Below are positions 1-64,000 of a stretch of 64,000 bases of DNA, one piece after another. A program made the translations under genes and the position numbers. Source of the stretch: Methanothermococcus sp. Ax23 (GTDB lineage: Archaea; AGJL01; Methanococci; Methanococcales; Methanococcaceae); assembly GCF_049075655.1 (NCBI RefSeq), contig NZ_CP157522.1, forward strand, positions 448,001 through 512,000, in the 5' to 3' direction. Each line of letters begins with the position of its first letter. Positions within the stretch are counted from its first letter, which is position 1. The notes below the pieces were generated by a model. The model saw only the letters and a program-made list of their open reading frames with translations. It made no database searches and had not been told where the DNA came from.

Positions 1-283
1 AAGTAATTATTGCATGCAATTCTTCATCTAGGGATTTTTTCCATCTATCGATGGTTCTTCTACCAGGGCAGGATTTAAATCCTAATGCAGTTAAAATCTG
101 TGGATTATTTTGTAAGTGTAATACTAACGCTCTATTTGAATGTATGCCTTTTAAAAAGGCATACACTAATAGTTTAAGCCTCAACTCTAAATTATATCCT
201 TTTCTCCCTACCTTTCTTCGTTTAGGGATTCGGTCAATTAAATCTGATGTAATTATCTCATTTACCACTTCCTCAGCCTTCAT
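1..283 (-). CDS. DDE transposase, N-terminal part (truncated by window edge)
   Basis: Same sequence as the 5' part of ORF 56370..56957 (MKAEEVVNEIITSD...). Confidence 0.88.
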   Translation of the reverse strand, partial: MKAEEVVNEIITSDLIDRIPKRRKVGRKGYNLELRLKLLVYAFLKGIHSNRALVLHLQNNPQILTALGFKSCPGRRTIDRWKKSLDEELHAIIT

Positions 284-342
284 ATTATCGTCTTTTTTAT
301 AATATTATATTTAGTATAGGTTATATATTTTGACCCATACTA
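1..342 (-). mobile_element. Partial copy (transposase 5' part and one terminal inverted repeat) of the IS found complete at 56088-57016; runs off the window start
   Basis: 1-342 matches 56675-57016 base for base on inspection; TIR TGACCCATACTA at 331-342; transposase ATG at 283-281. Confidence 0.93.
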
Positions 343-439
343 GTTATTTCATATATATTATAAAGATTATCGGCCCCATGGATGCTTACCATACTACTCA
401 ATGCTATTAAATATATAAATATAATAATTAATTTCATAA

Positions 440-838
440 TTAATCCTCCACATAAATTAATGGATGATACAACAGCAAATATAATCCATATGCCAAGAAA
501 ATCACGCCGATAAGTCCGATTGCTACTGCAAATATAGCATTTATGAAATTTATTATGGGGTTATTTATCATAAAAATCCATAATATCTCATATAATATAA
601 CAAAAATAGAAACACATATTATTGCTTTAATATTCCTTTTCTTTCTGATTTTATTAATCTCTTGAAGCTTTTTTATGGTGTTTAAGGTATATATTATGTC
701 GTTTATTCGATTTACTACCTTTTTTCTCTGGGACTCATCAATTTTTTTGATATAATATACATTTAATAAATCATTGTTAATTTTTCTAATAGTTATATGT
801 GGAACCAATTCGCCAAATTTCTTTTTTTTATTTGTCAT
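440..838 (-). CDS. Hypothetical membrane protein (basic N-terminus, two C-terminal TM helices)
   Basis: 132-aa ORF starting 2 nt after the upstream stop, with GAAGGTGAG RBS-like sequence. Confidence 0.75.
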   Translation of the reverse strand: MTNKKKKFGELVPHITIRKINNDLLNVYYIKKIDESQRKKVVNRINDIIYTLNTIKKLQEINKIRKKRNIKAIICVSIFVILYEILWIFMINNPIINFINAIFAVAIGLIGVIFLAYGLYLLLYHPLIYVED

Positions 839-840
839 GA

Positions 841-2253
841 TTACTCACCTTCTTCTTTTAAGTATATAGCATTTAGTCCGATAATTTTTGCCAGTTCATA
901 GGCCTTTTTATCATGAAGAATGATAATATTTCCTCCTCCGTATTGAAGTCCAATTGCAATAGCCTTCGCTGAATTAAGTGGAATGTCAAATACTTCATGA
1001 ATTTCCTTAAAAAGTTCGTACTCTGGTTCCACATAAGTTATATTTTCGCCCCCAATTTTCCTCAAACCAATATTATATGGAATATATAATCCATTATTTA
1101 GCATTTTTAAATTTATATTTTGAATAATATCTTTGTCCATTATAATTCTTGAATTAAATTTCGAGATTAATATTATTGTAAATATCAAAATGCCTACAAC
1201 AATATCTGGGAATGCCAATGTGGCATATTTTTTGGGTTTAATTAATTCTTCAACATCTGCCACAGTATCAACATTTTCTGGCAAGATTACCCTATATAAT
1301 TTATTATTTGGCATTTTGACTTTTGCAATACCTATTACGTACCCTTGATTTTCATTAACACAAGGCTTTATTGAGATATTAGTAGTATCATTTGCCCAGG
1401 CTACGAATTTAGCATGAAAATTTCCTATTGTGATTACTTTTGAGGTATTCCTATTCAGTGCAGAACATAATTTGTAAAAATCAGGTTTTTCTTTAAAATG
1501 TATATTATATTCATCATGCCATTCTTCTTCCGGAAGCAAAATGATAGAAACATTTTTACGATAGGATGCGTTTTTAATATCACCAAGCCATACATTCCCA
1601 TATATGTGTAGTGGAAATTTTTTATTATTTTTAATACTAAAATTCATATTATATGAAATACCATTTTGGTTTTTGTTATTCGAGACTCCACCCCTATATA
1701 TCATCGATGCCCATATAGGAAGTGCATAGTAATACTTTATTTTTATTTTTTGAGGTATGGTAAATGAAATATAACTATCTCCAAAGTAAATATCACTTAA
1801 ATTAGAATATTTAAATAATTCTATGGTTTTTTCTGAATTACCAGGGATTAATATTTTCGATTCATTTAAAGAATATCCTCCTGGGAATAACACGTGGAAT
1901 ACGATATCATAATTATAATTATTTTTAATTGTGTATTTTATTACCCATTTGCCTTCTTTTTCCCGTTCTTTTTCCACATATACTGAAATATTAAATTTAT
2001 TTGGGTATAAATTTATGTCTATATTTTTAGAATGTATTGTATTCACAGTTCCATTTTTATCCCCATATTCAAAATATATTTGATCAATATCGGGTCCATC
2101 AATAATGATTTTTAATCTTGACAGTTCAACGGACTGAGAGCCATCTGGATAAAATACTGCATCCCTATATTCGTACATCTCAATTCCACATACCATATTC
2201 AAGATATACAGTATAATTAGTACTAAAATCAATAATATCTTAAATATTTCCAT
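841..2253 (-). CDS. Secreted/membrane-anchored protein with large extracellular beta-rich region, one TM helix and C-terminal degenerate PIN-like domain
   Basis: Hydrophobic N-terminal signal; TM IVVGILIFTIILI; tail IIMD...SAKAIAIGLQ...IILHDKKAYELAKIIGL resembles VapC/DUF3368-type PIN folds. Confidence 0.8.
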   Translation of the reverse strand: MEIFKILLILVLIILYILNMVCGIEMYEYRDAVFYPDGSQSVELSRLKIIIDGPDIDQIYFEYGDKNGTVNTIHSKNIDINLYPNKFNISVYVEKEREKEGKWVIKYTIKNNYNYDIVFHVLFPGGYSLNESKILIPGNSEKTIELFKYSNLSDIYFGDSYISFTIPQKIKIKYYYALPIWASMIYRGGVSNNKNQNGISYNMNFSIKNNKKFPLHIYGNVWLGDIKNASYRKNVSIILLPEEEWHDEYNIHFKEKPDFYKLCSALNRNTSKVITIGNFHAKFVAWANDTTNISIKPCVNENQGYVIGIAKVKMPNNKLYRVILPENVDTVADVEELIKPKKYATLAFPDIVVGILIFTIILISKFNSRIIMDKDIIQNINLKMLNNGLYIPYNIGLRKIGGENITYVEPEYELFKEIHEVFDIPLNSAKAIAIGLQYGGGNIIILHDKKAYELAKIIGLNAIYLKEEGE

Positions 2254-2439
2254 AATATCACAATTTAAAATAAATGTGTGCTTCTATGGACACATCAATA
2301 CAATTGAAAGCCTCAAAAATAGCATTATATATTTCTATATATATTTATTATAGAACATTTTTCGGACATTTTTTTAGAAATGCCATATCCTAACATATAA
2401 ATTTAAATTAATTCGAACTGGCATTTAAAAAAGAAAAAA

Positions 2440-3040
2440 TATTAGTTAATTAGTAGTTATTTTTTATCTTTCCCTTTGGTTTTTCTTCTCAATACAAATC
2501 CAGTTCCTATTACACTACTTGCAAGTGCAAATAGCGGCTCAAAGTTGTTAGATACAGCCCCTCCTGCTAATACAGTTTTTGGAGAGGTTGATGGCACCAA
2601 TGAATGCCGAGGGTCGATACCGACCAAGAATGCATCTGTTGTTCTGAATGTTCCAGTTCCGTTCAACTTGTAGTGAATTACTACAGTTTGGTTATTATCT
2701 ATTTCAGCGGCGTCACTATAATTTCCATCCCCATCTGCTCCTGGATTCATGTAATTCAATGCCCACAAATAACTTAGTGAGTAATCTCCTGCTGATAATG
2801 ATTTATTTCCTGTATAATTATTGTTGGAATCATTATCTGCATGCTGAGCAAGCATGTCTGACCTATTTACCCACATATTGCTAGCATTGAAGTTTCTAGG
2901 TATTAAATCGTAGGCGTATACATAAGGTGATTTCTCAGCACCTATGTTTTCTACTACAATATATACATCATAGGTTCCATCTGCATTTGGAATTACATGC
3001 TTGGTTGCTTTGATTAAATAGCTTCCTACGACGTAGATTT
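2440..3040. repeat. About 600-bp near-identical direct repeat, copy 1 (3' end of surface-protein paralogs)
   Basis: Matches 6386-6983 apart from one substitution and one 3-nt indel seen; includes the stop codon and downstream bases. Confidence 0.93.
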
Positions 3041-5222
3041 TCTCAATAACTATGTAATTGTCTTTACCATTATATCCATTAGATACAGTAGTGATATTCT
3101 GGTTTGCTACTGTGAAGGTGCAATTTGCCCATACAACAGGCACATCGTTAAATGTGAAGTTATATGTATTAGTGCTCCAATATTGCCCTGGATTAATAAG
3201 TGTAGATGGTGTGAATGAATAATTACTACCATTAATTAACAAAGCCATGTTAAATGGATCAACAAGTGTAGGATCACTTCCATTTATTGCCCATAGATTC
3301 ATTTTTGTTAAATTAAATGCATAAGTTCTTGCAGTGTTATTAAATGAAGCCTCTTCATGCCATATATTGTATTCACCACTAGATTCATTTTTATAAGGTC
3401 CTTTTTTAGTTGCACTGATTTCCCCCATTCCTGCTGCATAGACTCCATTTATTTTAGTTCCACTCCTTGTGCCCTTAAAGTTATATTTCAAAGTTGCAAA
3501 ACCATAATTAACTAATATCGCATTCCTATTTTTACCCGAAAAATTACCTTGAACTGTGAATCTTAAAAATCCATTATTTGTAGAATTTAATGATATTCCT
3601 GACCAATTCAAAGCATTATTGGAATCCCCACTGAAATATGGTCCATCCCATAACTCTACCAACCCCCGATTTTCGCTATAGGATGAGATATTTAAAAATG
3701 TCCAATTAACATTCCCATGATAATTTGGGTCATTACTTAAATATTTTGTTAAATCCAACGATATTGTAGAGGGCGTGTTATTATTTGTCAAAGTCATATT
3801 TACAGTCCAATTGGATAATCTGTTTGATGGAATCTTAGTTGCATCATATGTTTCATTTATTAAAATTGGACTACCTAATGACTTATCCAAACTAATTTCA
3901 TATTTTACATAGGAATTATTGGGCAACATGGGGATGTGTATATATGTGTTTGCTGAGTTGTCTAATCCTGTGTATGCTGGCGCTGAACTCTCAATGAATA
4001 TATCTTTTGGTGTTCCATCATGAATGAGTCTTAATTCTGAAATATTATTTGATATGTTTATTGCAATCCATACATCACTTAATGTATCTTCGGTGTAATT
4101 TGCAGAGTTATTTATTATTAAGTATCCTGTAATGTTGTGTATGGTGTAATAAGTATTGCCATCACCACTTACATTTGCTGAAACATTGTAATCCTCAAGG
4201 TAAAATACGTTGAGTATGCAATCATATTCAGTGTTAATTACAGTTGCCGTTGGTTCTGATGGAATATAAGGTCTAACCAATATCCAATCCATTTTATATA
4301 TACCAGGGTTTAAAACGGAGATGTGTACCTCAGACCAATCACCTGAATAACCTGGATATGTATTTGACAAAATTGATATATCATTAAAATCCGTGGTTGG
4401 TCTATATATTCCAATATCACCAATTTTTTTATAACCTCCAATGAGATATTCTGAGCTCGTCGTTGGTGGATTGGATCTTCCTCCAGTCATATAGCCAGAT
4501 TGAGAATATATGTTAATATTATTATAGCTGTAATACCAAGCTTCCTTTTTCCAAAATCTCCATTTATATGCATAATAACCTTTATGTAAGGATAGCTGAA
4601 TTCCAGTATCGCTGACATCTACTGGAATTACTGCACTTTCTATTCTAACTTCCTTTGGAAGGTTATTACCTTTTGAAACTAATGAAATTTCATATCCAGT
4701 ACTGTTTATTTCAAGATATCCATTATTTTCAGATATTGTCCCGCTACCTGTTTTATTCCATTTATCCTGCCAATTCCCATCATTAAAATCATCAAAGAAT
4801 AGGAACATACCATTAGGGTTGCTTAGTGAATGCGCAGAAGGATTTCCACTATATATGTATATAGTTTTATTTGAATTAGCTGAAAGATGAGGTATTTTAA
4901 CCCAGATGTTGGCTTTTTTGGAAGATTTATTCCAATACCCAATCCAATACTGTAACTGAGTACTGCCATCTGAATCTATAACCCGTATGTCACTCCCATC
5001 ATTATTGGCATGACTGAAATCAAAGGAGTTATTATCTAACCTTATCAATACAGAATAATTGTTCAAATCCTGTACTGACGTTATATTTACAGTAGCCCTA
5101 TATGGAAATTCAGTATTCCACCAGCTATCTCCCATATCTCCCGCATAATTGGTATTTAGTACAATAACAACCATAAGCGACAGTATTACCAATATAAATT
5201 TCATATTCATATATATCACCAA
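2457..5222 (-). CDS. Cell-surface glycoprotein with N-terminal DUF2341-like and probable lectin-like region, shared paralog core and C-terminal membrane anchor
   Basis: WWN..YR...DFSHANNDGSDIRV..YWI..W...IWVK.P...IYIYSGNP...FFDDF pattern; many N-x-S/T sequons; hydrophobic then basic C-terminus. Confidence 0.85.
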   Translation of the reverse strand: MVIYMNMKFILVILSLMVVIVLNTNYAGDMGDSWWNTEFPYRATVNITSVQDLNNYSVLIRLDNNSFDFSHANNDGSDIRVIDSDGSTQLQYWIGYWNKSSKKANIWVKIPHLSANSNKTIYIYSGNPSAHSLSNPNGMFLFFDDFNDGNWQDKWNKTGSGTISENNGYLEINSTGYEISLVSKGNNLPKEVRIESAVIPVDVSDTGIQLSLHKGYYAYKWRFWKKEAWYYSYNNINIYSQSGYMTGGRSNPPTTSSEYLIGGYKKIGDIGIYRPTTDFNDISILSNTYPGYSGDWSEVHISVLNPGIYKMDWILVRPYIPSEPTATVINTEYDCILNVFYLEDYNVSANVSGDGNTYYTIHNITGYLIINNSANYTEDTLSDVWIAINISNNISELRLIHDGTPKDIFIESSAPAYTGLDNSANTYIHIPMLPNNSYVKYEISLDKSLGSPILINETYDATKIPSNRLSNWTVNMTLTNNNTPSTISLDLTKYLSNDPNYHGNVNWTFLNISSYSENRGLVELWDGPYFSGDSNNALNWSGISLNSTNNGFLRFTVQGNFSGKNRNAILVNYGFATLKYNFKGTRSGTKINGVYAAGMGEISATKKGPYKNESSGEYNIWHEEASFNNTARTYAFNLTKMNLWAINGSDPTLVDPFNMALLINGSNYSFTPSTLINPGQYWSTNTYNFTFNDVPVVWANCTFTVANQNITTVSNGYNGKDNYIVIEKIYVVGSYLIKATKHVIPNADGTYDVYIVVENIGAEKSPYVYAYDLIPRNFNASNMWVNRSDMLAQHADNDSNNNYTGNKSLSAGDYSLSYLWALNYMNPGADGDGNYSDAAEIDNNQTVVIHYKLNGTGTFRTTDAFLVGIDPRHSLVPSTSPKTVLAGGAVSNNFEPLFALASSVIGTGFVLRRKTKGKDKK

Positions 5223-5441
5223 TATTTAACAAAAAATAAAAATAGATCATGTCTAAAATGTAGGTAATTATGTAGGTAGCTATAAATAAATTGCGATCAT
5301 ATATAAATTTTATAGAACATTTTTTAGATATTAAAAATAGGTAAAATAAAAAGAAAAATTAATCAATATTACTAAAAAAATAAATGGAAAATTTAAATAT
5401 TTAAAAAACTCCAATTATGACAATATTTAAATAATATATTT

Positions 5442-6236
5442 TTACATCTTCTTATTATCTTTCTCATCTACTTCCTTATTTTCTTCCTTATCTTTATTAT
5501 CTTTCTCATCTTTTTTGTCGCCCATTCCTTTTATTTCGTAGTATATAAATATTAAAACCAATATCGTTAAGATTGTTAGCCAGAATAATACATACCCGTA
5601 CGTTGGGAGCTCAGGGAACGGCAATATTGAAAATTCTGCATTTACAGTACATAATGTATTTTTTGGAACATATATATTTTTAGTATGGGCCGGTTCCTGA
5701 TAAGTCTCATATTCACTCGATTTAAAATTAATATTGAAATTATCGATATCCATATCACAGCCTATAGGGATGGACACTGTTTTAAATAACAACCCTTTAT
5801 CAACAATATCCTCTGCATCATATTCAATGATTATTGTTATATTGCTCTTTGGGTCGATTGGTTCCCAGATTTCATAATAAATTACACTATAATTATCAAA
5901 ATACTTTACACTAGTATTAATATTAGTCTTATTTCCATTATAATAATAATATCCTTTCAAATTTTTAACTTTGATTGGTTCGTTTGATTCTGTAAATGGA
6001 ATTGGGATTATCCACAATTTCTTTGAAGCTTGCTTTTGAAGTCTAAGTTCTCCAATCCCTAAAACTAATGGGTATTTAACAAGATTTTGAATTGTTATTT
6101 TATTAACTACATGCGATGGATTTGAATCTACACTAACAGTCATGTTGTAATCTGAAATTTTTGTTACGTCCGCATACACCGATTGTGAAATGCCCATTAA
6201 CAATAACAAGACAAGTAGATATTTTATTTTTATCAT
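5442..6236 (-). CDS. Secreted, C-terminally membrane-anchored hypothetical protein
   Basis: Signal peptide (..SQSVYA), C-terminal TM (YVLFWLTILTILVLIFIYY) and K/D/E-rich tail. Confidence 0.85.
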   Translation of the reverse strand: MIKIKYLLVLLLLMGISQSVYADVTKISDYNMTVSVDSNPSHVVNKITIQNLVKYPLVLGIGELRLQKQASKKLWIIPIPFTESNEPIKVKNLKGYYYYNGNKTNINTSVKYFDNYSVIYYEIWEPIDPKSNITIIIEYDAEDIVDKGLLFKTVSIPIGCDMDIDNFNINFKSSEYETYQEPAHTKNIYVPKNTLCTVNAEFSILPFPELPTYGYVLFWLTILTILVLIFIYYEIKGMGDKKDEKDNKDKEENKEVDEKDNKKM

Positions 6237-6385
6237 GGTATCACATATATATGAGTTTGTAATAAAACCTGCAAGCTTATAATTCCTTTATTAATCGAGA
6301 TATATTACCAGATATGCTTAAATCATAATACAAAAATTAGCAATACTCCTCTGTTAAAATTCAATTTAAAAAAGAAGAAAAATAT

Positions 6386-6983
6386 TATTAGTTAATTAGT
6401 AGTTATTTTTTATCTTTCCCTTTGGTTTTTCTTCTCAATACAAATCCAGTTCCTATTACACTACTTGCAAGTGCAAATAGCGGCTCAAAGTTGTTAGATA
6501 CAGCCCCTCCTGCTAATACAGTTTTTGGAGAGGTTGATGGCACCAATGAATGCCGAGGGTCGATACCGACCAAGAATGCATCTGTTGTTCTGAATGTTCC
6601 AGTTCCGTTCAACTTGTAGTGAATTACTACAGTTTGGTTATTATCTATTTCAGCGGCGTCACTATAATTTCCATCCCCATCTGCTCCTGGATTCATGTAA
6701 TTCAATGCCCACCAATAACTTAGTGAGTAATCTCCTGATAATGATTTATTTCCTGTATAATTATTGTTGGAATCATTATCTGCATGCTGAGCAAGCATGT
6801 CTGACCTATTTACCCACATATTGCTAGCATTGAAGTTTCTAGGTATTAAATCGTAGGCGTATACATAAGGTGATTTCTCAGCACCTATGTTTTCTACTAC
6901 AATATATACATCATAGGTTCCATCTGCATTTGGAATTACATGCTTGGTTGCTTTGATTAAATAGCTTCCTACGACGTAGATTT
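6386..6983. repeat. About 600-bp near-identical direct repeat, copy 2
   Basis: See 2440-3040. Confidence 0.93.
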
Positions 6984-8271
6984 CTTCTACAACGATGTAG
7001 GAACTTCCATATTTTGTATCGTAGGTATGAACGGTTCTATTTAATAATGTCATATTTTGGCCTGCAACTGTAAAGGTGCAGTTTGCCCATACAACAGGCA
7101 CATCGTTAAATGTGAAGTTATATGTATTAGTGCTCCAATATTGCCCTGGATTAATAATAGGAAGTGTAGGTGGTGTGAATGAATGATTACTTCCAGCAAT
7201 TAATAGAGAGCTGTTGAATGGATCAACAAGTGTAGGGTCACTTCCATTTATTGCCCATAAATTCATTCTTGTTACATTGAATGCATATTCACTTGCAGTG
7301 TTTTTTATTGTTGCATTTTCATACCATAATGTGTATGTCCCGTCTGTGTTTTTATGAGGACCGTTTTTGACTGCGTTGATTCTTCCCATACCTGTTGCAT
7401 ATATCCCAGATACTTCAGTTCCACTTACAGTTCCACTGTAGCTAAATGTAATCACTGCGAAACCATATTTGAATTTTGTTGGGGTCCTATTTTGGAAAGA
7501 GTTGTTTCCCATTACTTTGAATTCAATTGTTCCAATTTGTGAGCTGTTTAATACCACTCCTGTCCAATTCAATGAATCATTTGCAACCCCTGTGAAGTAT
7601 GGTCCATCCCAGAGTGCTGTAGTACCTTGATTTTTACTGATAACTTCGGATATATTCAATTTATTCCAATATTCACTTCCATAGTTGTTAGAATCATTGC
7701 TTAAATATTTGGTCATATTTACATGAACCACAGTATTTGGATTTGGTAAAGCTGATGTATTCCTACTTATGTTCATGTATATAGTCCAATTAGATTCCTT
7801 TCCTGCTGGAATCTTATCTGCACTATATGCTTCATCCACAAGTATTGGCACTCCAATACCCGGTGCGGATGTATTAATACTAAATGAATACTGTACATAT
7901 GAATTGTTTGGTAGGATTGGTATATGAATATACAAATCTGCACTACTTAACCCGGTGTATGCTGGCGCTGAGCTCTCAATGAATACACCCTTTGGTGTTC
8001 CATCATGAACCAATCTTAATTCAGATATATTGTTAGATACATTTACTGCTACCCATACATCACTCAGAGTATCGGTAATATTCGCTGCTGTGTTGTTAAT
8101 AGTTATATACCCTGTTACATTGTTGATGGAGTAGCTCGTTGAGCCGTCTCCACTAACATTTGCAGATACATTGTATTTTTCTGTGTAATCTACATATAAA
8201 GGGTTTGCAGAAACAGCAGCTATCATCCCGAACACAATCAATAGTCCGAGAACTGTTAGCATTTTTCTCAT
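6403..8271 (-). CDS. Cell-surface glycoprotein, paralog of 2457..5222 lacking the DUF2341 region
   Basis: Signal peptide (..AAVSA), Asn/Ser/Thr-rich, near-identical C-terminal ~190 aa; GAGGGA RBS. Confidence 0.88.
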   Translation of the reverse strand: MRKMLTVLGLLIVFGMIAAVSANPLYVDYTEKYNVSANVSGDGSTSYSINNVTGYITINNTAANITDTLSDVWVAVNVSNNISELRLVHDGTPKGVFIESSAPAYTGLSSADLYIHIPILPNNSYVQYSFSINTSAPGIGVPILVDEAYSADKIPAGKESNWTIYMNISRNTSALPNPNTVVHVNMTKYLSNDSNNYGSEYWNKLNISEVISKNQGTTALWDGPYFTGVANDSLNWTGVVLNSSQIGTIEFKVMGNNSFQNRTPTKFKYGFAVITFSYSGTVSGTEVSGIYATGMGRINAVKNGPHKNTDGTYTLWYENATIKNTASEYAFNVTRMNLWAINGSDPTLVDPFNSSLLIAGSNHSFTPPTLPIINPGQYWSTNTYNFTFNDVPVVWANCTFTVAGQNMTLLNRTVHTYDTKYGSSYIVVEEIYVVGSYLIKATKHVIPNADGTYDVYIVVENIGAEKSPYVYAYDLIPRNFNASNMWVNRSDMLAQHADNDSNNNYTGNKSLSGDYSLSYWWALNYMNPGADGDGNYSDAAEIDNNQTVVIHYKLNGTGTFRTTDAFLVGIDPRHSLVPSTSPKTVLAGGAVSNNFEPLFALASSVIGTGFVLRRKTKGKDKK

Positions 8272-8355
8272 AATTATCCCTCATATGTTTATTAGTATGT
8301 ATTGTTATGTGTATATGTTTATGTAGGTATTGTAGTTAATATTATATTGTAATAA

Positions 8356-8371
8356 TCCACACGTCTGTGGA
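8356..8371. promoter_or_regulatory. Inverted repeat TCCACA-N4-TGTGGA in the leader of the 622-aa surface protein gene (operator or hairpin candidate)
   Basis: Perfect 6-bp arms between the TATA-like run at about 8411-8424 and the start codon. Confidence 0.35.
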
Positions 8372-8455
8372 ATTTGGACACTCTATAAAACTAATTAATA
8401 CTTATTCGCAATATATAATATATTTTACCTTGCATGGATCTTATGGTGGTATTAT

Positions 8456-8760
8456 GGATACTGCATTATATGGGGAATATTGTCGATTTACCGCCTGCTA
8501 TATTGGTTAATACCTCACCATCAGTTATGTCAGAGATACACTAGTACTATCCAAGAGACCCCCTGCCTTGCAATACGAGCTCATCATCTTAGTGTGCAGA
8601 TACTTCTAAGTGCGAGCTCACCTCACATAGTATGAAACATTGGCTTGATAACATTTAATTTACTGGCAGGCACAATGGGCTCCCCCGCCCGGTAAGAATA
8701 CCTCACTGCATTTTTAGCTCAGTATCCCAGGTTTAATTATGTATTTTTTAATATTATACG
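8456..8760 (-). ncRNA. Putative large structured RNA (cis-regulatory leader or stand-alone ncRNA)
   Basis: GC-rich island without a long ORF; nested complementarities (GGATACTG/CAGTATCC, TTACCG/CGGTAA, CCTGC/GCAGG, GAGCTC-CTTAG hairpin); TATA box at 8790-8783. Confidence 0.62.
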
Positions 8761-8904
8761 TACAATTCTCTATTTTAATTATATATATAATTTTCTCGGA
8801 CAAAAACCCATTATCAAGTAAAATAAAGCTATAATCGAGATATATACCATTGATTGTAACTACATAACTATCAAAAGCCAAACCGGGTGGCTACCTTAGC
8901 AATT

Positions 8905-10308
8905 TCATGGATTTTGGGAGTCAATATCATAATCATACCTAAATGTCCCCCTAACCTTTACAACATTTTCCTTTATCAATCCACAAAAGATTAATTTTTG
9001 GAGCTCCGATAAAAATTCCGATTCTGATATACCCATCTCCTTTGCAATTGCAAGAAGTTTTCCCCTACCTTTTATAACTCCTTCTTTTTGTATAATATCC
9101 AATATGATGCTCTTTTTATATTTTTTATTTATATATTCAAAAATCATTTCTTTTTTATTCTCTTTAAATTTAGAATTTCCACTTTTAAACTCTTTTAATT
9201 TGTTGTATTGTTCTGGTGGAACATATATTCTAACATCCCATGATTTCATATATGCCCATTTTAAATTTTTTGCAAGTGGTGAAATTTCATCCAACCTGTA
9301 TTTTTTATCATCAATTAAAACTGTAATATTATGCTCATTTATTTTTGGATAGCCAGGAATGTCTAAAAACACAGTAGTTCCCAATTTCTCAGAGAGTTCA
9401 TACTCTAAGTTTTTAATATCTTCTTCATCTAAATTTATCAACAACCACTTTTCTTCAGGGGTTAAATCATCATATCTAAATGTTAAAATATTTTTAAATA
9501 AATGCCTCCTATCAAGCATATTAATTAGTTTATTCCCCTCTCCCTCGGAATTTCTTAATGTGCCAACTAAATCTATATCATCCATCACCGAAAGGTCATT
9601 TAAATTAAACAATTTTTCATTTAATCCATAAATTGTAGCATTTTTTAACATTATTTCAGCTATTCTTGAAGTTGGATGCATATATACCGTAGGATACATC
9701 TGATACCTTGCAATTAATAATGATTCAACAGCAATTATTCCTTTCTCCAAAACTCCCAATTTTGGTCGTATATCTTCAAATAACACCATACATCGCATTA
9801 ACCTTGCATAATCGATTGAGCCATAAGCCACGCCAGTGTGATAACTATCCCTTAGCAGATAATCCATTCTATCTGCATCCACATCCCCACTAAGTAGAGC
9901 TCCCTCAAATCCCTTAGATTGTAGAACATCCAATATTTCATTTGAAGTATAATTTTCAAAATTCATTTTTTTAATCTTTTTTCTTGTAAAATATTCATGG
10001 TTATAACCGCATATTTCAAGAGTGTGTGAAAATGGAGGGTGTCCTATATCGTGAAGCAACGCCGCAATCCTTATTAATCCTGCCTCCACATCTTCTAAAT
10101 TCTTAGAAATTTCTCCCGCAACATGCATTGTTCCTATGGAATGTTCAAATCTCGTATGATTTGCACTTGGATAGACCATGCATGTTAATCCAGTTTGTTT
10201 TATATTCCTCAGCCTTTGAAACTCTGGTGTGTCCATTGTGGCTATTTCATCACTACTGAGAGATATATCTGCATATATCGGATCCCTTATAATTTTTGTT
10301 TCGCTCAT
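8905..10308 (-). CDS. HD-superfamily phosphohydrolase (dNTP triphosphohydrolase-like) with C-terminal extension
   Basis: IRDP, FQRLRNIKQ, HTRFEHSIG, ALLHDIGHPPFSH, DADRMDYLLRD motifs. Confidence 0.92.
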   Translation of the reverse strand: MSETKIIRDPIYADISLSSDEIATMDTPEFQRLRNIKQTGLTCMVYPSANHTRFEHSIGTMHVAGEISKNLEDVEAGLIRIAALLHDIGHPPFSHTLEICGYNHEYFTRKKIKKMNFENYTSNEILDVLQSKGFEGALLSGDVDADRMDYLLRDSYHTGVAYGSIDYARLMRCMVLFEDIRPKLGVLEKGIIAVESLLIARYQMYPTVYMHPTSRIAEIMLKNATIYGLNEKLFNLNDLSVMDDIDLVGTLRNSEGEGNKLINMLDRRHLFKNILTFRYDDLTPEEKWLLINLDEEDIKNLEYELSEKLGTTVFLDIPGYPKINEHNITVLIDDKKYRLDEISPLAKNLKWAYMKSWDVRIYVPPEQYNKLKEFKSGNSKFKENKKEMIFEYINKKYKKSIILDIIQKEGVIKGRGKLLAIAKEMGISESEFLSELQKLIFCGLIKENVVKVRGTFRYDYDIDSQNP

Positions 10309-10473
10309 AAAAAATAGTTTGATATACTAATATATAAATTTTTATACTATTTATTCATCTAATTAAACATATAAATTAATTGTAAAACTATAAATGAATG
10401 GTCTAAGAAAATAATAAAAAATAAAAATTAAAAAAAGAATAAATAATTATTAATTAATTTATGTTGATGTTAT

Positions 10474-12702
<2,229 letters not shown>

Positions 12703-12801
12703 TTAATAATTAATCAATATTTAGATAATATTTCTTTATTTGATATAATATATTAATAAATATTATTTTTTTAGATTTATTAATTAATAGTAATATGCCT
12801 T

Positions 12802-12825
12802 TGAACTTCTATATAAAGTTTTCGG
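12802..12825 (-). promoter_or_regulatory. cdc48 promoter (BRE-TATA) with downstream GAAGTTCA element shared with the thermosome promoter
   Basis: Minus strand CCGAAAACTTTATATAGAAGTTCA; 16 nt identical to 42495-42510. Confidence 0.65.
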
Positions 12826-12859
12826 TTTTGTGCAACTAAATACACAACCATATAAAATA

Positions 12860-13216
12860 TTAATCCCCTTGAACATCCATCATATGGAACCTATAATATC
12901 TTGTGAATCCACAATTTCTACATCTTACATACATGCCAGAATCCGTAATTAATATATCCTGAGGAGCATATTTTTCACAATTATAACATTTTGCATTTTT
13001 CTCTAAAACCCAATTATCGTATTTTCCTTTTTTATTTTTTTCAAGTTCTACAATATTATCCTCTTCCACTCCCACTTTTTTTAAAATATAATATCTCGTA
13101 GCTCCACAGTTGGAACACTTCACAAATGCCTGATTGGGGTATATTTCAATTATCTGGTCAACGACCTCCCCACAATTATAACATTTTGTGCTATACTTTA
13201 AACACCATTTATCCAT
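12860..13216 (-). CDS. Double zinc-ribbon protein
   Basis: Two internal repeats CYNC...CxNCGxTRYY; GGAGGGGA RBS. Confidence 0.85.
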   Translation of the reverse strand: MDKWCLKYSTKCYNCGEVVDQIIEIYPNQAFVKCSNCGATRYYILKKVGVEEDNIVELEKNKKGKYDNWVLEKNAKCYNCEKYAPQDILITDSGMYVRCRNCGFTRYYRFHMMDVQGD

Positions 13217-13352
13217 ATTTCCCCTCCTAACATATCATTGTTCATCTCATTACCTTACTACTATATTTTATTACCATAATATATTTGTCTTGTTTAAATA
13301 TAATAGTTAGTATTGAAACTAAATTTTACAGGTTTTTCTCACGATTATTATT

Positions 13353-13964
13353 TTATGACTTAATTTTTGATTTTAGGACGTTTAAATTTTCCAGAACTAT
13401 CTTATTGACTTCTTCATATATGCTCTTTCCATTTGCATCCATTGCAACCATCAATGGTCCAAAATCCTTAACTTCGAGCTCCCATATTGCCTCGGGCATT
13501 CCGAGCTCAGGGTGATGAACATTTTTTACTTCAACTATGGAATTTGCAAGTAATGCCGCACACCCGCCAGGTGCTGCAAGATAAACTACGCCATGTTCTT
13601 TAAAAATATCTAACAACTCTGTTTTCATCCCTCCCTTCCCTACTATTGCTGATATTCCGGTTATTTTAATGAATTCTGCTTCTACCTCGTTCATCCTTGC
13701 CGATGTTGTCGGACCTATTGCCACGCATTTCCATTTATTATTTTCTTTTTTCATAATAGGTCCTGCATGATATATTACCCCATTTTTCAATTTTTTTACG
13801 ATATTATCGTCATCATTATTCTCCTCAGCATTCTGCATGTTTTCCTCTATGATGGTTATATGTGCTTCATCCCTGCCAGTATATACCGTCCCATTTAAAT
13901 AAACTATATCTCCGACCTTTAATTTCTTTATAGTATTCTTTGAAATAGGGGTTTCCAATCTCAA
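13353..13964 (-). CDS. Fe-S hydro-lyase beta subunit (fumarate hydratase class I / tartrate dehydratase family)
   Basis: LKVGDIVYLNG.VYTGRDEAH, HAGP, GPTTSARM, GKGGM, LGMPEAIW motifs; TTG start. Confidence 0.92.
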   Translation of the reverse strand: MRLETPISKNTIKKLKVGDIVYLNGTVYTGRDEAHITIIEENMQNAEENNDDDNIVKKLKNGVIYHAGPIMKKENNKWKCVAIGPTTSARMNEVEAEFIKITGISAIVGKGGMKTELLDIFKEHGVVYLAAPGGCAALLANSIVEVKNVHHPELGMPEAIWELEVKDFGPLMVAMDANGKSIYEEVNKIVLENLNVLKSKIKS

Positions 13965-14028
13965 AATATCACCATGCTGTTCTATATATTAATATTATAT
14001 TCCAATAGTATAAATATTTCTTTTTAAG

Positions 14029-14565
14029 TTATATAAATTTGAGTATAATCAAATTTATTAGGAAACCAAAAAATGTCCCAAGAGCTACTTGCAAAACTGT
14101 ATGTTTTTTTAGATATAAACGGGACCATATTGTCAATATCAAAAATACTGTATAGCATGTTATTAAGAATAACAATAAGTAAAAATTAGCATCAGTATAT
14201 TTTAATAAATATACCAATAGCATTATTAATGTGGATAATCCATAACAATGCATACTAATTTTCCAAAATGAAGTGATTACTAAAATAAAAACAACATTTA
14301 TCAAAAATACCTTGGAGTAGAAATCATTGATAATATAACCTATAATAACTCCATAAATTGCCAATAGGACTAATGGAATTATCCGATGATTCCTATCTTC
14401 AATATCCCACTTTTGACCACTTAATTTTGCAGATGATAACCATATTACACAGGGAATAACTGCCAACATTATTAATTCAAATACATTGTTTATAGTGGCT
14501 ACCAATGTAATTACCAACAAAAATGGAAACATATAAGATATGAATTCTGCAAATTTCGATTTCAT
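14029..14565 (-). CDS. PAP2-like membrane protein
   Basis: Multi-TM; KISMH and SRLYLKKHT..QV motifs. Confidence 0.75.
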   Translation of the reverse strand: MKSKFAEFISYMFPFLLVITLVATINNVFELIMLAVIPCVIWLSSAKLSGQKWDIEDRNHRIIPLVLLAIYGVIIGYIINDFYSKVFLINVVFILVITSFWKISMHCYGLSTLIMLLVYLLKYTDANFYLLLFLITCYTVFLILTIWSRLYLKKHTVLQVALGTFFGFLINLIILKFI

Positions 14566-14625
14566 AATATCCCATTGATAAAATTAACATAACTCATAAA
14601 TGATAATATTAATGATAATTAATGA

Positions 14626-14674
14626 AATCGCTTACAGTGTAAGCGAGCATTGAAATTGCGAAGCATTTGTCTAA
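14626..14674 (-). repeat. Double-hairpin mini-element, family A
   Basis: Minus strand TTAGACAAATGC-TTC-GCAATTTCAATGC-TCGCTTAC-ACT-GTAAGCGA-TT; homologous to 27886, 30407, 39307. Confidence 0.8.
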
Positions 14675-14726
14675 TAATATAGTATATTTGAACTATTGTA
14701 TATATAAATTATAATATGGAGATATC

Positions 14727-15701
14727 ATGATAACGCGACCAAGAAGATTAAGGGCAAATCAGAAAATAAGGGACCTAGTTAGAGAAACCACCTTAACGAA
14801 AAATGATTTAATAATGCCACTATTTATTGATGAAAACCTAAATGCAGGAGATAAAAAAGAAATTCCTTCAATGCCAAATCAATATAGATTTAGTATAGAT
14901 GGAGTTGTTGAAGAGTGTAAGGAGATGGCAGATTTAGGCATTCCTGCGGTAATACTTTTTGGAATTCCAAAATATAAAGATGAAGTTGCCTCTTCCGCAT
15001 ACGATAAAAATGGAGTAATTCAAACATCCATAAGAAAGATAAAGGATGAGCTCGGAGATGAGCTCCTTGTTATAGCGGATACCTGTTTGTGTGAATACAC
15101 ATCCCATGGACATTGTGGGATAATTGAAAATAATAAGGTTTTGAATGACGAAACCCTTGAAATACTTTCAAAAATAGCTCTATCCTATGCTGAAAGCGGA
15201 GTTGATATTGTTGCCCCCTCAGATATGATGGATGGAAGAGTTGGAAAAATAAGGGAAATCCTGGAAGAAAATAATTATAAGGATGTAGCAATTATGAGCT
15301 ACGCCGCAAAATATGCATCCTCATTTTACGGACCATTTAGGGATGCTGCAGAGAGCTCTCCAAAATCATCCATAAAAGATAGAAAAACATATCAGATGGA
15401 TTATGGAAATTCAAGGGAAGCCCTGAGAGAAATTGAATTAGACATAAAAGAAGGGGCAGATATGATACTCGTTAAACCTGCACTTCCATATTTGGATATT
15501 TTAAAAATGGCTAAGGAGAACTTCAACATACCAATTGGTGGATACTGCGTAAGTGGGGAATATTCTATGATTGAAGCTGCTGCTCAAAAGGGATGGTTAA
15601 ATAGAAAGGAAGCAATTATGGAAACTCTATTGAGTATAAAAAGGGCAGGAGCAGATTTTATAATTACATATTGGGCAAAAGAAGTTGCGGAATATCTTTA
15701 A
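14727..15701 (+). CDS. hemB: Porphobilinogen synthase (ALA dehydratase)
   Basis: [49 protein letters not shown]. Confidence 0.98.
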
Positions 15702-15843
15702 TATATCTTAAATACATTAAGCAATCATCTAAAAATTTATATACTATGTATTATAATTAATTATAGAACTTCATTGAGCGAAAACTTTTTTCGTTGAAAA
15801 ATTACAACAAAGAAAAGTGTAAAAAAACATTTAAATAGGTGAT

Positions 15844-16242
15844 ATGATGCCAGGAACAAAACCAGTAGAATTAGGTTCATTAAAAGAAGGACAGTACATT
15901 ATGATAGATGATGTGCCATGTAAAATCGTAAATATTACAAAATCAAAACCTGGAAAACACGGTGGAGCTAAGGCAAGAATTACTGCAATAGGTATTTTCG
16001 AACCAGTTAAAAAAGAAATCGTAGGACCTACCTCTTCAAGAGCTGATGTTCCAATCATTGACAAGAGAAAAGGACAGGTTTTAGCAATTATGGGAGACCA
16101 AGTTCAAATTATGGATATGGAAACCTATGAAACCTTAGAAATCCCAATGCCTGATGATGTAGAAGGATTAGACAGCGGTGTTGAAGTAGAATACTTCGAA
16201 GCTGTTGGAAGATACAAAATTACAAGAGTTATAAGCAAATAA
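15844..16242 (+). CDS. eif5a: Translation factor aIF-5A
   Basis: Hypusination motif SKPGKHGGAK. Confidence 0.97.
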   Translation: MMPGTKPVELGSLKEGQYIMIDDVPCKIVNITKSKPGKHGGAKARITAIGIFEPVKKEIVGPTSSRADVPIIDKRKGQVLAIMGDQVQIMDMETYETLEIPMPDDVEGLDSGVEVEYFEAVGRYKITRVISK

Positions 16243-16300
16243 TTTAATTTTAATTTATATTACTTTTTTTATTAATGATATTCACTCTTGGAGCATGTCA

Positions 16301-17236
16301 TCAGAACATTAAATAATAAACTACCAAATAAATAACTAAAAACACAAATACGACTATATCAATAGCTTTTAAAGAATTATATGCTTTATCAATATCTATT
16401 TTACCGCAACCAAGTTTGTAGCATCCTATTTTTTCAAGAGTCATATTTAATCCATTGGAAAGGGTAGCCATGGTGTATCCAGAGTTTGGAGATGGTGTTT
16501 TATACCCTTCCTTTAAAAATCCATATAGTGCTTTTTTTGCACTTCCTCCATAAAGTGGTGCAGAAATAATTAATAAAATTCCAGCAATACGGGATGGAAT
16601 AAAATTAAGCAAATCATCCAAACGAGCCGCAAACTTTCCATAATATTCGTATTTTTCATTCCTATATCCAAGCATGGCATCCATCGTATTTACAGCTCGG
16701 TATATAAATGCACCGGGAAGACCAAATAAAGCTGCATAAAATAGTGGAGCTATAATGCTATCGGTAATATTTTCTGATGCACTTTCAATTGACGCCGATA
16801 AAATGTGCTCTTCATCCAATTTTGACGCGTCCCTACTTACAATACATTGAACAGATTTTCTCGCATTCTCCAAATCATTATTTTTTAAATAGTCTATTGG
16901 TTTTTTTGAAAAACTTAAAAGAGATTTATAGCCAATTGCCGTTGAAAGAATAAATGAATATGCAATATATTTTACAATAGCATAATTATTGGGTATTTTA
17001 TTGATAGCAGTTTCAATGGAGTAAGATGCTATAAAAACAACAATTACAACAGATAATACAGTTAAAACTCCAAAAACAAAATCTCTAATCTTATTTTTTG
17101 AATATGTTGATTTAAATAATTTTTCAAAAAAATAAATGAGATTTCCAATCCACACAACAGGATGAATTTTTTCCGGGAGCTCCCCCAATATCCTGTCAAA
17201 TAAAATAGATATAATTAATATAATTGGATTAATCAT
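16301..17236 (-). CDS. cbiB: Adenosylcobinamide-phosphate synthase CbiB (CobD)
   Basis: HPVVWIG, IVSRD, ESASEN..DSIIAPLFY, YRAVNTMDAMLGY, AARLDD, SPNSG. Confidence 0.95.
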   Translation of the reverse strand: MINPIILIISILFDRILGELPEKIHPVVWIGNLIYFFEKLFKSTYSKNKIRDFVFGVLTVLSVVIVVFIASYSIETAINKIPNNYAIVKYIAYSFILSTAIGYKSLLSFSKKPIDYLKNNDLENARKSVQCIVSRDASKLDEEHILSASIESASENITDSIIAPLFYAALFGLPGAFIYRAVNTMDAMLGYRNEKYEYYGKFAARLDDLLNFIPSRIAGILLIISAPLYGGSAKKALYGFLKEGYKTPSPNSGYTMATLSNGLNMTLEKIGCYKLGCGKIDIDKAYNSLKAIDIVVFVFLVIYLVVYYLMF

Positions 17237-17272
17237 AATCTCACAAATTTTTATTAATTTTTAAATTTTAAA

Positions 17273-18718
17273 TTACAGTTTTCCAAGGGCATCAAGGAAT
17301 TTTTTTGTCCTATCTTTTTTGATTTTGTTGTATTTTTCCAGCTTTTTAATATCTATGCCTTTATTTTCCAAAACTGATTTTAAATCATCGATTGGAGCCA
17401 TGCTTTTTAAAACCTCTTCAACATCCTCTTTATTATAGTCAAACTGTTGAACAATTTCCCAATCATGAATCAAATACAATGCTGCTCCACCAATGTTTTT
17501 TAATGGTATATTGTATTTTGGGAGCTCCCTTTCAAGTAAAAATTTTAAATCAAGGACATCCAACGCATTTATTCCCTCAACTATCATCCATTTTAAATTA
17601 ACCTTTGAAGGAGTAATAAGTATGGATGGGAACATGTTTGACCGAGCTCTTTCATCAGGGGAGTTATATAAATAATATTTAAATAAATCCTGTGAGAAAT
17701 ATTTTATCGGAATTTTGAAACACAGTTCTTCTGAAATTGTTTTCTCCACATCAAGAGATACCCTAAGTTCCTCTATTGGCCTTCCGTGCTTATAAAGTCC
17801 CAATTTTTCCATTTCTTCTTTCATCTTTAACTTCTTTATTTTTAACTCATCCAAGACTCTAACATCAATTGCTCCTCCTTCAACCTCATCTCCTTCAAAA
17901 TCCACCATGATATTTTTATATTTATCAATTAAATCCCTCTGATGAGAAGATAGTAGTTTTTTTAATTTTTTCTCTATCTCTGCCTCTATTTCATCCTTGT
18001 ATGTCATAAGATAAACTAGTGCCAGAGTTTTTTTTACATAACTATCATTCAATAATTTATTTTTTGAATAATTTTTTTTCAAGGAAGTTATCAATGCATC
18101 GCCATAATTTTTTCTAATATATCCTTCATAGTCCTCATCTTCTATCTTTACCCGTTTAAACTTCCTTTTTCCATTTTCCATTACGATTAATGTCATTGTT
18201 ATAGAGCTTAAAACTCCCTTACCTTCGGATTCAAACATATTTAAAAGTTTTTTATAGGTATTAATAAAAAGGGGCGGCATATTCAATAGTAATTCCTTAT
18301 GAGAGCCATCATAAGGTAAAAAATATATTATCTTTTTATTTCCCGCAGACTCTTGTAAATGTCCCAATGCTATTTTATGAGATATTATGGCATATTTTAC
18401 TCTTTCCAATGCTCCTTTTTTCTCATCAACCATCCTTCTAAGGTAGGACGAATATGTTTTTATTTCATAAATATCACTTTCATCACTGCCTTTTAATTTT
18501 CCCACGCCAATAAATGGAGTATCAAACCCTTGCAACTCCATTTTTTCCTTTAAATCTTCTAAAATCTCTAAATTTTTGTTTAATTTTATTACCAGTTCCT
18601 TATATGTGGTATTGTCTAAGTATAAATTTTTTAAAAATTTTAAGTGCATTTCCTCTCTAAATTTTAACAATTCATCCAAAAATTCGTTGCATCTTTTTAT
18701 TAAAACACTGCTATCCAT
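17273..18718 (-). CDS. Conserved archaeal hypothetical protein (DUF530-like)
   Basis: 481-aa ORF; LERVKYAI..HKIALGH and LPYDGS segments recalled from the family. Confidence 0.7.
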   Translation of the reverse strand: MDSSVLIKRCNEFLDELLKFREEMHLKFLKNLYLDNTTYKELVIKLNKNLEILEDLKEKMELQGFDTPFIGVGKLKGSDESDIYEIKTYSSYLRRMVDEKKGALERVKYAIISHKIALGHLQESAGNKKIIYFLPYDGSHKELLLNMPPLFINTYKKLLNMFESEGKGVLSSITMTLIVMENGKRKFKRVKIEDEDYEGYIRKNYGDALITSLKKNYSKNKLLNDSYVKKTLALVYLMTYKDEIEAEIEKKLKKLLSSHQRDLIDKYKNIMVDFEGDEVEGGAIDVRVLDELKIKKLKMKEEMEKLGLYKHGRPIEELRVSLDVEKTISEELCFKIPIKYFSQDLFKYYLYNSPDERARSNMFPSILITPSKVNLKWMIVEGINALDVLDLKFLLERELPKYNIPLKNIGGAALYLIHDWEIVQQFDYNKEDVEEVLKSMAPIDDLKSVLENKGIDIKKLEKYNKIKKDRTKKFLDALGKL

Positions 18719-18837
18719 ACTTTCACATGCATGTTAAAAATACCGGATAAATATAAATCGTTAGTAAAATGTTTAGAAACGGAGCTCCCATAGGGAAGCT
18801 GTGTAATGTATATAGTATATAAAAAATATAAATATAT

Positions 18838-18999
18838 TTATTTATTTCCAACTGATTTTTTTAACATCCTTCTATATTTCCCATATTTATCCTCTATTGA
18901 GTACCTAGGGGGCTTAACTGTTATGGTTTTTTCGTTGCATTCATTGCAAAAATCCTTTAATGTGTATTTTCCACATTTTGGACATTTTCTCATACGCAA
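18838..18999 (-). CDS. nop10: H/ACA RNP protein Nop10 (not in the ORF track)
   Basis: Translates (M)RMRKCPKCGKYTLKDFCNECNEKTITVKPPRYSIEDKYGKYRRMLKKSVGNK; TTG start after AGGCGA; canonical position after aIF-2 alpha. Confidence 0.93.
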   Translation of the reverse strand: MRMRKCPKCGKYTLKDFCNECNEKTITVKPPRYSIEDKYGKYRRMLKKSVGNK

Positions 19000-19032
19000 A
19001 ATATCGCCTTTTTATTATTTATTAATTATTAA

Positions 19033-19824
19033 TTAACTGCTTTCCCTAACGAAACTACCTTCTCCACCTTTATATTTTTTAATGTAATCTATGGCAGCAT
19101 TTGCAACAGTTTTCAATACCTCCTCACCACTCTTATAATCGGGGGAGAGAATTTCTATTCTATATTTCGGAGCTCCGATATATTTAATATCTACCTTAAC
19201 ATCCTCATAAGGATTAGACTTTAAAGCCTTTTTAAGTGCATTCTTAATTACTTTAATGCCATCAGGTTCTGCGGTCGTCAAAGTTAAAATACCATCTACC
19301 TTAACATTTGTTAGCTCAATATTTTCCTTTGCTACTTCATATAATGCATTCGCCCACTCTTCTGAAATTCCAAGTTCTTCTAAAACTTCTTTTCCCTCTA
19401 TGATGATATATTCTAGTGCCTCGTAAAGTTCCCCAAATTCTTCTTCCAATGCATATCCTACTTCTTCCCATGATTCTTCAAGGGATTTTCCAAGTTTCGC
19501 ACCTGCAAATTCAAGTAATTTTTCAGCCCTTTGGAGCCTCTTCCATTCTTGAATTTTCGCCTTTTTTTGCTGGTCGGTAACTCTTTTTAATGAAAGGTCT
19601 ATCTGTCCTTTTCTTTTATTTACTCTCATTACCTTTGCCACAACTCGCTGACCTTTTTTAACAAAATCCCTTATACTCTTAACCCATCCGGAAGATACCT
19701 CCGAGATATGCACCATTCCCTCTTTTTTAGGATAATCTAATAACTCTACAAACGCACCAAATGGTTTGACATCAATAACTGTGCCTATGACAATTTCCCC
19801 TTCGTCTGGAAAATCTTTTCTCAT
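19033..19824 (-). CDS. eif2a: Translation initiation factor aIF-2 alpha
   Basis: S1 domain (FPDEGEIVIGTV, EGMVHISEVSSGW), IDLSLKRV, YIGAPKYRI. Confidence 0.97.
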   Translation of the reverse strand: MRKDFPDEGEIVIGTVIDVKPFGAFVELLDYPKKEGMVHISEVSSGWVKSIRDFVKKGQRVVAKVMRVNKRKGQIDLSLKRVTDQQKKAKIQEWKRLQRAEKLLEFAGAKLGKSLEESWEEVGYALEEEFGELYEALEYIIIEGKEVLEELGISEEWANALYEVAKENIELTNVKVDGILTLTTAEPDGIKVIKNALKKALKSNPYEDVKVDIKYIGAPKYRIEILSPDYKSGEEVLKTVANAAIDYIKKYKGGEGSFVRESS

Positions 19825-20037
19825 AATTTCACCTGTAATAATTTTTTATAAATATAATATTTATATGTTATATATATAATGCATATATCAATTTTAAAAA
19901 ATTTATATATCAGTGTGTTATTTAAGAAGTTTAAAGTTAATCGGAGCTCGGAATAATATCGCATTACTATATATTTAAAAAAGAATATTCACCTGTTAAG
20001 TGGAAAAAATAAAATTTTTATTTATTTTATTATTTAA

Positions 20038-20892
20038 TTATTCAATCAATAACGAACCATATCCAACTACTGAGGAATAATCTCCTGTAATGTCTCCTGA
20101 TGTAGAATAAGATAGCAGCCTTGAATTTTTGGCACCCAACTCTTTCATTGCCTTAATCATGGCAATAACAGGACCATATCCGCACATTGTAATATTATTG
20201 TTAATTACATCAGCATATAACTCTTTTTCGTTCATATTTAATATGTCTTTTATCACTATTGCATCTTTTTTTGAAGCTACTTCTTGTGGTTCATAATGAG
20301 TAAAATCACTTGATGCTATAACAATTACTTTTTTATCCAACTCTTTTGATATTTTTGCTATGAAGTATCCAATTTCTACGGCAGTTTCATAATCTTGCAT
20401 CATCATACAAATAGGAACAATCCTAAACTTTACGGCATTTAAAAGTTCAAGATGCTGTAAGAATGGAATCTGAACTTCTATGGAGTGCTCCCTAAGGTGA
20501 GAAGTTTCATCTAAATCAATTACATCACACTCTTTCCAAAGCATGTCAATAAATTCATCATCTGTGTGCATATCACCCAACGGAGCTCTCCATATGCCCT
20601 TCATTGTAGAAACTCCTGAACCCAATCCAGTATGATTTGGACCGAGAACTACCGCAGTTATACTATCATCTATTTTTCTTGAAATGGCATTGTAAGAATG
20701 CGCTGCAACTGGTCCAGAATATAAATACCCTGCATGAGGACAGACTACTCCAATAGGCTTTTTAAATACGCCTTTTGAGGGAATAGTCCCAGGACCTAAT
20801 TTATGCAAATAACAATATTCTATCATTTCAACTAAATTATTTGGTTCTGCGGGATAGAATGCACCTGCAACAGCTGGATTTCTTATTATCAT
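20038..20892 (-). CDS. MEMO1 family protein (AmmeMemoRadiSam protein B-like)
   Basis: [51 protein letters not shown]. Confidence 0.94.
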
Positions 20893-21084
20893 AATGACAC
20901 CCCCTTTATAAAAAATCTAAGTTGGTATTATATTGTTATTGAATCATTATTATATGAATATTGTTTTAATCATTATTTATCTTTTGCCGTTTAAAACTGT
21001 TTAGTTTTTTGTGAGTATTTGAGTGTATGGGAGCATTTAGTTTTCGAAATGTTTATATGGTGTTTTCATGCATAGTTTATAGTG

Positions 21085-21310
21085 TCAATCTAATCAACCC
21101 CAAGACTTTCCTAAACCTCTTTTAAACATGTTAAAACATCCAACAAATTGCCGAATTGATGGGTGGAGCTGGGGTCCCCATGACAGGGGAGGAGACTGAT
21201 GACATGCTCCCAATGAACCCAGAGGGAGATGAAGTTGATGACGCCCAAGTCCAATGTGAGCATTTACTAACCAACGCTCACATTGGACAGACCCCCTGAG
21301 TAAGTCCAAC
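21085..21310 (+). ncRNA. Putative structured small RNA with several K-turn/K-loop-like motifs
   Basis: GC-rich intergenic island; TATA TTTATAT at 21052-21058; GGGGTC/GACCCC pairing; perfect 13-bp stem GTCCAATGTGAGC/GCTCACATTGGAC; TGATGA twice, ATGA, CTGA; ends and strand uncertain. Confidence 0.6.
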
Positions 21311-21352
21311 TATAAAAATACCAATATACTAGAAATTTTAAAATTCATTTAA

Positions 21353-22378
21353 TTAAAATCCCACATATATCATAATAGCTGCAATAATTAGGAGAATAAA
21401 CCACGTCAATATTGCAAAAATTGTTAATTTTTTCGCTTCTTCTTTTTTCCACCATCTATATGGCGAAATACCATAGAGGGCAAAAATAACACTTGAAGAT
21501 AGATTCACACAGATGATATTTATCAAAAATAACATCAATATTGGAATAGATTCAATAAAATACCCTGCTCCAAAAGTCAATCCAAAAGCTACCAAAGGGG
21601 GCAATAATGCAACTGCTATCATCACACCTACAACAACAGATGATATACCGGAAACTGTGGATAACGCCCCAACAATACCTGCACATAATGCTATTATAAT
21701 ATCTGCCACCCCTAAATTCATCCTCGATACTATTTGTGGATTTTTTAGAGATATTGGGAGAATATGTCCTAAAAAAACTGAAAGTAATATCACCAATCCA
21801 ATACCTAAAAACAAATTTTTTAGAGATTTTTTTGCCAACTCTTTGTCGGCAATTGACATAGAAAAGGATAACGCTATATTCGGGCTTAAAAGAGGGGCTA
21901 TAATCATAGATGCTATAATAATTGCAACATCGTCTTTCCATATGCCTATCGCTGCAACAATTGTGGATAATATTATCATTAAATAATATTCTTTTGGAGC
22001 ATATATTATCTCTGATACTTTATTATATATTTCCTGACGGCTCAGCCTCTCCAATTCTTGAATATTCCCTTTTATGGAGTTATTTTCAATACCCTCACCA
22101 ATTATTTCTTTTTCCTCTTTTTCTACTTTTTCCGTTATCTCAGGAATTGTGCTTTTAGGTTCAAAAACGATAATCCTAAATTTAGAACCTCCATATTCTT
22201 TATTCAGTTTATCCACTATCACTTCGGTGTTTTTTAATGTTGTGAGTATCTTTATAACCATAGAATTGTTTATCTCTTCCACATTATGCCATATAATGTC
22301 TTCATAATCCCCCAAAATTTTATCCATGCCTACAAAAATATGTTTTGGAATATAACACTCTATATATCTTAACTTCAA
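21353..22378 (-). CDS. TIGR00341/DUF389-type membrane protein
   Basis: IIIASMIIAPLL.P and VGVMIAVALLPP motifs; TTG start after AGGGGA. Confidence 0.88.
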   Translation of the reverse strand: MKLRYIECYIPKHIFVGMDKILGDYEDIIWHNVEEINNSMVIKILTTLKNTEVIVDKLNKEYGGSKFRIIVFEPKSTIPEITEKVEKEEKEIIGEGIENNSIKGNIQELERLSRQEIYNKVSEIIYAPKEYYLMIILSTIVAAIGIWKDDVAIIIASMIIAPLLSPNIALSFSMSIADKELAKKSLKNLFLGIGLVILLSVFLGHILPISLKNPQIVSRMNLGVADIIIALCAGIVGALSTVSGISSVVVGVMIAVALLPPLVAFGLTFGAGYFIESIPILMLFLINIICVNLSSSVIFALYGISPYRWWKKEEAKKLTIFAILTWFILLIIAAIMIYVGF

Positions 22379-22461
22379 AATATCCCCTTAATTATTTTAT
22401 AAATTTTAAGATGGTTATTGTATATGATATTATTTATAAAATATATAAATATATGGTTAAA

Positions 22462-22476
22462 CGAAAAGTTTATATA
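22462..22476 (+). promoter_or_regulatory. Strong BRE-TATA promoter of the tRNA-Arg/tRNA-Glu unit
   Basis: CGAAAAGTTTATATA, consensus methanococcal stable-RNA promoter. Confidence 0.8.
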
Positions 22477-22517
22477 GTAGAATATCTATTTTAGAGTATG
22501 CTCTGGTAAGTTAGAGT

Positions 22518-22592
22518 GGGCCCGTGGCCTAGTCTGGATACGGCACCGGCCTTCTAAGCCGGGGATCGGGGGTTCAAATCCCTCCGGGTCCG
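22518..22592 (+). tRNA. tRNA-Arg (anticodon TCT)
   Basis: Acceptor GGGCCCG/CGGGTCC, anticodon arm CCGGC-CTTCTAA-GCCGG, T-loop GGTTCAAATCC. Confidence 0.97.
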
Positions 22593-22602
22593 CTAATATA
22601 TA

Positions 22603-22683
22603 GGTTCCATTCATCACTTCGTGATGAATGGATTTTGGATAGCAACCTTTTTTAAAGGTTGCGTTTAAATCCCTCCGGGTCCG
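22603..22683 (+). repeat. Duplicated tRNA-Arg 3' end interrupted by a double-hairpin element
   Basis: 22667-22683 equals 22576-22592; GGTTC at 22603-22607; hairpins TCCATTCATCAC-TTC-GTGATGAATGGA and GCAACCTT..AAGGTTGC lie between. Confidence 0.8.
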
Positions 22684-22719
22684 TTTAATTATTACAAATT
22701 TCGTTTTATATTATATAGT

Positions 22720-22794
22720 GCTCCAGTGGTGTAGTCCGGCCAATCATGCGGGCCTTTCGAGCCCGCGACTCGGGTTCAAATCCCGGCTGGAGCA
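22720..22794 (+). tRNA. tRNA-Glu (anticodon TTC)
   Basis: Acceptor GCTCCAG/CTGGAGC, anticodon arm CGGGC-CTTTCGA-GCCCG, GGTTCAAATCC. Confidence 0.97.
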
Positions 22795-23072
22795 TTTTTA
22801 TTTTATAAGGATATATTTATTAATTTATATATACGATTCTTTTGGATTCATCAGTCTATTTCCCAAAATATTGCCAACAAACACCATATTTATAATTCCA
22901 TGCTCACACAACACCATATTAAGGTATGACTATTTTTGAAAAAATATAAATATGATTGACATATAACTACATAAGAAAATAATTAAATATTTTTTATACA
23001 GGTATTGATAATTTACTTCATTTTTTATCGGTATTACATATATACTTTTTTTACAAACATAAGAGGGATAGC

Positions 23073-24776
23073 ATGGTAAAGATAACAGATACCACTTTTA
23101 GAGATGCACACCAGTCCTTAATGGCTACAAGATTGAGAACTGAAGATATGATACCAATTGCAGAAAAAATGGACGAAGTGGGCTTTTTTTCAATGGAAGT
23201 GTGGGGAGGAGCCACATTTGACGCCTGTATTAGATATTTAAATGAAGACCCTTGGGAGAGATTAAGGTCTCTGAGAAAGCGAATTCAAAATACTCCCTTG
23301 CAGATGCTTTTAAGAGGTCAAAATTTAGTAGGATATAGACATTATCCTGATGATATTGTAGAAAAGTTTGTTCAAAAATCCTATGAAAATGGAATAGAAA
23401 TATTCAGGATATTCGATGCATTAAATGATATGAGAAATGTGGAAATTCCAATAAAAGTTGCAAAAAAATGTGGAGCTCATGTTCAAGGTGCAATATCCTA
23501 TACCACAAGTCCTGTTCATACAATAGAGCAATTTGTAAATCTTGCAAAGGAGTTTGAAGAACTTGGATGTGATTCCATCTGTATAAAAGATATGGCCGGT
23601 CTCCTAAAACCTTATGAATCAAAAATACTTATAAATAGATTAAAAGAAGAAGTTTCAATCCCAATAGACCTTCACAGCCATTGCACAAGTGGAATTGCTC
23701 CACTTACATATTTAGCAGCAATTGAAGCTGGTGTTGATGTGGTAGATTGTGCAATGTCTCCGTTATCAATGGGAACGGCACAACCACCAGTTGAAAGTAT
23801 TGTAGCAGCATTAAAAGGGACCAAATTTGATACAAAATTGGACATGGAATTATTAAATGAAATTAGAGATTACTTTGATAAAATCAGAGAAAAATACAAG
23901 TATTTAATAAATCCAATCTCTGAAAGAGTAGATACAAGGATTTTATTATATCAAGTTCCTGGAGGTATGCTCTCAAACCTTGTTTCACAGTTGAAAGAAC
24001 AGGGAGCTCTGGATAAATTCGAAGAAGTTCTTAAAGAAATTCCAAATGTTAGAAAAGATTTGGGATATCCGCCGCTGGTAACTCCATCATCTCAAATAGT
24101 GGGAACTCAGGCTGTAATGAATGTATTAACGGAAGAAAGATACAAAATAATTACAAACGAAGTTGCAAATTATGTAAAAGGACTTTATGGAAAACCACCT
24201 GCTCCAATTAGTAAGGAGCTCGTGAAGAGAGTTCTTCAAGATGGTGAAAAACCTATTACATGCAGACCTGCTGATTTATTAAAGCCAGAATATGAAAAGG
24301 TAAAAGAAGAGGCTGAGAAAAAAGGTATAGTGTCAAAAGAAGAGGATATATTAACATATGCACTTTACCCACAGGTTGCAGTTAAGTTCCTAAGAGGAGA
24401 ATTGGAAGCTGAGGTAATACCTGAGGAAAAAGAAGTTTCTAAATTTATGGAAATTCCAACAGAATATATTATCGAAGTTGATGGGGAAGCATACGAAGTT
24501 AAAATTAACCCAAAATACGGAACTGAAATGAAGAAGAAAAAAGAGAAATTCACCGCAGAAACAGAAGGGGCAATATCGTCTCCATTTAGAGGAATGATTA
24601 CTAAAATAAAAGTTAAAGAAGGAGATGAAGTAAAACAGGGCGATGTAATTGTTATATTGGAGGCAATGAAGATGGAAAACCCTGTTGAAAGTCCAGTAGA
24701 TGGAAAGGTTGAAAAAATAATCGTTCATGAAGGGCAGTCCGTCAATGTGGGCGACATACTTATGATAATTAAATAG
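23073..24776 (+). CDS. pycB: Pyruvate carboxylase subunit B (carboxyltransferase plus biotin carrier)
   Basis: RDAHQSL, WGGATFD, QVPGGM, biotinylation EAMKM; adjacent to pycA. Confidence 0.96.
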   Translation: MVKITDTTFRDAHQSLMATRLRTEDMIPIAEKMDEVGFFSMEVWGGATFDACIRYLNEDPWERLRSLRKRIQNTPLQMLLRGQNLVGYRHYPDDIVEKFVQKSYENGIEIFRIFDALNDMRNVEIPIKVAKKCGAHVQGAISYTTSPVHTIEQFVNLAKEFEELGCDSICIKDMAGLLKPYESKILINRLKEEVSIPIDLHSHCTSGIAPLTYLAAIEAGVDVVDCAMSPLSMGTAQPPVESIVAALKGTKFDTKLDMELLNEIRDYFDKIREKYKYLINPISERVDTRILLYQVPGGMLSNLVSQLKEQGALDKFEEVLKEIPNVRKDLGYPPLVTPSSQIVGTQAVMNVLTEERYKIITNEVANYVKGLYGKPPAPISKELVKRVLQDGEKPITCRPADLLKPEYEKVKEEAEKKGIVSKEEDILTYALYPQVAVKFLRGELEAEVIPEEKEVSKFMEIPTEYIIEVDGEAYEVKINPKYGTEMKKKKEKFTAETEGAISSPFRGMITKIKVKEGDEVKQGDVIVILEAMKMENPVESPVDGKVEKIIVHEGQSVNVGDILMIIK

Positions 24777-24896
24777 ATAAATAATTAAAAATTATAGCTA
24801 AAATAACTACTCATTTATTAAATACTTATTAATTAAATACCCATTATCTATTTTATAAAGTAAAAACCATAAAAAATAATAAGCATGGGGATTATC

Positions 24897-26423
24897 ATGT
24901 TTAAAAAAGTATTAATAGCCAATAGAGGCGAAATTGCTGTTAGAATTATAAGGGCATGTCAAGAGCTCGGAATAAAAACTGTTGCAGTATATTCCGAGGC
25001 TGATGAACATTCACTATATACCACCCTTGCCGATGAATGTTATTGCATAGGACCACCACAGGCTTCAAAAAGCTATTTAAACATTGATAGAATCATGAAT
25101 ATTGCAGAAAAAACTGGGGCAGATGCTATACACCCAGGATATGGGTTCTTATCGGAAAACCCAAAACTTGCCGAAGCTTGCGAAGAGAGGGGTATTGTAT
25201 TTATAGGACCCCCAGTTGAGGCAATAGAATCCATGGGAAGTAAGATAAACGCAAAGAGAATAATGAAAGAGGCTGGTGTTCCGGTTTTACCAGGTAGAGA
25301 AGACCCAATAGAAGACCCTAATGAAGTAATAGAAGTTGCAGAGGAAATAGGCTACCCCGTCATAATCAAAGCCTCCGCAGGTGGTGGAGGTATGGGTATG
25401 GGTGTAGCATACAATAGACAGGAGCTCATAGAAACCATCGAATCCACAAAGTCAATAGCTCAAAGTGCATTTGGAGATTCCACAGTATTTATTGAAAAAT
25501 ACTTAGAAAAACCAAGGCATATTGAAATCCAGATTTTAGCGGATAAATATGGAAATGTAGTTCATTTAGGAGATAGGGAGTGTTCAATTCAAAGAAGGCA
25601 TCAAAAATTAGTTGAAGAGGCTCCTGCTCCAATAATGACAGAAGAATTAAGGGCAAGAATGGGAGAAGCCGCAGTAAAAGCTGCAAAGGCTATTAATTAT
25701 TACAGTGCTGGAACTGTGGAGTTTTTATACAGCAATGGAGAATTCTATTTCTTGGAGATGAACACGAGAGTTCAGGTAGAGCACCCAATTACTGAAATTA
25801 TTACAGGATGCGATATTGTAAAAGAGCAGATAAGAATAGCAGCAGGCGAGAAACTCTCCTTCACCCAGGAGGATGTGGAAATTAGAGGGCATGCCATAGA
25901 ATGTAGAATAAATGCAGAGGATGCGGTAAATGATTTTATACCATCTCCTGGAAAAATAAAACATTACAGGTCACCAGGAGGTCCTGGAATAAGGTTAGAC
26001 AGTGGAGTTTATGGCGGTGCAGAAATACCACCATATTACGATTCCCTTATAGCCAAACTTATAGCCTATGGAAAGGATAGAAACGAGGCAATAGCAAGAA
26101 TGAGGAGAGCTCTATCTGAATATATGATTATCGGTATAACCACCAACATTCCATTCCACAGAGCAGTTATGGAAGAGTCGGATTTTATAAAAGGAGATAT
26201 ATCTACACACTATATTGACGACCATGCGGAATATTTGAAAAATAAAGTAATTAAATATGCAATGGAAGCAAAAGACGACGAAAAAAGATACAGCGATAAA
26301 ATATTCCACGACGATAGAAAAATTGTGGCTCTTGCAGGAGGATTAAATGCCTACATTACAAGCATTGCAAGTAAAAATGTTGATAAATACGATAAAAAAT
26401 ACTCTGAGGACTATAAAGATTAA
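24897..26423 (+). CDS. pycA: Pyruvate carboxylase subunit A (biotin carboxylase)
   Basis: [47 protein letters not shown]. Confidence 0.96.
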
Positions 26424-26604
26424 CTATAAAGATTAATTAACAATAATTATTTATTTTTTTATTTACAATTTCTTTTTTATGTGATGTTTTTTAATGTTTC
26501 TAAATGGATATTTTTATATATTCTTAATCTTATTTTATTATAATAATACATTATGATGGATAATTTATAATTTAAAATTGGAGTTTATAAGTGGTGATAA
26601 AAGG

Positions 26605-27906
26605 ATGACAATTGTTGATAGAGCTCATGAGTATCTTGAAAAAATTGAAAAATCAGACATAAATGCATACATACAAATTGATAAAGAGAGAGTTTTAAAA
26701 GAAGCGGAAGAGCTGGAAAAAAACGAGAAATTAAAAAACAAACCACTTTATGGAAAATTAATCGCTGTTAAATCAAATATAAATGTTAAAGGATACACAA
26801 TATCCTGTGCTTCAAAAACTCTTGAAAACTATGTGAGCTCCTACGATGCCACGGTGATTAAAAAGATAAAATCACAAGGGGGGCTTGTAATTGGAATGAC
26901 CAATATGGATGAGTTTGCAAGCGGAAGCAGTGGTGAAACATCCTATTACGGAGCTACAAAAAACCCAAACGCAGAAGGTAGAATTCCAGGAGGTAGTAGT
27001 TCAGGAAGTGCCGCCGCAGTAGCTGCTGATTTATGCGATATGGCACTTGGAAGCGATACAGGGGGAAGTATAAGAAACCCTGCATCACACTGTGGTGTTG
27101 TTGGATTTAAACCATCATACGGCGTAGTAAGCAGACAGGGATTATGCGACCTTGCAATGAGTTTTGACCAGATTGGACCTTTAACAAAAAGTGCAGAGGA
27201 TGCCCTTGTTTTAACAAATGTAATTAAAGGATTGGATATTTCAGACAGCACAACGGTAAATACTCCAAAATTCGAAAAGAAAGACATAGGAAATTATAAA
27301 ATCGGAATTGTAAAGGAATTCATGGAAGTTAGCGATGAAAAAATAAGAAACAAGATTGAAGAAGGTATCGAGGTATTTAAAGACCTTGGATGCGAAATTG
27401 TGGAATTAAGCTATAAATACACCGATTTGGCACTTCCTACATACTACTTAATAAATTATGTGGAGTTCTTCTCGGCAACAAGAAAATACGATGGAAGAAG
27501 ATATGGATATCCAATTGAGGAAGCGTGTGGTGAGGAAGTTTTAAGAAGAATTCTAATTGGAAAGCACATAAGTGAAAAAGAATTCAGCGGAAAATACTAT
27601 AAAAAAGCATTGCAGGCAAGAAGGTTAATGAAGATGGATATGTTAAAGCTCTTTAAGGAAGTTGATATCATTGCATCACCAACAGTTCCAAAACTTCCAC
27701 ACAAGATAGGGGAGGAGCTCACCCCAATGGAAATGTATGCCTACGATGTTTTAACAGTTCCTACAAATATCTGTGGAATATGTGCAGGAGTTGTTAAATG
27801 TGGAGATATAAACGGCATTCCAGTTGGATTGCAGATTCAAGGAAAGCCATTTGACGATGAAAAGGTATTAAGTGCTATGATTGAGTTAGACAAAATCACA
27901 AGGTGA
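26605..27906 (+). CDS. gatA: Glu-tRNA(Gln)/Asp-tRNA(Asn) amidotransferase subunit A
   Basis: Amidase signature GGSSSGSAAAV, GSDTGGSIRNPA; start at MTIV after GGTGAT RBS. Confidence 0.95.
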   Translation: MTIVDRAHEYLEKIEKSDINAYIQIDKERVLKEAEELEKNEKLKNKPLYGKLIAVKSNINVKGYTISCASKTLENYVSSYDATVIKKIKSQGGLVIGMTNMDEFASGSSGETSYYGATKNPNAEGRIPGGSSSGSAAAVAADLCDMALGSDTGGSIRNPASHCGVVGFKPSYGVVSRQGLCDLAMSFDQIGPLTKSAEDALVLTNVIKGLDISDSTTVNTPKFEKKDIGNYKIGIVKEFMEVSDEKIRNKIEEGIEVFKDLGCEIVELSYKYTDLALPTYYLINYVEFFSATRKYDGRRYGYPIEEACGEEVLRRILIGKHISEKEFSGKYYKKALQARRLMKMDMLKLFKEVDIIASPTVPKLPHKIGEELTPMEMYAYDVLTVPTNICGICAGVVKCGDINGIPVGLQIQGKPFDDEKVLSAMIELDKITR

Positions 27907-27936
27907 TTTTGTTGCTCGCTTGCGTAGCAAGCGATT
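27886..27936 (+). repeat. Double-hairpin mini-element, family A, overlapping the gatA 3' end
   Basis: TTAGACAAAATCAC-AAG-GTGATTTTGTTGC-TCGCTTGC-GTA-GCAAGCGA-TT. Confidence 0.85.
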
Positions 27937-28045
27937 CGAAAATAATTATTAAATTATATAAATTATTAAATTAATTGAAAATACCTATAATTTTTTTATA
28001 ACTATCATTACATCCTTTTTTTAGAAAAATTAAAAAGGCAAAAAC

Positions 28046-29212
28046 ATGACCATGAATGAAAAAGAGGTTTTGGATGCATTAAAAAAATATCGGGAAATGG
28101 ATTTAAAATATGAGGACGGCAGAATATTAGGTTCCATGTGCACAAAACCCCACCCCATTTCAAAAAAAATAAGTGAAATGTTCTTTGAAACTAATTTAGG
28201 AGACCCTGGGCTATTCAAAGGAACAAAAAAATTAGAGGACGAAGTAATACAAATGATGGGGAATTTTTTAAATAACAACAATCCATTTGGATATATAATA
28301 TCCGGTGGAACAGAGGCAAATATCACCGCCATGAGAACCATAAAAAATATTTCAAGAAAAAAAGGCAATAAAACCACTACGGTAATAATTCCTGAAACTG
28401 CACACTTTTCATTTGAAAAAGCAAGAGAAATGATGGATTTACAGTATATAAAGCCCCCATTGACCGATTACTATACAATGGATGTAAAATATATTAAAGA
28501 TTACATTGAAGATAATAAAAACAATAAAATAGATGCAATAGTTGGTATAGCAGGATGCACAGAACTGGGAACCATTGATAACATAAAGGCAATTTCAAAA
28601 CTGGCTGAGGAAAATAGCATATATCTTCATGTAGATGCCGCATTTGGTGGTTTTGTAATACCGTTTTTAGAGGATAAATATAAATTAAACAATTATAACT
28701 ATGAATTCGATTTTTCATTAAATGCCGTATCATCCATTACAATAGACCCACACAAAATGGGACTTGCACCAATTCCTGCTGGTGGGATACTATTTAGGGA
28801 CATTTCATTTAAAAAATATTTAGATGTTGAAGCGCCCTATTTAACGGATATTCATCAGGCAACACTAATTGGAACAAGAACAGGTATTGGCGTGGCATCC
28901 ACATGGGGCGTAATGAAACTTTTAGGGGAAGAAGGATATAAAAACATAGTATCCGAATGTATGGATAAAACCTATTACTTAATAAAAAAAGCAAAGGAGT
29001 ATGGATTTAAACCTGTAATAGACCCCGTTCTTAATATTGTGGCTTTGGAGGATGAAAATCCATCAGAAACATGTTTAAAACTTCGTGAAATAGGATGGTA
29101 TGTATCAATATGCAAATGTGTAGGAGCTCTCAGAATAATAGTGATGCCACATATAGAAAAAGAACATATTGATGAATTTGTAGAAGCTCTCGCGAGCGTT
29201 AAAAAGAATTAA
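28046..29212 (+). CDS. mfnA: L-tyrosine/L-aspartate decarboxylase (PLP)
   Basis: [39 protein letters not shown]. Confidence 0.95.
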
Positions 29213-29262
29213 TAAAAAAATTAAAATTAAAAAAATAATTTTTTTATTACTTATTATTTAAT

Positions 29263-29745
29263 TTATTCATTAAAGTATTCGTCGTATTCTCCGTTATCGA
29301 TTAATTTATGAACTTCCTTAGGGTCTTTACCATCAACAGTTACACCCAATGAAACACAGGTTCCAATTACTTCTTTTGCAGCATTTTTCAAGTTGTATGA
29401 TAACATTGATTCTCTTTTCATTTTTGCAATTTTCACTGCCTGCTCCATTGAGAGGTTGCCTACTATTTTATGTTTTGGTTCTGTTGAACCCTTGTCAAGC
29501 CCTAATTCTTTTTTTATGAGGGCTGATGTTGGTGGAATACCCACTTCTACTTCAAAGGATTTATCATCTGTATTTACAATTACTTTTACTGGAACGCTCA
29601 TTCCTTCATAATCCTTTGTTTTGTCGTTTATTTCCTTAACAACATTCATAATATTTACGCCAAGCGGTCCGATTGCTGGACCTAATGGTGGCCCTGCTGT
29701 TGCTTTTCCACCAGTTACTAATATCTCAACTATCTCAGTAGCCAT
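29263..29745 (-). CDS. rpl11: 50S ribosomal protein L11
   Basis: [18 protein letters not shown]; GAGGTGA RBS before MATE. Confidence 0.98.
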
Positions 29746-29937
29746 TATATTCACCTCAATTTACATCGTGTTTATAAATTAAAACTTACATATTTAACTT
29801 TTTAATCTTATTGTCCATATCTGTATTTAAAACTTACTATGTATCTTTTAAAAAAAGATGCAATTATAAATAAATAATTACTAAATGATGATTACATTAA
29901 GGAGGGAATCATATATGATAATTTTTATGTGTTATAT

Positions 29938-30378
29938 TTAATGATTCTTAGATACAATTTTAACCTGTTCAATTCCAACAGTTATAGGAATAGGCACTGC
30001 GGCGTCCATTAACTCCAATGTTATTTCTTCTTTATGCTTATCTACTCTTGTGACTCTCGCCCTCTCTCCCTTAAATGGTCCTGCAACCAATTCTACTACA
30101 TCTCCCTTATCGATGCTTTCTATTATCTTTGTTGGAGCCAGTAGATGTTCCAATTCATCTATTGAAGTTTCACCAGGGACGATACCCTTTACTTTAAATG
30201 TTTTTCTTACCAAATCTTCAACTGCTCCTTTGTTTGGGGCTTCCACAAGAATATACCCCTTTAAATCTTCTGTTGCTAGTATAGAATATATTTCAATCTT
30301 TTCTTTTTCAGCCTTTGAGGCTAAAAACTCTGCAACATTTTTTTCTTGACCCGTAGTGGTTCTAACGGCAAAAATCAT
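29938..30378 (-). CDS. spt5: Transcription elongation factor Spt5 (NusG family)
   Basis: IFAVRTTTGQE, LKGYILVEA, KOW motif GDVVELVAGPFKG. Confidence 0.97.
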   Translation of the reverse strand: MIFAVRTTTGQEKNVAEFLASKAEKEKIEIYSILATEDLKGYILVEAPNKGAVEDLVRKTFKVKGIVPGETSIDELEHLLAPTKIIESIDKGDVVELVAGPFKGERARVTRVDKHKEEITLELMDAAVPIPITVGIEQVKIVSKNH

Positions 30379-30406
30379 AATATATCACCAGATTAAATGA
30401 TAAAAA

Positions 30407-30456
30407 TTAGACGAAAACCTTCGGTTTTCGTTTACTCGCTTATTTCGTAAGCGATT
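30407..30456 (+). repeat. Double-hairpin mini-element, family A
   Basis: TTAGACGAAAACC-TTC-GGTTTTCGTTTAC-TCGCTTAT-TTC-GTAAGCGA-TT. Confidence 0.85.
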
Positions 30457-30583
30457 AGAATAAAAACTTTTAAAATAGAATTAAAAAATCTTTAAAATAA
30501 ATAGTTGTTAATTATATATAATTTAATTTATTAAAAGAATCTATAAAATTTTATTAAAAAATGTTTGATATATTATATATATC

Positions 30584-30835
30584 TTATGGTTTTATGAGTC
30601 CTTTTAAATAAGTAATTGGTACATGTATTACAAAACCGATAGCACCAAGAAGGCATATTCCAAGACCTGTAACTTTGGATACATTCAAAAATTCATCCCT
30701 AGTAGGTTTTCTTGAAATCATCAACACTCGTTTACATTGATTTAAAAATGATTTCAATTCATCAAATTTAGCATTTATTTTTGCATTATTGATGTTATTA
30801 ATATTATTATTAGAATTTTTTTTCTCTTTTGCCAC
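30584..30835 (-). CDS. secE: Protein translocase subunit SecE (Sec61 gamma)
   Basis: KRVLMISRKPTRDEF..VSKVTGLG; conserved ftsZ-secE-spt5-rpl11 order. Confidence 0.95.
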   Translation of the reverse strand: MAKEKKNSNNNINNINNAKINAKFDELKSFLNQCKRVLMISRKPTRDEFLNVSKVTGLGICLLGAIGFVIHVPITYLKGLIKP

Positions 30836-30855
30836 GATACCCCTCTATATATTAA

Positions 30856-31947
30856 TTAAATTGTTGGAAGGTCAATAAACACTTTCTTAGTGCCCTTTGG
30901 AGAATTAAATGGAGTTATTCCAGAAGACTTCGTTCCGGTAATTATCAGCAATACTCTCAATACGTTCTCAGAATTTTCGTCAATTGTTGTTCCCCAAATT
31001 ATTTTTGCATTCTCATCCAATCTTTCTGAAACTGTTGAAACTATTTCTTTTGCTTCTTCAAGACTCATATCCTCAGGACCAGTTATATGCACTAATGCAC
31101 CAGAAGCCCCATCTACATCAACACATAGTAAAGGACTATTTAAAGCCATGTTTATAGCTTCTTTCGCCCTCTTCTCAGAATCACTTTCGCCAATTCCCAT
31201 CATTGCTATACCGCCATTGCTCATTACTGCCCTCACATCTGCGAAATCTACGTGTATGTCTCCAACATTCTGAACTAAATCTATCATTCCCTTTACCGAA
31301 TTTATTAAAACCTCATCTGCAACTTTAAACGCTGTCCTCAAAGGCATATTCGGAACTATCTCCAATAATTTATCATTTGGAATAATCACAATTGTGTCTG
31401 CTGCTTCTTTCAATTTATTCAGTCCAGTAATTGCATTATCCATCCTAACTTTTCCTTCCATTGAAAACGGCAGTGTAACTACTGCAACAGTTAATGCACC
31501 CATTTTTCTAGATATTTCTGCCACAATTGGGGCTGAACCAGTTCCTGTTCCTCCACCTAAACCGCATGTGATGAATACCATATCCGAATCTTGAAGTGCT
31601 TTTTTAACATCCTCAGCATTCTCTTTTGCGGATTCCTCACCCTTAGTTGGGTCTCCACCAGCACCCAATCCTCTTGTAAGATTTTTACCTATCAATACCT
31701 TTTCATCCGCTTTGGTTTTTATCAACTGCTGAGCATCAGTATTTATTGCTACGGTTTTTGCATCTTTGATTCCTTCAATTGTAAGCCTGTTTATAGCATT
31801 ATTTCCTGCACCGCCGCATCCTACTACGGTAATCCGAACTTTTGATTCTTTTATCAACTCCAAAAGTTCTCTATCAACATCGGAGAGATTCTGCATATCT
31901 TCATGCAATGGATCATCTTCAACCACTATATTCTTTAAGAATTTCAA
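30856..31947 (-). CDS. ftsZ: Cell division protein FtsZ
   Basis: VVGCGGAGNN, GLGGGTGTG tubulin signature; TTG start after GGAGGT. Confidence 0.98.
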   Translation of the reverse strand: MKFLKNIVVEDDPLHEDMQNLSDVDRELLELIKESKVRITVVGCGGAGNNAINRLTIEGIKDAKTVAINTDAQQLIKTKADEKVLIGKNLTRGLGAGGDPTKGEESAKENAEDVKKALQDSDMVFITCGLGGGTGTGSAPIVAEISRKMGALTVAVVTLPFSMEGKVRMDNAITGLNKLKEAADTIVIIPNDKLLEIVPNMPLRTAFKVADEVLINSVKGMIDLVQNVGDIHVDFADVRAVMSNGGIAMMGIGESDSEKRAKEAINMALNSPLLCVDVDGASGALVHITGPEDMSLEEAKEIVSTVSERLDENAKIIWGTTIDENSENVLRVLLIITGTKSSGITPFNSPKGTKKVFIDLPTI

Positions 31948-32214
31948 AGTATTACCTCCTAATGGTTATAACCTTATATACTTGATAATTATATTATGAC
32001 CATATCTTTAAGTAATTCATTAATTAAATAATTATAATATAAATAGGTATATTATTAATATAAATTAATATAATTAAGATATATACAAATAATAAATAAA
32101 CCAATCATTTTATTTTTAAGTTTATGATAATATAATAGACATATTAAATTTATAATTTACGATTTAATTATTATGTGTAATGGAATACACATTATTAAAC
32201 TTAACGGTGAAACT

Positions 32215-33312
32215 ATGATATCATCAAAAGCAAGAGAAGACGCTAAGAAAAAGATTATTGATGTTGCAAACCATATGTACGACTGTGTTCTTAACGGCAA
32301 AAGACCAAAACTTAAATTTCCAGTTAGAAGTTTAGCAAATGCTAAGTTTGACCGGGAAAGGGGAACATTCGTATTGATGGGCAAGGAAAAAGAGAGAACC
32401 TTAACAGTTAATCAGGCTAAAATATTTGCACAAACTGTAAAAATGATGGAATTTTCAAAAGATTTACTTGATACAAATGATTTTTCAACACTGAGGGAAG
32501 CATATTACGTTTCAAAAAACTGGGGAGAAGCAAGATTTGATGACCAGCAACCTTCAAATAGTGTCATAGAAGACCTTGAAGCTGCTTTGGACTTTTTGAG
32601 GGAAGAACTTGGATTCATACCTGAAGAAGATGGTTCTTCTGTTGTTGGACCTCTTAAAATCGTAGATAAGTCCCCCGAAGGTGAAGAATTAAAGATAGAT
32701 TGTGAAAAATTAGGAAGTGGTGCCTATAACATCCCAAACGACATTACAAGATTGGAATTTGAAACAGATGCAGATTTCATATTAGCAATAGAAACAGCAG
32801 GTATGTTTGCAAGATTGAATGCTGAAAAATTCTGGAAAAAACATAATTGCATTTTAGCATCCTTAAAAGGTGTTCCAGCAAGGGCTACGAGAAGATTTAT
32901 AAAAAGATTAAATGAAGAACATGGACTCCCTGTTTTAGTATTTACAGACGGTGACCCTTATGGATATCTTAACATTTACAGGACATTAAAGGTAGGAAGT
33001 GGTAAAGCTGTTCATTTGGCTGAGAAACTTGCAATTCCTGCGGCAAGATTGATTGGTGTTACTCCTCAGGATATTTTAGATTATGACTTACCAACTCATC
33101 CTTTGAAAGACCACGACCTTAAAAGATTGAAAGACGGTCTAAAAAACGATGATTTTGTAAAAAGCTTCCCTGAATGGCAGAAGGCATTGAATCAGATGCT
33201 TGAAATGAAGCAGAGGGCAGAACAGCAATCTTTGGCAAAATACGGTTTAAAGTATGTTGTTGAGGAGTATCTTCCAGCAAAGATTGAGGATAAGAGCACA
33301 TGGTTGCCTTAA
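32215..33312 (+). CDS. top6A: DNA topoisomerase VI subunit A
   Basis: STLREAYY, TOPRIM AIET.G, FTDGDPYG, AEQQ; start chosen after GGTGA RBS. Confidence 0.96.
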   Translation: MISSKAREDAKKKIIDVANHMYDCVLNGKRPKLKFPVRSLANAKFDRERGTFVLMGKEKERTLTVNQAKIFAQTVKMMEFSKDLLDTNDFSTLREAYYVSKNWGEARFDDQQPSNSVIEDLEAALDFLREELGFIPEEDGSSVVGPLKIVDKSPEGEELKIDCEKLGSGAYNIPNDITRLEFETDADFILAIETAGMFARLNAEKFWKKHNCILASLKGVPARATRRFIKRLNEEHGLPVLVFTDGDPYGYLNIYRTLKVGSGKAVHLAEKLAIPAARLIGVTPQDILDYDLPTHPLKDHDLKRLKDGLKNDDFVKSFPEWQKALNQMLEMKQRAEQQSLAKYGLKYVVEEYLPAKIEDKSTWLP

Positions 33313-33413
33313 TAATAACTATTAAATATTAAATAATATAATTTTTATTTTTAATAATATTATATCATAACATATATTCATGTTATTTTGATTTTTTTAA
33401 ATTAGGGGAAAAT

Positions 33414-33938
33414 ATGGCTAAAAAACCGATTATAGCGAAGCTTTCAGACGACAGAGTTTTGATATTCAACAGAGACGGCATTTCAAGATTAAATGCAAAA
33501 GGATATGGCGAATTGAATGATAATTTTTTATCCATTTCATTGGTTGAATCGCTATATTTAGTTTCCAAAAACTGGATTAAGGTTAAATCCAAAAAAGATA
33601 GATTTTTATCTTTTGAAGAATTATATGATTACGCACATAACATTGATGAGAGATTGTGCATAAAATATTTAGTTTATAAAGATTTAAGAAACAGGGGCTA
33701 TACAGTAAAAACTGGCTTAAAATACGGCTCTGATTATAGATTATATAGTAGGGAAAATATCAACGAAGTTCATTCCGAATATCTTGTTAAAGTTTTTTCC
33801 GAAGATAGACCCTGCGCTATTTCAGAGCTCACTGGGTTTGTGAGGGTGGCACATTCCGTAAGGAAAAAACTTATAATTGCCATTGTAGATGATGATGGCG
33901 ATATTGTTTATTACAACATGGGATACTTGCGACTTTAA
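33414..33938 (+). CDS. endA: tRNA-splicing endonuclease
   Basis: YLVYKDLRNRGYTVKTGLKYG.D.RLY, HSEYLV, RVAHSVRKK. Confidence 0.96.
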   Translation: MAKKPIIAKLSDDRVLIFNRDGISRLNAKGYGELNDNFLSISLVESLYLVSKNWIKVKSKKDRFLSFEELYDYAHNIDERLCIKYLVYKDLRNRGYTVKTGLKYGSDYRLYSRENINEVHSEYLVKVFSEDRPCAISELTGFVRVAHSVRKKLIIAIVDDDGDIVYYNMGYLRL

Positions 33939-34013
33939 AAAAGAGATGATTAATATAATTAAATAAAATAATTAAATAAATTACATAGATAATTAAATAA
34001 ATAAGGTGATATT

Positions 34014-35045
34014 GTGAAACTTATGCCTGAAAATGAGAAAAAACTTATTATGGATATCTTGATGAAATATGGGATAAATAAAAAAGACGCAGAAACCACA
34101 GCAAATATATATGTTGAGGCAGATTTAAAGGGTTTTACATCACATGGAATTGGAAGATTCCCACAAACAGTGGTGGGTCTTGAAGTGGGAAACATCAAAC
34201 CAAATCCTGAAATGAAAATAATAAAAGAAAGTCCTGCAACTGGGACAATTGATGGAGATATGGGATTAGGTTATGTAATTGGTGAAAAGGCAATGAATAT
34301 GGCAATTGAAAAGGCAAAAAACGTAGGTATTGGTGCAGTTGCCACTGTTAATGCAAATCACTTTGGTATTACCGGACATTACTCAGAAATGGCACTTAAT
34401 GAGGATTTAATAGGCATTGCCATTACAAATACAGAACCTGCAATGGCTCCCTTTGGAGGAACTGAAAAGATTTTAGGGACAAATCCAATAGCAATAGCAA
34501 TCAAGGGGAAAAAATATACATATTCCCTTGATATGGCTACTGCATCCATTGCCCGGGGAAAAATACTTGAAGCTCTAAGAGTTGGAAAAGAAATTCCAGA
34601 AGGCTGTGCTGTGGATAAAGAGGGAAATATAACTACAAATCCGGAAAAAGCACTGGAAGGATGTATTCTTCCATTTGGAGGACCTAAGGGCTATGGTCTT
34701 GCGTTGGCTATTGAAATCATCTCAGCAATCGGCGGAGCTCAGATGGGAACAAATGTAAAGGGAACCGCAAATCCAACGGACAAATGCACAAAAGGAGATT
34801 TCTTTATGGCAATAAATCCTGAATTCTTTGGAGATAAAGAGGAGTTTATGGAAAAGGTCGATAATCTTGTAGAGGAAATAAAAAACTCAAAACCAGCGGA
34901 AGGATTTAGCATATTAATTCCAGGGGAAATTGAAAAAATGAATATTGAAAAAAACAAAAATGGCTTTGAGATAGACGATGCATTGTATAATAAATTAAAA
35001 GATATTTGCGATAAAAATGGTTTAAACATTAACGAATACTTTTGA
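34014..35045 (+). CDS. comC: L-sulfolactate dehydrogenase (Ldh2 family, coenzyme M synthesis)
   Basis: ADLKGFTSHGIGRF, NHFG, GTNPIA, LDMAT, PFGGPKGYGL. Confidence 0.9.
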   Translation: MKLMPENEKKLIMDILMKYGINKKDAETTANIYVEADLKGFTSHGIGRFPQTVVGLEVGNIKPNPEMKIIKESPATGTIDGDMGLGYVIGEKAMNMAIEKAKNVGIGAVATVNANHFGITGHYSEMALNEDLIGIAITNTEPAMAPFGGTEKILGTNPIAIAIKGKKYTYSLDMATASIARGKILEALRVGKEIPEGCAVDKEGNITTNPEKALEGCILPFGGPKGYGLALAIEIISAIGGAQMGTNVKGTANPTDKCTKGDFFMAINPEFFGDKEEFMEKVDNLVEEIKNSKPAEGFSILIPGEIEKMNIEKNKNGFEIDDALYNKLKDICDKNGLNINEYF

Positions 35046-35106
35046 AAATATATTTATATATTATCCTCTTAATAAATATTTGGTTATACAAGTTGGAGGG
35101 AATTAA

Positions 35107-35955
35107 ATGAAAATAAACTATAAAATAATAGCAATTATACCTGTGATATTGACTATTATTTCAGGCATTTTTGTATATGCTCATGGATTAAAGGAAAGTA
35201 TAGACGTGAGCGGAGGTACTGAAATAACAATAACTGCTCCAAATAATGTGGATATCAACAAATTAAAAGAGATACTTCCCACAGGAGTTGAGGTAAAAAA
35301 ATCTCAGTCAGTATCTGGGACATTTATTATAATAAAAGCTGGAAAAGATGTGGATACATCCCAAATCGATACGGCATTAAAAAATTTCTTTAATGTGGAT
35401 GATTTGAATAAACTCCAATACTCCCAAAAACAAATTGGAGCATCGTTAAGTGAAAAATTCTGGAAGGATGGATTTAAAGCTGTTGGATTTGCATTCATAT
35501 TTATGGCTATTGTAGTATATCTCGTATTTAGGACTCCTGTCCCTAGTGCTGCGGTTATACTTGCAGCCGTGTCTGATATCGTGCTTGCAATTGGCGGTAT
35601 GAGTTTATTTGGAATACCAGTATCAACTGCCACGGTTGCAGCTCTACTTATGCTTATCGGATACAGTGTTGATACCGACATTATGCTCACCACAAGGGTA
35701 TTAAAAAGAAGAGCGGGAAGCCTAGATGAAAGAATAAATGAATCCATGAAAACTGGAATGACCATGTCCATAACAACCATTGTGGCTATGTTTGTGCTAT
35801 ATTTGGTGGTGTCCTATATTGTGCCGGCTGCGAGTTTATTGAAAGATATTTCCGCAGTCATATTGTTTGGTTTAATTGCGGATTTAATGACCACATGGAT
35901 GACCAATGTAGGTATTTTAAGATACTACGTTTCAGAGTATAAGGGCAGAAAATGA
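35107..35955 (+). CDS. secF: Protein translocase subunit SecF
   Basis: SIDVSGGT, AALLMLIGYSVDTDI. Confidence 0.95.
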   Translation: MKINYKIIAIIPVILTIISGIFVYAHGLKESIDVSGGTEITITAPNNVDINKLKEILPTGVEVKKSQSVSGTFIIIKAGKDVDTSQIDTALKNFFNVDDLNKLQYSQKQIGASLSEKFWKDGFKAVGFAFIFMAIVVYLVFRTPVPSAAVILAAVSDIVLAIGGMSLFGIPVSTATVAALLMLIGYSVDTDIMLTTRVLKRRAGSLDERINESMKTGMTMSITTIVAMFVLYLVVSYIVPAASLLKDISAVILFGLIADLMTTWMTNVGILRYYVSEYKGRK

Positions 35956-35990
35956 AATGGGCCATAATGGTATAAATCATACTAAGAAAA

Positions 35991-36041
35991 TTAACAAAAT
36001 CCCTTCGGTTTTGTAAATCAGAAAATCCAAAAGATTCACTT
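35991..36041 (+). repeat. Double-hairpin mini-element, family B
   Basis: TTAACAAAATCCCTTCGGTTTTGTAA..AAATCCAAAAGATTCACTT, homologous to 58327-58379. Confidence 0.75.
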
Positions 36042-36087
36042 CTAAAAGAAAAAAGGAAAACGAATTATAGATATTGAGGGATATATT

Positions 36088-37260
36088 ATGAAACTATTGA
36101 GCGATAGTAAAATATTAATCCTAATCGGATGTATCATTCTATCGATACTTCTAATCTCATTTAAGGGCATTTCATTTGGGGTTGATTTAAGTGGGGGCTC
36201 TACAATCGTATTAAAAACTGACGAACCCCTTTCAGAGCAGAACATGACCGTGGTTACTACGATATTATCAAGTAGATTAAATGCAAATGGTTTAAGTGAT
36301 ATTACTGTTTATCCCAGGGGAAATGACGAAATAATTGTTGAGATACCCAAAACTGCTGATTTAGATAGAATAAAAAAGATTCTAACTCAACAGGGTGTTT
36401 TTGTAGCTAAAATAGACAACATTACTGCATATACTGGGCAGGATGTGGCATATGTTGAAGAACCTGGATTAACACCATCAGGATATGGAGTAAGTTTTAA
36501 ACTAACTCCCGAAGGGGCAGATAAATTTGCAAAAGTGGCTTATGGAAAAGGAGGACATGCCGTAGAGCTCTACATGGATGGTAGATTAGTAAGCAATCCT
36601 ACACTTTCTCCAGGATTGGCAGATGGAAAACCACATCCAGACCAGATAATCACTGTTGCAGGAAAAAATCCAACCAAACAGGATGAAGACGAAGCATGGG
36701 CAATATATACTGCATTAAAATCAGGTTCTTTACCAGTTAAAGTTCATATTGAATATGTAAGTTCCATATCACCAACACTTGGAGAAGAATTCATTAAGGG
36801 AGCGGCAATAGCAGGATTGTTTGCATTCTTAGCAGTCGGGGCAGTTGTTGCAATTAGGTATAAAAAGCCTATGATTGTTTTACCTATACTTATAACCTGT
36901 GCCTCCGAAATTTTAATCATACTTGGATTTGCATCGGCAATTGGCTGGAAACTTGATTTAGCATCAATTGCTGGAATTATCGCCTCGGTTGGAACTGGGG
37001 TTGATGACCAAATAGTCATAACAGATGAAACACTTTCAAGAGAGTCAAAAAGAGTCAAAAAAAGTATTAAACGAGCATTCTTTATTATATTTGCAGCAGC
37101 AGGAACTACAATTGCCGCAATGCTTCCATTGTTTGTTATGAGCATTGGTATGTTAAAGGGATTCGCCATTACAACAATAGCTGGTGTATTAATTGGTATA
37201 TTGATTACAAGACCTGCATTTGCAAGAATCGTTCAATATGTCGTGAAAAAAGAATATTAA
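36088..37260 (+). CDS. secD: Protein translocase subunit SecD
   Basis: GVDLSGGS, LKSGSLP, ISPTLG, GTGVDDQI, KGFAIT. Confidence 0.95.
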   Translation: MKLLSDSKILILIGCIILSILLISFKGISFGVDLSGGSTIVLKTDEPLSEQNMTVVTTILSSRLNANGLSDITVYPRGNDEIIVEIPKTADLDRIKKILTQQGVFVAKIDNITAYTGQDVAYVEEPGLTPSGYGVSFKLTPEGADKFAKVAYGKGGHAVELYMDGRLVSNPTLSPGLADGKPHPDQIITVAGKNPTKQDEDEAWAIYTALKSGSLPVKVHIEYVSSISPTLGEEFIKGAAIAGLFAFLAVGAVVAIRYKKPMIVLPILITCASEILIILGFASAIGWKLDLASIAGIIASVGTGVDDQIVITDETLSRESKRVKKSIKRAFFIIFAAAGTTIAAMLPLFVMSIGMLKGFAITTIAGVLIGILITRPAFARIVQYVVKKEY

Positions 37261-37467
37261 TATACATTATTATAGAAAATATTTTTTATCTTTTTTATCT
37301 TTTTGTCATAAACATGGCGAGAATTGAAAACATTTTTGTTTAATTTAATTTATATGATTTAAAATAAATTTTTTTATCATCTCAACCCATATTAAAATAA
37401 ATAATAAATAGGAGATAGGATGATATTGATTTGATGATTTTTCTATAAAGAATATTTTAAAATTACA

Positions 37468-38496
37468 GTGATGTGCATGAATATAAAAAGAATTTTAAAA
37501 AATATATTGTTGTATGGGACCGGTATTATTATAATATTGTTGATAATATGGCATATAGGCGTTAAAGAAATAATTGCTGTATTTTTATCAATGAATATAT
37601 ATCTTTTTTTATTGGCGACATTTATCTATTTTCTAACCATTTTTATTATTGTGATGCGTTGGAGGTCCCTACTACAAATAAATAATTACAATGCAAAACT
37701 TAAAAATTTATTCCTATTAATTGTAATGGGACAGTTTATAAACAATATAACTCCATCCATGAAAGGTGGAAGTGAGCCATTTAGAGCATATTATCTCTCA
37801 AAATTAGAAAATATTCCAAATCATGTTTCATTTTCGAGTGTTGTGGTTGAGAGATTATTGGACACCATGGTATTCTTAATATTAACATTTTTTGTAATCA
37901 TATACTTCATAATACATGGAATCATCTATGCAAAGGAGCTCATATTTATATGGATTACCATTGGTGGATTAACAGCCCTTGCTTTATATATCATAATGCA
38001 TAAAACATTAGCATTTAAAATTACATTAAAAATAGTAAAAATTATATCAAAATTTTCTTCAAAAACCATAAATGAAGATAAAATAAAGGAATCCATAAAT
38101 CGATTTCAAGATAACATAAAATTTTTTAAAAACAATAAAAGAAAAATAATTATGCCATTTATATTATCATTTGGCTGGTGGTTTCTTGATATTTTAAGGA
38201 TATACATATTATTTTTAGCAATTAAATGCAATATTTCACTTGTGGCAGTATCCTCAACATACTTAGTATCCCTCCTTATAGGCATTCTCCCAACATTGCC
38301 TGGAAGTCTTGGAACCTCCGATGCTGTAATGATTGCCATGTATTCGCTGTTCAATATTCCTTATTCAAAAGCTGCTGCTGGAACGATTTTAGATAGAATA
38401 ATTTCCTATGGATTAGCCACAATAATGGGAGCTCTTGCATTTAAGATAATAAAAAAGAAAATAAAAACCAAAAAATATAAAGATATAGGAATATAA
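37468..38496 (+). CDS. UPF0104 / lysylphosphatidylglycerol-synthase TM family (flippase-like) membrane protein
   Basis: RW, NNITP..KGGSEPFRAYYL, VERLLD, PGSLG motifs; exact start uncertain. Confidence 0.88.
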   Translation: MMCMNIKRILKNILLYGTGIIIILLIIWHIGVKEIIAVFLSMNIYLFLLATFIYFLTIFIIVMRWRSLLQINNYNAKLKNLFLLIVMGQFINNITPSMKGGSEPFRAYYLSKLENIPNHVSFSSVVVERLLDTMVFLILTFFVIIYFIIHGIIYAKELIFIWITIGGLTALALYIIMHKTLAFKITLKIVKIISKFSSKTINEDKIKESINRFQDNIKFFKNNKRKIIMPFILSFGWWFLDILRIYILFLAIKCNISLVAVSSTYLVSLLIGILPTLPGSLGTSDAVMIAMYSLFNIPYSKAAAGTILDRIISYGLATIMGALAFKIIKKKIKTKKYKDIGI

Positions 38497-38560
38497 AAAC
38501 TAAAATGATAAACTAATTAACGATAAACTAATTAATGACGAATTAGCAATTGGTGAGACT

Positions 38561-38980
38561 ATGATAATCAATATTACCACTGGAAGAATGATGAAATCCC
38601 TTGAAGCGTTTAAAGGTTCAAAACCAATTTATGATAGAAATGGGCTTTTAATTGTAAGGGGCGTTTGTAGGGATAAGAATTTTGAAAACTATGATTCAAT
38701 TAAACAATATCTTGAAAGTAAATTAAAAGAAAATGGTTTTGAAATTGTAGATAATGAAGAGATGGTTTTATTTATGGAAAAAATTGATGAAAAACTTGGG
38801 GAAGAAAGTGATATATATCCTGATACTTTTGGATTTGAGATATTGAAAAAATCTTTTGAAGATATGGGATGCGAATGCGATTACGCCATTGGAAAAAAGG
38901 GAGAGCTCATGCTTGGAATAAGTTTATGGTATGACAAAATTAGAGGAGCTCCGAAGTTTGTAGAAGTTGTTTGTTGCTAA
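38561..38980 (+). CDS. Methanogen-conserved hypothetical protein (DUF2120-like)
   Basis: GRMM..LEAFKGSKP..LIVRGV and C-terminal PKFVEVV; GGTGAG RBS. Confidence 0.75.
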   Translation: MIINITTGRMMKSLEAFKGSKPIYDRNGLLIVRGVCRDKNFENYDSIKQYLESKLKENGFEIVDNEEMVLFMEKIDEKLGEESDIYPDTFGFEILKKSFEDMGCECDYAIGKKGELMLGISLWYDKIRGAPKFVEVVCC

Positions 38981-39020
38981 ATTAGTTATTTTTCTTTTTG
39001 TTTTTTTATATTTTACGATA

Positions 39021-39389
39021 AACCGCCGAGAAAGCCAACGATTTTAATCGTTATACAAAACATAGTTTTGTAAAATCTCTTATGAGATTGGATGAGAGGC
39101 GGACATTATATCGGCTAGTAAGTAGTAAAATATAAATATGTGAAGATTAGTAGTAAGTAACGCTACCAGTCCAAGTATCTATGGGTAGGGTTATCGAAAA
39201 CTCTACCGCTGGTAGTGTTTGGAAGTTCAAAAGGTAGCCCTGAATCTCCTAAACGGGGATAGGGGTAGTGGGTTTGGCCACCGTGTAGGGTTAAACCCTA
39301 CTAAAATTAGACGAAATCACTTCGTGATTTCGTTGCTCGCTTACTACCGTAAGCGAGAACCCAACGAGTTCACTCGTTGGAGTAGGTCA
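39021..39389 (+). mobile_element. Non-autonomous IS200/IS605-derived element (left end, promoter, omega-RNA-like right end; no ORF)
   Basis: LE-type CCGCC..CCAACGATTTTAATCGTT(GG)ATGAGAGGCGG; tnpB-tail-like GGGGATAGGGGTAGTGGG; RE hairpin CCAACGAGT-TC-ACTCGTTGG followed by AGTAGGTCA. Confidence 0.75.
39307..39356 (+). repeat. Double-hairpin mini-element, family A, nested in the IS605-like right end
   Basis: TTAGACGAAATCAC-TTC-GTGATTTCGTTGC-TCGCTTAC-TACC-GTAAGCGA. Confidence 0.85.
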
Positions 39390-39394
39390 GATTA

Positions 39395-40063
39395 TTATTT
39401 TATTAATTCATTCCTTGTTTTTTCAATAAATTCGATGATTTTATCAATTCCTTCATCATTTTTTATTGAGGTCAATAATACATCCATATTGTCGTTTAAT
39501 TGTTCTGCATCATTTTTCATCTTTACAGGGTCAGCACCGACGGCGTCTGCAATATCTATTTTATTTATAATAGTCAAATCTGCGGTTTTAAATATCATAG
39601 GATGCTTTTCAACTGTGTCGTCTCCTTCTGTAACGCTGACAACCACTATTCTTTTATGTGTTCCCAAATCAAAATCAGCAGGACATATCAGGTTTCCAAC
39701 ATTTTCTATAAATAATATATCGATATTGTCCAAATCTAAGTCCGGTAGAGCATGTCCAACCAAATGTGCATCCAAATGACATTCTTTTCCAGTATTCAGA
39801 GGTATAACCTGAACATTGTGATTTTCCATTCTTTCTGCATCGTATTTTGCCACTACATCTCCTGCAATACAGCCTATATTATATTTGTCCTTTAAATTTT
39901 CTATCAATTTTTCTATTAAAAGGGTTTTTCCACTTCCCGTTGCACCCATAAAATCAAAGGCAACTACATTATGCTGATTTAATAATTTTCTATTTTTATC
40001 GGCATGTTTTTTGTTTGCTTTTAGTAAATCTTTTCCTATATCCAATACACTAACAAAATGCAT
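39395..40063 (-). CDS. hypB: Hydrogenase nickel incorporation GTPase HypB
   Basis: GSGKT, NTGKECHLDAH, ENVGNLICP, NKID; start at MHF after GGTGA. Confidence 0.96.
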   Translation of the reverse strand: MHFVSVLDIGKDLLKANKKHADKNRKLLNQHNVVAFDFMGATGSGKTLLIEKLIENLKDKYNIGCIAGDVVAKYDAERMENHNVQVIPLNTGKECHLDAHLVGHALPDLDLDNIDILFIENVGNLICPADFDLGTHKRIVVVSVTEGDDTVEKHPMIFKTADLTIINKIDIADAVGADPVKMKNDAEQLNDNMDVLLTSIKNDEGIDKIIEFIEKTRNELIK

Positions 40064-40427
40064 ATCATCACCCAAGTTATTTATTATTCCCAAATTGGAA
40101 ATAATGATATTAAAACTTATTTATTACAAACATAAATAATAGGATGAAGTTAAAATTGTTAATATATCATGATTAATATATTATTATGAAGTAATATCAT
40201 CATAATAATTAAATAATAACATTGTGAGGCGTAGGTTAATTATTCTTTTCATGGAATTCTATAATTCAATAATAAATATAATTTAATAGGTGAAAATATA
40301 TAAATATATTGTGGTAATGAAAATGTATATATAAATGAAAATTAGTAATATCTTTTAGGGACAAACATTGGATATAATATTGTAAAATTTATATTTAATT
40401 AATTTACTTTTTAATTTTGGTGAAATA

Positions 40428-41006
40428 ATGAATTATATGGACATATTTAAATTTAGCCCCGAGGAAATTAAGGATTTAACTATTTCAACCTTTGCCATTG
40501 CATTAATATTCGCATGGTATGGCAGAGGAATACCCCATATAGATTCTTGGTTTATATTGCAGTTCTTGATAGCAAGTTTTACGGTTGGGAGTGGATTTAT
40601 ATTGCATGAGCTCGCCCATAGAACAGTGGCTCGTCATTTTGGAGCATGGAGTGAATTTAGAGCATGGTATGAAGGATTGGTTATTGCATTGGTATTGAAA
40701 ATAATAATGGGCGCTACTTTTATAGCCCCTGGTGCAGTTTATATTTATAAAGATTATCTAACCACAGAGGAAAATGGACTTATATCCATTGCAGGACCTT
40801 TAACAAATGTTGCCTTGGCATTTGTGTTTTATATATTAAATATTCCACTAATATCAAGTTTAGGTTTCCATGTTAATTTATTCCTTGCAGCATTTAACAT
40901 GATACCAATCTACCCACTTGATGGAAACAAAGTTCTAAATTGGAATCCTTTAATATGGGGCGTTGTGGCTATTCCTTTATTTTTATGGGCGTTGGGAATT
41001 TTTTAA
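40428..41006 (+). CDS. Site-2 protease family (peptidase M50)
   Basis: HELAH, AGP..N, FNMIP..PLDG. Confidence 0.92.
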   Translation: MNYMDIFKFSPEEIKDLTISTFAIALIFAWYGRGIPHIDSWFILQFLIASFTVGSGFILHELAHRTVARHFGAWSEFRAWYEGLVIALVLKIIMGATFIAPGAVYIYKDYLTTEENGLISIAGPLTNVALAFVFYILNIPLISSLGFHVNLFLAAFNMIPIYPLDGNKVLNWNPLIWGVVAIPLFLWALGIF

Positions 41007-41065
41007 ATCTTATCCTATTTCATTCTAAATATTCATTAATCATTAAAAAATAAAAAGTTGAAAAT

Positions 41066-41644
41066 ATGAGATATACAATTACAATCATTGGATTATGCAT
41101 CATAATATATTTATTTGGATTATTTTCCAACAACTTAATATATCTATTATTATTTAATCCGTATTATGCCCTAAACATGCCATGGCAGTTTATAACGAGT
41201 ATATTTGTCCATGCAAATTTTATGCATTTGTTTGTCAATATGTTTGTATTATTTTTCTTTGGCATAAAACTTGAAAGATGGGTTGGTGGGGCAAATTTTA
41301 TAAAAATATTTTTCATATCAGGTATTGTTGGAAACATTGCATATCTCCTATATTCCGATTTTACCAATCTATACATTCCGGCTTTGGGTGCATCAGGTGC
41401 GGTTAGTGGTATCTTAGGAGCTCTCACAGTTTTAGAACCTAACATGAGAATTATGATATTTCCATTTCCAGTTCCCATAAAACTCAAAACTGCAACAATA
41501 TTATTTGCAGGATTTGGAATATTATGTCTTATGTTCTCAATATTGCCAACAATAGGACATGCGGCTCATCTTGGAGGGTTATTCACGGGCATGCTATTTG
41601 GAAAAATATTTAAAAGGAAAATGAACTACCCATCATATTACTGA
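41066..41644 (+). CDS. Rhomboid family intramembrane serine protease
   Basis: PWQFITSIFVH, H...NM, GASG, AHLGG. Confidence 0.93.
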   Translation: MRYTITIIGLCIIIYLFGLFSNNLIYLLLFNPYYALNMPWQFITSIFVHANFMHLFVNMFVLFFFGIKLERWVGGANFIKIFFISGIVGNIAYLLYSDFTNLYIPALGASGAVSGILGALTVLEPNMRIMIFPFPVPIKLKTATILFAGFGILCLMFSILPTIGHAAHLGGLFTGMLFGKIFKRKMNYPSYY

Positions 41645-41673
41645 CCATTATATCTATTAATTTTGGGGATAGT

Positions 41674-42372
41674 ATGGAATTTGAACTTTGGATAAGGATT
41701 ATAAAGGAAAGTATAGACAAAAGGAACATAGAACCTTGGAACATCAATATCGCAGAAATAACCGATGAGTATATCAAAACAATTAAAGAGCTTAAAAAAT
41801 TCGATATACGGCTATCCGCAGATGTTATTCTCGTTGGTGGAATATTATTACGGATGAAATCTCAGATACTTTATGGAGAATGCGAAAATACATTTAATGA
41901 AGATGAGGAGTTTGAGGAGGAGTTCCCTGAAAATTATGATGAATATGATGAATATGAAGAAAACTACGATAATGATGTTATTGTAAATACTGTCAAAGAA
42001 AATAAAAATAAGGGTGATACCACTACTAAAAATACTAAAAGCAAGCAAATAACATTTAACGATTTAATTAACACTCTAAAATCAGAGCTTAAAAAGGTTA
42101 AAAAAACCAAAACAAGACCAAAAAATAAAAGAGAAACTCCAATTTATAACATTATAGAAGAAATGGAAGAAGAATATGACATTTCTGATTTGATGGAAAA
42201 TTTAATGTCTGAACTTAAAAAAGAAGGGGAGCTCATATATCAAAATAAGTTTTCTAACAGAAAAGATATTGTAAAAAATTTCTTACCTTCCCTTTATCTT
42301 GCAAATGATGGTAAAATTGAAATTTTTCAGGAAGACATCTTTAAGGACATAGTTCTTAGATGCAAAAATTAA
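41674..42372 (+). CDS. scpA: Segregation/condensation protein A (kleisin)
   Basis: IEPWNINIAEITDEY, LLRMKS, C-terminal FLPSLYLANDGKIEIFQE..F.DI. Confidence 0.9.
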   Translation: MEFELWIRIIKESIDKRNIEPWNINIAEITDEYIKTIKELKKFDIRLSADVILVGGILLRMKSQILYGECENTFNEDEEFEEEFPENYDEYDEYEENYDNDVIVNTVKENKNKGDTTTKNTKSKQITFNDLINTLKSELKKVKKTKTRPKNKRETPIYNIIEEMEEEYDISDLMENLMSELKKEGELIYQNKFSNRKDIVKNFLPSLYLANDGKIEIFQEDIFKDIVLRCKN

Positions 42373-42494
42373 ATATTATTGTATTTATTTATTGTTAATT
42401 ATCAATATTATATTTTATATTTTTAGTCAGTATATTACTACATTACTATATTCATGTATATCGTAGTGTTTTAAAACAACACATCTCAGTAAGA

Positions 42495-42510
42495 TTTATA
42501 TAGAAGTTCA
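42495..42510 (+). promoter_or_regulatory. Thermosome promoter TATA plus GAAGTTCA element
   Basis: TTTATATAGAAGTTCA, identical to the cdc48 promoter on the minus strand. Confidence 0.65.
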
Positions 42511-42593
42511 TAATCATATACATACCGTTAGAGTAGATACTAAACAATTATGGGATTATTAATAAAAAATATTAAAAAAATTGAGGTGATGGC

Positions 42594-44228
42594 ATGGCAG
42601 CAGGTCAGCCAGTAGTTGTATTACCAGAAAATGTAAAAAGATACATGGGAAGAGATGCTCAGAGAATGAACATATTAGCAGGAAGAATCATTGCTGAAAC
42701 CGTAAGATCCACATTGGGACCAAAGGGAATGGACAAAATGTTAGTTGATGATTTGGGGGACATTGTTGTTACAAACGATGGTGTAACAATCTTAAAAGAA
42801 ATGAGTGTAGAACACCCAGCTGCAAAAATGTTAATCGAAGTTGCAAAAACCCAAGAAAAAGAAGTTGGGGATGGAACAACAACAGCTGTTGTTATATCTG
42901 GTGAATTATTAAGAAAAGCTGAAGAATTACTTGACCAGAATGTTCATCCAACAATCGTTATCAAAGGATACCAGTTAGCACTTGAAAAAGTTCAGGAAAT
43001 ATTAAAAGACATTGCTATTGAAGTAAAAGCTGACGACAAAGAAATGTTAAAGAAAATAGCAATGACATCAATCACAGGAAAAGGTGCTGAAAAAGCTAAG
43101 GAAAAATTGGGGGACATAATTGTTGAAGCTGTATCAACAGTTGTTGATGAAAACGGTAAAATCGATAAAGATTTAATAAAAGTAGAGAAGAAAGAAGGAA
43201 CATCCGTTGATGAAACAGAATTAATCAGAGGAGTATTAATCGATAAGGAAAGAGTAAATCCACAGATGCCTAAGAAGGTAGAAAATGCAAAAATTGCATT
43301 GTTGAACTGCCCAATTGAAGTTAAAGAAACAGAAACAGATGCTAAAATAAGCATAACAGACCCTGCAAAGATGATGGAATTCATCGAACAGGAAGAAAAG
43401 ATGTTAAAAGACATGGTTGATGAAATAAAAGCATCTGGTGCAAATGTTGTATTCTGTCAGAAAGGAATTGATGACTTAGCTCAGCACTACCTTGCAAAAG
43501 CAGGAATCCTTGCAGTAAGAAGAGTTAAAAAATCAGACATAGAAAAACTTTCAAAAGCAACAGGAGCAAACATTATTACAAACATAAAAGACTTAACAGC
43601 AGACGACTTAGGAGAAGCTGGACTTGTATCAGAAGAGAAAGTTGCTGGCGACGCAATGATATTCGTTAAAGAATGCAAGCATCCAAAAGCAGTAACAATC
43701 TTAGTAAGAGGAACAACAGAACATGTTGTAGATGAAGTAGCAAGAGCTATCGATGACGCAATAGGCGTTGTAGCATGCACCATAGAAGATGGTAAAATCG
43801 TTGCTGGTGGTGGAGCAGCAGAAGTAGAATTAGCTATGAGATTAAGAGACTACGCAGACACAGTAAGCGGAAGAGAACAGTTAGCAGTTAGAGGATTTGC
43901 TGACGCATTAGAAGTAATCCCAAGAACATTGGCAGAAAATGCTGGTTTAGATGCTATCGAAATGCTCGTAAATCTCAGAGCTAAACATGCAACAGATGGA
44001 AGCTCAACATATGGATTAAATGTATTCACAGGCGAAGTTGAAGACATGGCTGAAAATGGAGTTGTTGAACCATTGAGAGTTAAAACACAAGCTATCCAGT
44101 CAGCTACTGAATCAGCAGAAATGTTATTAAGAATAGACGATGTAATCGCAGCTGAAAAATTGAGCGGTGGAGCTGGCGGAGATGCTGGTGACATGGGCGG
44201 AATGGGAGGTATGGGCGGAATGATGTAA
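42594..44228 (+). CDS. ths: Thermosome (group II chaperonin)
   Basis: [33 protein letters not shown] tail. Confidence 0.98.
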
Positions 44229-44254
44229 GCCCCCATCCCATTACTTTCTTTTTT
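44201..44254 (+). terminator. 3' stem-loop plus T-tract after the thermosome gene
   Basis: AATGGGA..GGGC pairs with GCCC..TCCCATT, followed by TTTCTTTTTT. Confidence 0.45.
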
Positions 44255-44323
44255 AGAAAAATATATTTATAAATTTAAATAAACTATATAAAAAAGGATA
44301 ATAAAATAAGAATAATAAATTAT

Positions 44324-45646
44324 CTAATATCTCTCAATTCCTCCTATATTTTTCACAACTTCCAAAAATGATTCTTCCAATGCCTTCAAATCATCTTTTT
44401 TATAGGAGTATATTCTAAATGTAATGCTTTTAAATCCATTTTTAATATTACTTCCTTCATATACATCTATAATTTCAATATCAAACATGCAGTTCAATAA
44501 TTTCAAAATAATGTCTGGATTCACTTCTTTTTTGAATAATACGGATATATCATAATAATATTTTTTTAAATTTTGTTCTTTCCATTGTTTTAATTCCTCA
44601 TCATCCATTAAAATTACATTTGCCACATTAATTTTTAAATCCTTTCCATTTTTATCTATAATTACAAAATCATCAACAATATTTTTTACAATCCCAAAAT
44701 GAACTTTATTTGAATATACATGCCTTAATCCAATTTCTTTACCTGTTGATTTTTTAATTCTCTCGATTTCTTCGGTAATTGCACCAACTGCCTTATTTGA
44801 GTAATTCATACCCCTGATGGTTTCATTTCCAAAGTGTTTAGCAGCTTCTTTCATTATATTTGCAAATGATTCTCTGTCCTTTTTTTCCACTACCTGTTTT
44901 ATGTTATTACATTCTTTTATAAATGTTTCATGAATATGTTTTATTTGTGGATTGTGCATCTGAATATCTGCATATAAATAAGGATTCTGACCAATAATCC
45001 TTGCTATGATATTTATCATGAGCTCATATATTGGTGAGGCATATTTTCTTGATTCTTTAATATTTATGTCCAAGTCCTTCAATGTTGCACCAAGAGTGAT
45101 ATAGGCATAATGGGTTAAACCTTGAACAACACCCATAATCCTGTCGTGCTTCTCAGGAGGTATTACAATAACCCTTGCCCCTTCTTTTTCAAGGAAATTT
45201 TTTATTTTATCGAACCATGGATTATTTTTATGCTTTTCGGAGGGCGTAAGTATTACAACCTGTCTTTTTAATGAAGGAGTAGCTGGCCCAAACATTGGGT
45301 GGGTGGGAATCACACAAACGCCATCTTTTGCATATTTTTCCATGGCTCTTGATGGAATTTCTTTTATTGATGTGATATCCATCAAAACACAATTTTCCCG
45401 CACGTGTGGAGCTATTTCTTGAATAACCCTTTCAGTAATGTTTATGGGAACTGCAACCATTACTATGTCCCCAATTTTAGAGGCTTCAATATTGTCGTTG
45501 GTGTATTTTACACCCAATTCTTTTTCAACATTTTTACCTTTTACCACATCTCTTCCGGTAACTACTACATCAAAACCTTTATTTTTTAAAAATCTTGCAA
45601 ACCATTTTCCTAGTCCATCCGTTCCGCCGATTATAGAAATTATCAT
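44324..45646 (-). CDS. tyrA: Prephenate/arogenate dehydrogenase with C-terminal extension
   Basis: IIGGTDGLG, DITSIK, HPMFGP, HDRIMGVVQGLTH. Confidence 0.93.
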   Translation of the reverse strand: MIISIIGGTDGLGKWFARFLKNKGFDVVVTGRDVVKGKNVEKELGVKYTNDNIEASKIGDIVMVAVPINITERVIQEIAPHVRENCVLMDITSIKEIPSRAMEKYAKDGVCVIPTHPMFGPATPSLKRQVVILTPSEKHKNNPWFDKIKNFLEKEGARVIVIPPEKHDRIMGVVQGLTHYAYITLGATLKDLDINIKESRKYASPIYELMINIIARIIGQNPYLYADIQMHNPQIKHIHETFIKECNNIKQVVEKKDRESFANIMKEAAKHFGNETIRGMNYSNKAVGAITEEIERIKKSTGKEIGLRHVYSNKVHFGIVKNIVDDFVIIDKNGKDLKINVANVILMDDEELKQWKEQNLKKYYYDISVLFKKEVNPDIILKLLNCMFDIEIIDVYEGSNIKNGFKSITFRIYSYKKDDLKALEESFLEVVKNIGGIERY

Positions 45647-45749
45647 AACAATTCCTTCATGTGTTTTTATAATTATTAATAATACTCATAATGATACCTA
45701 TAATAATACCTATAATATGTATTGTATTTTTATATTTATAATGGCATGA

Positions 45750-45765
45750 CCAAAAAGTTTATATA
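45750..45765 (+). promoter_or_regulatory. BRE-TATA promoter of tRNA-Cys
   Basis: CCAAAAAGTTTATATA. Confidence 0.75.
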
Positions 45766-45812
45766 TTAGAATTGTATTTTTAATGTATGGAATTAATAAC
45801 ATGTATTAATGT

Positions 45813-45886
45813 GCCAGGGTAGTCTAGTCCGGCGAGGCAGCGGACTGCAGATCCGCTTCAGAAGGGTTCAAATCCCTTCCCTGGCT
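45813..45886 (+). tRNA. tRNA-Cys (anticodon GCA)
   Basis: Acceptor GCCAGGG/CCCTGGC, U73, arm GCGGA-CTGCAGA-TCCGC, GGTTCAAATCC. Confidence 0.97.
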
Positions 45887-46184
45887 TTTCTGAAAGAATG
45901 TGAAGAAATCAAGCAAATCTCGAAAGAGATTTGCGAGATTTTATTTTTATATGGTAATATCGATTAATTTAAATATATTATTATAAGTTTAAGGCTCTTT
46001 CGACTATGGCTTAACCTTTTTAAAGAGTGTATTTAGATTTACAATTTTAATATTATTCATAAGTATTAATTAAATTAATACAGGACATAATATTTTTTTT
46101 AGGTATATTGATACCTTAAATCAAATCGATAAGTTTTTATATTATTTTATAAAATAAATTTATTACAAAAATTGAGGTGATATA

Positions 46185-47249
46185 TTGAAAATCGCTATAT
46201 TGGGAGCAGGATGTTATAGAACACACGCTGCATGTGGTATTACAAACTTTTCAAGAGCAGCAGAAGTTGCAAAAGAAGTGGGAATACCTGAAATCACAAT
46301 GACACACTCTACAATCACAATGGGGGCTGAATTATTACATTTAATCCCAGAAGTTGATGAAGTTGTAGTTTCTGACCCTTGCTTTGCAGAAGAGCCAGGA
46401 ATCGTCGTAATTGACGAATTTGACCCAAAAGAAGTTATGGAAGCTCACCTAGCAGGAGAGCCTGAAAAGGTAATGCCTGCTATTAGAGATGCTGTTAAGG
46501 CTAAGGCAAAAGAACTTCCAAAACCACCAAAAGCATGTATTCATTTTGTCCATCCAGAAAAAGTTGGATTGAAAGTAACCTCTGACGATAGAGAAGCAGT
46601 AGCAGATGCAGATATTGTAATTACATGGTTGCCAAAAGGGGGAAGCCAGCCAGCAATTATTGAAAAATTCGCAGATGCTATAAAAGAAGGAGCAATTGTA
46701 ACACATGCATGCACCATCCCAACACCAAAATTCGCAAAAATTTTCAAAGACTTAGGAAGAGAAGATTTAAACATCATTTCATACCACCCAGGAGCAGTTC
46801 CTGAAATGAAAGGACAGGTATTCTTATCAGAAGGGTTTGCATCAGAAGAAGCTGTTGAAAAACTCTACTGTATAGCAAAAACCGCAAGAGGAACTGCATT
46901 CAAAATGCCTGCAAACTTAATCAGCCCTGTATGTGATATGGGTTCAGCAGTTACTGCACCAGTTTATGCGGCAATATTAGCATACAGAGATGCAGTTACA
47001 AACATATTGGGAGCTCCTGCTGACTTCGCTCAGATGATGGCAGATGAAGCTATCACACAAATGTTGGAATTAATGAGAAAAGAAGGCATTAGAAACATGG
47101 AAGATAAATTAGACCCAAAAGCTTTAACTGGAACAGCAGACAGTATGTGCTTCGGTCCATTAGCAGACATCCTTCCATCAGCATTAAAAGTTCTTGAAAA
47201 ACATGGTAAAGATGACAAATGCGATTGTGGATGTAATATAAAACCATAA
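46185..47249 (+). CDS. hmd: [Fe]-hydrogenase, H2-forming methylene-H4MPT dehydrogenase
   Basis: MKIAILGAGCYRTH, VTHACTIP (Fe-ligating Cys), ADSMCFG; TTG start after GAGGTGA. Confidence 0.98.
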   Translation: MKIAILGAGCYRTHAACGITNFSRAAEVAKEVGIPEITMTHSTITMGAELLHLIPEVDEVVVSDPCFAEEPGIVVIDEFDPKEVMEAHLAGEPEKVMPAIRDAVKAKAKELPKPPKACIHFVHPEKVGLKVTSDDREAVADADIVITWLPKGGSQPAIIEKFADAIKEGAIVTHACTIPTPKFAKIFKDLGREDLNIISYHPGAVPEMKGQVFLSEGFASEEAVEKLYCIAKTARGTAFKMPANLISPVCDMGSAVTAPVYAAILAYRDAVTNILGAPADFAQMMADEAITQMLELMRKEGIRNMEDKLDPKALTGTADSMCFGPLADILPSALKVLEKHGKDDKCDCGCNIKP

Positions 47250-47357
47250 TCATTTTCGTTGCTCACAGATTTGTGATTGCACGGCAATATACTTTTTTAT
47301 TTTATTTCCTTTTTATTTTTACTAATGAAAACTATAATTTACAGTTTTGGTGATGCA

Positions 47358-48389
47358 ATGAATTTTTCAAAAATAAAAAGCAATTTTCAAGATTTAAAAA
47401 ATGGAGAAATTGATGTAAAACAGGGATTACTATCAAAAGAAGATGCTTTAAAGTTATTCGAGATTACCCATTGGAAGGATTATTTAAAATTATTTAGTAT
47501 TGCATCAGAAGTAAGAGATTATTTTAAAAAAGAGATAGAAATTACATCAACAATACATATAACGAATATCTGCAAAGTTCATCCAAAATGTCTATACTGC
47601 GGTTTTGCGTCTGGAACTTCAAAAGAGGGATACTACACACCATTTAAAATATCAGATGAGGAGATAAAAAACTCCGCTATTGCAATAGATAAAAGTGGGA
47701 TATGTCGTGTAAGTTGTTCATCTGCCCACGGTTATGAAGGTGGGGAAGTATTAAGAGCTCTAAAGATAGTTAAAGAAAATACCAACTTAGAGGTTTTAGT
47801 AAATGCAGGTGCAGATTTAACAGAGGAATCCATAAAAGAAATGAAAAAATACGGCATAGACACCATTTGCTGTAATTTGGAAACTACAAACAAAGAATTA
47901 TTTAAAAAAATAAAGCCCGGGGAAGAATTGGAGGATAGAATAGAAGTTTGTAAATTGGTTAAAAAATACGATATAGAACTATCATCAGGTTTATTATTGG
48001 GGGTTGGAGAAAGTCATGAGGATAGAGTAAATCATCTCCTATTTTTAAAGGAGCTCGATGTTGATGAGATACCAATTATGGGATTCAATCCATACAAAGG
48101 AACCCCTATGGAAAACCATCCAAGATGTTCTTCATTGGAGCAGGCAAAGACCATTGCAATTGTAAGATTGATGTTTCCAGACATAAGAATTACATCACCA
48201 ACCCCGACGATTGGGGCTGAGCTCATGCAGTTTGCACTGATGGGAGGAGCAAGCAACATAGCAACAGTAATTCCTGATAATCATCCTATGAATATAAAAG
48301 GAGTGGGAAACCCAAAAACAGGAAATTTAAAGGATGTAATTAGAATGATTAAAGAATTGGGTCTAAAACCAAAAATAAGGATGGACTAA
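47358..48389 (+). CDS. hcgA: FeGP cofactor biosynthesis radical SAM protein HcgA (HmdB)
   Basis: CX5CX2C motif (CKVHPKCLYC); directly after hmd; start at MNFS after GGTGA. Confidence 0.93.
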   Translation: MNFSKIKSNFQDLKNGEIDVKQGLLSKEDALKLFEITHWKDYLKLFSIASEVRDYFKKEIEITSTIHITNICKVHPKCLYCGFASGTSKEGYYTPFKISDEEIKNSAIAIDKSGICRVSCSSAHGYEGGEVLRALKIVKENTNLEVLVNAGADLTEESIKEMKKYGIDTICCNLETTNKELFKKIKPGEELEDRIEVCKLVKKYDIELSSGLLLGVGESHEDRVNHLLFLKELDVDEIPIMGFNPYKGTPMENHPRCSSLEQAKTIAIVRLMFPDIRITSPTPTIGAELMQFALMGGASNIATVIPDNHPMNIKGVGNPKTGNLKDVIRMIKELGLKPKIRMD

Positions 48390-48421
48390 AATTATGCAAT
48401 ATAATAAAAATAAGGGGGATT

Positions 48422-48958
48422 ATGAGGGGAATTAATCCATTCATCTTAAATTTAATTGTTTTAACATCAATAATTGCATTAATTGGTTTAGTGTATTTTT
48501 TTATGAGCTCATATATTATATTACTTCTCACTGCAATTTTGTTTATATCCTTAATAATTTATGCTTATTCTGTTATAGAAGTGATGGGGACAAATAAGGG
48601 AAAATTAGTTTATAAACCTAAATTAAACCTATCTAAATTGAGATATGATTCAGTTATGTTTATAATATTTATGATTATGTTTATACTACATTCTAAAGAA
48701 ATCATATCTATGAATTTATTAATAATATTCATTATATTGTATTTCATTTACAACCATTTGGGAAATTACATTATTTGGAAACCTCCTATTAAAGTATATG
48801 AAAAAGGCATTGTTTTGGGAGATACTGCTTTTTATAAATGGGATGAATTAAATATAAAAGATGAAGGGGATAAAATAAAAATAAAGATAAAATATTATCC
48901 AAAAGAGGTTGTTTTAGATAAAAATATATTAAAGGGTGTAGATTATGAAAGGGATTAA
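48422..48958 (+). CDS. Membrane protein, tandem paralog 1 (about 4 TM plus YEKG..W domain, DUF5673-like)
   Basis: MRGINP start; KVYEKGIVLGDTAFYKWDEL. Confidence 0.8.
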   Translation: MRGINPFILNLIVLTSIIALIGLVYFFMSSYIILLLTAILFISLIIYAYSVIEVMGTNKGKLVYKPKLNLSKLRYDSVMFIIFMIMFILHSKEIISMNLLIIFIILYFIYNHLGNYIIWKPPIKVYEKGIVLGDTAFYKWDELNIKDEGDKIKIKIKYYPKEVVLDKNILKGVDYERD

Positions 48959-49439
48959 TCCACTTTATTTTAAACTAATAAACTCAACCACCATACTATT
49001 AATTTTAGTGCCTTCAATGCTTCATACTGTTGATTTTAAAACTGCTATTTCTGTGGCAATATTATTGGGTGCAATTATTTTAATAGTTATATACTACAAT
49101 TGGAAAAAAATTTCAAAAATAAACAAAGGAAAAATAATAAAATCAGTAAAGGGAAAAATTGGAAATTGGCATTATCTTTTGGCTGGACTGTTGTTGGCAG
49201 GGGTTGGGGGATATTTAGTTATGGCAATTTCATGGACTATGGCATTTATCATACTATTGGGATTTATCATATCTGATTTTAATCAATCCTACAATATTAC
49301 GATTTATGAAAAGGGAGTAGTATTTGATGGTTTGGCATATTATGATTGGAATGAAATTAATAAAATTGATAATGGAGGTAAATTAACATTTAAAATAAAA
49401 AATATTCCAAAAGAAATAGTTATTATAGATAAGAATTAG
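48945..49439 (+). CDS. Membrane protein, tandem paralog 2
   Basis: MKGINP start; TIYEKGVVFDGLAYYDWNEI. Confidence 0.8.
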   Translation: MKGINPLYFKLINSTTILLILVPSMLHTVDFKTAISVAILLGAIILIVIYYNWKKISKINKGKIIKSVKGKIGNWHYLLAGLLLAGVGGYLVMAISWTMAFIILLGFIISDFNQSYNITIYEKGVVFDGLAYYDWNEINKIDNGGKLTFKIKNIPKEIVIIDKN

Positions 49440-49761
49440 GTGAATTACATCTCCCTTGCGGGAGGGCTTCCTGCTTCATTGAGCTTTCGCCCTCCACAGG
49501 CACAACGGACTCTCCCAGCCCTGACTTTATATTATATCTTGGCGTAAATTCGTAAATCCATCTTATACTTCCAGAGTATTTTATAACAAAAACTAATATA
49601 AATATTTTTCGTCGGATTTCCGAGCGATAGCGAAGGAAAGTAATGAAATGCGAAGCATTTCATCTGATTTCATCCCCTCCCTTACGGAAGGGAATGTCTG
49701 AGCGATAGCGAAGACATTTATAAATTCCGAAGGAATTTATCAAACTTCACGCAGACATTAG
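49440..49761 (-). mobile_element. Non-autonomous IS200/IS605-derived element with omega-RNA-like right end and two nested mini-elements
   Basis: Minus strand ..GTGCCTGTGGAG..GAAGCAGGAAGCCCTCCCGCAAGGGAGATGTAATTCAC (typical tnpB right end); LE-type hairpin CCCTTCCGTAAGGGAGGGGATGAAATC. Confidence 0.8.
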
Positions 49762-49782
49762 TTAAAACAAAAAGGTGGTGTA

Positions 49783-50406
49783 GTGATAGGGATAAATCCA
49801 AATAAATTTAACAACATAAAAATTATTTATTTTGCATTTTATGTGGGGGTGTGGATTTTTCTTTATAACATGGGAGCTCCTACATTACCAATACTTATCT
49901 TAATCATTCCAATAATTGCCGTTATGGGACAGTTGCGGAGTATGTTAAATAACGCAAATAAAGGAAGTTTTTTGTATGAAGTTAAATATCGCTCAATAAA
50001 TGGTAAATATATATCTATTGCAGTATTGATAGGAATATGTTTGGTATTTTTAAAATATTGGTTAATAAAATATGGAGTAATACCATATAATGGGGAATTT
50101 ATAGTTTATTTTGGAATATTGATGCTTATTATGTTAGTTATAATATTGCTTGGAATAAAATATACGCATTTAAAGTTTTATGAGAAGGGCATAATATACA
50201 ATAACACCGCCTTTTACAATTGGGATGAGGTAGAGCTCACCAAAGATAAAAAAGTTATGAAGTTGAAAATAAAGGACAGTTCAGAGGAAATATTGATTAA
50301 AAATCATTCTTTTAAATTAGATGAGATTGTGGGATATTATGAAAGTTGGAATTTACCCAAATCAAAGATTTGTGAATTGCCGAACGGCAATAACCAAAAT
50401 GTATAG
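49783..50406 (+). CDS. Membrane protein, tandem paralog 3
   Basis: MIGINP (GTG start); KFYEKGIIYNNTAFYNWDEV; 3' end overlaps the next gene. Confidence 0.78.
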   Translation: MIGINPNKFNNIKIIYFAFYVGVWIFLYNMGAPTLPILILIIPIIAVMGQLRSMLNNANKGSFLYEVKYRSINGKYISIAVLIGICLVFLKYWLIKYGVIPYNGEFIVYFGILMLIMLVIILLGIKYTHLKFYEKGIIYNNTAFYNWDEVELTKDKKVMKLKIKDSSEEILIKNHSFKLDEIVGYYESWNLPKSKICELPNGNNQNV

Positions 50407-50923
50407 GGATATTGCAGAAATAATTGGTATTGAAGATTACGATGTAGTTAATCCATACAACAATAAACTAAAAGAACATTATGATTTATTGATTATTTCA
50501 AAAGGATACAAAGAAAGAGTGGAAAAATTAAATCCCTATCCGATTTTTGAAATAAAATCCGCCACATTTGATGATTTAATTGAAAGCATGAATGAATTAA
50601 AAAAGTTGAATGTAGGAGCTCCGGATAAGATAGAAAATTACATTGAAACTATCAATAAAAAGAAAAATAAAATTAAATCCTTAGAATACAATAAAAATGT
50701 AAAGATAAACTCTGAAACTGAATTTATAAAAAAGATTATAGTTGATTTAGGCATTACTCCCTCAGATGATGGAATTTTGATAATTCCTGATTATATGATT
50801 GATGAAGATGATGATAATAATTACAATAAAATAATCCTAAATACTCACAGATACGATTTAAATACTCTTGAAAGAATTGAGGATAGGTATTTATCAATTA
50901 TAGAATCAATTAATAAATTGTAG
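50339..50923 (+). CDS. Conserved hypothetical protein upstream of hcgG, carrying a probable 39-nt palindromic insertion
   Basis: ORF with typical codon usage; start at MKVG after GTGGGA. Confidence 0.75.
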   Translation: MKVGIYPNQRFVNCRTAITKMYRDIAEIIGIEDYDVVNPYNNKLKEHYDLLIISKGYKERVEKLNPYPIFEIKSATFDDLIESMNELKKLNVGAPDKIENYIETINKKKNKIKSLEYNKNVKINSETEFIKKIIVDLGITPSDDGILIIPDYMIDEDDDNNYNKIILNTHRYDLNTLERIEDRYLSIIESINKL

Positions 50924-50933
50924 TGGTGGAACC

Positions 50934-52460
50934 ATGAAAGATATGATAAAAAATGCAGTAAATGACTTAGATGCCTGTTTAGAATTGAGAAAACAGGTTA
51001 TTGAAAAAATAACAAAAAACAAACTATCTGAAAGTGATATAATTGAAGTGGTTGATGCAGTTGATGATTTAAGCATTGAAGAAATCCAAAAGCTTGGAAG
51101 TAATTTTAGAAAATTCCCTCTTGGATGCGATTTAGTGGAAATTGGCATAGGTCCATGTGCTTCATCATTGACTTTAACGGAGCTCATGGAGAATTGTATT
51201 TTAACTGACCATTTGGGATTCCCAATACATATATGCTCCTATGCACTTGGAGATATTGCGGAAAAAGAAGGCATGACACCGTTGGAGGTTTTCAAAACTA
51301 TCCATGGTGAAATTGAAGTTCCAATTGATTTAGACCACTTTGGAAAATACGGAGCAATGAGATTTCCAAAAGAAATTACCCACTGTTATGGGGATTGTTA
51401 TTACAAAGGACCGCCATACATAGGATGTCCGAGGGATAGGATACATAAACGACTTATCGACAAAGAAAAAGAATATTCTTATGAATTTGACGACTGGATA
51501 AAATTGTCCTCTACTGTATGTATTAATGTTGTGGAGGAACAAGGTGGGGAAGAGCATGCCGCACCGTTGGATGAGATGAAAGTTGTTGCAGAAGCCGCTA
51601 AAAAATATGGCAGAGGATTGGAAGGCATATTCCATATTGGAGATGGATACGACGACTTAATCACTGGTTTAAAGTCATGCATTGATATGGATGTGGATGT
51701 GTTTGTTGTTGAAGGAGCTCCGTTCAACCGTTCAAAAGATAGGTTAAAAGCATTTGCAAAGGCAGTTGCAGTATCCCGTATATTGGTAAAAGGTGGAGTA
51801 GTTGCCACCAATGGTGCCTATGAGGATGAATGCAGAATAGGGCTTAGAAGCGGTTTAAATGTAATATTAAGCGGTTTCAAAGGAAATCATCACGGTTATA
51901 TGTGTGGCTATTCACCAAAAACTGCTAAACGAGGAAACTTTGGAGTTCCAAGAGTTTTGAGGATTATTAAGGAAGAAATCGAATATAATAAATTGGATAC
52001 CTGCATACTAGATAATAACATATTGAAGGCAATAGCAAAGGGAAGCAAATTTTTAAACTACAATAATGAGAGCTTAATTTATCCAAATAAATTAGGCGGG
52101 CATTTTATTGGCGATGCTCACTGGGTAGCAGTTAAAAACAGCAATTTATACAATAATATCCACAGCAAGACAATTGACGACATTGGAGAATGGGATAAAT
52201 TAGGTTTATTGGGTGGTAGATATATAGCATGGGGAATGGCAAAGGCGTTAAAGCCAGAAGAGGTTTATATTAGTGATGCTGACAAATGGGTAGAGAAAAC
52301 CGCTGTAAAAATATTAAATGATGCTGGAATAAACGCCTATGGATGTAATGGAGACGATAAAAAAGTAATAGAAAATGCCGATAAATCCTTTATCACTTCA
52401 TTTATTCCCGAAATAATTCTAAGAATAAAGAATAAAACTAATGCGGAAAGTTTGATTTAA
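50934..52460 (+). CDS. hcgG: FeGP cofactor biosynthesis protein HcgG (HmdC)
   Basis: FPLGCDL.E..IGPCAS, DLDHFG, C.GDCY, GCPRDRIHKRL, NHHGYMCGY; hmd cluster context. Confidence 0.9.
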   Translation: MKDMIKNAVNDLDACLELRKQVIEKITKNKLSESDIIEVVDAVDDLSIEEIQKLGSNFRKFPLGCDLVEIGIGPCASSLTLTELMENCILTDHLGFPIHICSYALGDIAEKEGMTPLEVFKTIHGEIEVPIDLDHFGKYGAMRFPKEITHCYGDCYYKGPPYIGCPRDRIHKRLIDKEKEYSYEFDDWIKLSSTVCINVVEEQGGEEHAAPLDEMKVVAEAAKKYGRGLEGIFHIGDGYDDLITGLKSCIDMDVDVFVVEGAPFNRSKDRLKAFAKAVAVSRILVKGGVVATNGAYEDECRIGLRSGLNVILSGFKGNHHGYMCGYSPKTAKRGNFGVPRVLRIIKEEIEYNKLDTCILDNNILKAIAKGSKFLNYNNESLIYPNKLGGHFIGDAHWVAVKNSNLYNNIHSKTIDDIGEWDKLGLLGGRYIAWGMAKALKPEEVYISDADKWVEKTAVKILNDAGINAYGCNGDDKKVIENADKSFITSFIPEIILRIKNKTNAESLI

Positions 52461-52462
52461 AA

Positions 52463-52535
52463 AAAACATCCTCAGCTACCCCAGGTCTCATCTTATACAG
52501 CATCAGCAGGGATGACTCTCATCACCGGATGTTTT
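52463..52535 (-). ncRNA. Box C/D guide sRNA
   Basis: Minus strand: stem ACATCC, C box GTGATGA, 12-nt guide GAGTCATCCCTG, D' CTGA, C' AAGATGA, 12-nt guide GACCTGGGGTAG, D CTGA, stem GGATGT. Confidence 0.9.
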
Positions 52536-52609
52536 TTATATTTTATTTATTTTATTCATTTTTTATATTTATTTTCTCTTTTTTTATTTTTTACATTATA
52601 ATTTTTTAT

Positions 52610-53803
52610 CTACCACAAATTTCCATCTAAGTGGCTTTTTATTTTATCGTTGGTTGAATTATACATTCTTCCTATTTTAACTTTATGTATTCCATTTTCT
52701 AGTTTTTGTTTTTCTTTTATTGTATATGCAATATGGAGTTTTTTCAAATATACTAAAAATTCATTTAAATCCTCTTCACTATCTAAATATATCTCAAAAT
52801 CTTCTGTAATCAATTCACCTTTTGAAATATTTTTTATAGTATCTACCATTGGATAAAGTATTGATTTTCCTATGTTTTTTGCTCTTTCCTCCATTTCTTT
52901 TTCGTCTTCATTGAATTCAAATGACTGATATCCCTCCCTAACTAATCTGCTGAACATAAAATCAATACCTAAATCATATACATACCTAAATGCCACAGAT
53001 AAATCATTGCACTGGGTGTAGTGAGTGGTGTATTTTATAGGGTTTATTAACATGCCAGGGTCTTTTAAAACTACACCTTCCCTTTTTTCTTCATTTAGCT
53101 TTAATATTACCTTCTTTATGTGCTCAACATCCTCTTTATTAAATACTCCAATAGGTTTCACATAGGGGAGCTCATATTTTTGTAGGAGCTCCTCCTTTTC
53201 CTTTATTGAAAGTGGCTTATTTGTTTCCCTATGTCTTACATCAAATATATAAAACCCTAAATTTTCGATAATATTATTTTTATTATTGCCATTGTTCTTA
53301 ATTAGTATATTATCAACTTCTGGATAATAATGAGGAACATAGGGATTGTTTAATCCTATCATCTCACCACAAAGCATTAAATCAGGATAATCGTCCAATA
53401 TATTCGTATTTAAAAACTTTAATGCTTTTTTTGTCGTGAATGGACAAATTCGCCCTCCTCGTGTAATTGCCACCACTTCATTATCTACTTTTGCTATCCT
53501 CACATTGTATCCGTCCAGTTTTTCCTCAACAACAATTTTATCAATAAAGTAATTTTTTAATGTGGGATAAAGCATCATTGCACGCCTTATTTTTGGATAG
53601 CCCATTACAATATCCATATTATTATTTAAAAATAAAACCGTCCCCCTCTCAATATGTCTAAGCTTCTTTTTAAATAAAAGGTATTTTTTATTATTGTGCT
53701 CATCAAAAGAAATTATTTTTCTTTCAAATGCCTTTTTTATATCAGCTTCATCTAATTTCAACCTTTCCGAGACCTTTAAAATATCAATATCCATAAAAAT
53801 CAC
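52610..53803 (-). CDS. ATP-dependent RNA ligase, Rnl3 (Pab1020-type) family
   Basis: ERGTV, GYPKIRR, motif I EEKLDGYNVR, TRGG.ICPFTT, REGVVLKD, FMFSRLVREG. Confidence 0.92.
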   Translation of the reverse strand: MIFMDIDILKVSERLKLDEADIKKAFERKIISFDEHNNKKYLLFKKKLRHIERGTVLFLNNNMDIVMGYPKIRRAMMLYPTLKNYFIDKIVVEEKLDGYNVRIAKVDNEVVAITRGGRICPFTTKKALKFLNTNILDDYPDLMLCGEMIGLNNPYVPHYYPEVDNILIKNNGNNKNNIIENLGFYIFDVRHRETNKPLSIKEKEELLQKYELPYVKPIGVFNKEDVEHIKKVILKLNEEKREGVVLKDPGMLINPIKYTTHYTQCNDLSVAFRYVYDLGIDFMFSRLVREGYQSFEFNEDEKEMEERAKNIGKSILYPMVDTIKNISKGELITEDFEIYLDSEEDLNEFLVYLKKLHIAYTIKEKQKLENGIHKVKIGRMYNSTNDKIKSHLDGNLW

Positions 53804-53860
53804 AATTATATTTATTATATCTATTCACTTAATTTATGCTTATTTTATATTATGCTTATT

Positions 53861-54520
53861 TTATATCTTGTTTTTTATAATATTTAATTTCCTTAATTTT
53901 TTAGATACCTTACTAAAAAACAGAATATTCAATGGAGTTCCCAATTTTGTATAACATTTTGGCTCTTTATTCTTTTTTAGTGCCTTTAAAAATTCCTTTG
54001 GATTGTCTTTATCAAATTCATCAACTTCCATATATGCATTGCCGAGCTCCCATGGAAAATGAGAATCGCTCCCTACACCCATTAACAGATTATTTATTTT
54101 AGCATATTCATATGCCATCATATTTGGTTCATCCTGTATGCATCGACTATTAAAAACCTCGACAATATCAACTTTCTTAATAAATTCTTTATTATTTAAC
54201 ACATCAAACCTACACAGAGACCTCCTTCTCCTCCCATCAAATGGATGAGGTAGATAAATCAATCCACCCTGCTCCTTTACCTTATCCATAGCCTCAAAAA
54301 TATCCTTTTCATTTATCTGTTCATTTAAAAATACTCCTATAAATTCTCCTTTTTCTGTGGCTATCTCCTCTCCCGGAATCCCAAAATCCACCTTTGTTAA
54401 TACATTATGGTCTGCTATAACAGGCAGGATATCTTTTATTGAACAAACTTTTTTTAGAAGTTTTATGGGATTTATTGAACATCTGGAACATACTGTATGA
54501 ACATGCATGTCAATTTTCAT
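53861..54520 (-). CDS. PHP-domain phosphoesterase
   Basis: DMHVHT, ADHN, IPGEE, PHPF, EVFNSR, GSDSH. Confidence 0.92.
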   Translation of the reverse strand: MKIDMHVHTVCSRCSINPIKLLKKVCSIKDILPVIADHNVLTKVDFGIPGEEIATEKGEFIGVFLNEQINEKDIFEAMDKVKEQGGLIYLPHPFDGRRRRSLCRFDVLNNKEFIKKVDIVEVFNSRCIQDEPNMMAYEYAKINNLLMGVGSDSHFPWELGNAYMEVDEFDKDNPKEFLKALKKNKEPKCYTKLGTPLNILFFSKVSKKLRKLNIIKNKI

Positions 54521-54612
54521 TTATTTTTCACCAAATAAATTTTATAAGTATAGTAAATCGACGAACATTTAAGGACATTCAAGGACATCTCATGTCGATT
54601 TACTATAATCCC

Positions 54613-55911
54613 TCATTCATTAGGGATGAATTTCTCTTTTATTTTACCTATCTTTTTATAAATATCATTTAAAAACTTATCCCCGAATATGAATTTTTTA
54701 TTTTCCAATAATACTCTCCCATTCACTATTACTGTATCCACATCATTTCCATTTGCAGAATATACAATATTTGATTTTATATTATTGATAGGTCTTAAAT
54801 GTGGTGCATTAAGGTCTAATAACACAATATCGTTATTTTCAAATCCTAATATTTCACTGTCAAAAGCCATCTTTAAAACCGTGTCAATATCTCCAACTGT
54901 TGGGTCCCATCTATGTGCTTTGTGAAGTAATGCGGTGATTTTCATTTCTTCCAAAATATCTAAATTATTGTTGCTCGCAGGTCCATCTGTTCCAATGGAT
55001 ACTTTTACGCCATCATTTAACATCTCCACAAGGGGCATAACCCCACCGCTTGCAAGTTTCATATTACTTCCTGGGCAGTGGGATACTTTCACATTATGCT
55101 TCGCAAGTTTTTTTACCTCATCCTTTGTAATCCATACACAGTGAGCTCCCATTACATTGCTATCCAACACTCCAATATTTTCCAAATATTCAATAGGTCT
55201 CATTTTTATATTATTCTCCATTTCCACTACTTCGTATCTAGTTTCAGATATGTGGGTGTGCAATAAGGTGTTGTATTCATCGGCTATTTCCTTACATCTA
55301 ATATATGTTTCCTTTGAGCAGGTGTATGGGGCATGTGGGGCTATTGCTGGTTTAACTGTTTTTTCATCCTTATGTTCTTTTATAAAATTTTCTGCCATCT
55401 TTAAAAGTTTGTCCAAGTCCTTACTTTCAGGAGTTCCAAAGTCAATTATTGGAAAACTTATTACTCCCTTTAATCCAATTTCCTTTGTAGCTCTTAATAT
55501 CTCTTCTGAAAAGAAATACATTTCATTAAATGATGTAATACCAAACCTCAGCATTTCAAGGCATCCCAATAGAGAACCGTAATAAACATCCTCTTTTGTG
55601 AGTTTTGCCTCATTGGGCCATATTTTATCATTTAACCAATTCTGTAAAATCATGTCGTCGGCAATTCCCCTTAAAAGGGTCATTGGAATATGTGTATGAG
55701 TGTTTGTTAATCCCGGCATTGCACATTTGTTCTTTCCATCGATTATTTTTAAATCCTTCTTGTTTAGGTTTTCCTTTTCCAACAGATTCTTGCCAATTAC
55801 AATTTTTGTGTTATTGTCGTCATTTTCTTCTTTTATTAGGATATCGACACTTTCATAAACATTTAACTCTTTATCAACTGCGTAATTTAAATTTTCTACC
55901 AATATCATCAT
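54613..55911 (-). CDS. dadD: 5'-deoxyadenosine / MTA-SAH deaminase (amidohydrolase)
   Basis: PGLTNTHTH, APHAPYTCS, HTHISET, AHCVW, SNMKLASG, GTDGPASNN. Confidence 0.85.
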   Translation of the reverse strand: MMILVENLNYAVDKELNVYESVDILIKEENDDNNTKIVIGKNLLEKENLNKKDLKIIDGKNKCAMPGLTNTHTHIPMTLLRGIADDMILQNWLNDKIWPNEAKLTKEDVYYGSLLGCLEMLRFGITSFNEMYFFSEEILRATKEIGLKGVISFPIIDFGTPESKDLDKLLKMAENFIKEHKDEKTVKPAIAPHAPYTCSKETYIRCKEIADEYNTLLHTHISETRYEVVEMENNIKMRPIEYLENIGVLDSNVMGAHCVWITKDEVKKLAKHNVKVSHCPGSNMKLASGGVMPLVEMLNDGVKVSIGTDGPASNNNLDILEEMKITALLHKAHRWDPTVGDIDTVLKMAFDSEILGFENNDIVLLDLNAPHLRPINNIKSNIVYSANGNDVDTVIVNGRVLLENKKFIFGDKFLNDIYKKIGKIKEKFIPNE

Positions 55912-56087
55912 ATTACCACTAAATTTGCAAATTATTTTATAAATATAATATTAAATTAAAAATAAAAAGATAAAAGGTTTTTTATAATATATAATACAAC
56001 ATATAAATTTGTTAATGTTTAAATTCGTTATTTCATTATTAAAATTCTTTGTTCATAAAAATAGTAATTTAAAGGATTCATTTATAT

Positions 56088-57016
56088 TAGTGTGGGTCAT
56101 ATTACACTCTAACCTCTAATACCTTCATATAAGGATAACCTCTGGTAATGAGATTATATAGTGCTAAAACCTGTGCAGAAACTACTGCACAGAGACAGAA
56201 TACTTTTTTACGAATATAACCTTTGATATTAATCCAAAACTTATTCATAAATCGGTTCTTTAATATTGAATTGGTGTGCTCTATTTTAACTCTTATCTTA
56301 GAAACTTCCGAAGGAAGTTTCTTTTTATTTTTCCTACCCAATCTCCGTGGATTATGTGCTGTTATTAGTTCATTTTTGTATAATTCTATCGCTTTTTTTT
56401 AAATCTTTTGAATCATAGCCTGCATCTGCACAGGACTTTTTGGTAGGTACTAATAATTTATCAGCTACTTTACAATCGTGAGTATTTGCTGTGGTAAATT
56501 CTGCTCTTAATGGTATTCCTAACTTATCTACTGCTAAATGTAATTTAAAGCCTTTAAACATTCCTACACTGTTATATCCTATCTTTCCCTCAATATCTGT
56601 TTCGTCTTTTATTGGAGTGCTATCGTATATTGACCATTCAGGATTATTTAGTTCAATATATTTATCACCTAATAAAGTAATTATTGCATGCAATTCTTCA
56701 TCTAGGGATTTTTTCCATCTATCGATGGTTCTTCTACCAGGGCAGGATTTAAATCCTAATGCAGTTAAAATCTGTGGATTATTTTGTAAGTGTAATACTA
56801 ACGCTCTATTTGAATGTATGCCTTTTAAAAAGGCATACACTAATAGTTTAAGCCTCAACTCTAAATTATATCCTTTTCTCCCTACCTTTCTTCGTTTAGG
56901 GATTCGGTCAATTAAATCTGATGTAATTATCTCATTTACCACTTCCTCAGCCTTCATATTATCGTCTTTTTTATAATATTATATTTAGTATAGGTTATAT
57001 ATTTTGACCCATACTA
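56088..57016 (-). mobile_element. 929-bp insertion sequence with DDE transposase (IS4/IS5-like fold, family not assigned), 12-bp TIRs, 14-bp target duplication
   Basis: TIRs TAGTGTGGGTCA (56088-56099) and TGACCCATACTA (57005-57016); direct repeat GGATTCATTTATAT at 56074-56087 and 57017-57030. Confidence 0.93.
56102..56957 (-). pseudogene. DDE transposase split by a one-base frameshift in an A8 run
   Basis: YDST, GFKLH, ADAGYDS in the first frame; R..IE in the second; removing one A at 56393-56400 joins them (DLKKAIELYKNELITAHNPRR). Confidence 0.8.
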
Positions 57017-57081
57017 GGATTCATTTATATTTTTAAAACACGGTTTACTATGCTCTTTTTTAAATCTTAAAATATAATATT

Positions 57082-57414
57082 TTACTCCACATTTCTTATA
57101 TAAATAAATACATCATATTTATTTCCTTCATTATCATAGGCATGGGTTTTTCTCCTGAAATAATATTCTCCCTCATCCTCATAATCGTCAAATATCTTTA
57201 ATTCATCTTCTGATATGCCAAATAAAATAATTCCTTCGACAACTGAATTTTCTTTTTTCCTAATGCCGTAATAACCGATACTTTGGTCAAAAAACTTTTC
57301 AAATCCCATTATTTTTCCTTTTTTCATCTCTGGAATTCTATTTATTAATTCCTTTAACCTATCCTTTTTCATTAATTCTCCATAGGCAAATACATTAATT
57401 TTCGTAATATCCAT
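57082..57414 (-). CDS. Gamma-glutamylcyclotransferase (AIG2-like) family protein
   Basis: VFAYGELM, VEGI, FDDYE...Y.R. Confidence 0.88.
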   Translation of the reverse strand: MDITKINVFAYGELMKKDRLKELINRIPEMKKGKIMGFEKFFDQSIGYYGIRKKENSVVEGIILFGISEDELKIFDDYEDEGEYYFRRKTHAYDNEGNKYDVFIYIRNVE

Positions 57415-58283
57415 TATATCCCCATATTTAGATGATTATATATTATCCCTTCTCTTATGCCATATTCTGAAATAATTAACTCCTTACACTCAAATAAGTC
57501 CATAATCTCAGATATTACTATTCCAGCAGAAACTACGGTTTCTGACCGTTTAGATGATATGTCATATTTATTTGAGATATCATCTGGTTTTAAATGTTTT
57601 ATTTTTGATAGTATTTCATTTAACTGATTCTTACTTACCCTTCTCTTACCTATAATTTTTACCAATGCCCTTACACTACCACCTACTCCAACTATTTTAT
57701 CAGATGTTGATGCTGGGTTAATATGTTTTTTTATCTTTTTCCGCATACCTTCTTCATCTACCAATACTCCGTTTTTAAAAAACTCTCCATAGTTCAGAGT
57801 GCCTAATGGGTAGCTATTATAATGTTTAATCTTGCCTCCTGATACACCGCATATTTCTAAACTTCCACCGCCAATATCAAAAACAAGACCCTCTGAAATG
57901 TCAGTATCCAATAAAGCCCCATATGCTGAATACATCGCTTCCTCTTCATCAGATAATATTTTTATATCAAAAATATCCTTAGTTTCTTCCAAAAATTCTG
58001 ATTTATTTCCTGCTATTCTTACAGCATATGTTGCAAAGGCTATTACCTCTTTTGGATTATATTTATCCAATTCTTCCTTAAAGTCCTTTAAAATATTTTT
58101 AGTTTTTAATATACCATCCTTTGAAATTATACATTTATTAAAATATATATGTTGTAAATAATTAAATAACCTTAAATAAATTGATTTTGTATATATCTTA
58201 TTAATTTTACCGTTATTAATTTTATATATTACTAATTTTACAGTATTTGAACCTATATCCACTAACCCTACTGTTCCCTCCAA
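57414..58283 (-). CDS. ppx: Ppx/GppA family exopolyphosphatase
   Basis: DIGSNTVKL, AT.AVR.A.N, EEA, DIGGGSLE, YGIREG. Confidence 0.9.
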   Translation of the reverse strand: MEGTVGLVDIGSNTVKLVIYKINNGKINKIYTKSIYLRLFNYLQHIYFNKCIISKDGILKTKNILKDFKEELDKYNPKEVIAFATYAVRIAGNKSEFLEETKDIFDIKILSDEEEAMYSAYGALLDTDISEGLVFDIGGGSLEICGVSGGKIKHYNSYPLGTLNYGEFFKNGVLVDEEGMRKKIKKHINPASTSDKIVGVGGSVRALVKIIGKRRVSKNQLNEILSKIKHLKPDDISNKYDISSKRSETVVSAGIVISEIMDLFECKELIISEYGIREGIIYNHLNMGI

Positions 58284-58326
58284 TTTAACACCTTCTTTAA
58301 CATCTTATGCTTATCGGTTTTATTAC

Positions 58327-58379
58327 TTGACAAAATCCCTTCGGGATTTTGTAAGTTAGTAAATCCAAAGGATTAACTT
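58327..58379 (+). repeat. Double-hairpin mini-element, family B
   Basis: TTGACAAAATCCC-TTC-GGGATTTTGT..AATCC-AAA-GGATT-AACTT. Confidence 0.8.
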
Positions 58380-58552
58380 TGAATTAATATACTAATTTCA
58401 TCCATAATCATATTCTATTATTTAAATAGTTCTAATTTGTATATAAAATTTTCTATTTATTAAATATTAATTCATAAATTATGAACTTATATTATAAAAT
58501 AAAAAATTATTAAATAATACACACACCCACTTAAATAACCAAATAACCTAAA

Positions 58553-60916
58553 TTAGAAAAAACTATCCAATGTTATTTGTTTATTAAGGTTTTTGAGCTC
58601 ATCCTTTGAAATTCCTAATGATTCCATTATCCGTAATACGGGCGGTAAAATTTGATTATCAATATAATATGATGTATCGTAATCTTTTGCATCCTCTGGA
58701 AGAGTTGCCCTTTCACTTATAGATTTATTTCCACTAATTATTATATATCCTATCACATCCCCTACTTTTAATCTCCCGCCATTTTTTAATATTTTTTTTG
58801 CCACTTCAACATGGGGTGCTGTGGTTTTATATTCGTTGATATCCTTTGTGAGCTGAGTATATATTATTAAATCCTTTTTATCGATTTTTCCATTTCTTAA
58901 ATCTGTTATGGTGTCCCTTATAATACTTTTTGCCTTTTCAATATCCCCCTCTTTTAACAGGGTTTCTAAAACATCTCTTTGAGTTTTCTTTGCAATATTC
59001 GACCAGTCCCGCCTTACAAACTCTAATCCTTTTATTGTTATTTTATCGTTTTCGTCGATAAGTGCGTATCTCTTTTTTGTGATAAATATACCCCTTTTAT
59101 AGTATCCTTCAAACTCTAACTCCATATCTTTTGGAAGTTTTTCATTTATTCTGTTTAAAAATTCATAGGTTTTATTTAATAGGGTTTTTTTATCGGTGTT
59201 TTTCTTCAATACTGAATATAATCCATCAGTGTCAGCATATATTACTTTAAATCCGTTTTTTTCCGCTTCTTCAATAGTTTTTTGAATATATGTCCTGCCC
59301 AAATGTGTAATTATTTCGGCACATTCCTTCGAATACCACCGAGCTCTTGGATAAGCCATATATCCATAATATGAATTTGCCAATGTCTTCAAAGATTTTT
59401 GCTCATAATTTAGCAGATTATAGTATTCAGAGTTATTTTTATATTTATCATCTTTTTTACTGTCTTTCTCTTTTAAAATTTTTTTAATATTTTTTCTCCT
59501 TTCAATCAAGTTCCTTAATACTTTTGGAATAAGTCCAGTTCTTCTTTTACAAAACCAATGACCCAATATCTTTTCAGATGTATCCTCACAGCATTTGCAG
59601 TCGATGGTATCAGGGCTAATATTGTAGCTTATTATGATGGAAGGGTAGAGAGCTCTGAAATCCATACTCACAATATTTTCATGCATGCCCTTAATTGGCT
59701 CCTTTACATAACCCCCTTCATAATATCCCCTTAATCTTTTTTGATATTCTCTGTTTGAAGGTTTATTTGGTGCTAAAAAGTTGTTATTAAATGAATGCTT
59801 TAATAAAAGATATTCAACCATCTGACTGCTTCCCATTCTGCTAACTTCGAATAGTGTTTGATTTACAATTCTTGAAAACATGACCTCCAACGGCAAAAAA
59901 TATTCTCCAATTTTGTATGTATAATAAGCGTCTTGAAAAGAGTATTCAACAAGATTTTTATCCATATTATTCCACAGATTTGATATATTTTGATGCCCAA
60001 CTTCTAACTTATGCACCCCAAAGAGCTCATAACTTACATCTTCCAATTTATATTTTGTTAGGTTTAGGGTTCTTCTTGCTATTGGATATAAATCAATATG
60101 CACTTTTCCCGGAATATAGCTTCTTAAATGAATTCCCCCTCGTGAAATCTTTATTTTCTGTTTTTTCTGTTTATCAAAAGATACATCTATTCCAAAATGC
60201 TCAGCTCTTCTTTTTAAATAAGGAAAATCAAAGTTATCGCCGTTGTAAGTGTATATTATATCGTAATCTTTTAGAATGTCAATTGTTCTTTTTATAAGTT
60301 CTTTCTCATCCATCACGAGCTCCACATATTCATGCTCAAAAGGTTTGTATGTTATTACTTTTTTTAAGTCCTTTGAACAAAAACTTGTCATCAATATGGG
60401 GTTTTTCTCTGGGTCAGGTTCTCTGCCTTCGCAATATACTTCCATATCAAAGGAAATGGTTTTTAATTCTGGTAGGTTGTTATTTGCTATTATTCTGTTT
60501 TCATCCTCAAAATCATTATAGTATGTTGTTGGGATTATATTTTTATCAATTAAATACCGCTTTGTAAATGGAATGTCGTGTTCATATATTTCTCCGAGCT
60601 CCTTTAATACTCTCAGTTTTGGAACATCTTTTGGATACTTTACAGTTATTTTTGTAAGATTCTTTTCAATTATTCGATTTTTTGAGTCATTGAGATTACT
60701 GTTTATAATAATCTTTTTTACAGTTTCAAGGTCTTCGATATAATTTAGGAGATTTTTTTTATCCTCATCACTACTTAAAAAGTCATTTATTTCCTTTATA
60801 GGGGCATCCACATAAAAATATGGTTTAAAATTATTCTCTTTTAAAATTCTATTTAGCAGATATAGGTAGATACATTTGTCTTCTGAATCGTAATTTATAT
60901 CAATAAGGGCATCCAT
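58553..60916 (-). CDS. polB: Family B DNA polymerase (intein-free)
   Basis: Exo FDMEV, YNGDNFD; pol DFRALYPSII, K.LANSYYGY, YADTDG; C-terminal PIP box QITLDSFF. Confidence 0.97.
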   Translation of the reverse strand: MDALIDINYDSEDKCIYLYLLNRILKENNFKPYFYVDAPIKEINDFLSSDEDKKNLLNYIEDLETVKKIIINSNLNDSKNRIIEKNLTKITVKYPKDVPKLRVLKELGEIYEHDIPFTKRYLIDKNIIPTTYYNDFEDENRIIANNNLPELKTISFDMEVYCEGREPDPEKNPILMTSFCSKDLKKVITYKPFEHEYVELVMDEKELIKRTIDILKDYDIIYTYNGDNFDFPYLKRRAEHFGIDVSFDKQKKQKIKISRGGIHLRSYIPGKVHIDLYPIARRTLNLTKYKLEDVSYELFGVHKLEVGHQNISNLWNNMDKNLVEYSFQDAYYTYKIGEYFLPLEVMFSRIVNQTLFEVSRMGSSQMVEYLLLKHSFNNNFLAPNKPSNREYQKRLRGYYEGGYVKEPIKGMHENIVSMDFRALYPSIIISYNISPDTIDCKCCEDTSEKILGHWFCKRRTGLIPKVLRNLIERRKNIKKILKEKDSKKDDKYKNNSEYYNLLNYEQKSLKTLANSYYGYMAYPRARWYSKECAEIITHLGRTYIQKTIEEAEKNGFKVIYADTDGLYSVLKKNTDKKTLLNKTYEFLNRINEKLPKDMELEFEGYYKRGIFITKKRYALIDENDKITIKGLEFVRRDWSNIAKKTQRDVLETLLKEGDIEKAKSIIRDTITDLRNGKIDKKDLIIYTQLTKDINEYKTTAPHVEVAKKILKNGGRLKVGDVIGYIIISGNKSISERATLPEDAKDYDTSYYIDNQILPPVLRIMESLGISKDELKNLNKQITLDSFF

Positions 60917-61059
60917 ACTTACACCAAAAAATATAATAATTAACTGAATTTATCTGATTTCAGCTATTTAATATTTTTCCAGATGTTAATCTTCCTAAAA
61001 TAATATATATTAATAAATATATACCTTATTGCTGTAAAATAAGTAGAAAATGGCTGAGA

Positions 61060-61251
61060 GTGATATTAATGAATATAGTTCAATCCTATATTACTGATGA
61101 AAAAGGAGATATTAAAGGAGTGATTTTAGATTATAAAGTATTTAAAAAGATTGAAGAGATGATTTTAGATTATGGCCTCTTAAAGGCGATGGAAGAAGTT
61201 GAAGAAGATGAAGAGATAGACTTAGAAACTGCAAAAAAGTTATTGGAATAG
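61060..61251 (+). CDS. Antitoxin of a type II TA pair
   Basis: Small acidic protein (YITDEKG..KGVILDY) immediately upstream of relE. Confidence 0.8.
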
Positions 61252-61258
61252 GGAGAGA

Positions 61259-61525
61259 ATGGAAGTTTCATTCAAAAAGGCGTTTATTAAAGATTTTAAA
61301 AATTTGCCCAATAACATTAAAGAGCGAGTTAAGAAATTAGTTTTTGAAGAGATACCGAATAAAGCTAATATCTCCGATATACCAAATATTAAGAGATTAA
61401 AAGGGCATACTGGATATTACAGGATTAGAGTTGGAGATTATAGAATTGGTTTTAAATATAATAATGGAAAAATTGTTTTTTATAGGATTTTGCATCGAAA
61501 ATATATTTATAAAAAATTTCCATAA
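61259..61525 (+). CDS. relE: RelE/ParE family toxin
   Basis: [31 protein letters not shown]. Confidence 0.9.
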
Positions 61526-61642
61526 GTTCAATATAATTAATAGTACATTATTTAGTGCCAACATCATATAAATATAATAATACTTTTTTGATTCAGATGA
61601 AATAAAAACTTAAACTTTAACTGAAGATTTTTTGGTGGTATT

Positions 61643-62137
61643 ATGATAATAAAAGGTAATGTTCATTCATTTGGTGATGATGTAGATACTGATGCTATAA
61701 TTCCAGGACCTTATTTAAAAACAACAGACCCTTATGAGCTCGCATCACACTGCATGGCAGGTATTGATGAGAACTTTCCAAAGAAGGTTAAGGAAGGAGA
61801 TATAATAGTTGCTGGCGAAAATTTTGGCTGTGGAAGTAGTAGGGAGCAGGCACCAATTTCTATAAAATACACAGGTATTAGGGCGGTTGTTGCCGAGAGT
61901 TTTGCAAGAATATTTTACAGAAACTGCATAAATATAGGGCTTATTCCAATTACCTGTAAAGGGATAAAAAAGGAGAATATACAGGACGGAGATATTGTAG
62001 AAATTGATTTAGAAAATAAAAAAATAATCATTAACAATAAAAAATTAGATTGCGATGTTCCAAAAGGCATAGAATGGGACATATTAAGTGCTGGTGGATT
62101 GGTTAAATATGCTAAATTAAAGGTAAATAAGGAATAA
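61643..62137 (+). CDS. hacB: Homoaconitase small subunit (LeuD family)
   Basis: [40 protein letters not shown]; closely resembles methanococcal HacB as recalled. Confidence 0.82.
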
Positions 62138-62206
62138 AAAGAAAATAGATAAAAAATAAAATAAAAAGTAAAAAAATAAAAAACAAATAAATATAATGGT
62201 GATTTA

Positions 62207-63988
62207 ATGGCAGATAGATTGGCTATTTTGGATTATGATAGGTGTCAGCCGAGAAGATGTTCAATGGAATGTATAAAATACTGCCCCGGAGTTAGAATGG
62301 GGGAAGAAACCATTGTTATGGATGAAGACATTGGAAAACCGATAATTTCAGAAGAATTATGTAGCGGATGCGGAATATGTGTAAAAAGATGCCCCTTTGA
62401 AGCTATTGCAATCATAGGTCTTCCAGAAGAGCTCACCGAAGATAAGATAGTTCATTCCTATGGTAAAAATAGGTTTAGGTTATACGGTTTAATAGCTCCA
62501 AGAGAAGGAGTAGTTGGTATATTAGGACCAAACGGTGTTGGTAAATCCACAATATTGGCAATATTAAGCGGAGCTCTCATACCAAATTTAAACAATATCG
62601 ATGAAGAACCAAATTATGACAAGGTAATAAAACACTTCTCAGGAACCGAGCTCCAAAAATATTTTGAAAATTTAAAAAATGGAAATATTAAACCTGTCCA
62701 TAAACCACAGTATATTGATGCTCTCCCAAAGGTTGTAAAGGGAACAGTTGGAGAGTTGTTAAAAAAGGTGGATGAGAAGGGACTATTTGATGAAATAGTA
62801 GATACTTTGGAAATAAAAAACATACTTGATAGAACCTTCGACCAATTGAGTGGAGGTGAGCTCCAAAGAGTGGCAATTGCCGCGGCATGTTTAAGGGAAG
62901 GGGATATTTATTACTTCGATGAACCATCATCATGGCTTGATGTAAGGCAGAGATTCAATGCTGCAAAGGTGATTAGAAAAATATCAGAAGAGGGCAAAAA
63001 GGTTGTTGCAGTAGAACACGATTTAATAGTTTTGGATTATCTCTCCGACCATATACATATTATGTATGGTATTCCTTCTGCCTATGGGGTTGTAACTCAC
63101 CCAAGAGGAACAAGGGTTGGAATAAATACATACTTAAATGGTTTTCTAAGGGAGGAGAATATAAGATTTAGAAAAAATCCAATAGTATTCGAAAAAAGAC
63201 CGCCAGCAAATTATTCAAATAGACCGTTGCTTTTGGAGTATTCAAAGGTTTCAAAAACCCTTGGCAATTTCAACCTGTCCGTTGATGGTGGAACAATACA
63301 CAGGGGAGAAGTAATAGGTATATTGGGACCAAATGGTATAGGTAAAACAACATTTGTAAAAATACTCGCTGGAATTGTTAAACCTGATGAAGGTAGTGTT
63401 TCAAGTGAAGATGTAAAGGTATCATACAAACCTCAGTATATTTCCTCAGATTACGATGGAACTGTTAGAGACCTTTTAATGAGTATAGCGAATATAAACA
63501 CATCATTCTATAAATCTGAGATAATAAAGCCGTTGAGCTTGGAAAAAATAATGGACTTTGATGTGAAAGACCTCTCTGGTGGTGAGCTCCAAAGAGTGGC
63601 AATTGCCGCATGTTTGAGTAGGGATGCAGATATATATTTAATAGATGAGCCATCGGCATTTTTAGATGTGGAGCAGAGGTTAAATGTATCAAGAACAATA
63701 AGAAGAATGGCGGATGAAAAGGATGCGGCAATGTTTGTAGTGGACCATGATATATTATTCCAAGATTATATCTCTGATAGATTTGTCGTATTCAGCGGTG
63801 AAGCTGGTAAAATTGGAAAAGGCTCTTCACCATTGGATAAAAGAAGCGGCGCAAATAAGTTTTTAAAAGAGATGAATATAACATTTAGAAGAGACCCCGA
63901 CACAGGAAGACCAAGAGTAAATAAAGAGGGAAGTCAGAGGGATTTATACCAGAAGGAAATTGGGGAATATTACTATGTGGATGAGTGA
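62207..63988 (+). CDS. rli: Ribosome recycling ATPase ABCE1/RLI
   Basis: N-terminal Fe-S Cys motifs, two ABC domains (GPNG.GK, LSGGELQR), FRRDPDTGRPRVNK. Confidence 0.97.
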   Translation: MADRLAILDYDRCQPRRCSMECIKYCPGVRMGEETIVMDEDIGKPIISEELCSGCGICVKRCPFEAIAIIGLPEELTEDKIVHSYGKNRFRLYGLIAPREGVVGILGPNGVGKSTILAILSGALIPNLNNIDEEPNYDKVIKHFSGTELQKYFENLKNGNIKPVHKPQYIDALPKVVKGTVGELLKKVDEKGLFDEIVDTLEIKNILDRTFDQLSGGELQRVAIAAACLREGDIYYFDEPSSWLDVRQRFNAAKVIRKISEEGKKVVAVEHDLIVLDYLSDHIHIMYGIPSAYGVVTHPRGTRVGINTYLNGFLREENIRFRKNPIVFEKRPPANYSNRPLLLEYSKVSKTLGNFNLSVDGGTIHRGEVIGILGPNGIGKTTFVKILAGIVKPDEGSVSSEDVKVSYKPQYISSDYDGTVRDLLMSIANINTSFYKSEIIKPLSLEKIMDFDVKDLSGGELQRVAIAACLSRDADIYLIDEPSAFLDVEQRLNVSRTIRRMADEKDAAMFVVDHDILFQDYISDRFVVFSGEAGKIGKGSSPLDKRSGANKFLKEMNITFRRDPDTGRPRVNKEGSQRDLYQKEIGEYYYVDE

Positions 63989-64000
63989 ATGGATTGATAA

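Follow-up and report, generated by a model that had tools for sequence, protein, structure and literature searches.

The DNA analysed here, a window of 64,000 nucleotides from the genome of Methanothermococcus sp. Ax23 (G000; the other G-numbered genomes are Methanococcales relatives with which it was compared), raises the question of why one short palindrome, GAGCTC (the SacI site), recurs throughout it, and whether the word is a by-product of coding and composition or an archaeal counterpart of HIP1, the highly iterated palindrome of cyanobacteria. An exact count gave 68 copies (~1.1 per kb, spanning 4453..63589), the number given in the original prediction, in which each listed coordinate was also correct. 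The 4-5 copies it expected by chance agree with dinucleotide-preserving shuffles of the window (n=100; mean 4.66, sd 1.95, max 10), 0/100 of which reached 68.

Sites in the window

GAGCTC starts at the following positions of the window:
4453, 5607, 7970, 8577, 8614, 9001, 9897, 10930, 12085, 13476, 13503, 15048, 15060, 15353,
17177, 17522, 17644, 18782, 19170, 19944, 20583, 23473, 24004, 24216, 24963, 25422, 26107, 26621,
26835, 27715, 29124, 33825, 34735, 36565, 37936, 38429, 38903, 38946, 40608, 41418, 42229, 45020,
47011, 47755, 48051, 48219, 48505, 49874, 50233, 50616, 51180, 51715, 53168, 53186, 54044, 55143,
58595, 59341, 59650, 60023, 60317, 60596, 61736, 62429, 62571, 62648, 62858, 63584

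By crude ORF calls made for this analysis, 64/68 sites lie inside ORFs (frames 0/1/2, 37/22/5) and 4/68 are intergenic (8577, 8614, 18782 and 19944); the sites occur, as had been claimed with 18782 and 19944 as the intergenic examples, in all three frames and between genes. The full octamer GGAGCTCC is present at 11/68. Of the 58 sites that could be aligned with the G012 sample 49 are conserved there, and of the 29 that could be aligned with the G010 sample, 9. Individual features are as follows (strand is given for genes).

7970..7975, GAGCTC in one paralogue, with GAACTC at 3985-3990 in the other and similar flanks
8577..8619, pair of sites between genes, separated by 37 bp, each in the context CGAGCTCA
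13476..13508, close frame-0 (Glu-Leu) pair 27 bp apart in the same ORF, both kept in G012
15048..15065, close frame-0 pair 12 bp apart, both kept in G012
18782..18787, site between genes that forms part of the full octamer GGAGCTCC
19944..19949, intergenic site in the context GGAGCTCG
29130..33824, longest stretch of the window without a site, 4.7 kb (genome gap 477124-481825), containing the genes for ribosomal protein L11, FtsZ and Topo VI subunit A
42594..44228, plus strand, thermosome gene (Cpn60_TCP1) without a site
53168..53191, close frame-0 pair 18 bp apart, both kept in G012; the second is a full octamer and is kept in G010 as well
56370..56957, minus strand, IS transposase (DDE_Tnp_1/DUF772), one of 8 genome copies, without a site

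The paralogue difference had been correctly described. The reported lack of sites in IS copies extends genome-wide, 0 sites being found in 42 multi-copy IS-like ORFs of G000 (26.1 kb). The thermosome gene is indeed devoid of GAGCTC, but its absence there is not significant, because site density is unrelated to protein conservation (rho 0.003).

Genome-wide excess at the DNA level

The enrichment extends far beyond the window, as the whole of G000 holds 2,089 copies in 1,670,680 bp. The observed/expected ratio (O/E) is 16.8 against base composition, and the excess holds under Markov nulls of first (19.7) and second (13.1) order, GAGCTC being the top hexamer by far; the runner-up (7.8) is a word contained in the extended site. 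GAGCTC accounts for 41% of all AGCT in G000, AGCT outside the hexamer shows no enrichment, and none of the one-mismatch neighbours of GAGCTC is enriched (O/E 0.04-1.21). At a density of about 1 site per 0.8 kb the spacing is near random (CV 1.09; 20-kb counts with mean 24.8 and variance 34.8), although genome-wide there is a mild excess of pairs with a spacing of 20-50 bp (117 vs about 75 expected). The second contig (7.7 kb) has 4 sites, and accessory genes are poorer in sites (0.89 vs 1.51 per kb).

It could be argued that the word reflects a translational preference for the codon pair GAG-CTC, or that proteins favour the peptides Glu-Leu, Gly-Ala-Pro or Ser-Ser. Indeed, frame 0 holds 56% of coding sites, and 28% of Glu-Leu dipeptides are encoded by GAG-CTC. 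It should be emphasized, however, that the 1,956 sites in G000 ORFs compare with 190 ± 13 in within-gene synonymous-codon shuffles (max 218, n=30) and 119 ± 12 in codon-order shuffles. Coding sites are spread over frames 0, 1 and 2 as 1100/630/225, and frames 1 and 2 exceed dicodon-level expectations of 191 and 58, respectively, in a null that already includes the sites' own dicodons and, by construction, carries no information on frame 0. The excess is alike in intergenic DNA (with a GC content of 25% and 0.58 sites per kb, about 17-fold by arithmetic from the counts), the word is palindromic, and at orthologous Glu-Leu positions a nested, non-enriched relative (G016) uses other codon pairs at neutral rates. 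Glu-Leu itself is inflated (3,959 vs 3,305 expected; Leu-Glu 2,924), and it is therefore the DNA word that shapes peptides, not the reverse. Thus, as had been proposed, protein constraint does not explain the sites; the intergenic and multi-frame data effectively refute a translational or peptide cause, to which we give almost no credence.

It is also very improbable that the sites belong to a family of dispersed repeats, arise as an artefact of assembly or persist as a relic that is no longer maintained. Flank composition is at background beyond ±3 bp, and there is therefore no repeat unit, while five independent assemblies agree in the pattern; nothing favours the repeat and artefact readings, which are effectively refuted. 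The relic reading gains from the failure to find a maintaining gene among those tested, but is countered by the retention of sites described below. Neither coding nor base composition nor a dispersed repeat thus accounts for the abundance of GAGCTC.

Distribution, dialect and maintenance of the sites

Among 40 Methanococcales species five are enriched, a Methanothermococcus-related grade comprising G000, G012 (2,070 sites), G003, G013 and G010 (1,645 sites), in which the hexamer is enriched 17-26-fold. A nested subclade (G014, G016, G018 and relatives) has lost the enrichment and has no replacement word (in G016 the O/E is 0.78 and no other word is hyper-abundant), and M. maripaludis presumably falls in the non-enriched g3 subclade. 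The sister clade avoids GAGCTC (4-16 copies); in the avoiding relatives G002, G005, G007, G008 and G015 there are 16, 14, 4, 9 and 26 copies, respectively, 0.09-0.23 of the count of GACCTC, which has the same composition. This depletion, together with the avoidance of many other palindromes in G000 itself, resembles restriction-site avoidance; in G000 and its four relatives, however, the sign is reversed, GAGCTC being ~19-fold more frequent than GACCTC. The phylogeny is that of one gene (EF-2), with key nodes moderately supported (82/87, 80/93), and the phylogenetic profile covered G016 in full but G012 and G010 for 400 kb each and G013 for 100 kb.

In G010 the octamer GGAGCTCC makes up 1,259 of the 1,645 sites (77%; O/E about 350), compared with 13-16% in the other four enriched genomes, and at 124 shared orthologous sites it is present in G010 alone 29 times and in G000 alone once. 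Amino-acid identity is 63% at codons touched by G010 octamers vs a background of 76%. Between genes the sites tend to be preceded by G/T at -1 and A/C at -2, with the mirror image on the 3' side, a preference that may be the wider footprint of a reader protein.

The positions themselves are conserved. Between G000 and G012, 309 of the 403 aligned sites are common to both; at conserved Glu-Leu positions 182/208 sites of G000 (87.5%) are retained in G012 vs 16% for the same codons outside sites, and only 20/368 non-site Glu-Leu positions of G000 carry a site in G012. Retention is 71/197 in G010 (vs 3.4%) and 11/44 in G013 (vs 5.4%), and 8/12 intergenic sites are retained against 0.42 expected. 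In G016, by contrast, retention (9/442, 2.0%) matches the neutral 1.8%. As retention is far above neutral in three enriched relatives, yet decay is neutral in G016, the sites have been maintained over most of the lineages' history. A two-state model, which assumes stationarity and uses conserved Glu-Leu positions only, gives a gain of x5.6 (95% CI 3.8-7.8) and a loss of x0.074 (0.05-0.10) relative to neutral, existing sites thus being lost ~14x more slowly. Fast gain and slow loss together produce an odds enrichment of roughly 76-fold at Glu-Leu, which corresponds to a scaled S of about 4 for each site; with S set to 4.3, a fixation-bias model predicts a gain of x4.4 and a loss of x0.057. Rates based on G010 depart from the model (gain x19, loss x0.29), probably owing to a saturated neutral estimate.

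These substitution patterns do not separate per-site selection from biased gene conversion or uptake drive. In the former case GAGCTC would bind a nucleoid-associated or chromosome-organising protein with a small benefit per site, as Xu et al. proposed for HIP1. Such weak many-site selection would account just as well for positional conservation and an S of about 4, a palindromic word is of the kind that a dimeric DNA-binding protein would recognise, and the intergenic flank preference and the G010 dialect suggest a co-evolving binder. For HIP1, the available text of PMC5861425 argues for selection for function from conservation and periodicity. The near-random spacing of GAGCTC, however, shows no evident coverage-type regularity; the function is dispensable, because the G014/G016/G018 subclade lost the sites altogether without a replacement word and the sister clade purged them; and the candidate protein was not found among the genes tested. 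We therefore regard direct selection as a doubtful, though not negligible, explanation.

Candidate mechanisms and a possible self-DNA watermark

The original prediction had raised methylation-directed repair around an AGCT core, and an orphan methyltransferase or repair gene whose distribution matches the enrichment. An orphan methyltransferase that modifies GAGCTC for repair, replication or self-marking, as in HIP1 and Dam systems, would accord with the HIP1 methylases DmtA and DmtC (described in the available portion of PMC13756078), with 6-8-mer palindromes being typical Type II targets, with sister-clade avoidance, which suggests that GAGCTC-specific restriction circulates in the group, and with the finding that sites differing by a single step between G000 and G012 most often show central-GC transitions (GAACTC 13, GAGTTC 8). 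Two adjacent ORFs with an SPPY motif (G000:C1:107879-110394) may speak for it as well. G000, however, has no match to the C5-methylase family PF00145, and none of its DNA methylases is common to all enriched genomes in a comparison that leaves out D12, MT-A70 and other families in the relatives. G012, despite its many sites, has only three N6-methylase hits, two of them Type I-like and the third a Type IIG enzyme on a plasmid, and lacks any DNA methylase of the PF01555 family; the single PF01555 methylase of G010 has no counterpart in G000 or G012. For Methanococcus aeolicus PL15/Hp the published SMRT methylome includes m4C at CTAG, m6A at GTNAC, GCACY and CGAG, and inferred m5C at ACGT, but nothing at GAGCTC, although SMRT misses m5C and the species may not be enriched (PMC10113651). 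A methylation-linked function is thus judged unlikely.

Biased mismatch repair of the very-short-patch type, acting without DNA exchange, would convert near-cognate mismatches to GAGCTC as a neutral mutational drive, and a short palindrome so favoured would be gained faster and lost more slowly, as is seen. Members of the order are highly polyploid with active gene conversion, which would supply heteroduplexes. In E. coli, however, very-short-patch repair requires a C5 methylase and Vsr, depletes a T-containing neighbour and over-represents CCWGG far less than 17-fold. Vsr was found in 0/40 genomes (controls detected), and G000 lacks the C5 methylase. Nor are the donor words GAGTTC/GAACTC depleted (O/E 0.88-1.22), or any other single neighbour, and conversion would therefore need all 18 neighbours. 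The proposed methylation-directed repair around AGCT, a word that is flat outside GAGCTC, is consequently not supported, and biased repair in general is considered rather improbable. DUF1643, presumably of the uracil-DNA-glycosylase superfamily, is confined to enriched genomes (3/40), which favours biased repair, but occurs in only three of the five and was not found in G013, whose sites are still kept.

Other candidate trait genes fared no better. MT-A and its neighbour are present in 5 non-enriched genomes and absent from G010, G012 and G013, and neither McrBC (11/40 genomes) nor an AlkD-like gene (6/40) follows the trait. Every gene tested for co-distribution with the enrichment failed, and no reader protein was found among them.

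Chi/KOPS-type motifs are likewise over-represented short words linked to recombination or chromosome handling, but are asymmetric, strand-skewed and few-fold enriched, whereas palindromic GAGCTC carries no orientation. Known uptake sequences, the DUS of Neisseriaceae and USS of Pasteurellaceae, are non-palindromic 9-12-mers with a pilin-type receptor and a measured uptake bias. GAGCTC, in contrast, is a 6-8-bp palindrome known from genomes alone, and against an uptake role it must be said that a 6-mer discriminates weakly. The accessible parts of PMC3630211, PMC2817400, PMC2397512 and PMC7371117 nevertheless describe DUS/USS that, like GAGCTC, occur at ~one copy per kb in all coding frames with accommodation by the proteome, are scarce in mobile or recently acquired DNA and form lineage-specific dialects. 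Another likeness is that, under the molecular-drive model, DUS/USS would accumulate because uptake and recombination bias their fixation.

GAGCTC is a genuine, genome-wide, lineage-specific hyper-abundant palindrome and an archaeal HIP-like element; the literature searched contained no report of it. The predicted analogy is upheld by the excess in all frames and intergenic DNA, positional conservation, restriction to one lineage and the dialect. As far as the available text of PMC5861425 and PMC13756078 describes it, HIP1 (GCGATCGC) is similarly a short palindrome hyper-abundant genome-wide in all frames and intergenic DNA (15- to 300-fold, compared with the GAGCTC hexamer and G010 octamer values above), with positions conserved between species beyond neutral and variant words in related lineages. 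GAGCTC, however, is another word, belongs to the Archaea and to a genome very rich in AT, has a core of 6 bp (8 bp in one lineage only), and has no cognate orphan methylase common to the enriched genomes; HIP1 spacing is reported as periodic (PMC5861425, in the text available), and HIP1 occurs across most of its phylum, whereas GAGCTC is enriched in only five of 40 species of its order and avoided by sister lineages.

The best reading, which we advance tentatively, is that GAGCTC is a protein-read 'self-DNA watermark' kept by recombination- or uptake-linked drive. A site-specific directional fixation bias on DNA as such would keep the word in the genome, acting on long-resident chromosomal and plasmid DNA but not on IS elements, and is strong enough to alter some amino acids. 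The specificity has drifted from 6 bp in G000, G012, G003 and G013 to the 8-bp word in G010. A symmetric, dimeric putative protein would read the word on double-stranded DNA, and the bias could arise in DNA exchange or recombination, through preferred uptake or processing of word-bearing fragments, or alternatively through biased gene conversion among genome copies. The density, near-random spacing, paucity in accessory genes and absence from IS-like genes appear uptake-sequence-like, and of the roles originally envisaged we infer an uptake or recombination signal in preference to a chromosome-organising site. Within the family, natural transformation is documented for M. maripaludis only, according to the available text of PMC10133366, and HIP1 raises transformation efficiency and has been proposed as an uptake watermark (PMC13756078, available portion). 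In these archaea GAGCTC may thus serve to watermark the DNA of self or kin, a role that DUS/USS play in bacteria and that has now been proposed for HIP1 too.

Hyper-abundance of GAGCTC and its independence of coding

The window was originally said to hold 68 copies of GAGCTC, and both the count and the coordinates were reproduced exactly by our recount; 100 dinucleotide-preserving shuffles of the same DNA gave 4.66 ± 1.95 copies (maximum 10). The excess extends across the source genome, G000 (1,662,948 + 7,732 bp; 31.9% GC), in which the window spans G000:C1:448001–512000 and which contains 2,089 sites (2,085 + 4 on two contigs), equivalent to 1.25 per kb or approximately one every 0.8 kb. The observed/expected ratio (O/E) is 16.8 against base composition, 19.7 under a first-order and 13.1 under a second-order Markov model, and GAGCTC thus displays the abundance looked for in a HIP-type palindrome (at least ~15-fold over composition and Markov expectation). 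The hexamers ranking next, AGCTCC/GGAGCT (7.8), are pieces of the extended GAGCTC site. Of all AGCT in the genome 41% falls within GAGCTC, the remaining fifteen NAGCTN words have O/E values of 0.3–1.3 (base composition), and the 18 one-mismatch neighbours all lack enrichment (0.04–1.21). As the flanks of the sites are at background composition beyond ±3 bp, GAGCTC is not a dispersed repeat. Numerous other short palindromes are strongly avoided in G000, among them GATC (157 copies; O/E 0.03), GTAC, CTAG, ACGT, CTGCAG (18 copies), GTGCAC (7), GTCGAC (4) and CTCGAG (8).

With open reading frames taken from our own crude calls (1,604 with a minimum length of 80 aa, together spanning 86.5% of the G000 chromosome), 1,955–1,956 sites lie within ORFs, distributed 1100/630/225 over the three frames, and 130 lie outside them. 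Intergenic DNA, at 25% GC, carries 0.58 sites per kb, ~17-fold over its base-composition expectation and the same factor as in coding DNA, which upholds the contention that sites occurring in all frames and between genes are not explained by protein constraint. Synonymous-codon shuffles within genes yielded 190 ± 13 sites (maximum 218 in 30 shuffles) and codon-order shuffles 119 ± 12, compared with the 1,956 observed. GAG-CTC encodes 1,101 of the 3,959 Glu-Leu dipeptides (28%; 1.7% expected), and GAG precedes 38% of the CTC codons of G000; the dipeptide is itself inflated (3,305 expected), Leu-Glu numbering 2,924. Even against a dicodon-level expectation that already includes the dicodons of the GAGCTC sites themselves, 630 sites were observed versus 191 in frame 1 and 225 versus 58 in frame 2. 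Since codon, codon-order and dicodon nulls are all exceeded, and the enrichment is genome-wide, the original prediction withstands the two outcomes by which it was to be abandoned, loss of the excess under such nulls and confinement to the window. In its independence of coding, as judged from frames, intergenic DNA and codon-aware nulls, GAGCTC again behaves as a HIP-type word.

For cyanobacterial HIP1 a periodicity of 10–90 kb has been reported. The spacing of GAGCTC in G000 is near random, with an inter-site coefficient of variation of 1.09, a median of 532 bp (553 bp for an exponential) and counts per 20 kb with a mean of 24.8 and a variance of 34.8. Pairs 20–50 bp apart are slightly in excess (117 versus ~75). 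Sites are spread evenly along genes save for the first decile (133 versus ~200 per decile), a deficit that may be an effect of over-long ORF starts in our calls.

The sites are not, however, shared equally between classes of gene. Core genes, those with a reciprocal best hit in the non-enriched relative G016, carry 1.51 sites per kb, and 60 of the 492 that are at least 900 bp long are site-free; ORFs lacking a G016 hit (accessory) carry 0.89 per kb, with 35 of 79 site-free at the same length. The 42 multi-copy IS-like ORFs (26.1 kb) contain no site, such that the absence of GAGCTC from IS copies, first remarked in the window, holds genome-wide. These families comprise at least 42 ORFs with 3–10 copies each at 80% identity or more, and some are 85–88% identical to copies in the enriched genomes G012 and G010. 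Several of the largest site-free stretches are GC-poor (0.26–0.28) and one contains a Type III restriction–modification locus. Site density bears no relation to protein conservation (rho 0.003), and the thermosome gene, noted originally as lacking sites, is indeed site-free, but this absence carries no meaning; the same applies to L11, FtsZ and Topo VI-A, whose genes in the window are likewise site-free. Two site-free ORFs at the window start, which gave no Pfam match and adjoin an IS copy, may be recently acquired. GAGCTC is a strong marker separating resident from recently acquired DNA in the enriched genomes.

Site-free ORFs in or touching the window
56370–56957, IS-like ORF
−304 to 283, IS-like ORF
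841–2253, minus strand, ORF of 470 aa
440–838, minus strand, ORF of 132 aa

Distribution, maintenance and dialects in the Methanococcales

By EF-2, the nearest named relatives of G000 are Methanothermococcus (93% identity) and then Methanocaldococcus (~80%). Five of 40 Methanococcales species are enriched in GAGCTC, the other 35 carrying 4–229 copies, and widening the pattern search to the phylum brought up the same Methanococcales genomes. SacI-type enzymes would cut the enriched genomes approximately every 0.8 kb. In an EF-2 tree of 30 genomes, from which G003 was left out as the gene is missing from its assembly, the enriched genomes G012, G000, G010 and G013 appear as a grade, with the non-enriched subclade G014/G016/G018 nested beside G013 and G002/G007/G008 as sister to them all (82/87 and 80/93 at the key nodes). 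Median protein identities to G000 (G012, 88.9%; G013, 79.2%; G010, 76.7%; G016, 67.1%) and between G013 and G016 (76.1%) agree with this order. The sister clade (16, 4 and 9 copies, respectively) and two other relatives, G005 (14) and G015 (26), avoid the word, the ratio of GAGCTC to GACCTC, which has the same composition, being 0.09–0.23 in these five and ~19 in G000. Such avoidance points to restriction specific for GAGCTC circulating in genomes closely related to the enriched ones. The SacI-family endonuclease PF09566 had no match in 31 genomes, but likewise none in 14 control genomes, and the missing matches thus carry no information. In the simplest history the word was gained once, lost once, in the G016-type subclade, and actively purged from other lineages. 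It should be emphasized that, as the compared genomes are related, events are few and we claim no cross-genome statistics.

GAGCTC and the octamer GGAGCTCC in the enriched genomes (genome; GAGCTC; GGAGCTCC; ratio)
G000; 2,089; 333; 16%
G012; 2,070; 335; 16%
G010; 1,645; 1,259; 77% (O/E ~350)
G013; 1,515; 191; 13%
G003; 1,321; 184; 14%

To follow individual sites, codons of G000 ORFs were aligned with those of their reciprocal best hits. The compared sequence comprised the complete chromosome of G016, 400 kb from G012, 400 kb from G010 and 100 kb from G013, the neutral expectation being the product of GAG and CTC retention outside sites (0.49 × 0.33 for G012).

Retention of G000 sites (genome; gene pairs; four-fold-site identity; sites shared; Glu-Leu sites retained; neutral expectation)
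G012; 293; 0.69; 309/403; 182/208 (87.5%); 16%
G010; 327; 0.51; 124/461; 71/197 (36%); 3.4%
G013; 79; 0.50; 27/103; 11/44 (25%); 5.4%
G016; 1,107; 0.435; 29/1,514; 9/442 (2.0%); 1.8%

Positions are therefore conserved above neutrality in G012, G010 and G013, a further HIP property, and G016, in which retention is at the neutral level, is a natural control. Within the window G012 conserves 49 of the 58 sites that can be aligned, and in a small intergenic sample 8 of 12 are conserved, compared with 0.42 expected from flank identity. At the 368 non-site Glu-Leu positions G012 has a site in only 20 cases. Decay in G016 has left a modest footprint, Leu being encoded by CTN at 64.5% of former site positions and 52.5% elsewhere, and of the 65 aligned G016 sites 29 lie where G000 also has one. 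G016 has no replacement word; its most over-represented hexamer is CTGCAG (573 copies, 4.2-fold over expectation), which is avoided in G000.

A stationary two-state model of conserved Glu-Leu positions in G000 and G012 gave a site frequency of 0.356 against a neutral 0.0072 (odds ratio 76), with site gain at 5.6 times the neutral rate (95% bootstrap CI 3.8–7.8) and loss at 0.074 times (0.05–0.10). A fixation bias of S = ln(76) = 4.3 predicts values of 4.4 and 0.057, respectively, whereas protection of sites from mutation alone would leave the gain rate unraised. Estimates for G010 (gain ×19, loss ×0.29) depart from the model, which we attribute to saturation of the neutral estimate. Weak per-site selection, biased gene conversion and uptake drive would all be expected to generate this rate pattern, and substitution data cannot separate them. 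Direct selection for a nucleoid function, one such source of bias, is on balance an unlikely explanation of GAGCTC.

The recognized element appears to differ between lineages. At intergenic sites position −1 is preferentially G or T (G at 0.35, background 0.12) and position −2 preferentially A or C, with the 3′ side mirroring the 5′, and the element recognized is thus longer than 6 bp and independent of coding. The dialect word of G010 is the octamer GGAGCTCC. Among the 124 orthologous sites common to G000 and G010 the octamer is present in G010 alone at 29 and in G000 alone at one. Codons touched by G010 octamers, which most often encode Gly-Ala-Pro, show 63% protein identity to G000 compared with a background of 76%. 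The lowered identity, together with the asymmetry between dialects, indicates that the pressure overrides some protein constraint and that specificity has evolved.

Candidate methylases and other readers

It could be argued that GAGCTC has a methylation-linked role, by analogy with HIP1. HIP1 has the orphan methylases DmtA and DmtC, and the original prediction was to be checked by looking for an orphan methyltransferase or repair gene whose distribution matches the enrichment; no such gene emerged among the candidates compared. PF00145 (C5 methylase) gave no match in G000, and the five enriched genomes (G000, G003, G010, G012 and G013) have no DNA methylase of PF01555 or PF02384 in common, such that a cognate orphan methyltransferase is lacking within these families as searched. 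The DNA methylases of G000 comprise MT-A (PF01555), a Type III Mod, an Eco57I-like protein of 567 aa, two Type IIG enzymes and a Type I HsdM. A search of three methylase families brought to light only two Type I-like matches and one plasmid Type IIG match in G012, and in G010 a single PF01555 enzyme of its own. A methylation-linked role is, in the light of these results, quite improbable. The published SMRT methylome of Methanococcus aeolicus PL15/Hp, a species that may not be among the enriched genomes, contains the motifs CTAG, GTNAC, GCACY and CGAG, with ACGT inferred, and none at GAGCTC (PMC10113651).

Biased repair independent of DNA exchange could also raise the frequency of a word. Vsr (PF03852) was found in none of 40 genomes, control genomes giving matches, and the deamination neighbours GAGTTC/GAACTC are not depleted (O/E 0.88–1.22). 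The marks of a palindrome excess driven by VSP repair, namely a C5 methylase (looked for in G000), Vsr and neighbour depletion, are thus all missing, and we consider biased repair independent of exchange very unlikely.

Individual candidates fared no better. MT-A, whose ORF contains no GAGCTC, resembles one half of a mobile restriction–modification pair, the other being a convergent unannotated ORF. Five non-enriched genomes of f2, the other family, have the pair at 68–77% identity, and in G003 it is interrupted by stop codons; neither gene was found in G010, G012 or G013. For the Eco57I-like methylase the only close match is in G003, the Type III Mod has none in the five genomes searched, and the 1,069-aa Type IIG enzyme matches only G013 and the second contig of G012. 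A weak PF02086 (D12-class) match in G000 falls in a Trm5/TYW2-type tRNA methyltransferase. A scan for (D/N/S)PP(Y/F/W/H) added no methylase restricted to the enriched genomes; two adjacent paralogous ORFs with an N-terminal SPPY motif typical of amino-methyltransferases lack a PF01555 match and have homologues in G016. DUF1643, which we take to belong to the uracil-DNA-glycosylase superfamily, occurs in three of 40 genomes, all enriched (G000, G010 and G012), but was not found in G003 or G013 (99% complete), and sites persist in G013; its riboflavin-gene/HD-gene context is conserved in G012 and G010, whereas its neighbour in G000 is an IS copy. McrBC is present in 11 of 40 genomes, just two of them enriched. 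The E. coli system targets methylated cytosine, and McrBC, if it does so here, would sit awkwardly with cytosine methylation of ~2,000 genomic sites. An AlkD-like glycosylase is found in six of 40 genomes, four of them non-enriched. A gene cluster absent or weak in G016 (G000_525–538) reads by eye as metabolic and was rejected as a driver; its proteins are 92–99% identical to those of G010, above the closer relative G012 for several genes (for example, 96.4% versus 84.8%), which suggests that the cluster was transferred between two enriched lineages.

Candidate loci (L-numbers denote stretches of these genomes)
G000:C1:1437541–1438443, MT-A, 300 aa
G000:C1:1437541–1439159 (L001 4541–6156), MT-A with the convergent 244-aa ORF
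G000:C1:107879–110394, SPPY ORFs of 341 and 497 aa
G000:C1:440395–440994, DUF1643 gene, 7 kb upstream of the window
L266 1396–2007 and L267 1411–2001, DUF1643 genes
G000:C1:1527725–1531046, McrB-like AAA GTPase and McrC pair
G013 L273 1176–4860, McrB-like AAA GTPase and McrC pair, adjoining the AlkD-like glycosylase
G000:C1:566467–575915, cluster with hybrid-cluster-protein-like and TatD-like genes

Compared with G016, 298 G000 ORFs have no hit and 111 only weak hits. Most of these remain unfiltered, the gene-content profile having covered 400 kb from each of G012 and G010 and 100 kb from G013. Among the candidates and the sequence covered, no reader protein was found.

GAGCTC as a HIP-like element and possible mark of self DNA

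Currently the function of the hyper-abundant palindromes of cyanobacteria, known for thirty years, is still debated (PMC13756078, PMC5861425), and HIP1 has been proposed as an uptake watermark (PMC13756078). GAGCTC shares with HIP1 hyper-abundance, coding-independence and positional conservation, and differs in the word (GAGCTC or GGAGCTCC, compared with GCGATCGC) and in having no methylase common to the enriched genomes in the families searched. Our data support GAGCTC as a HIP-like element in Archaea; the analogy with HIP1 that was first proposed holds for abundance, occurrence in all frames and conservation, but not for the cognate methylase.

There are also parallels with the DNA uptake sequences of bacteria (DUS/USS), which occur at ~1 copy per kb, are scarce in mobile or recent DNA and form lineage-specific dialects, as does GAGCTC. 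The random scatter, density, accommodation by proteins, absence from mobile DNA and dialect shift match DUS and the watermark proposal for HIP1, and lead us to favour, tentatively and as a plausible rather than probable reading, maintenance by a drive linked to recombination or uptake. GAGCTC would be read on duplex DNA by a putative symmetric protein, and a per-site fixation bias (S ~4), acting on long-resident DNA, would arise through such a drive. Members of the Methanococcales are polyploid, and biased conversion among genome copies is thus an equally concrete route. In contrast with this reading, DUS/USS are asymmetric words of 9–12 bp for which competent cells show a measured, receptor-mediated preference, whereas GAGCTC/GGAGCTCC is a perfect 6–8-bp palindrome with symmetric flank preferences; six bases are short for a recognition signal, and the receptor is only putative. 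M. maripaludis, which is transformable, presumably belongs to a non-enriched subclade, which also counts against the drive. In the literature covered, it is the only member of this family for which natural transformation is described (PMC10133366).

A fuller version of the drive, which we regard as somewhat unlikely in its entirety, is a methylation-independent watermark of self DNA in Archaea: a putative symmetric reader in DNA import or inter-copy recombination would have driven GAGCTC to ~2,000 copies per genome, its specificity evolving from 6 to 8 bp (GGAGCTCC) in one lineage, and sister lineages of similar habitats would have made the same word a restriction target and purged it. If correct, it would give Archaea their first described uptake- or recognition-signal system, and would provide a second, independent model for why HIP-type palindromes exist.

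In the literature covered, mostly open-access main texts with supplements outside, we found no published report of GAGCTC over-representation in archaea, and PMC4390886 has zero matches for GAGCTC, archaea or Methanococc. What appears to be new is a HIP-like element in Archaea with dialects, without a common methylase in the families searched, and avoided by sister lineages. The window stretch is present in public sequencing runs, including vent and subsurface metagenomes. This study extends the hyper-abundant palindromes to an independent case in another domain of life, and one with experimental handles: genomes of ~1.6 Mb, enriched, decayed and avoiding species in one family, a clean 6- to 8-bp dialect shift and no common methylase in the families searched. 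Comparison of enriched, decayed and avoiding species amounts to a natural experiment that could expose the reader protein and tell selection from drive. Should GAGCTC mark self DNA during exchange, the word would also have a bearing on gene flow among hydrothermal-vent methanogens.
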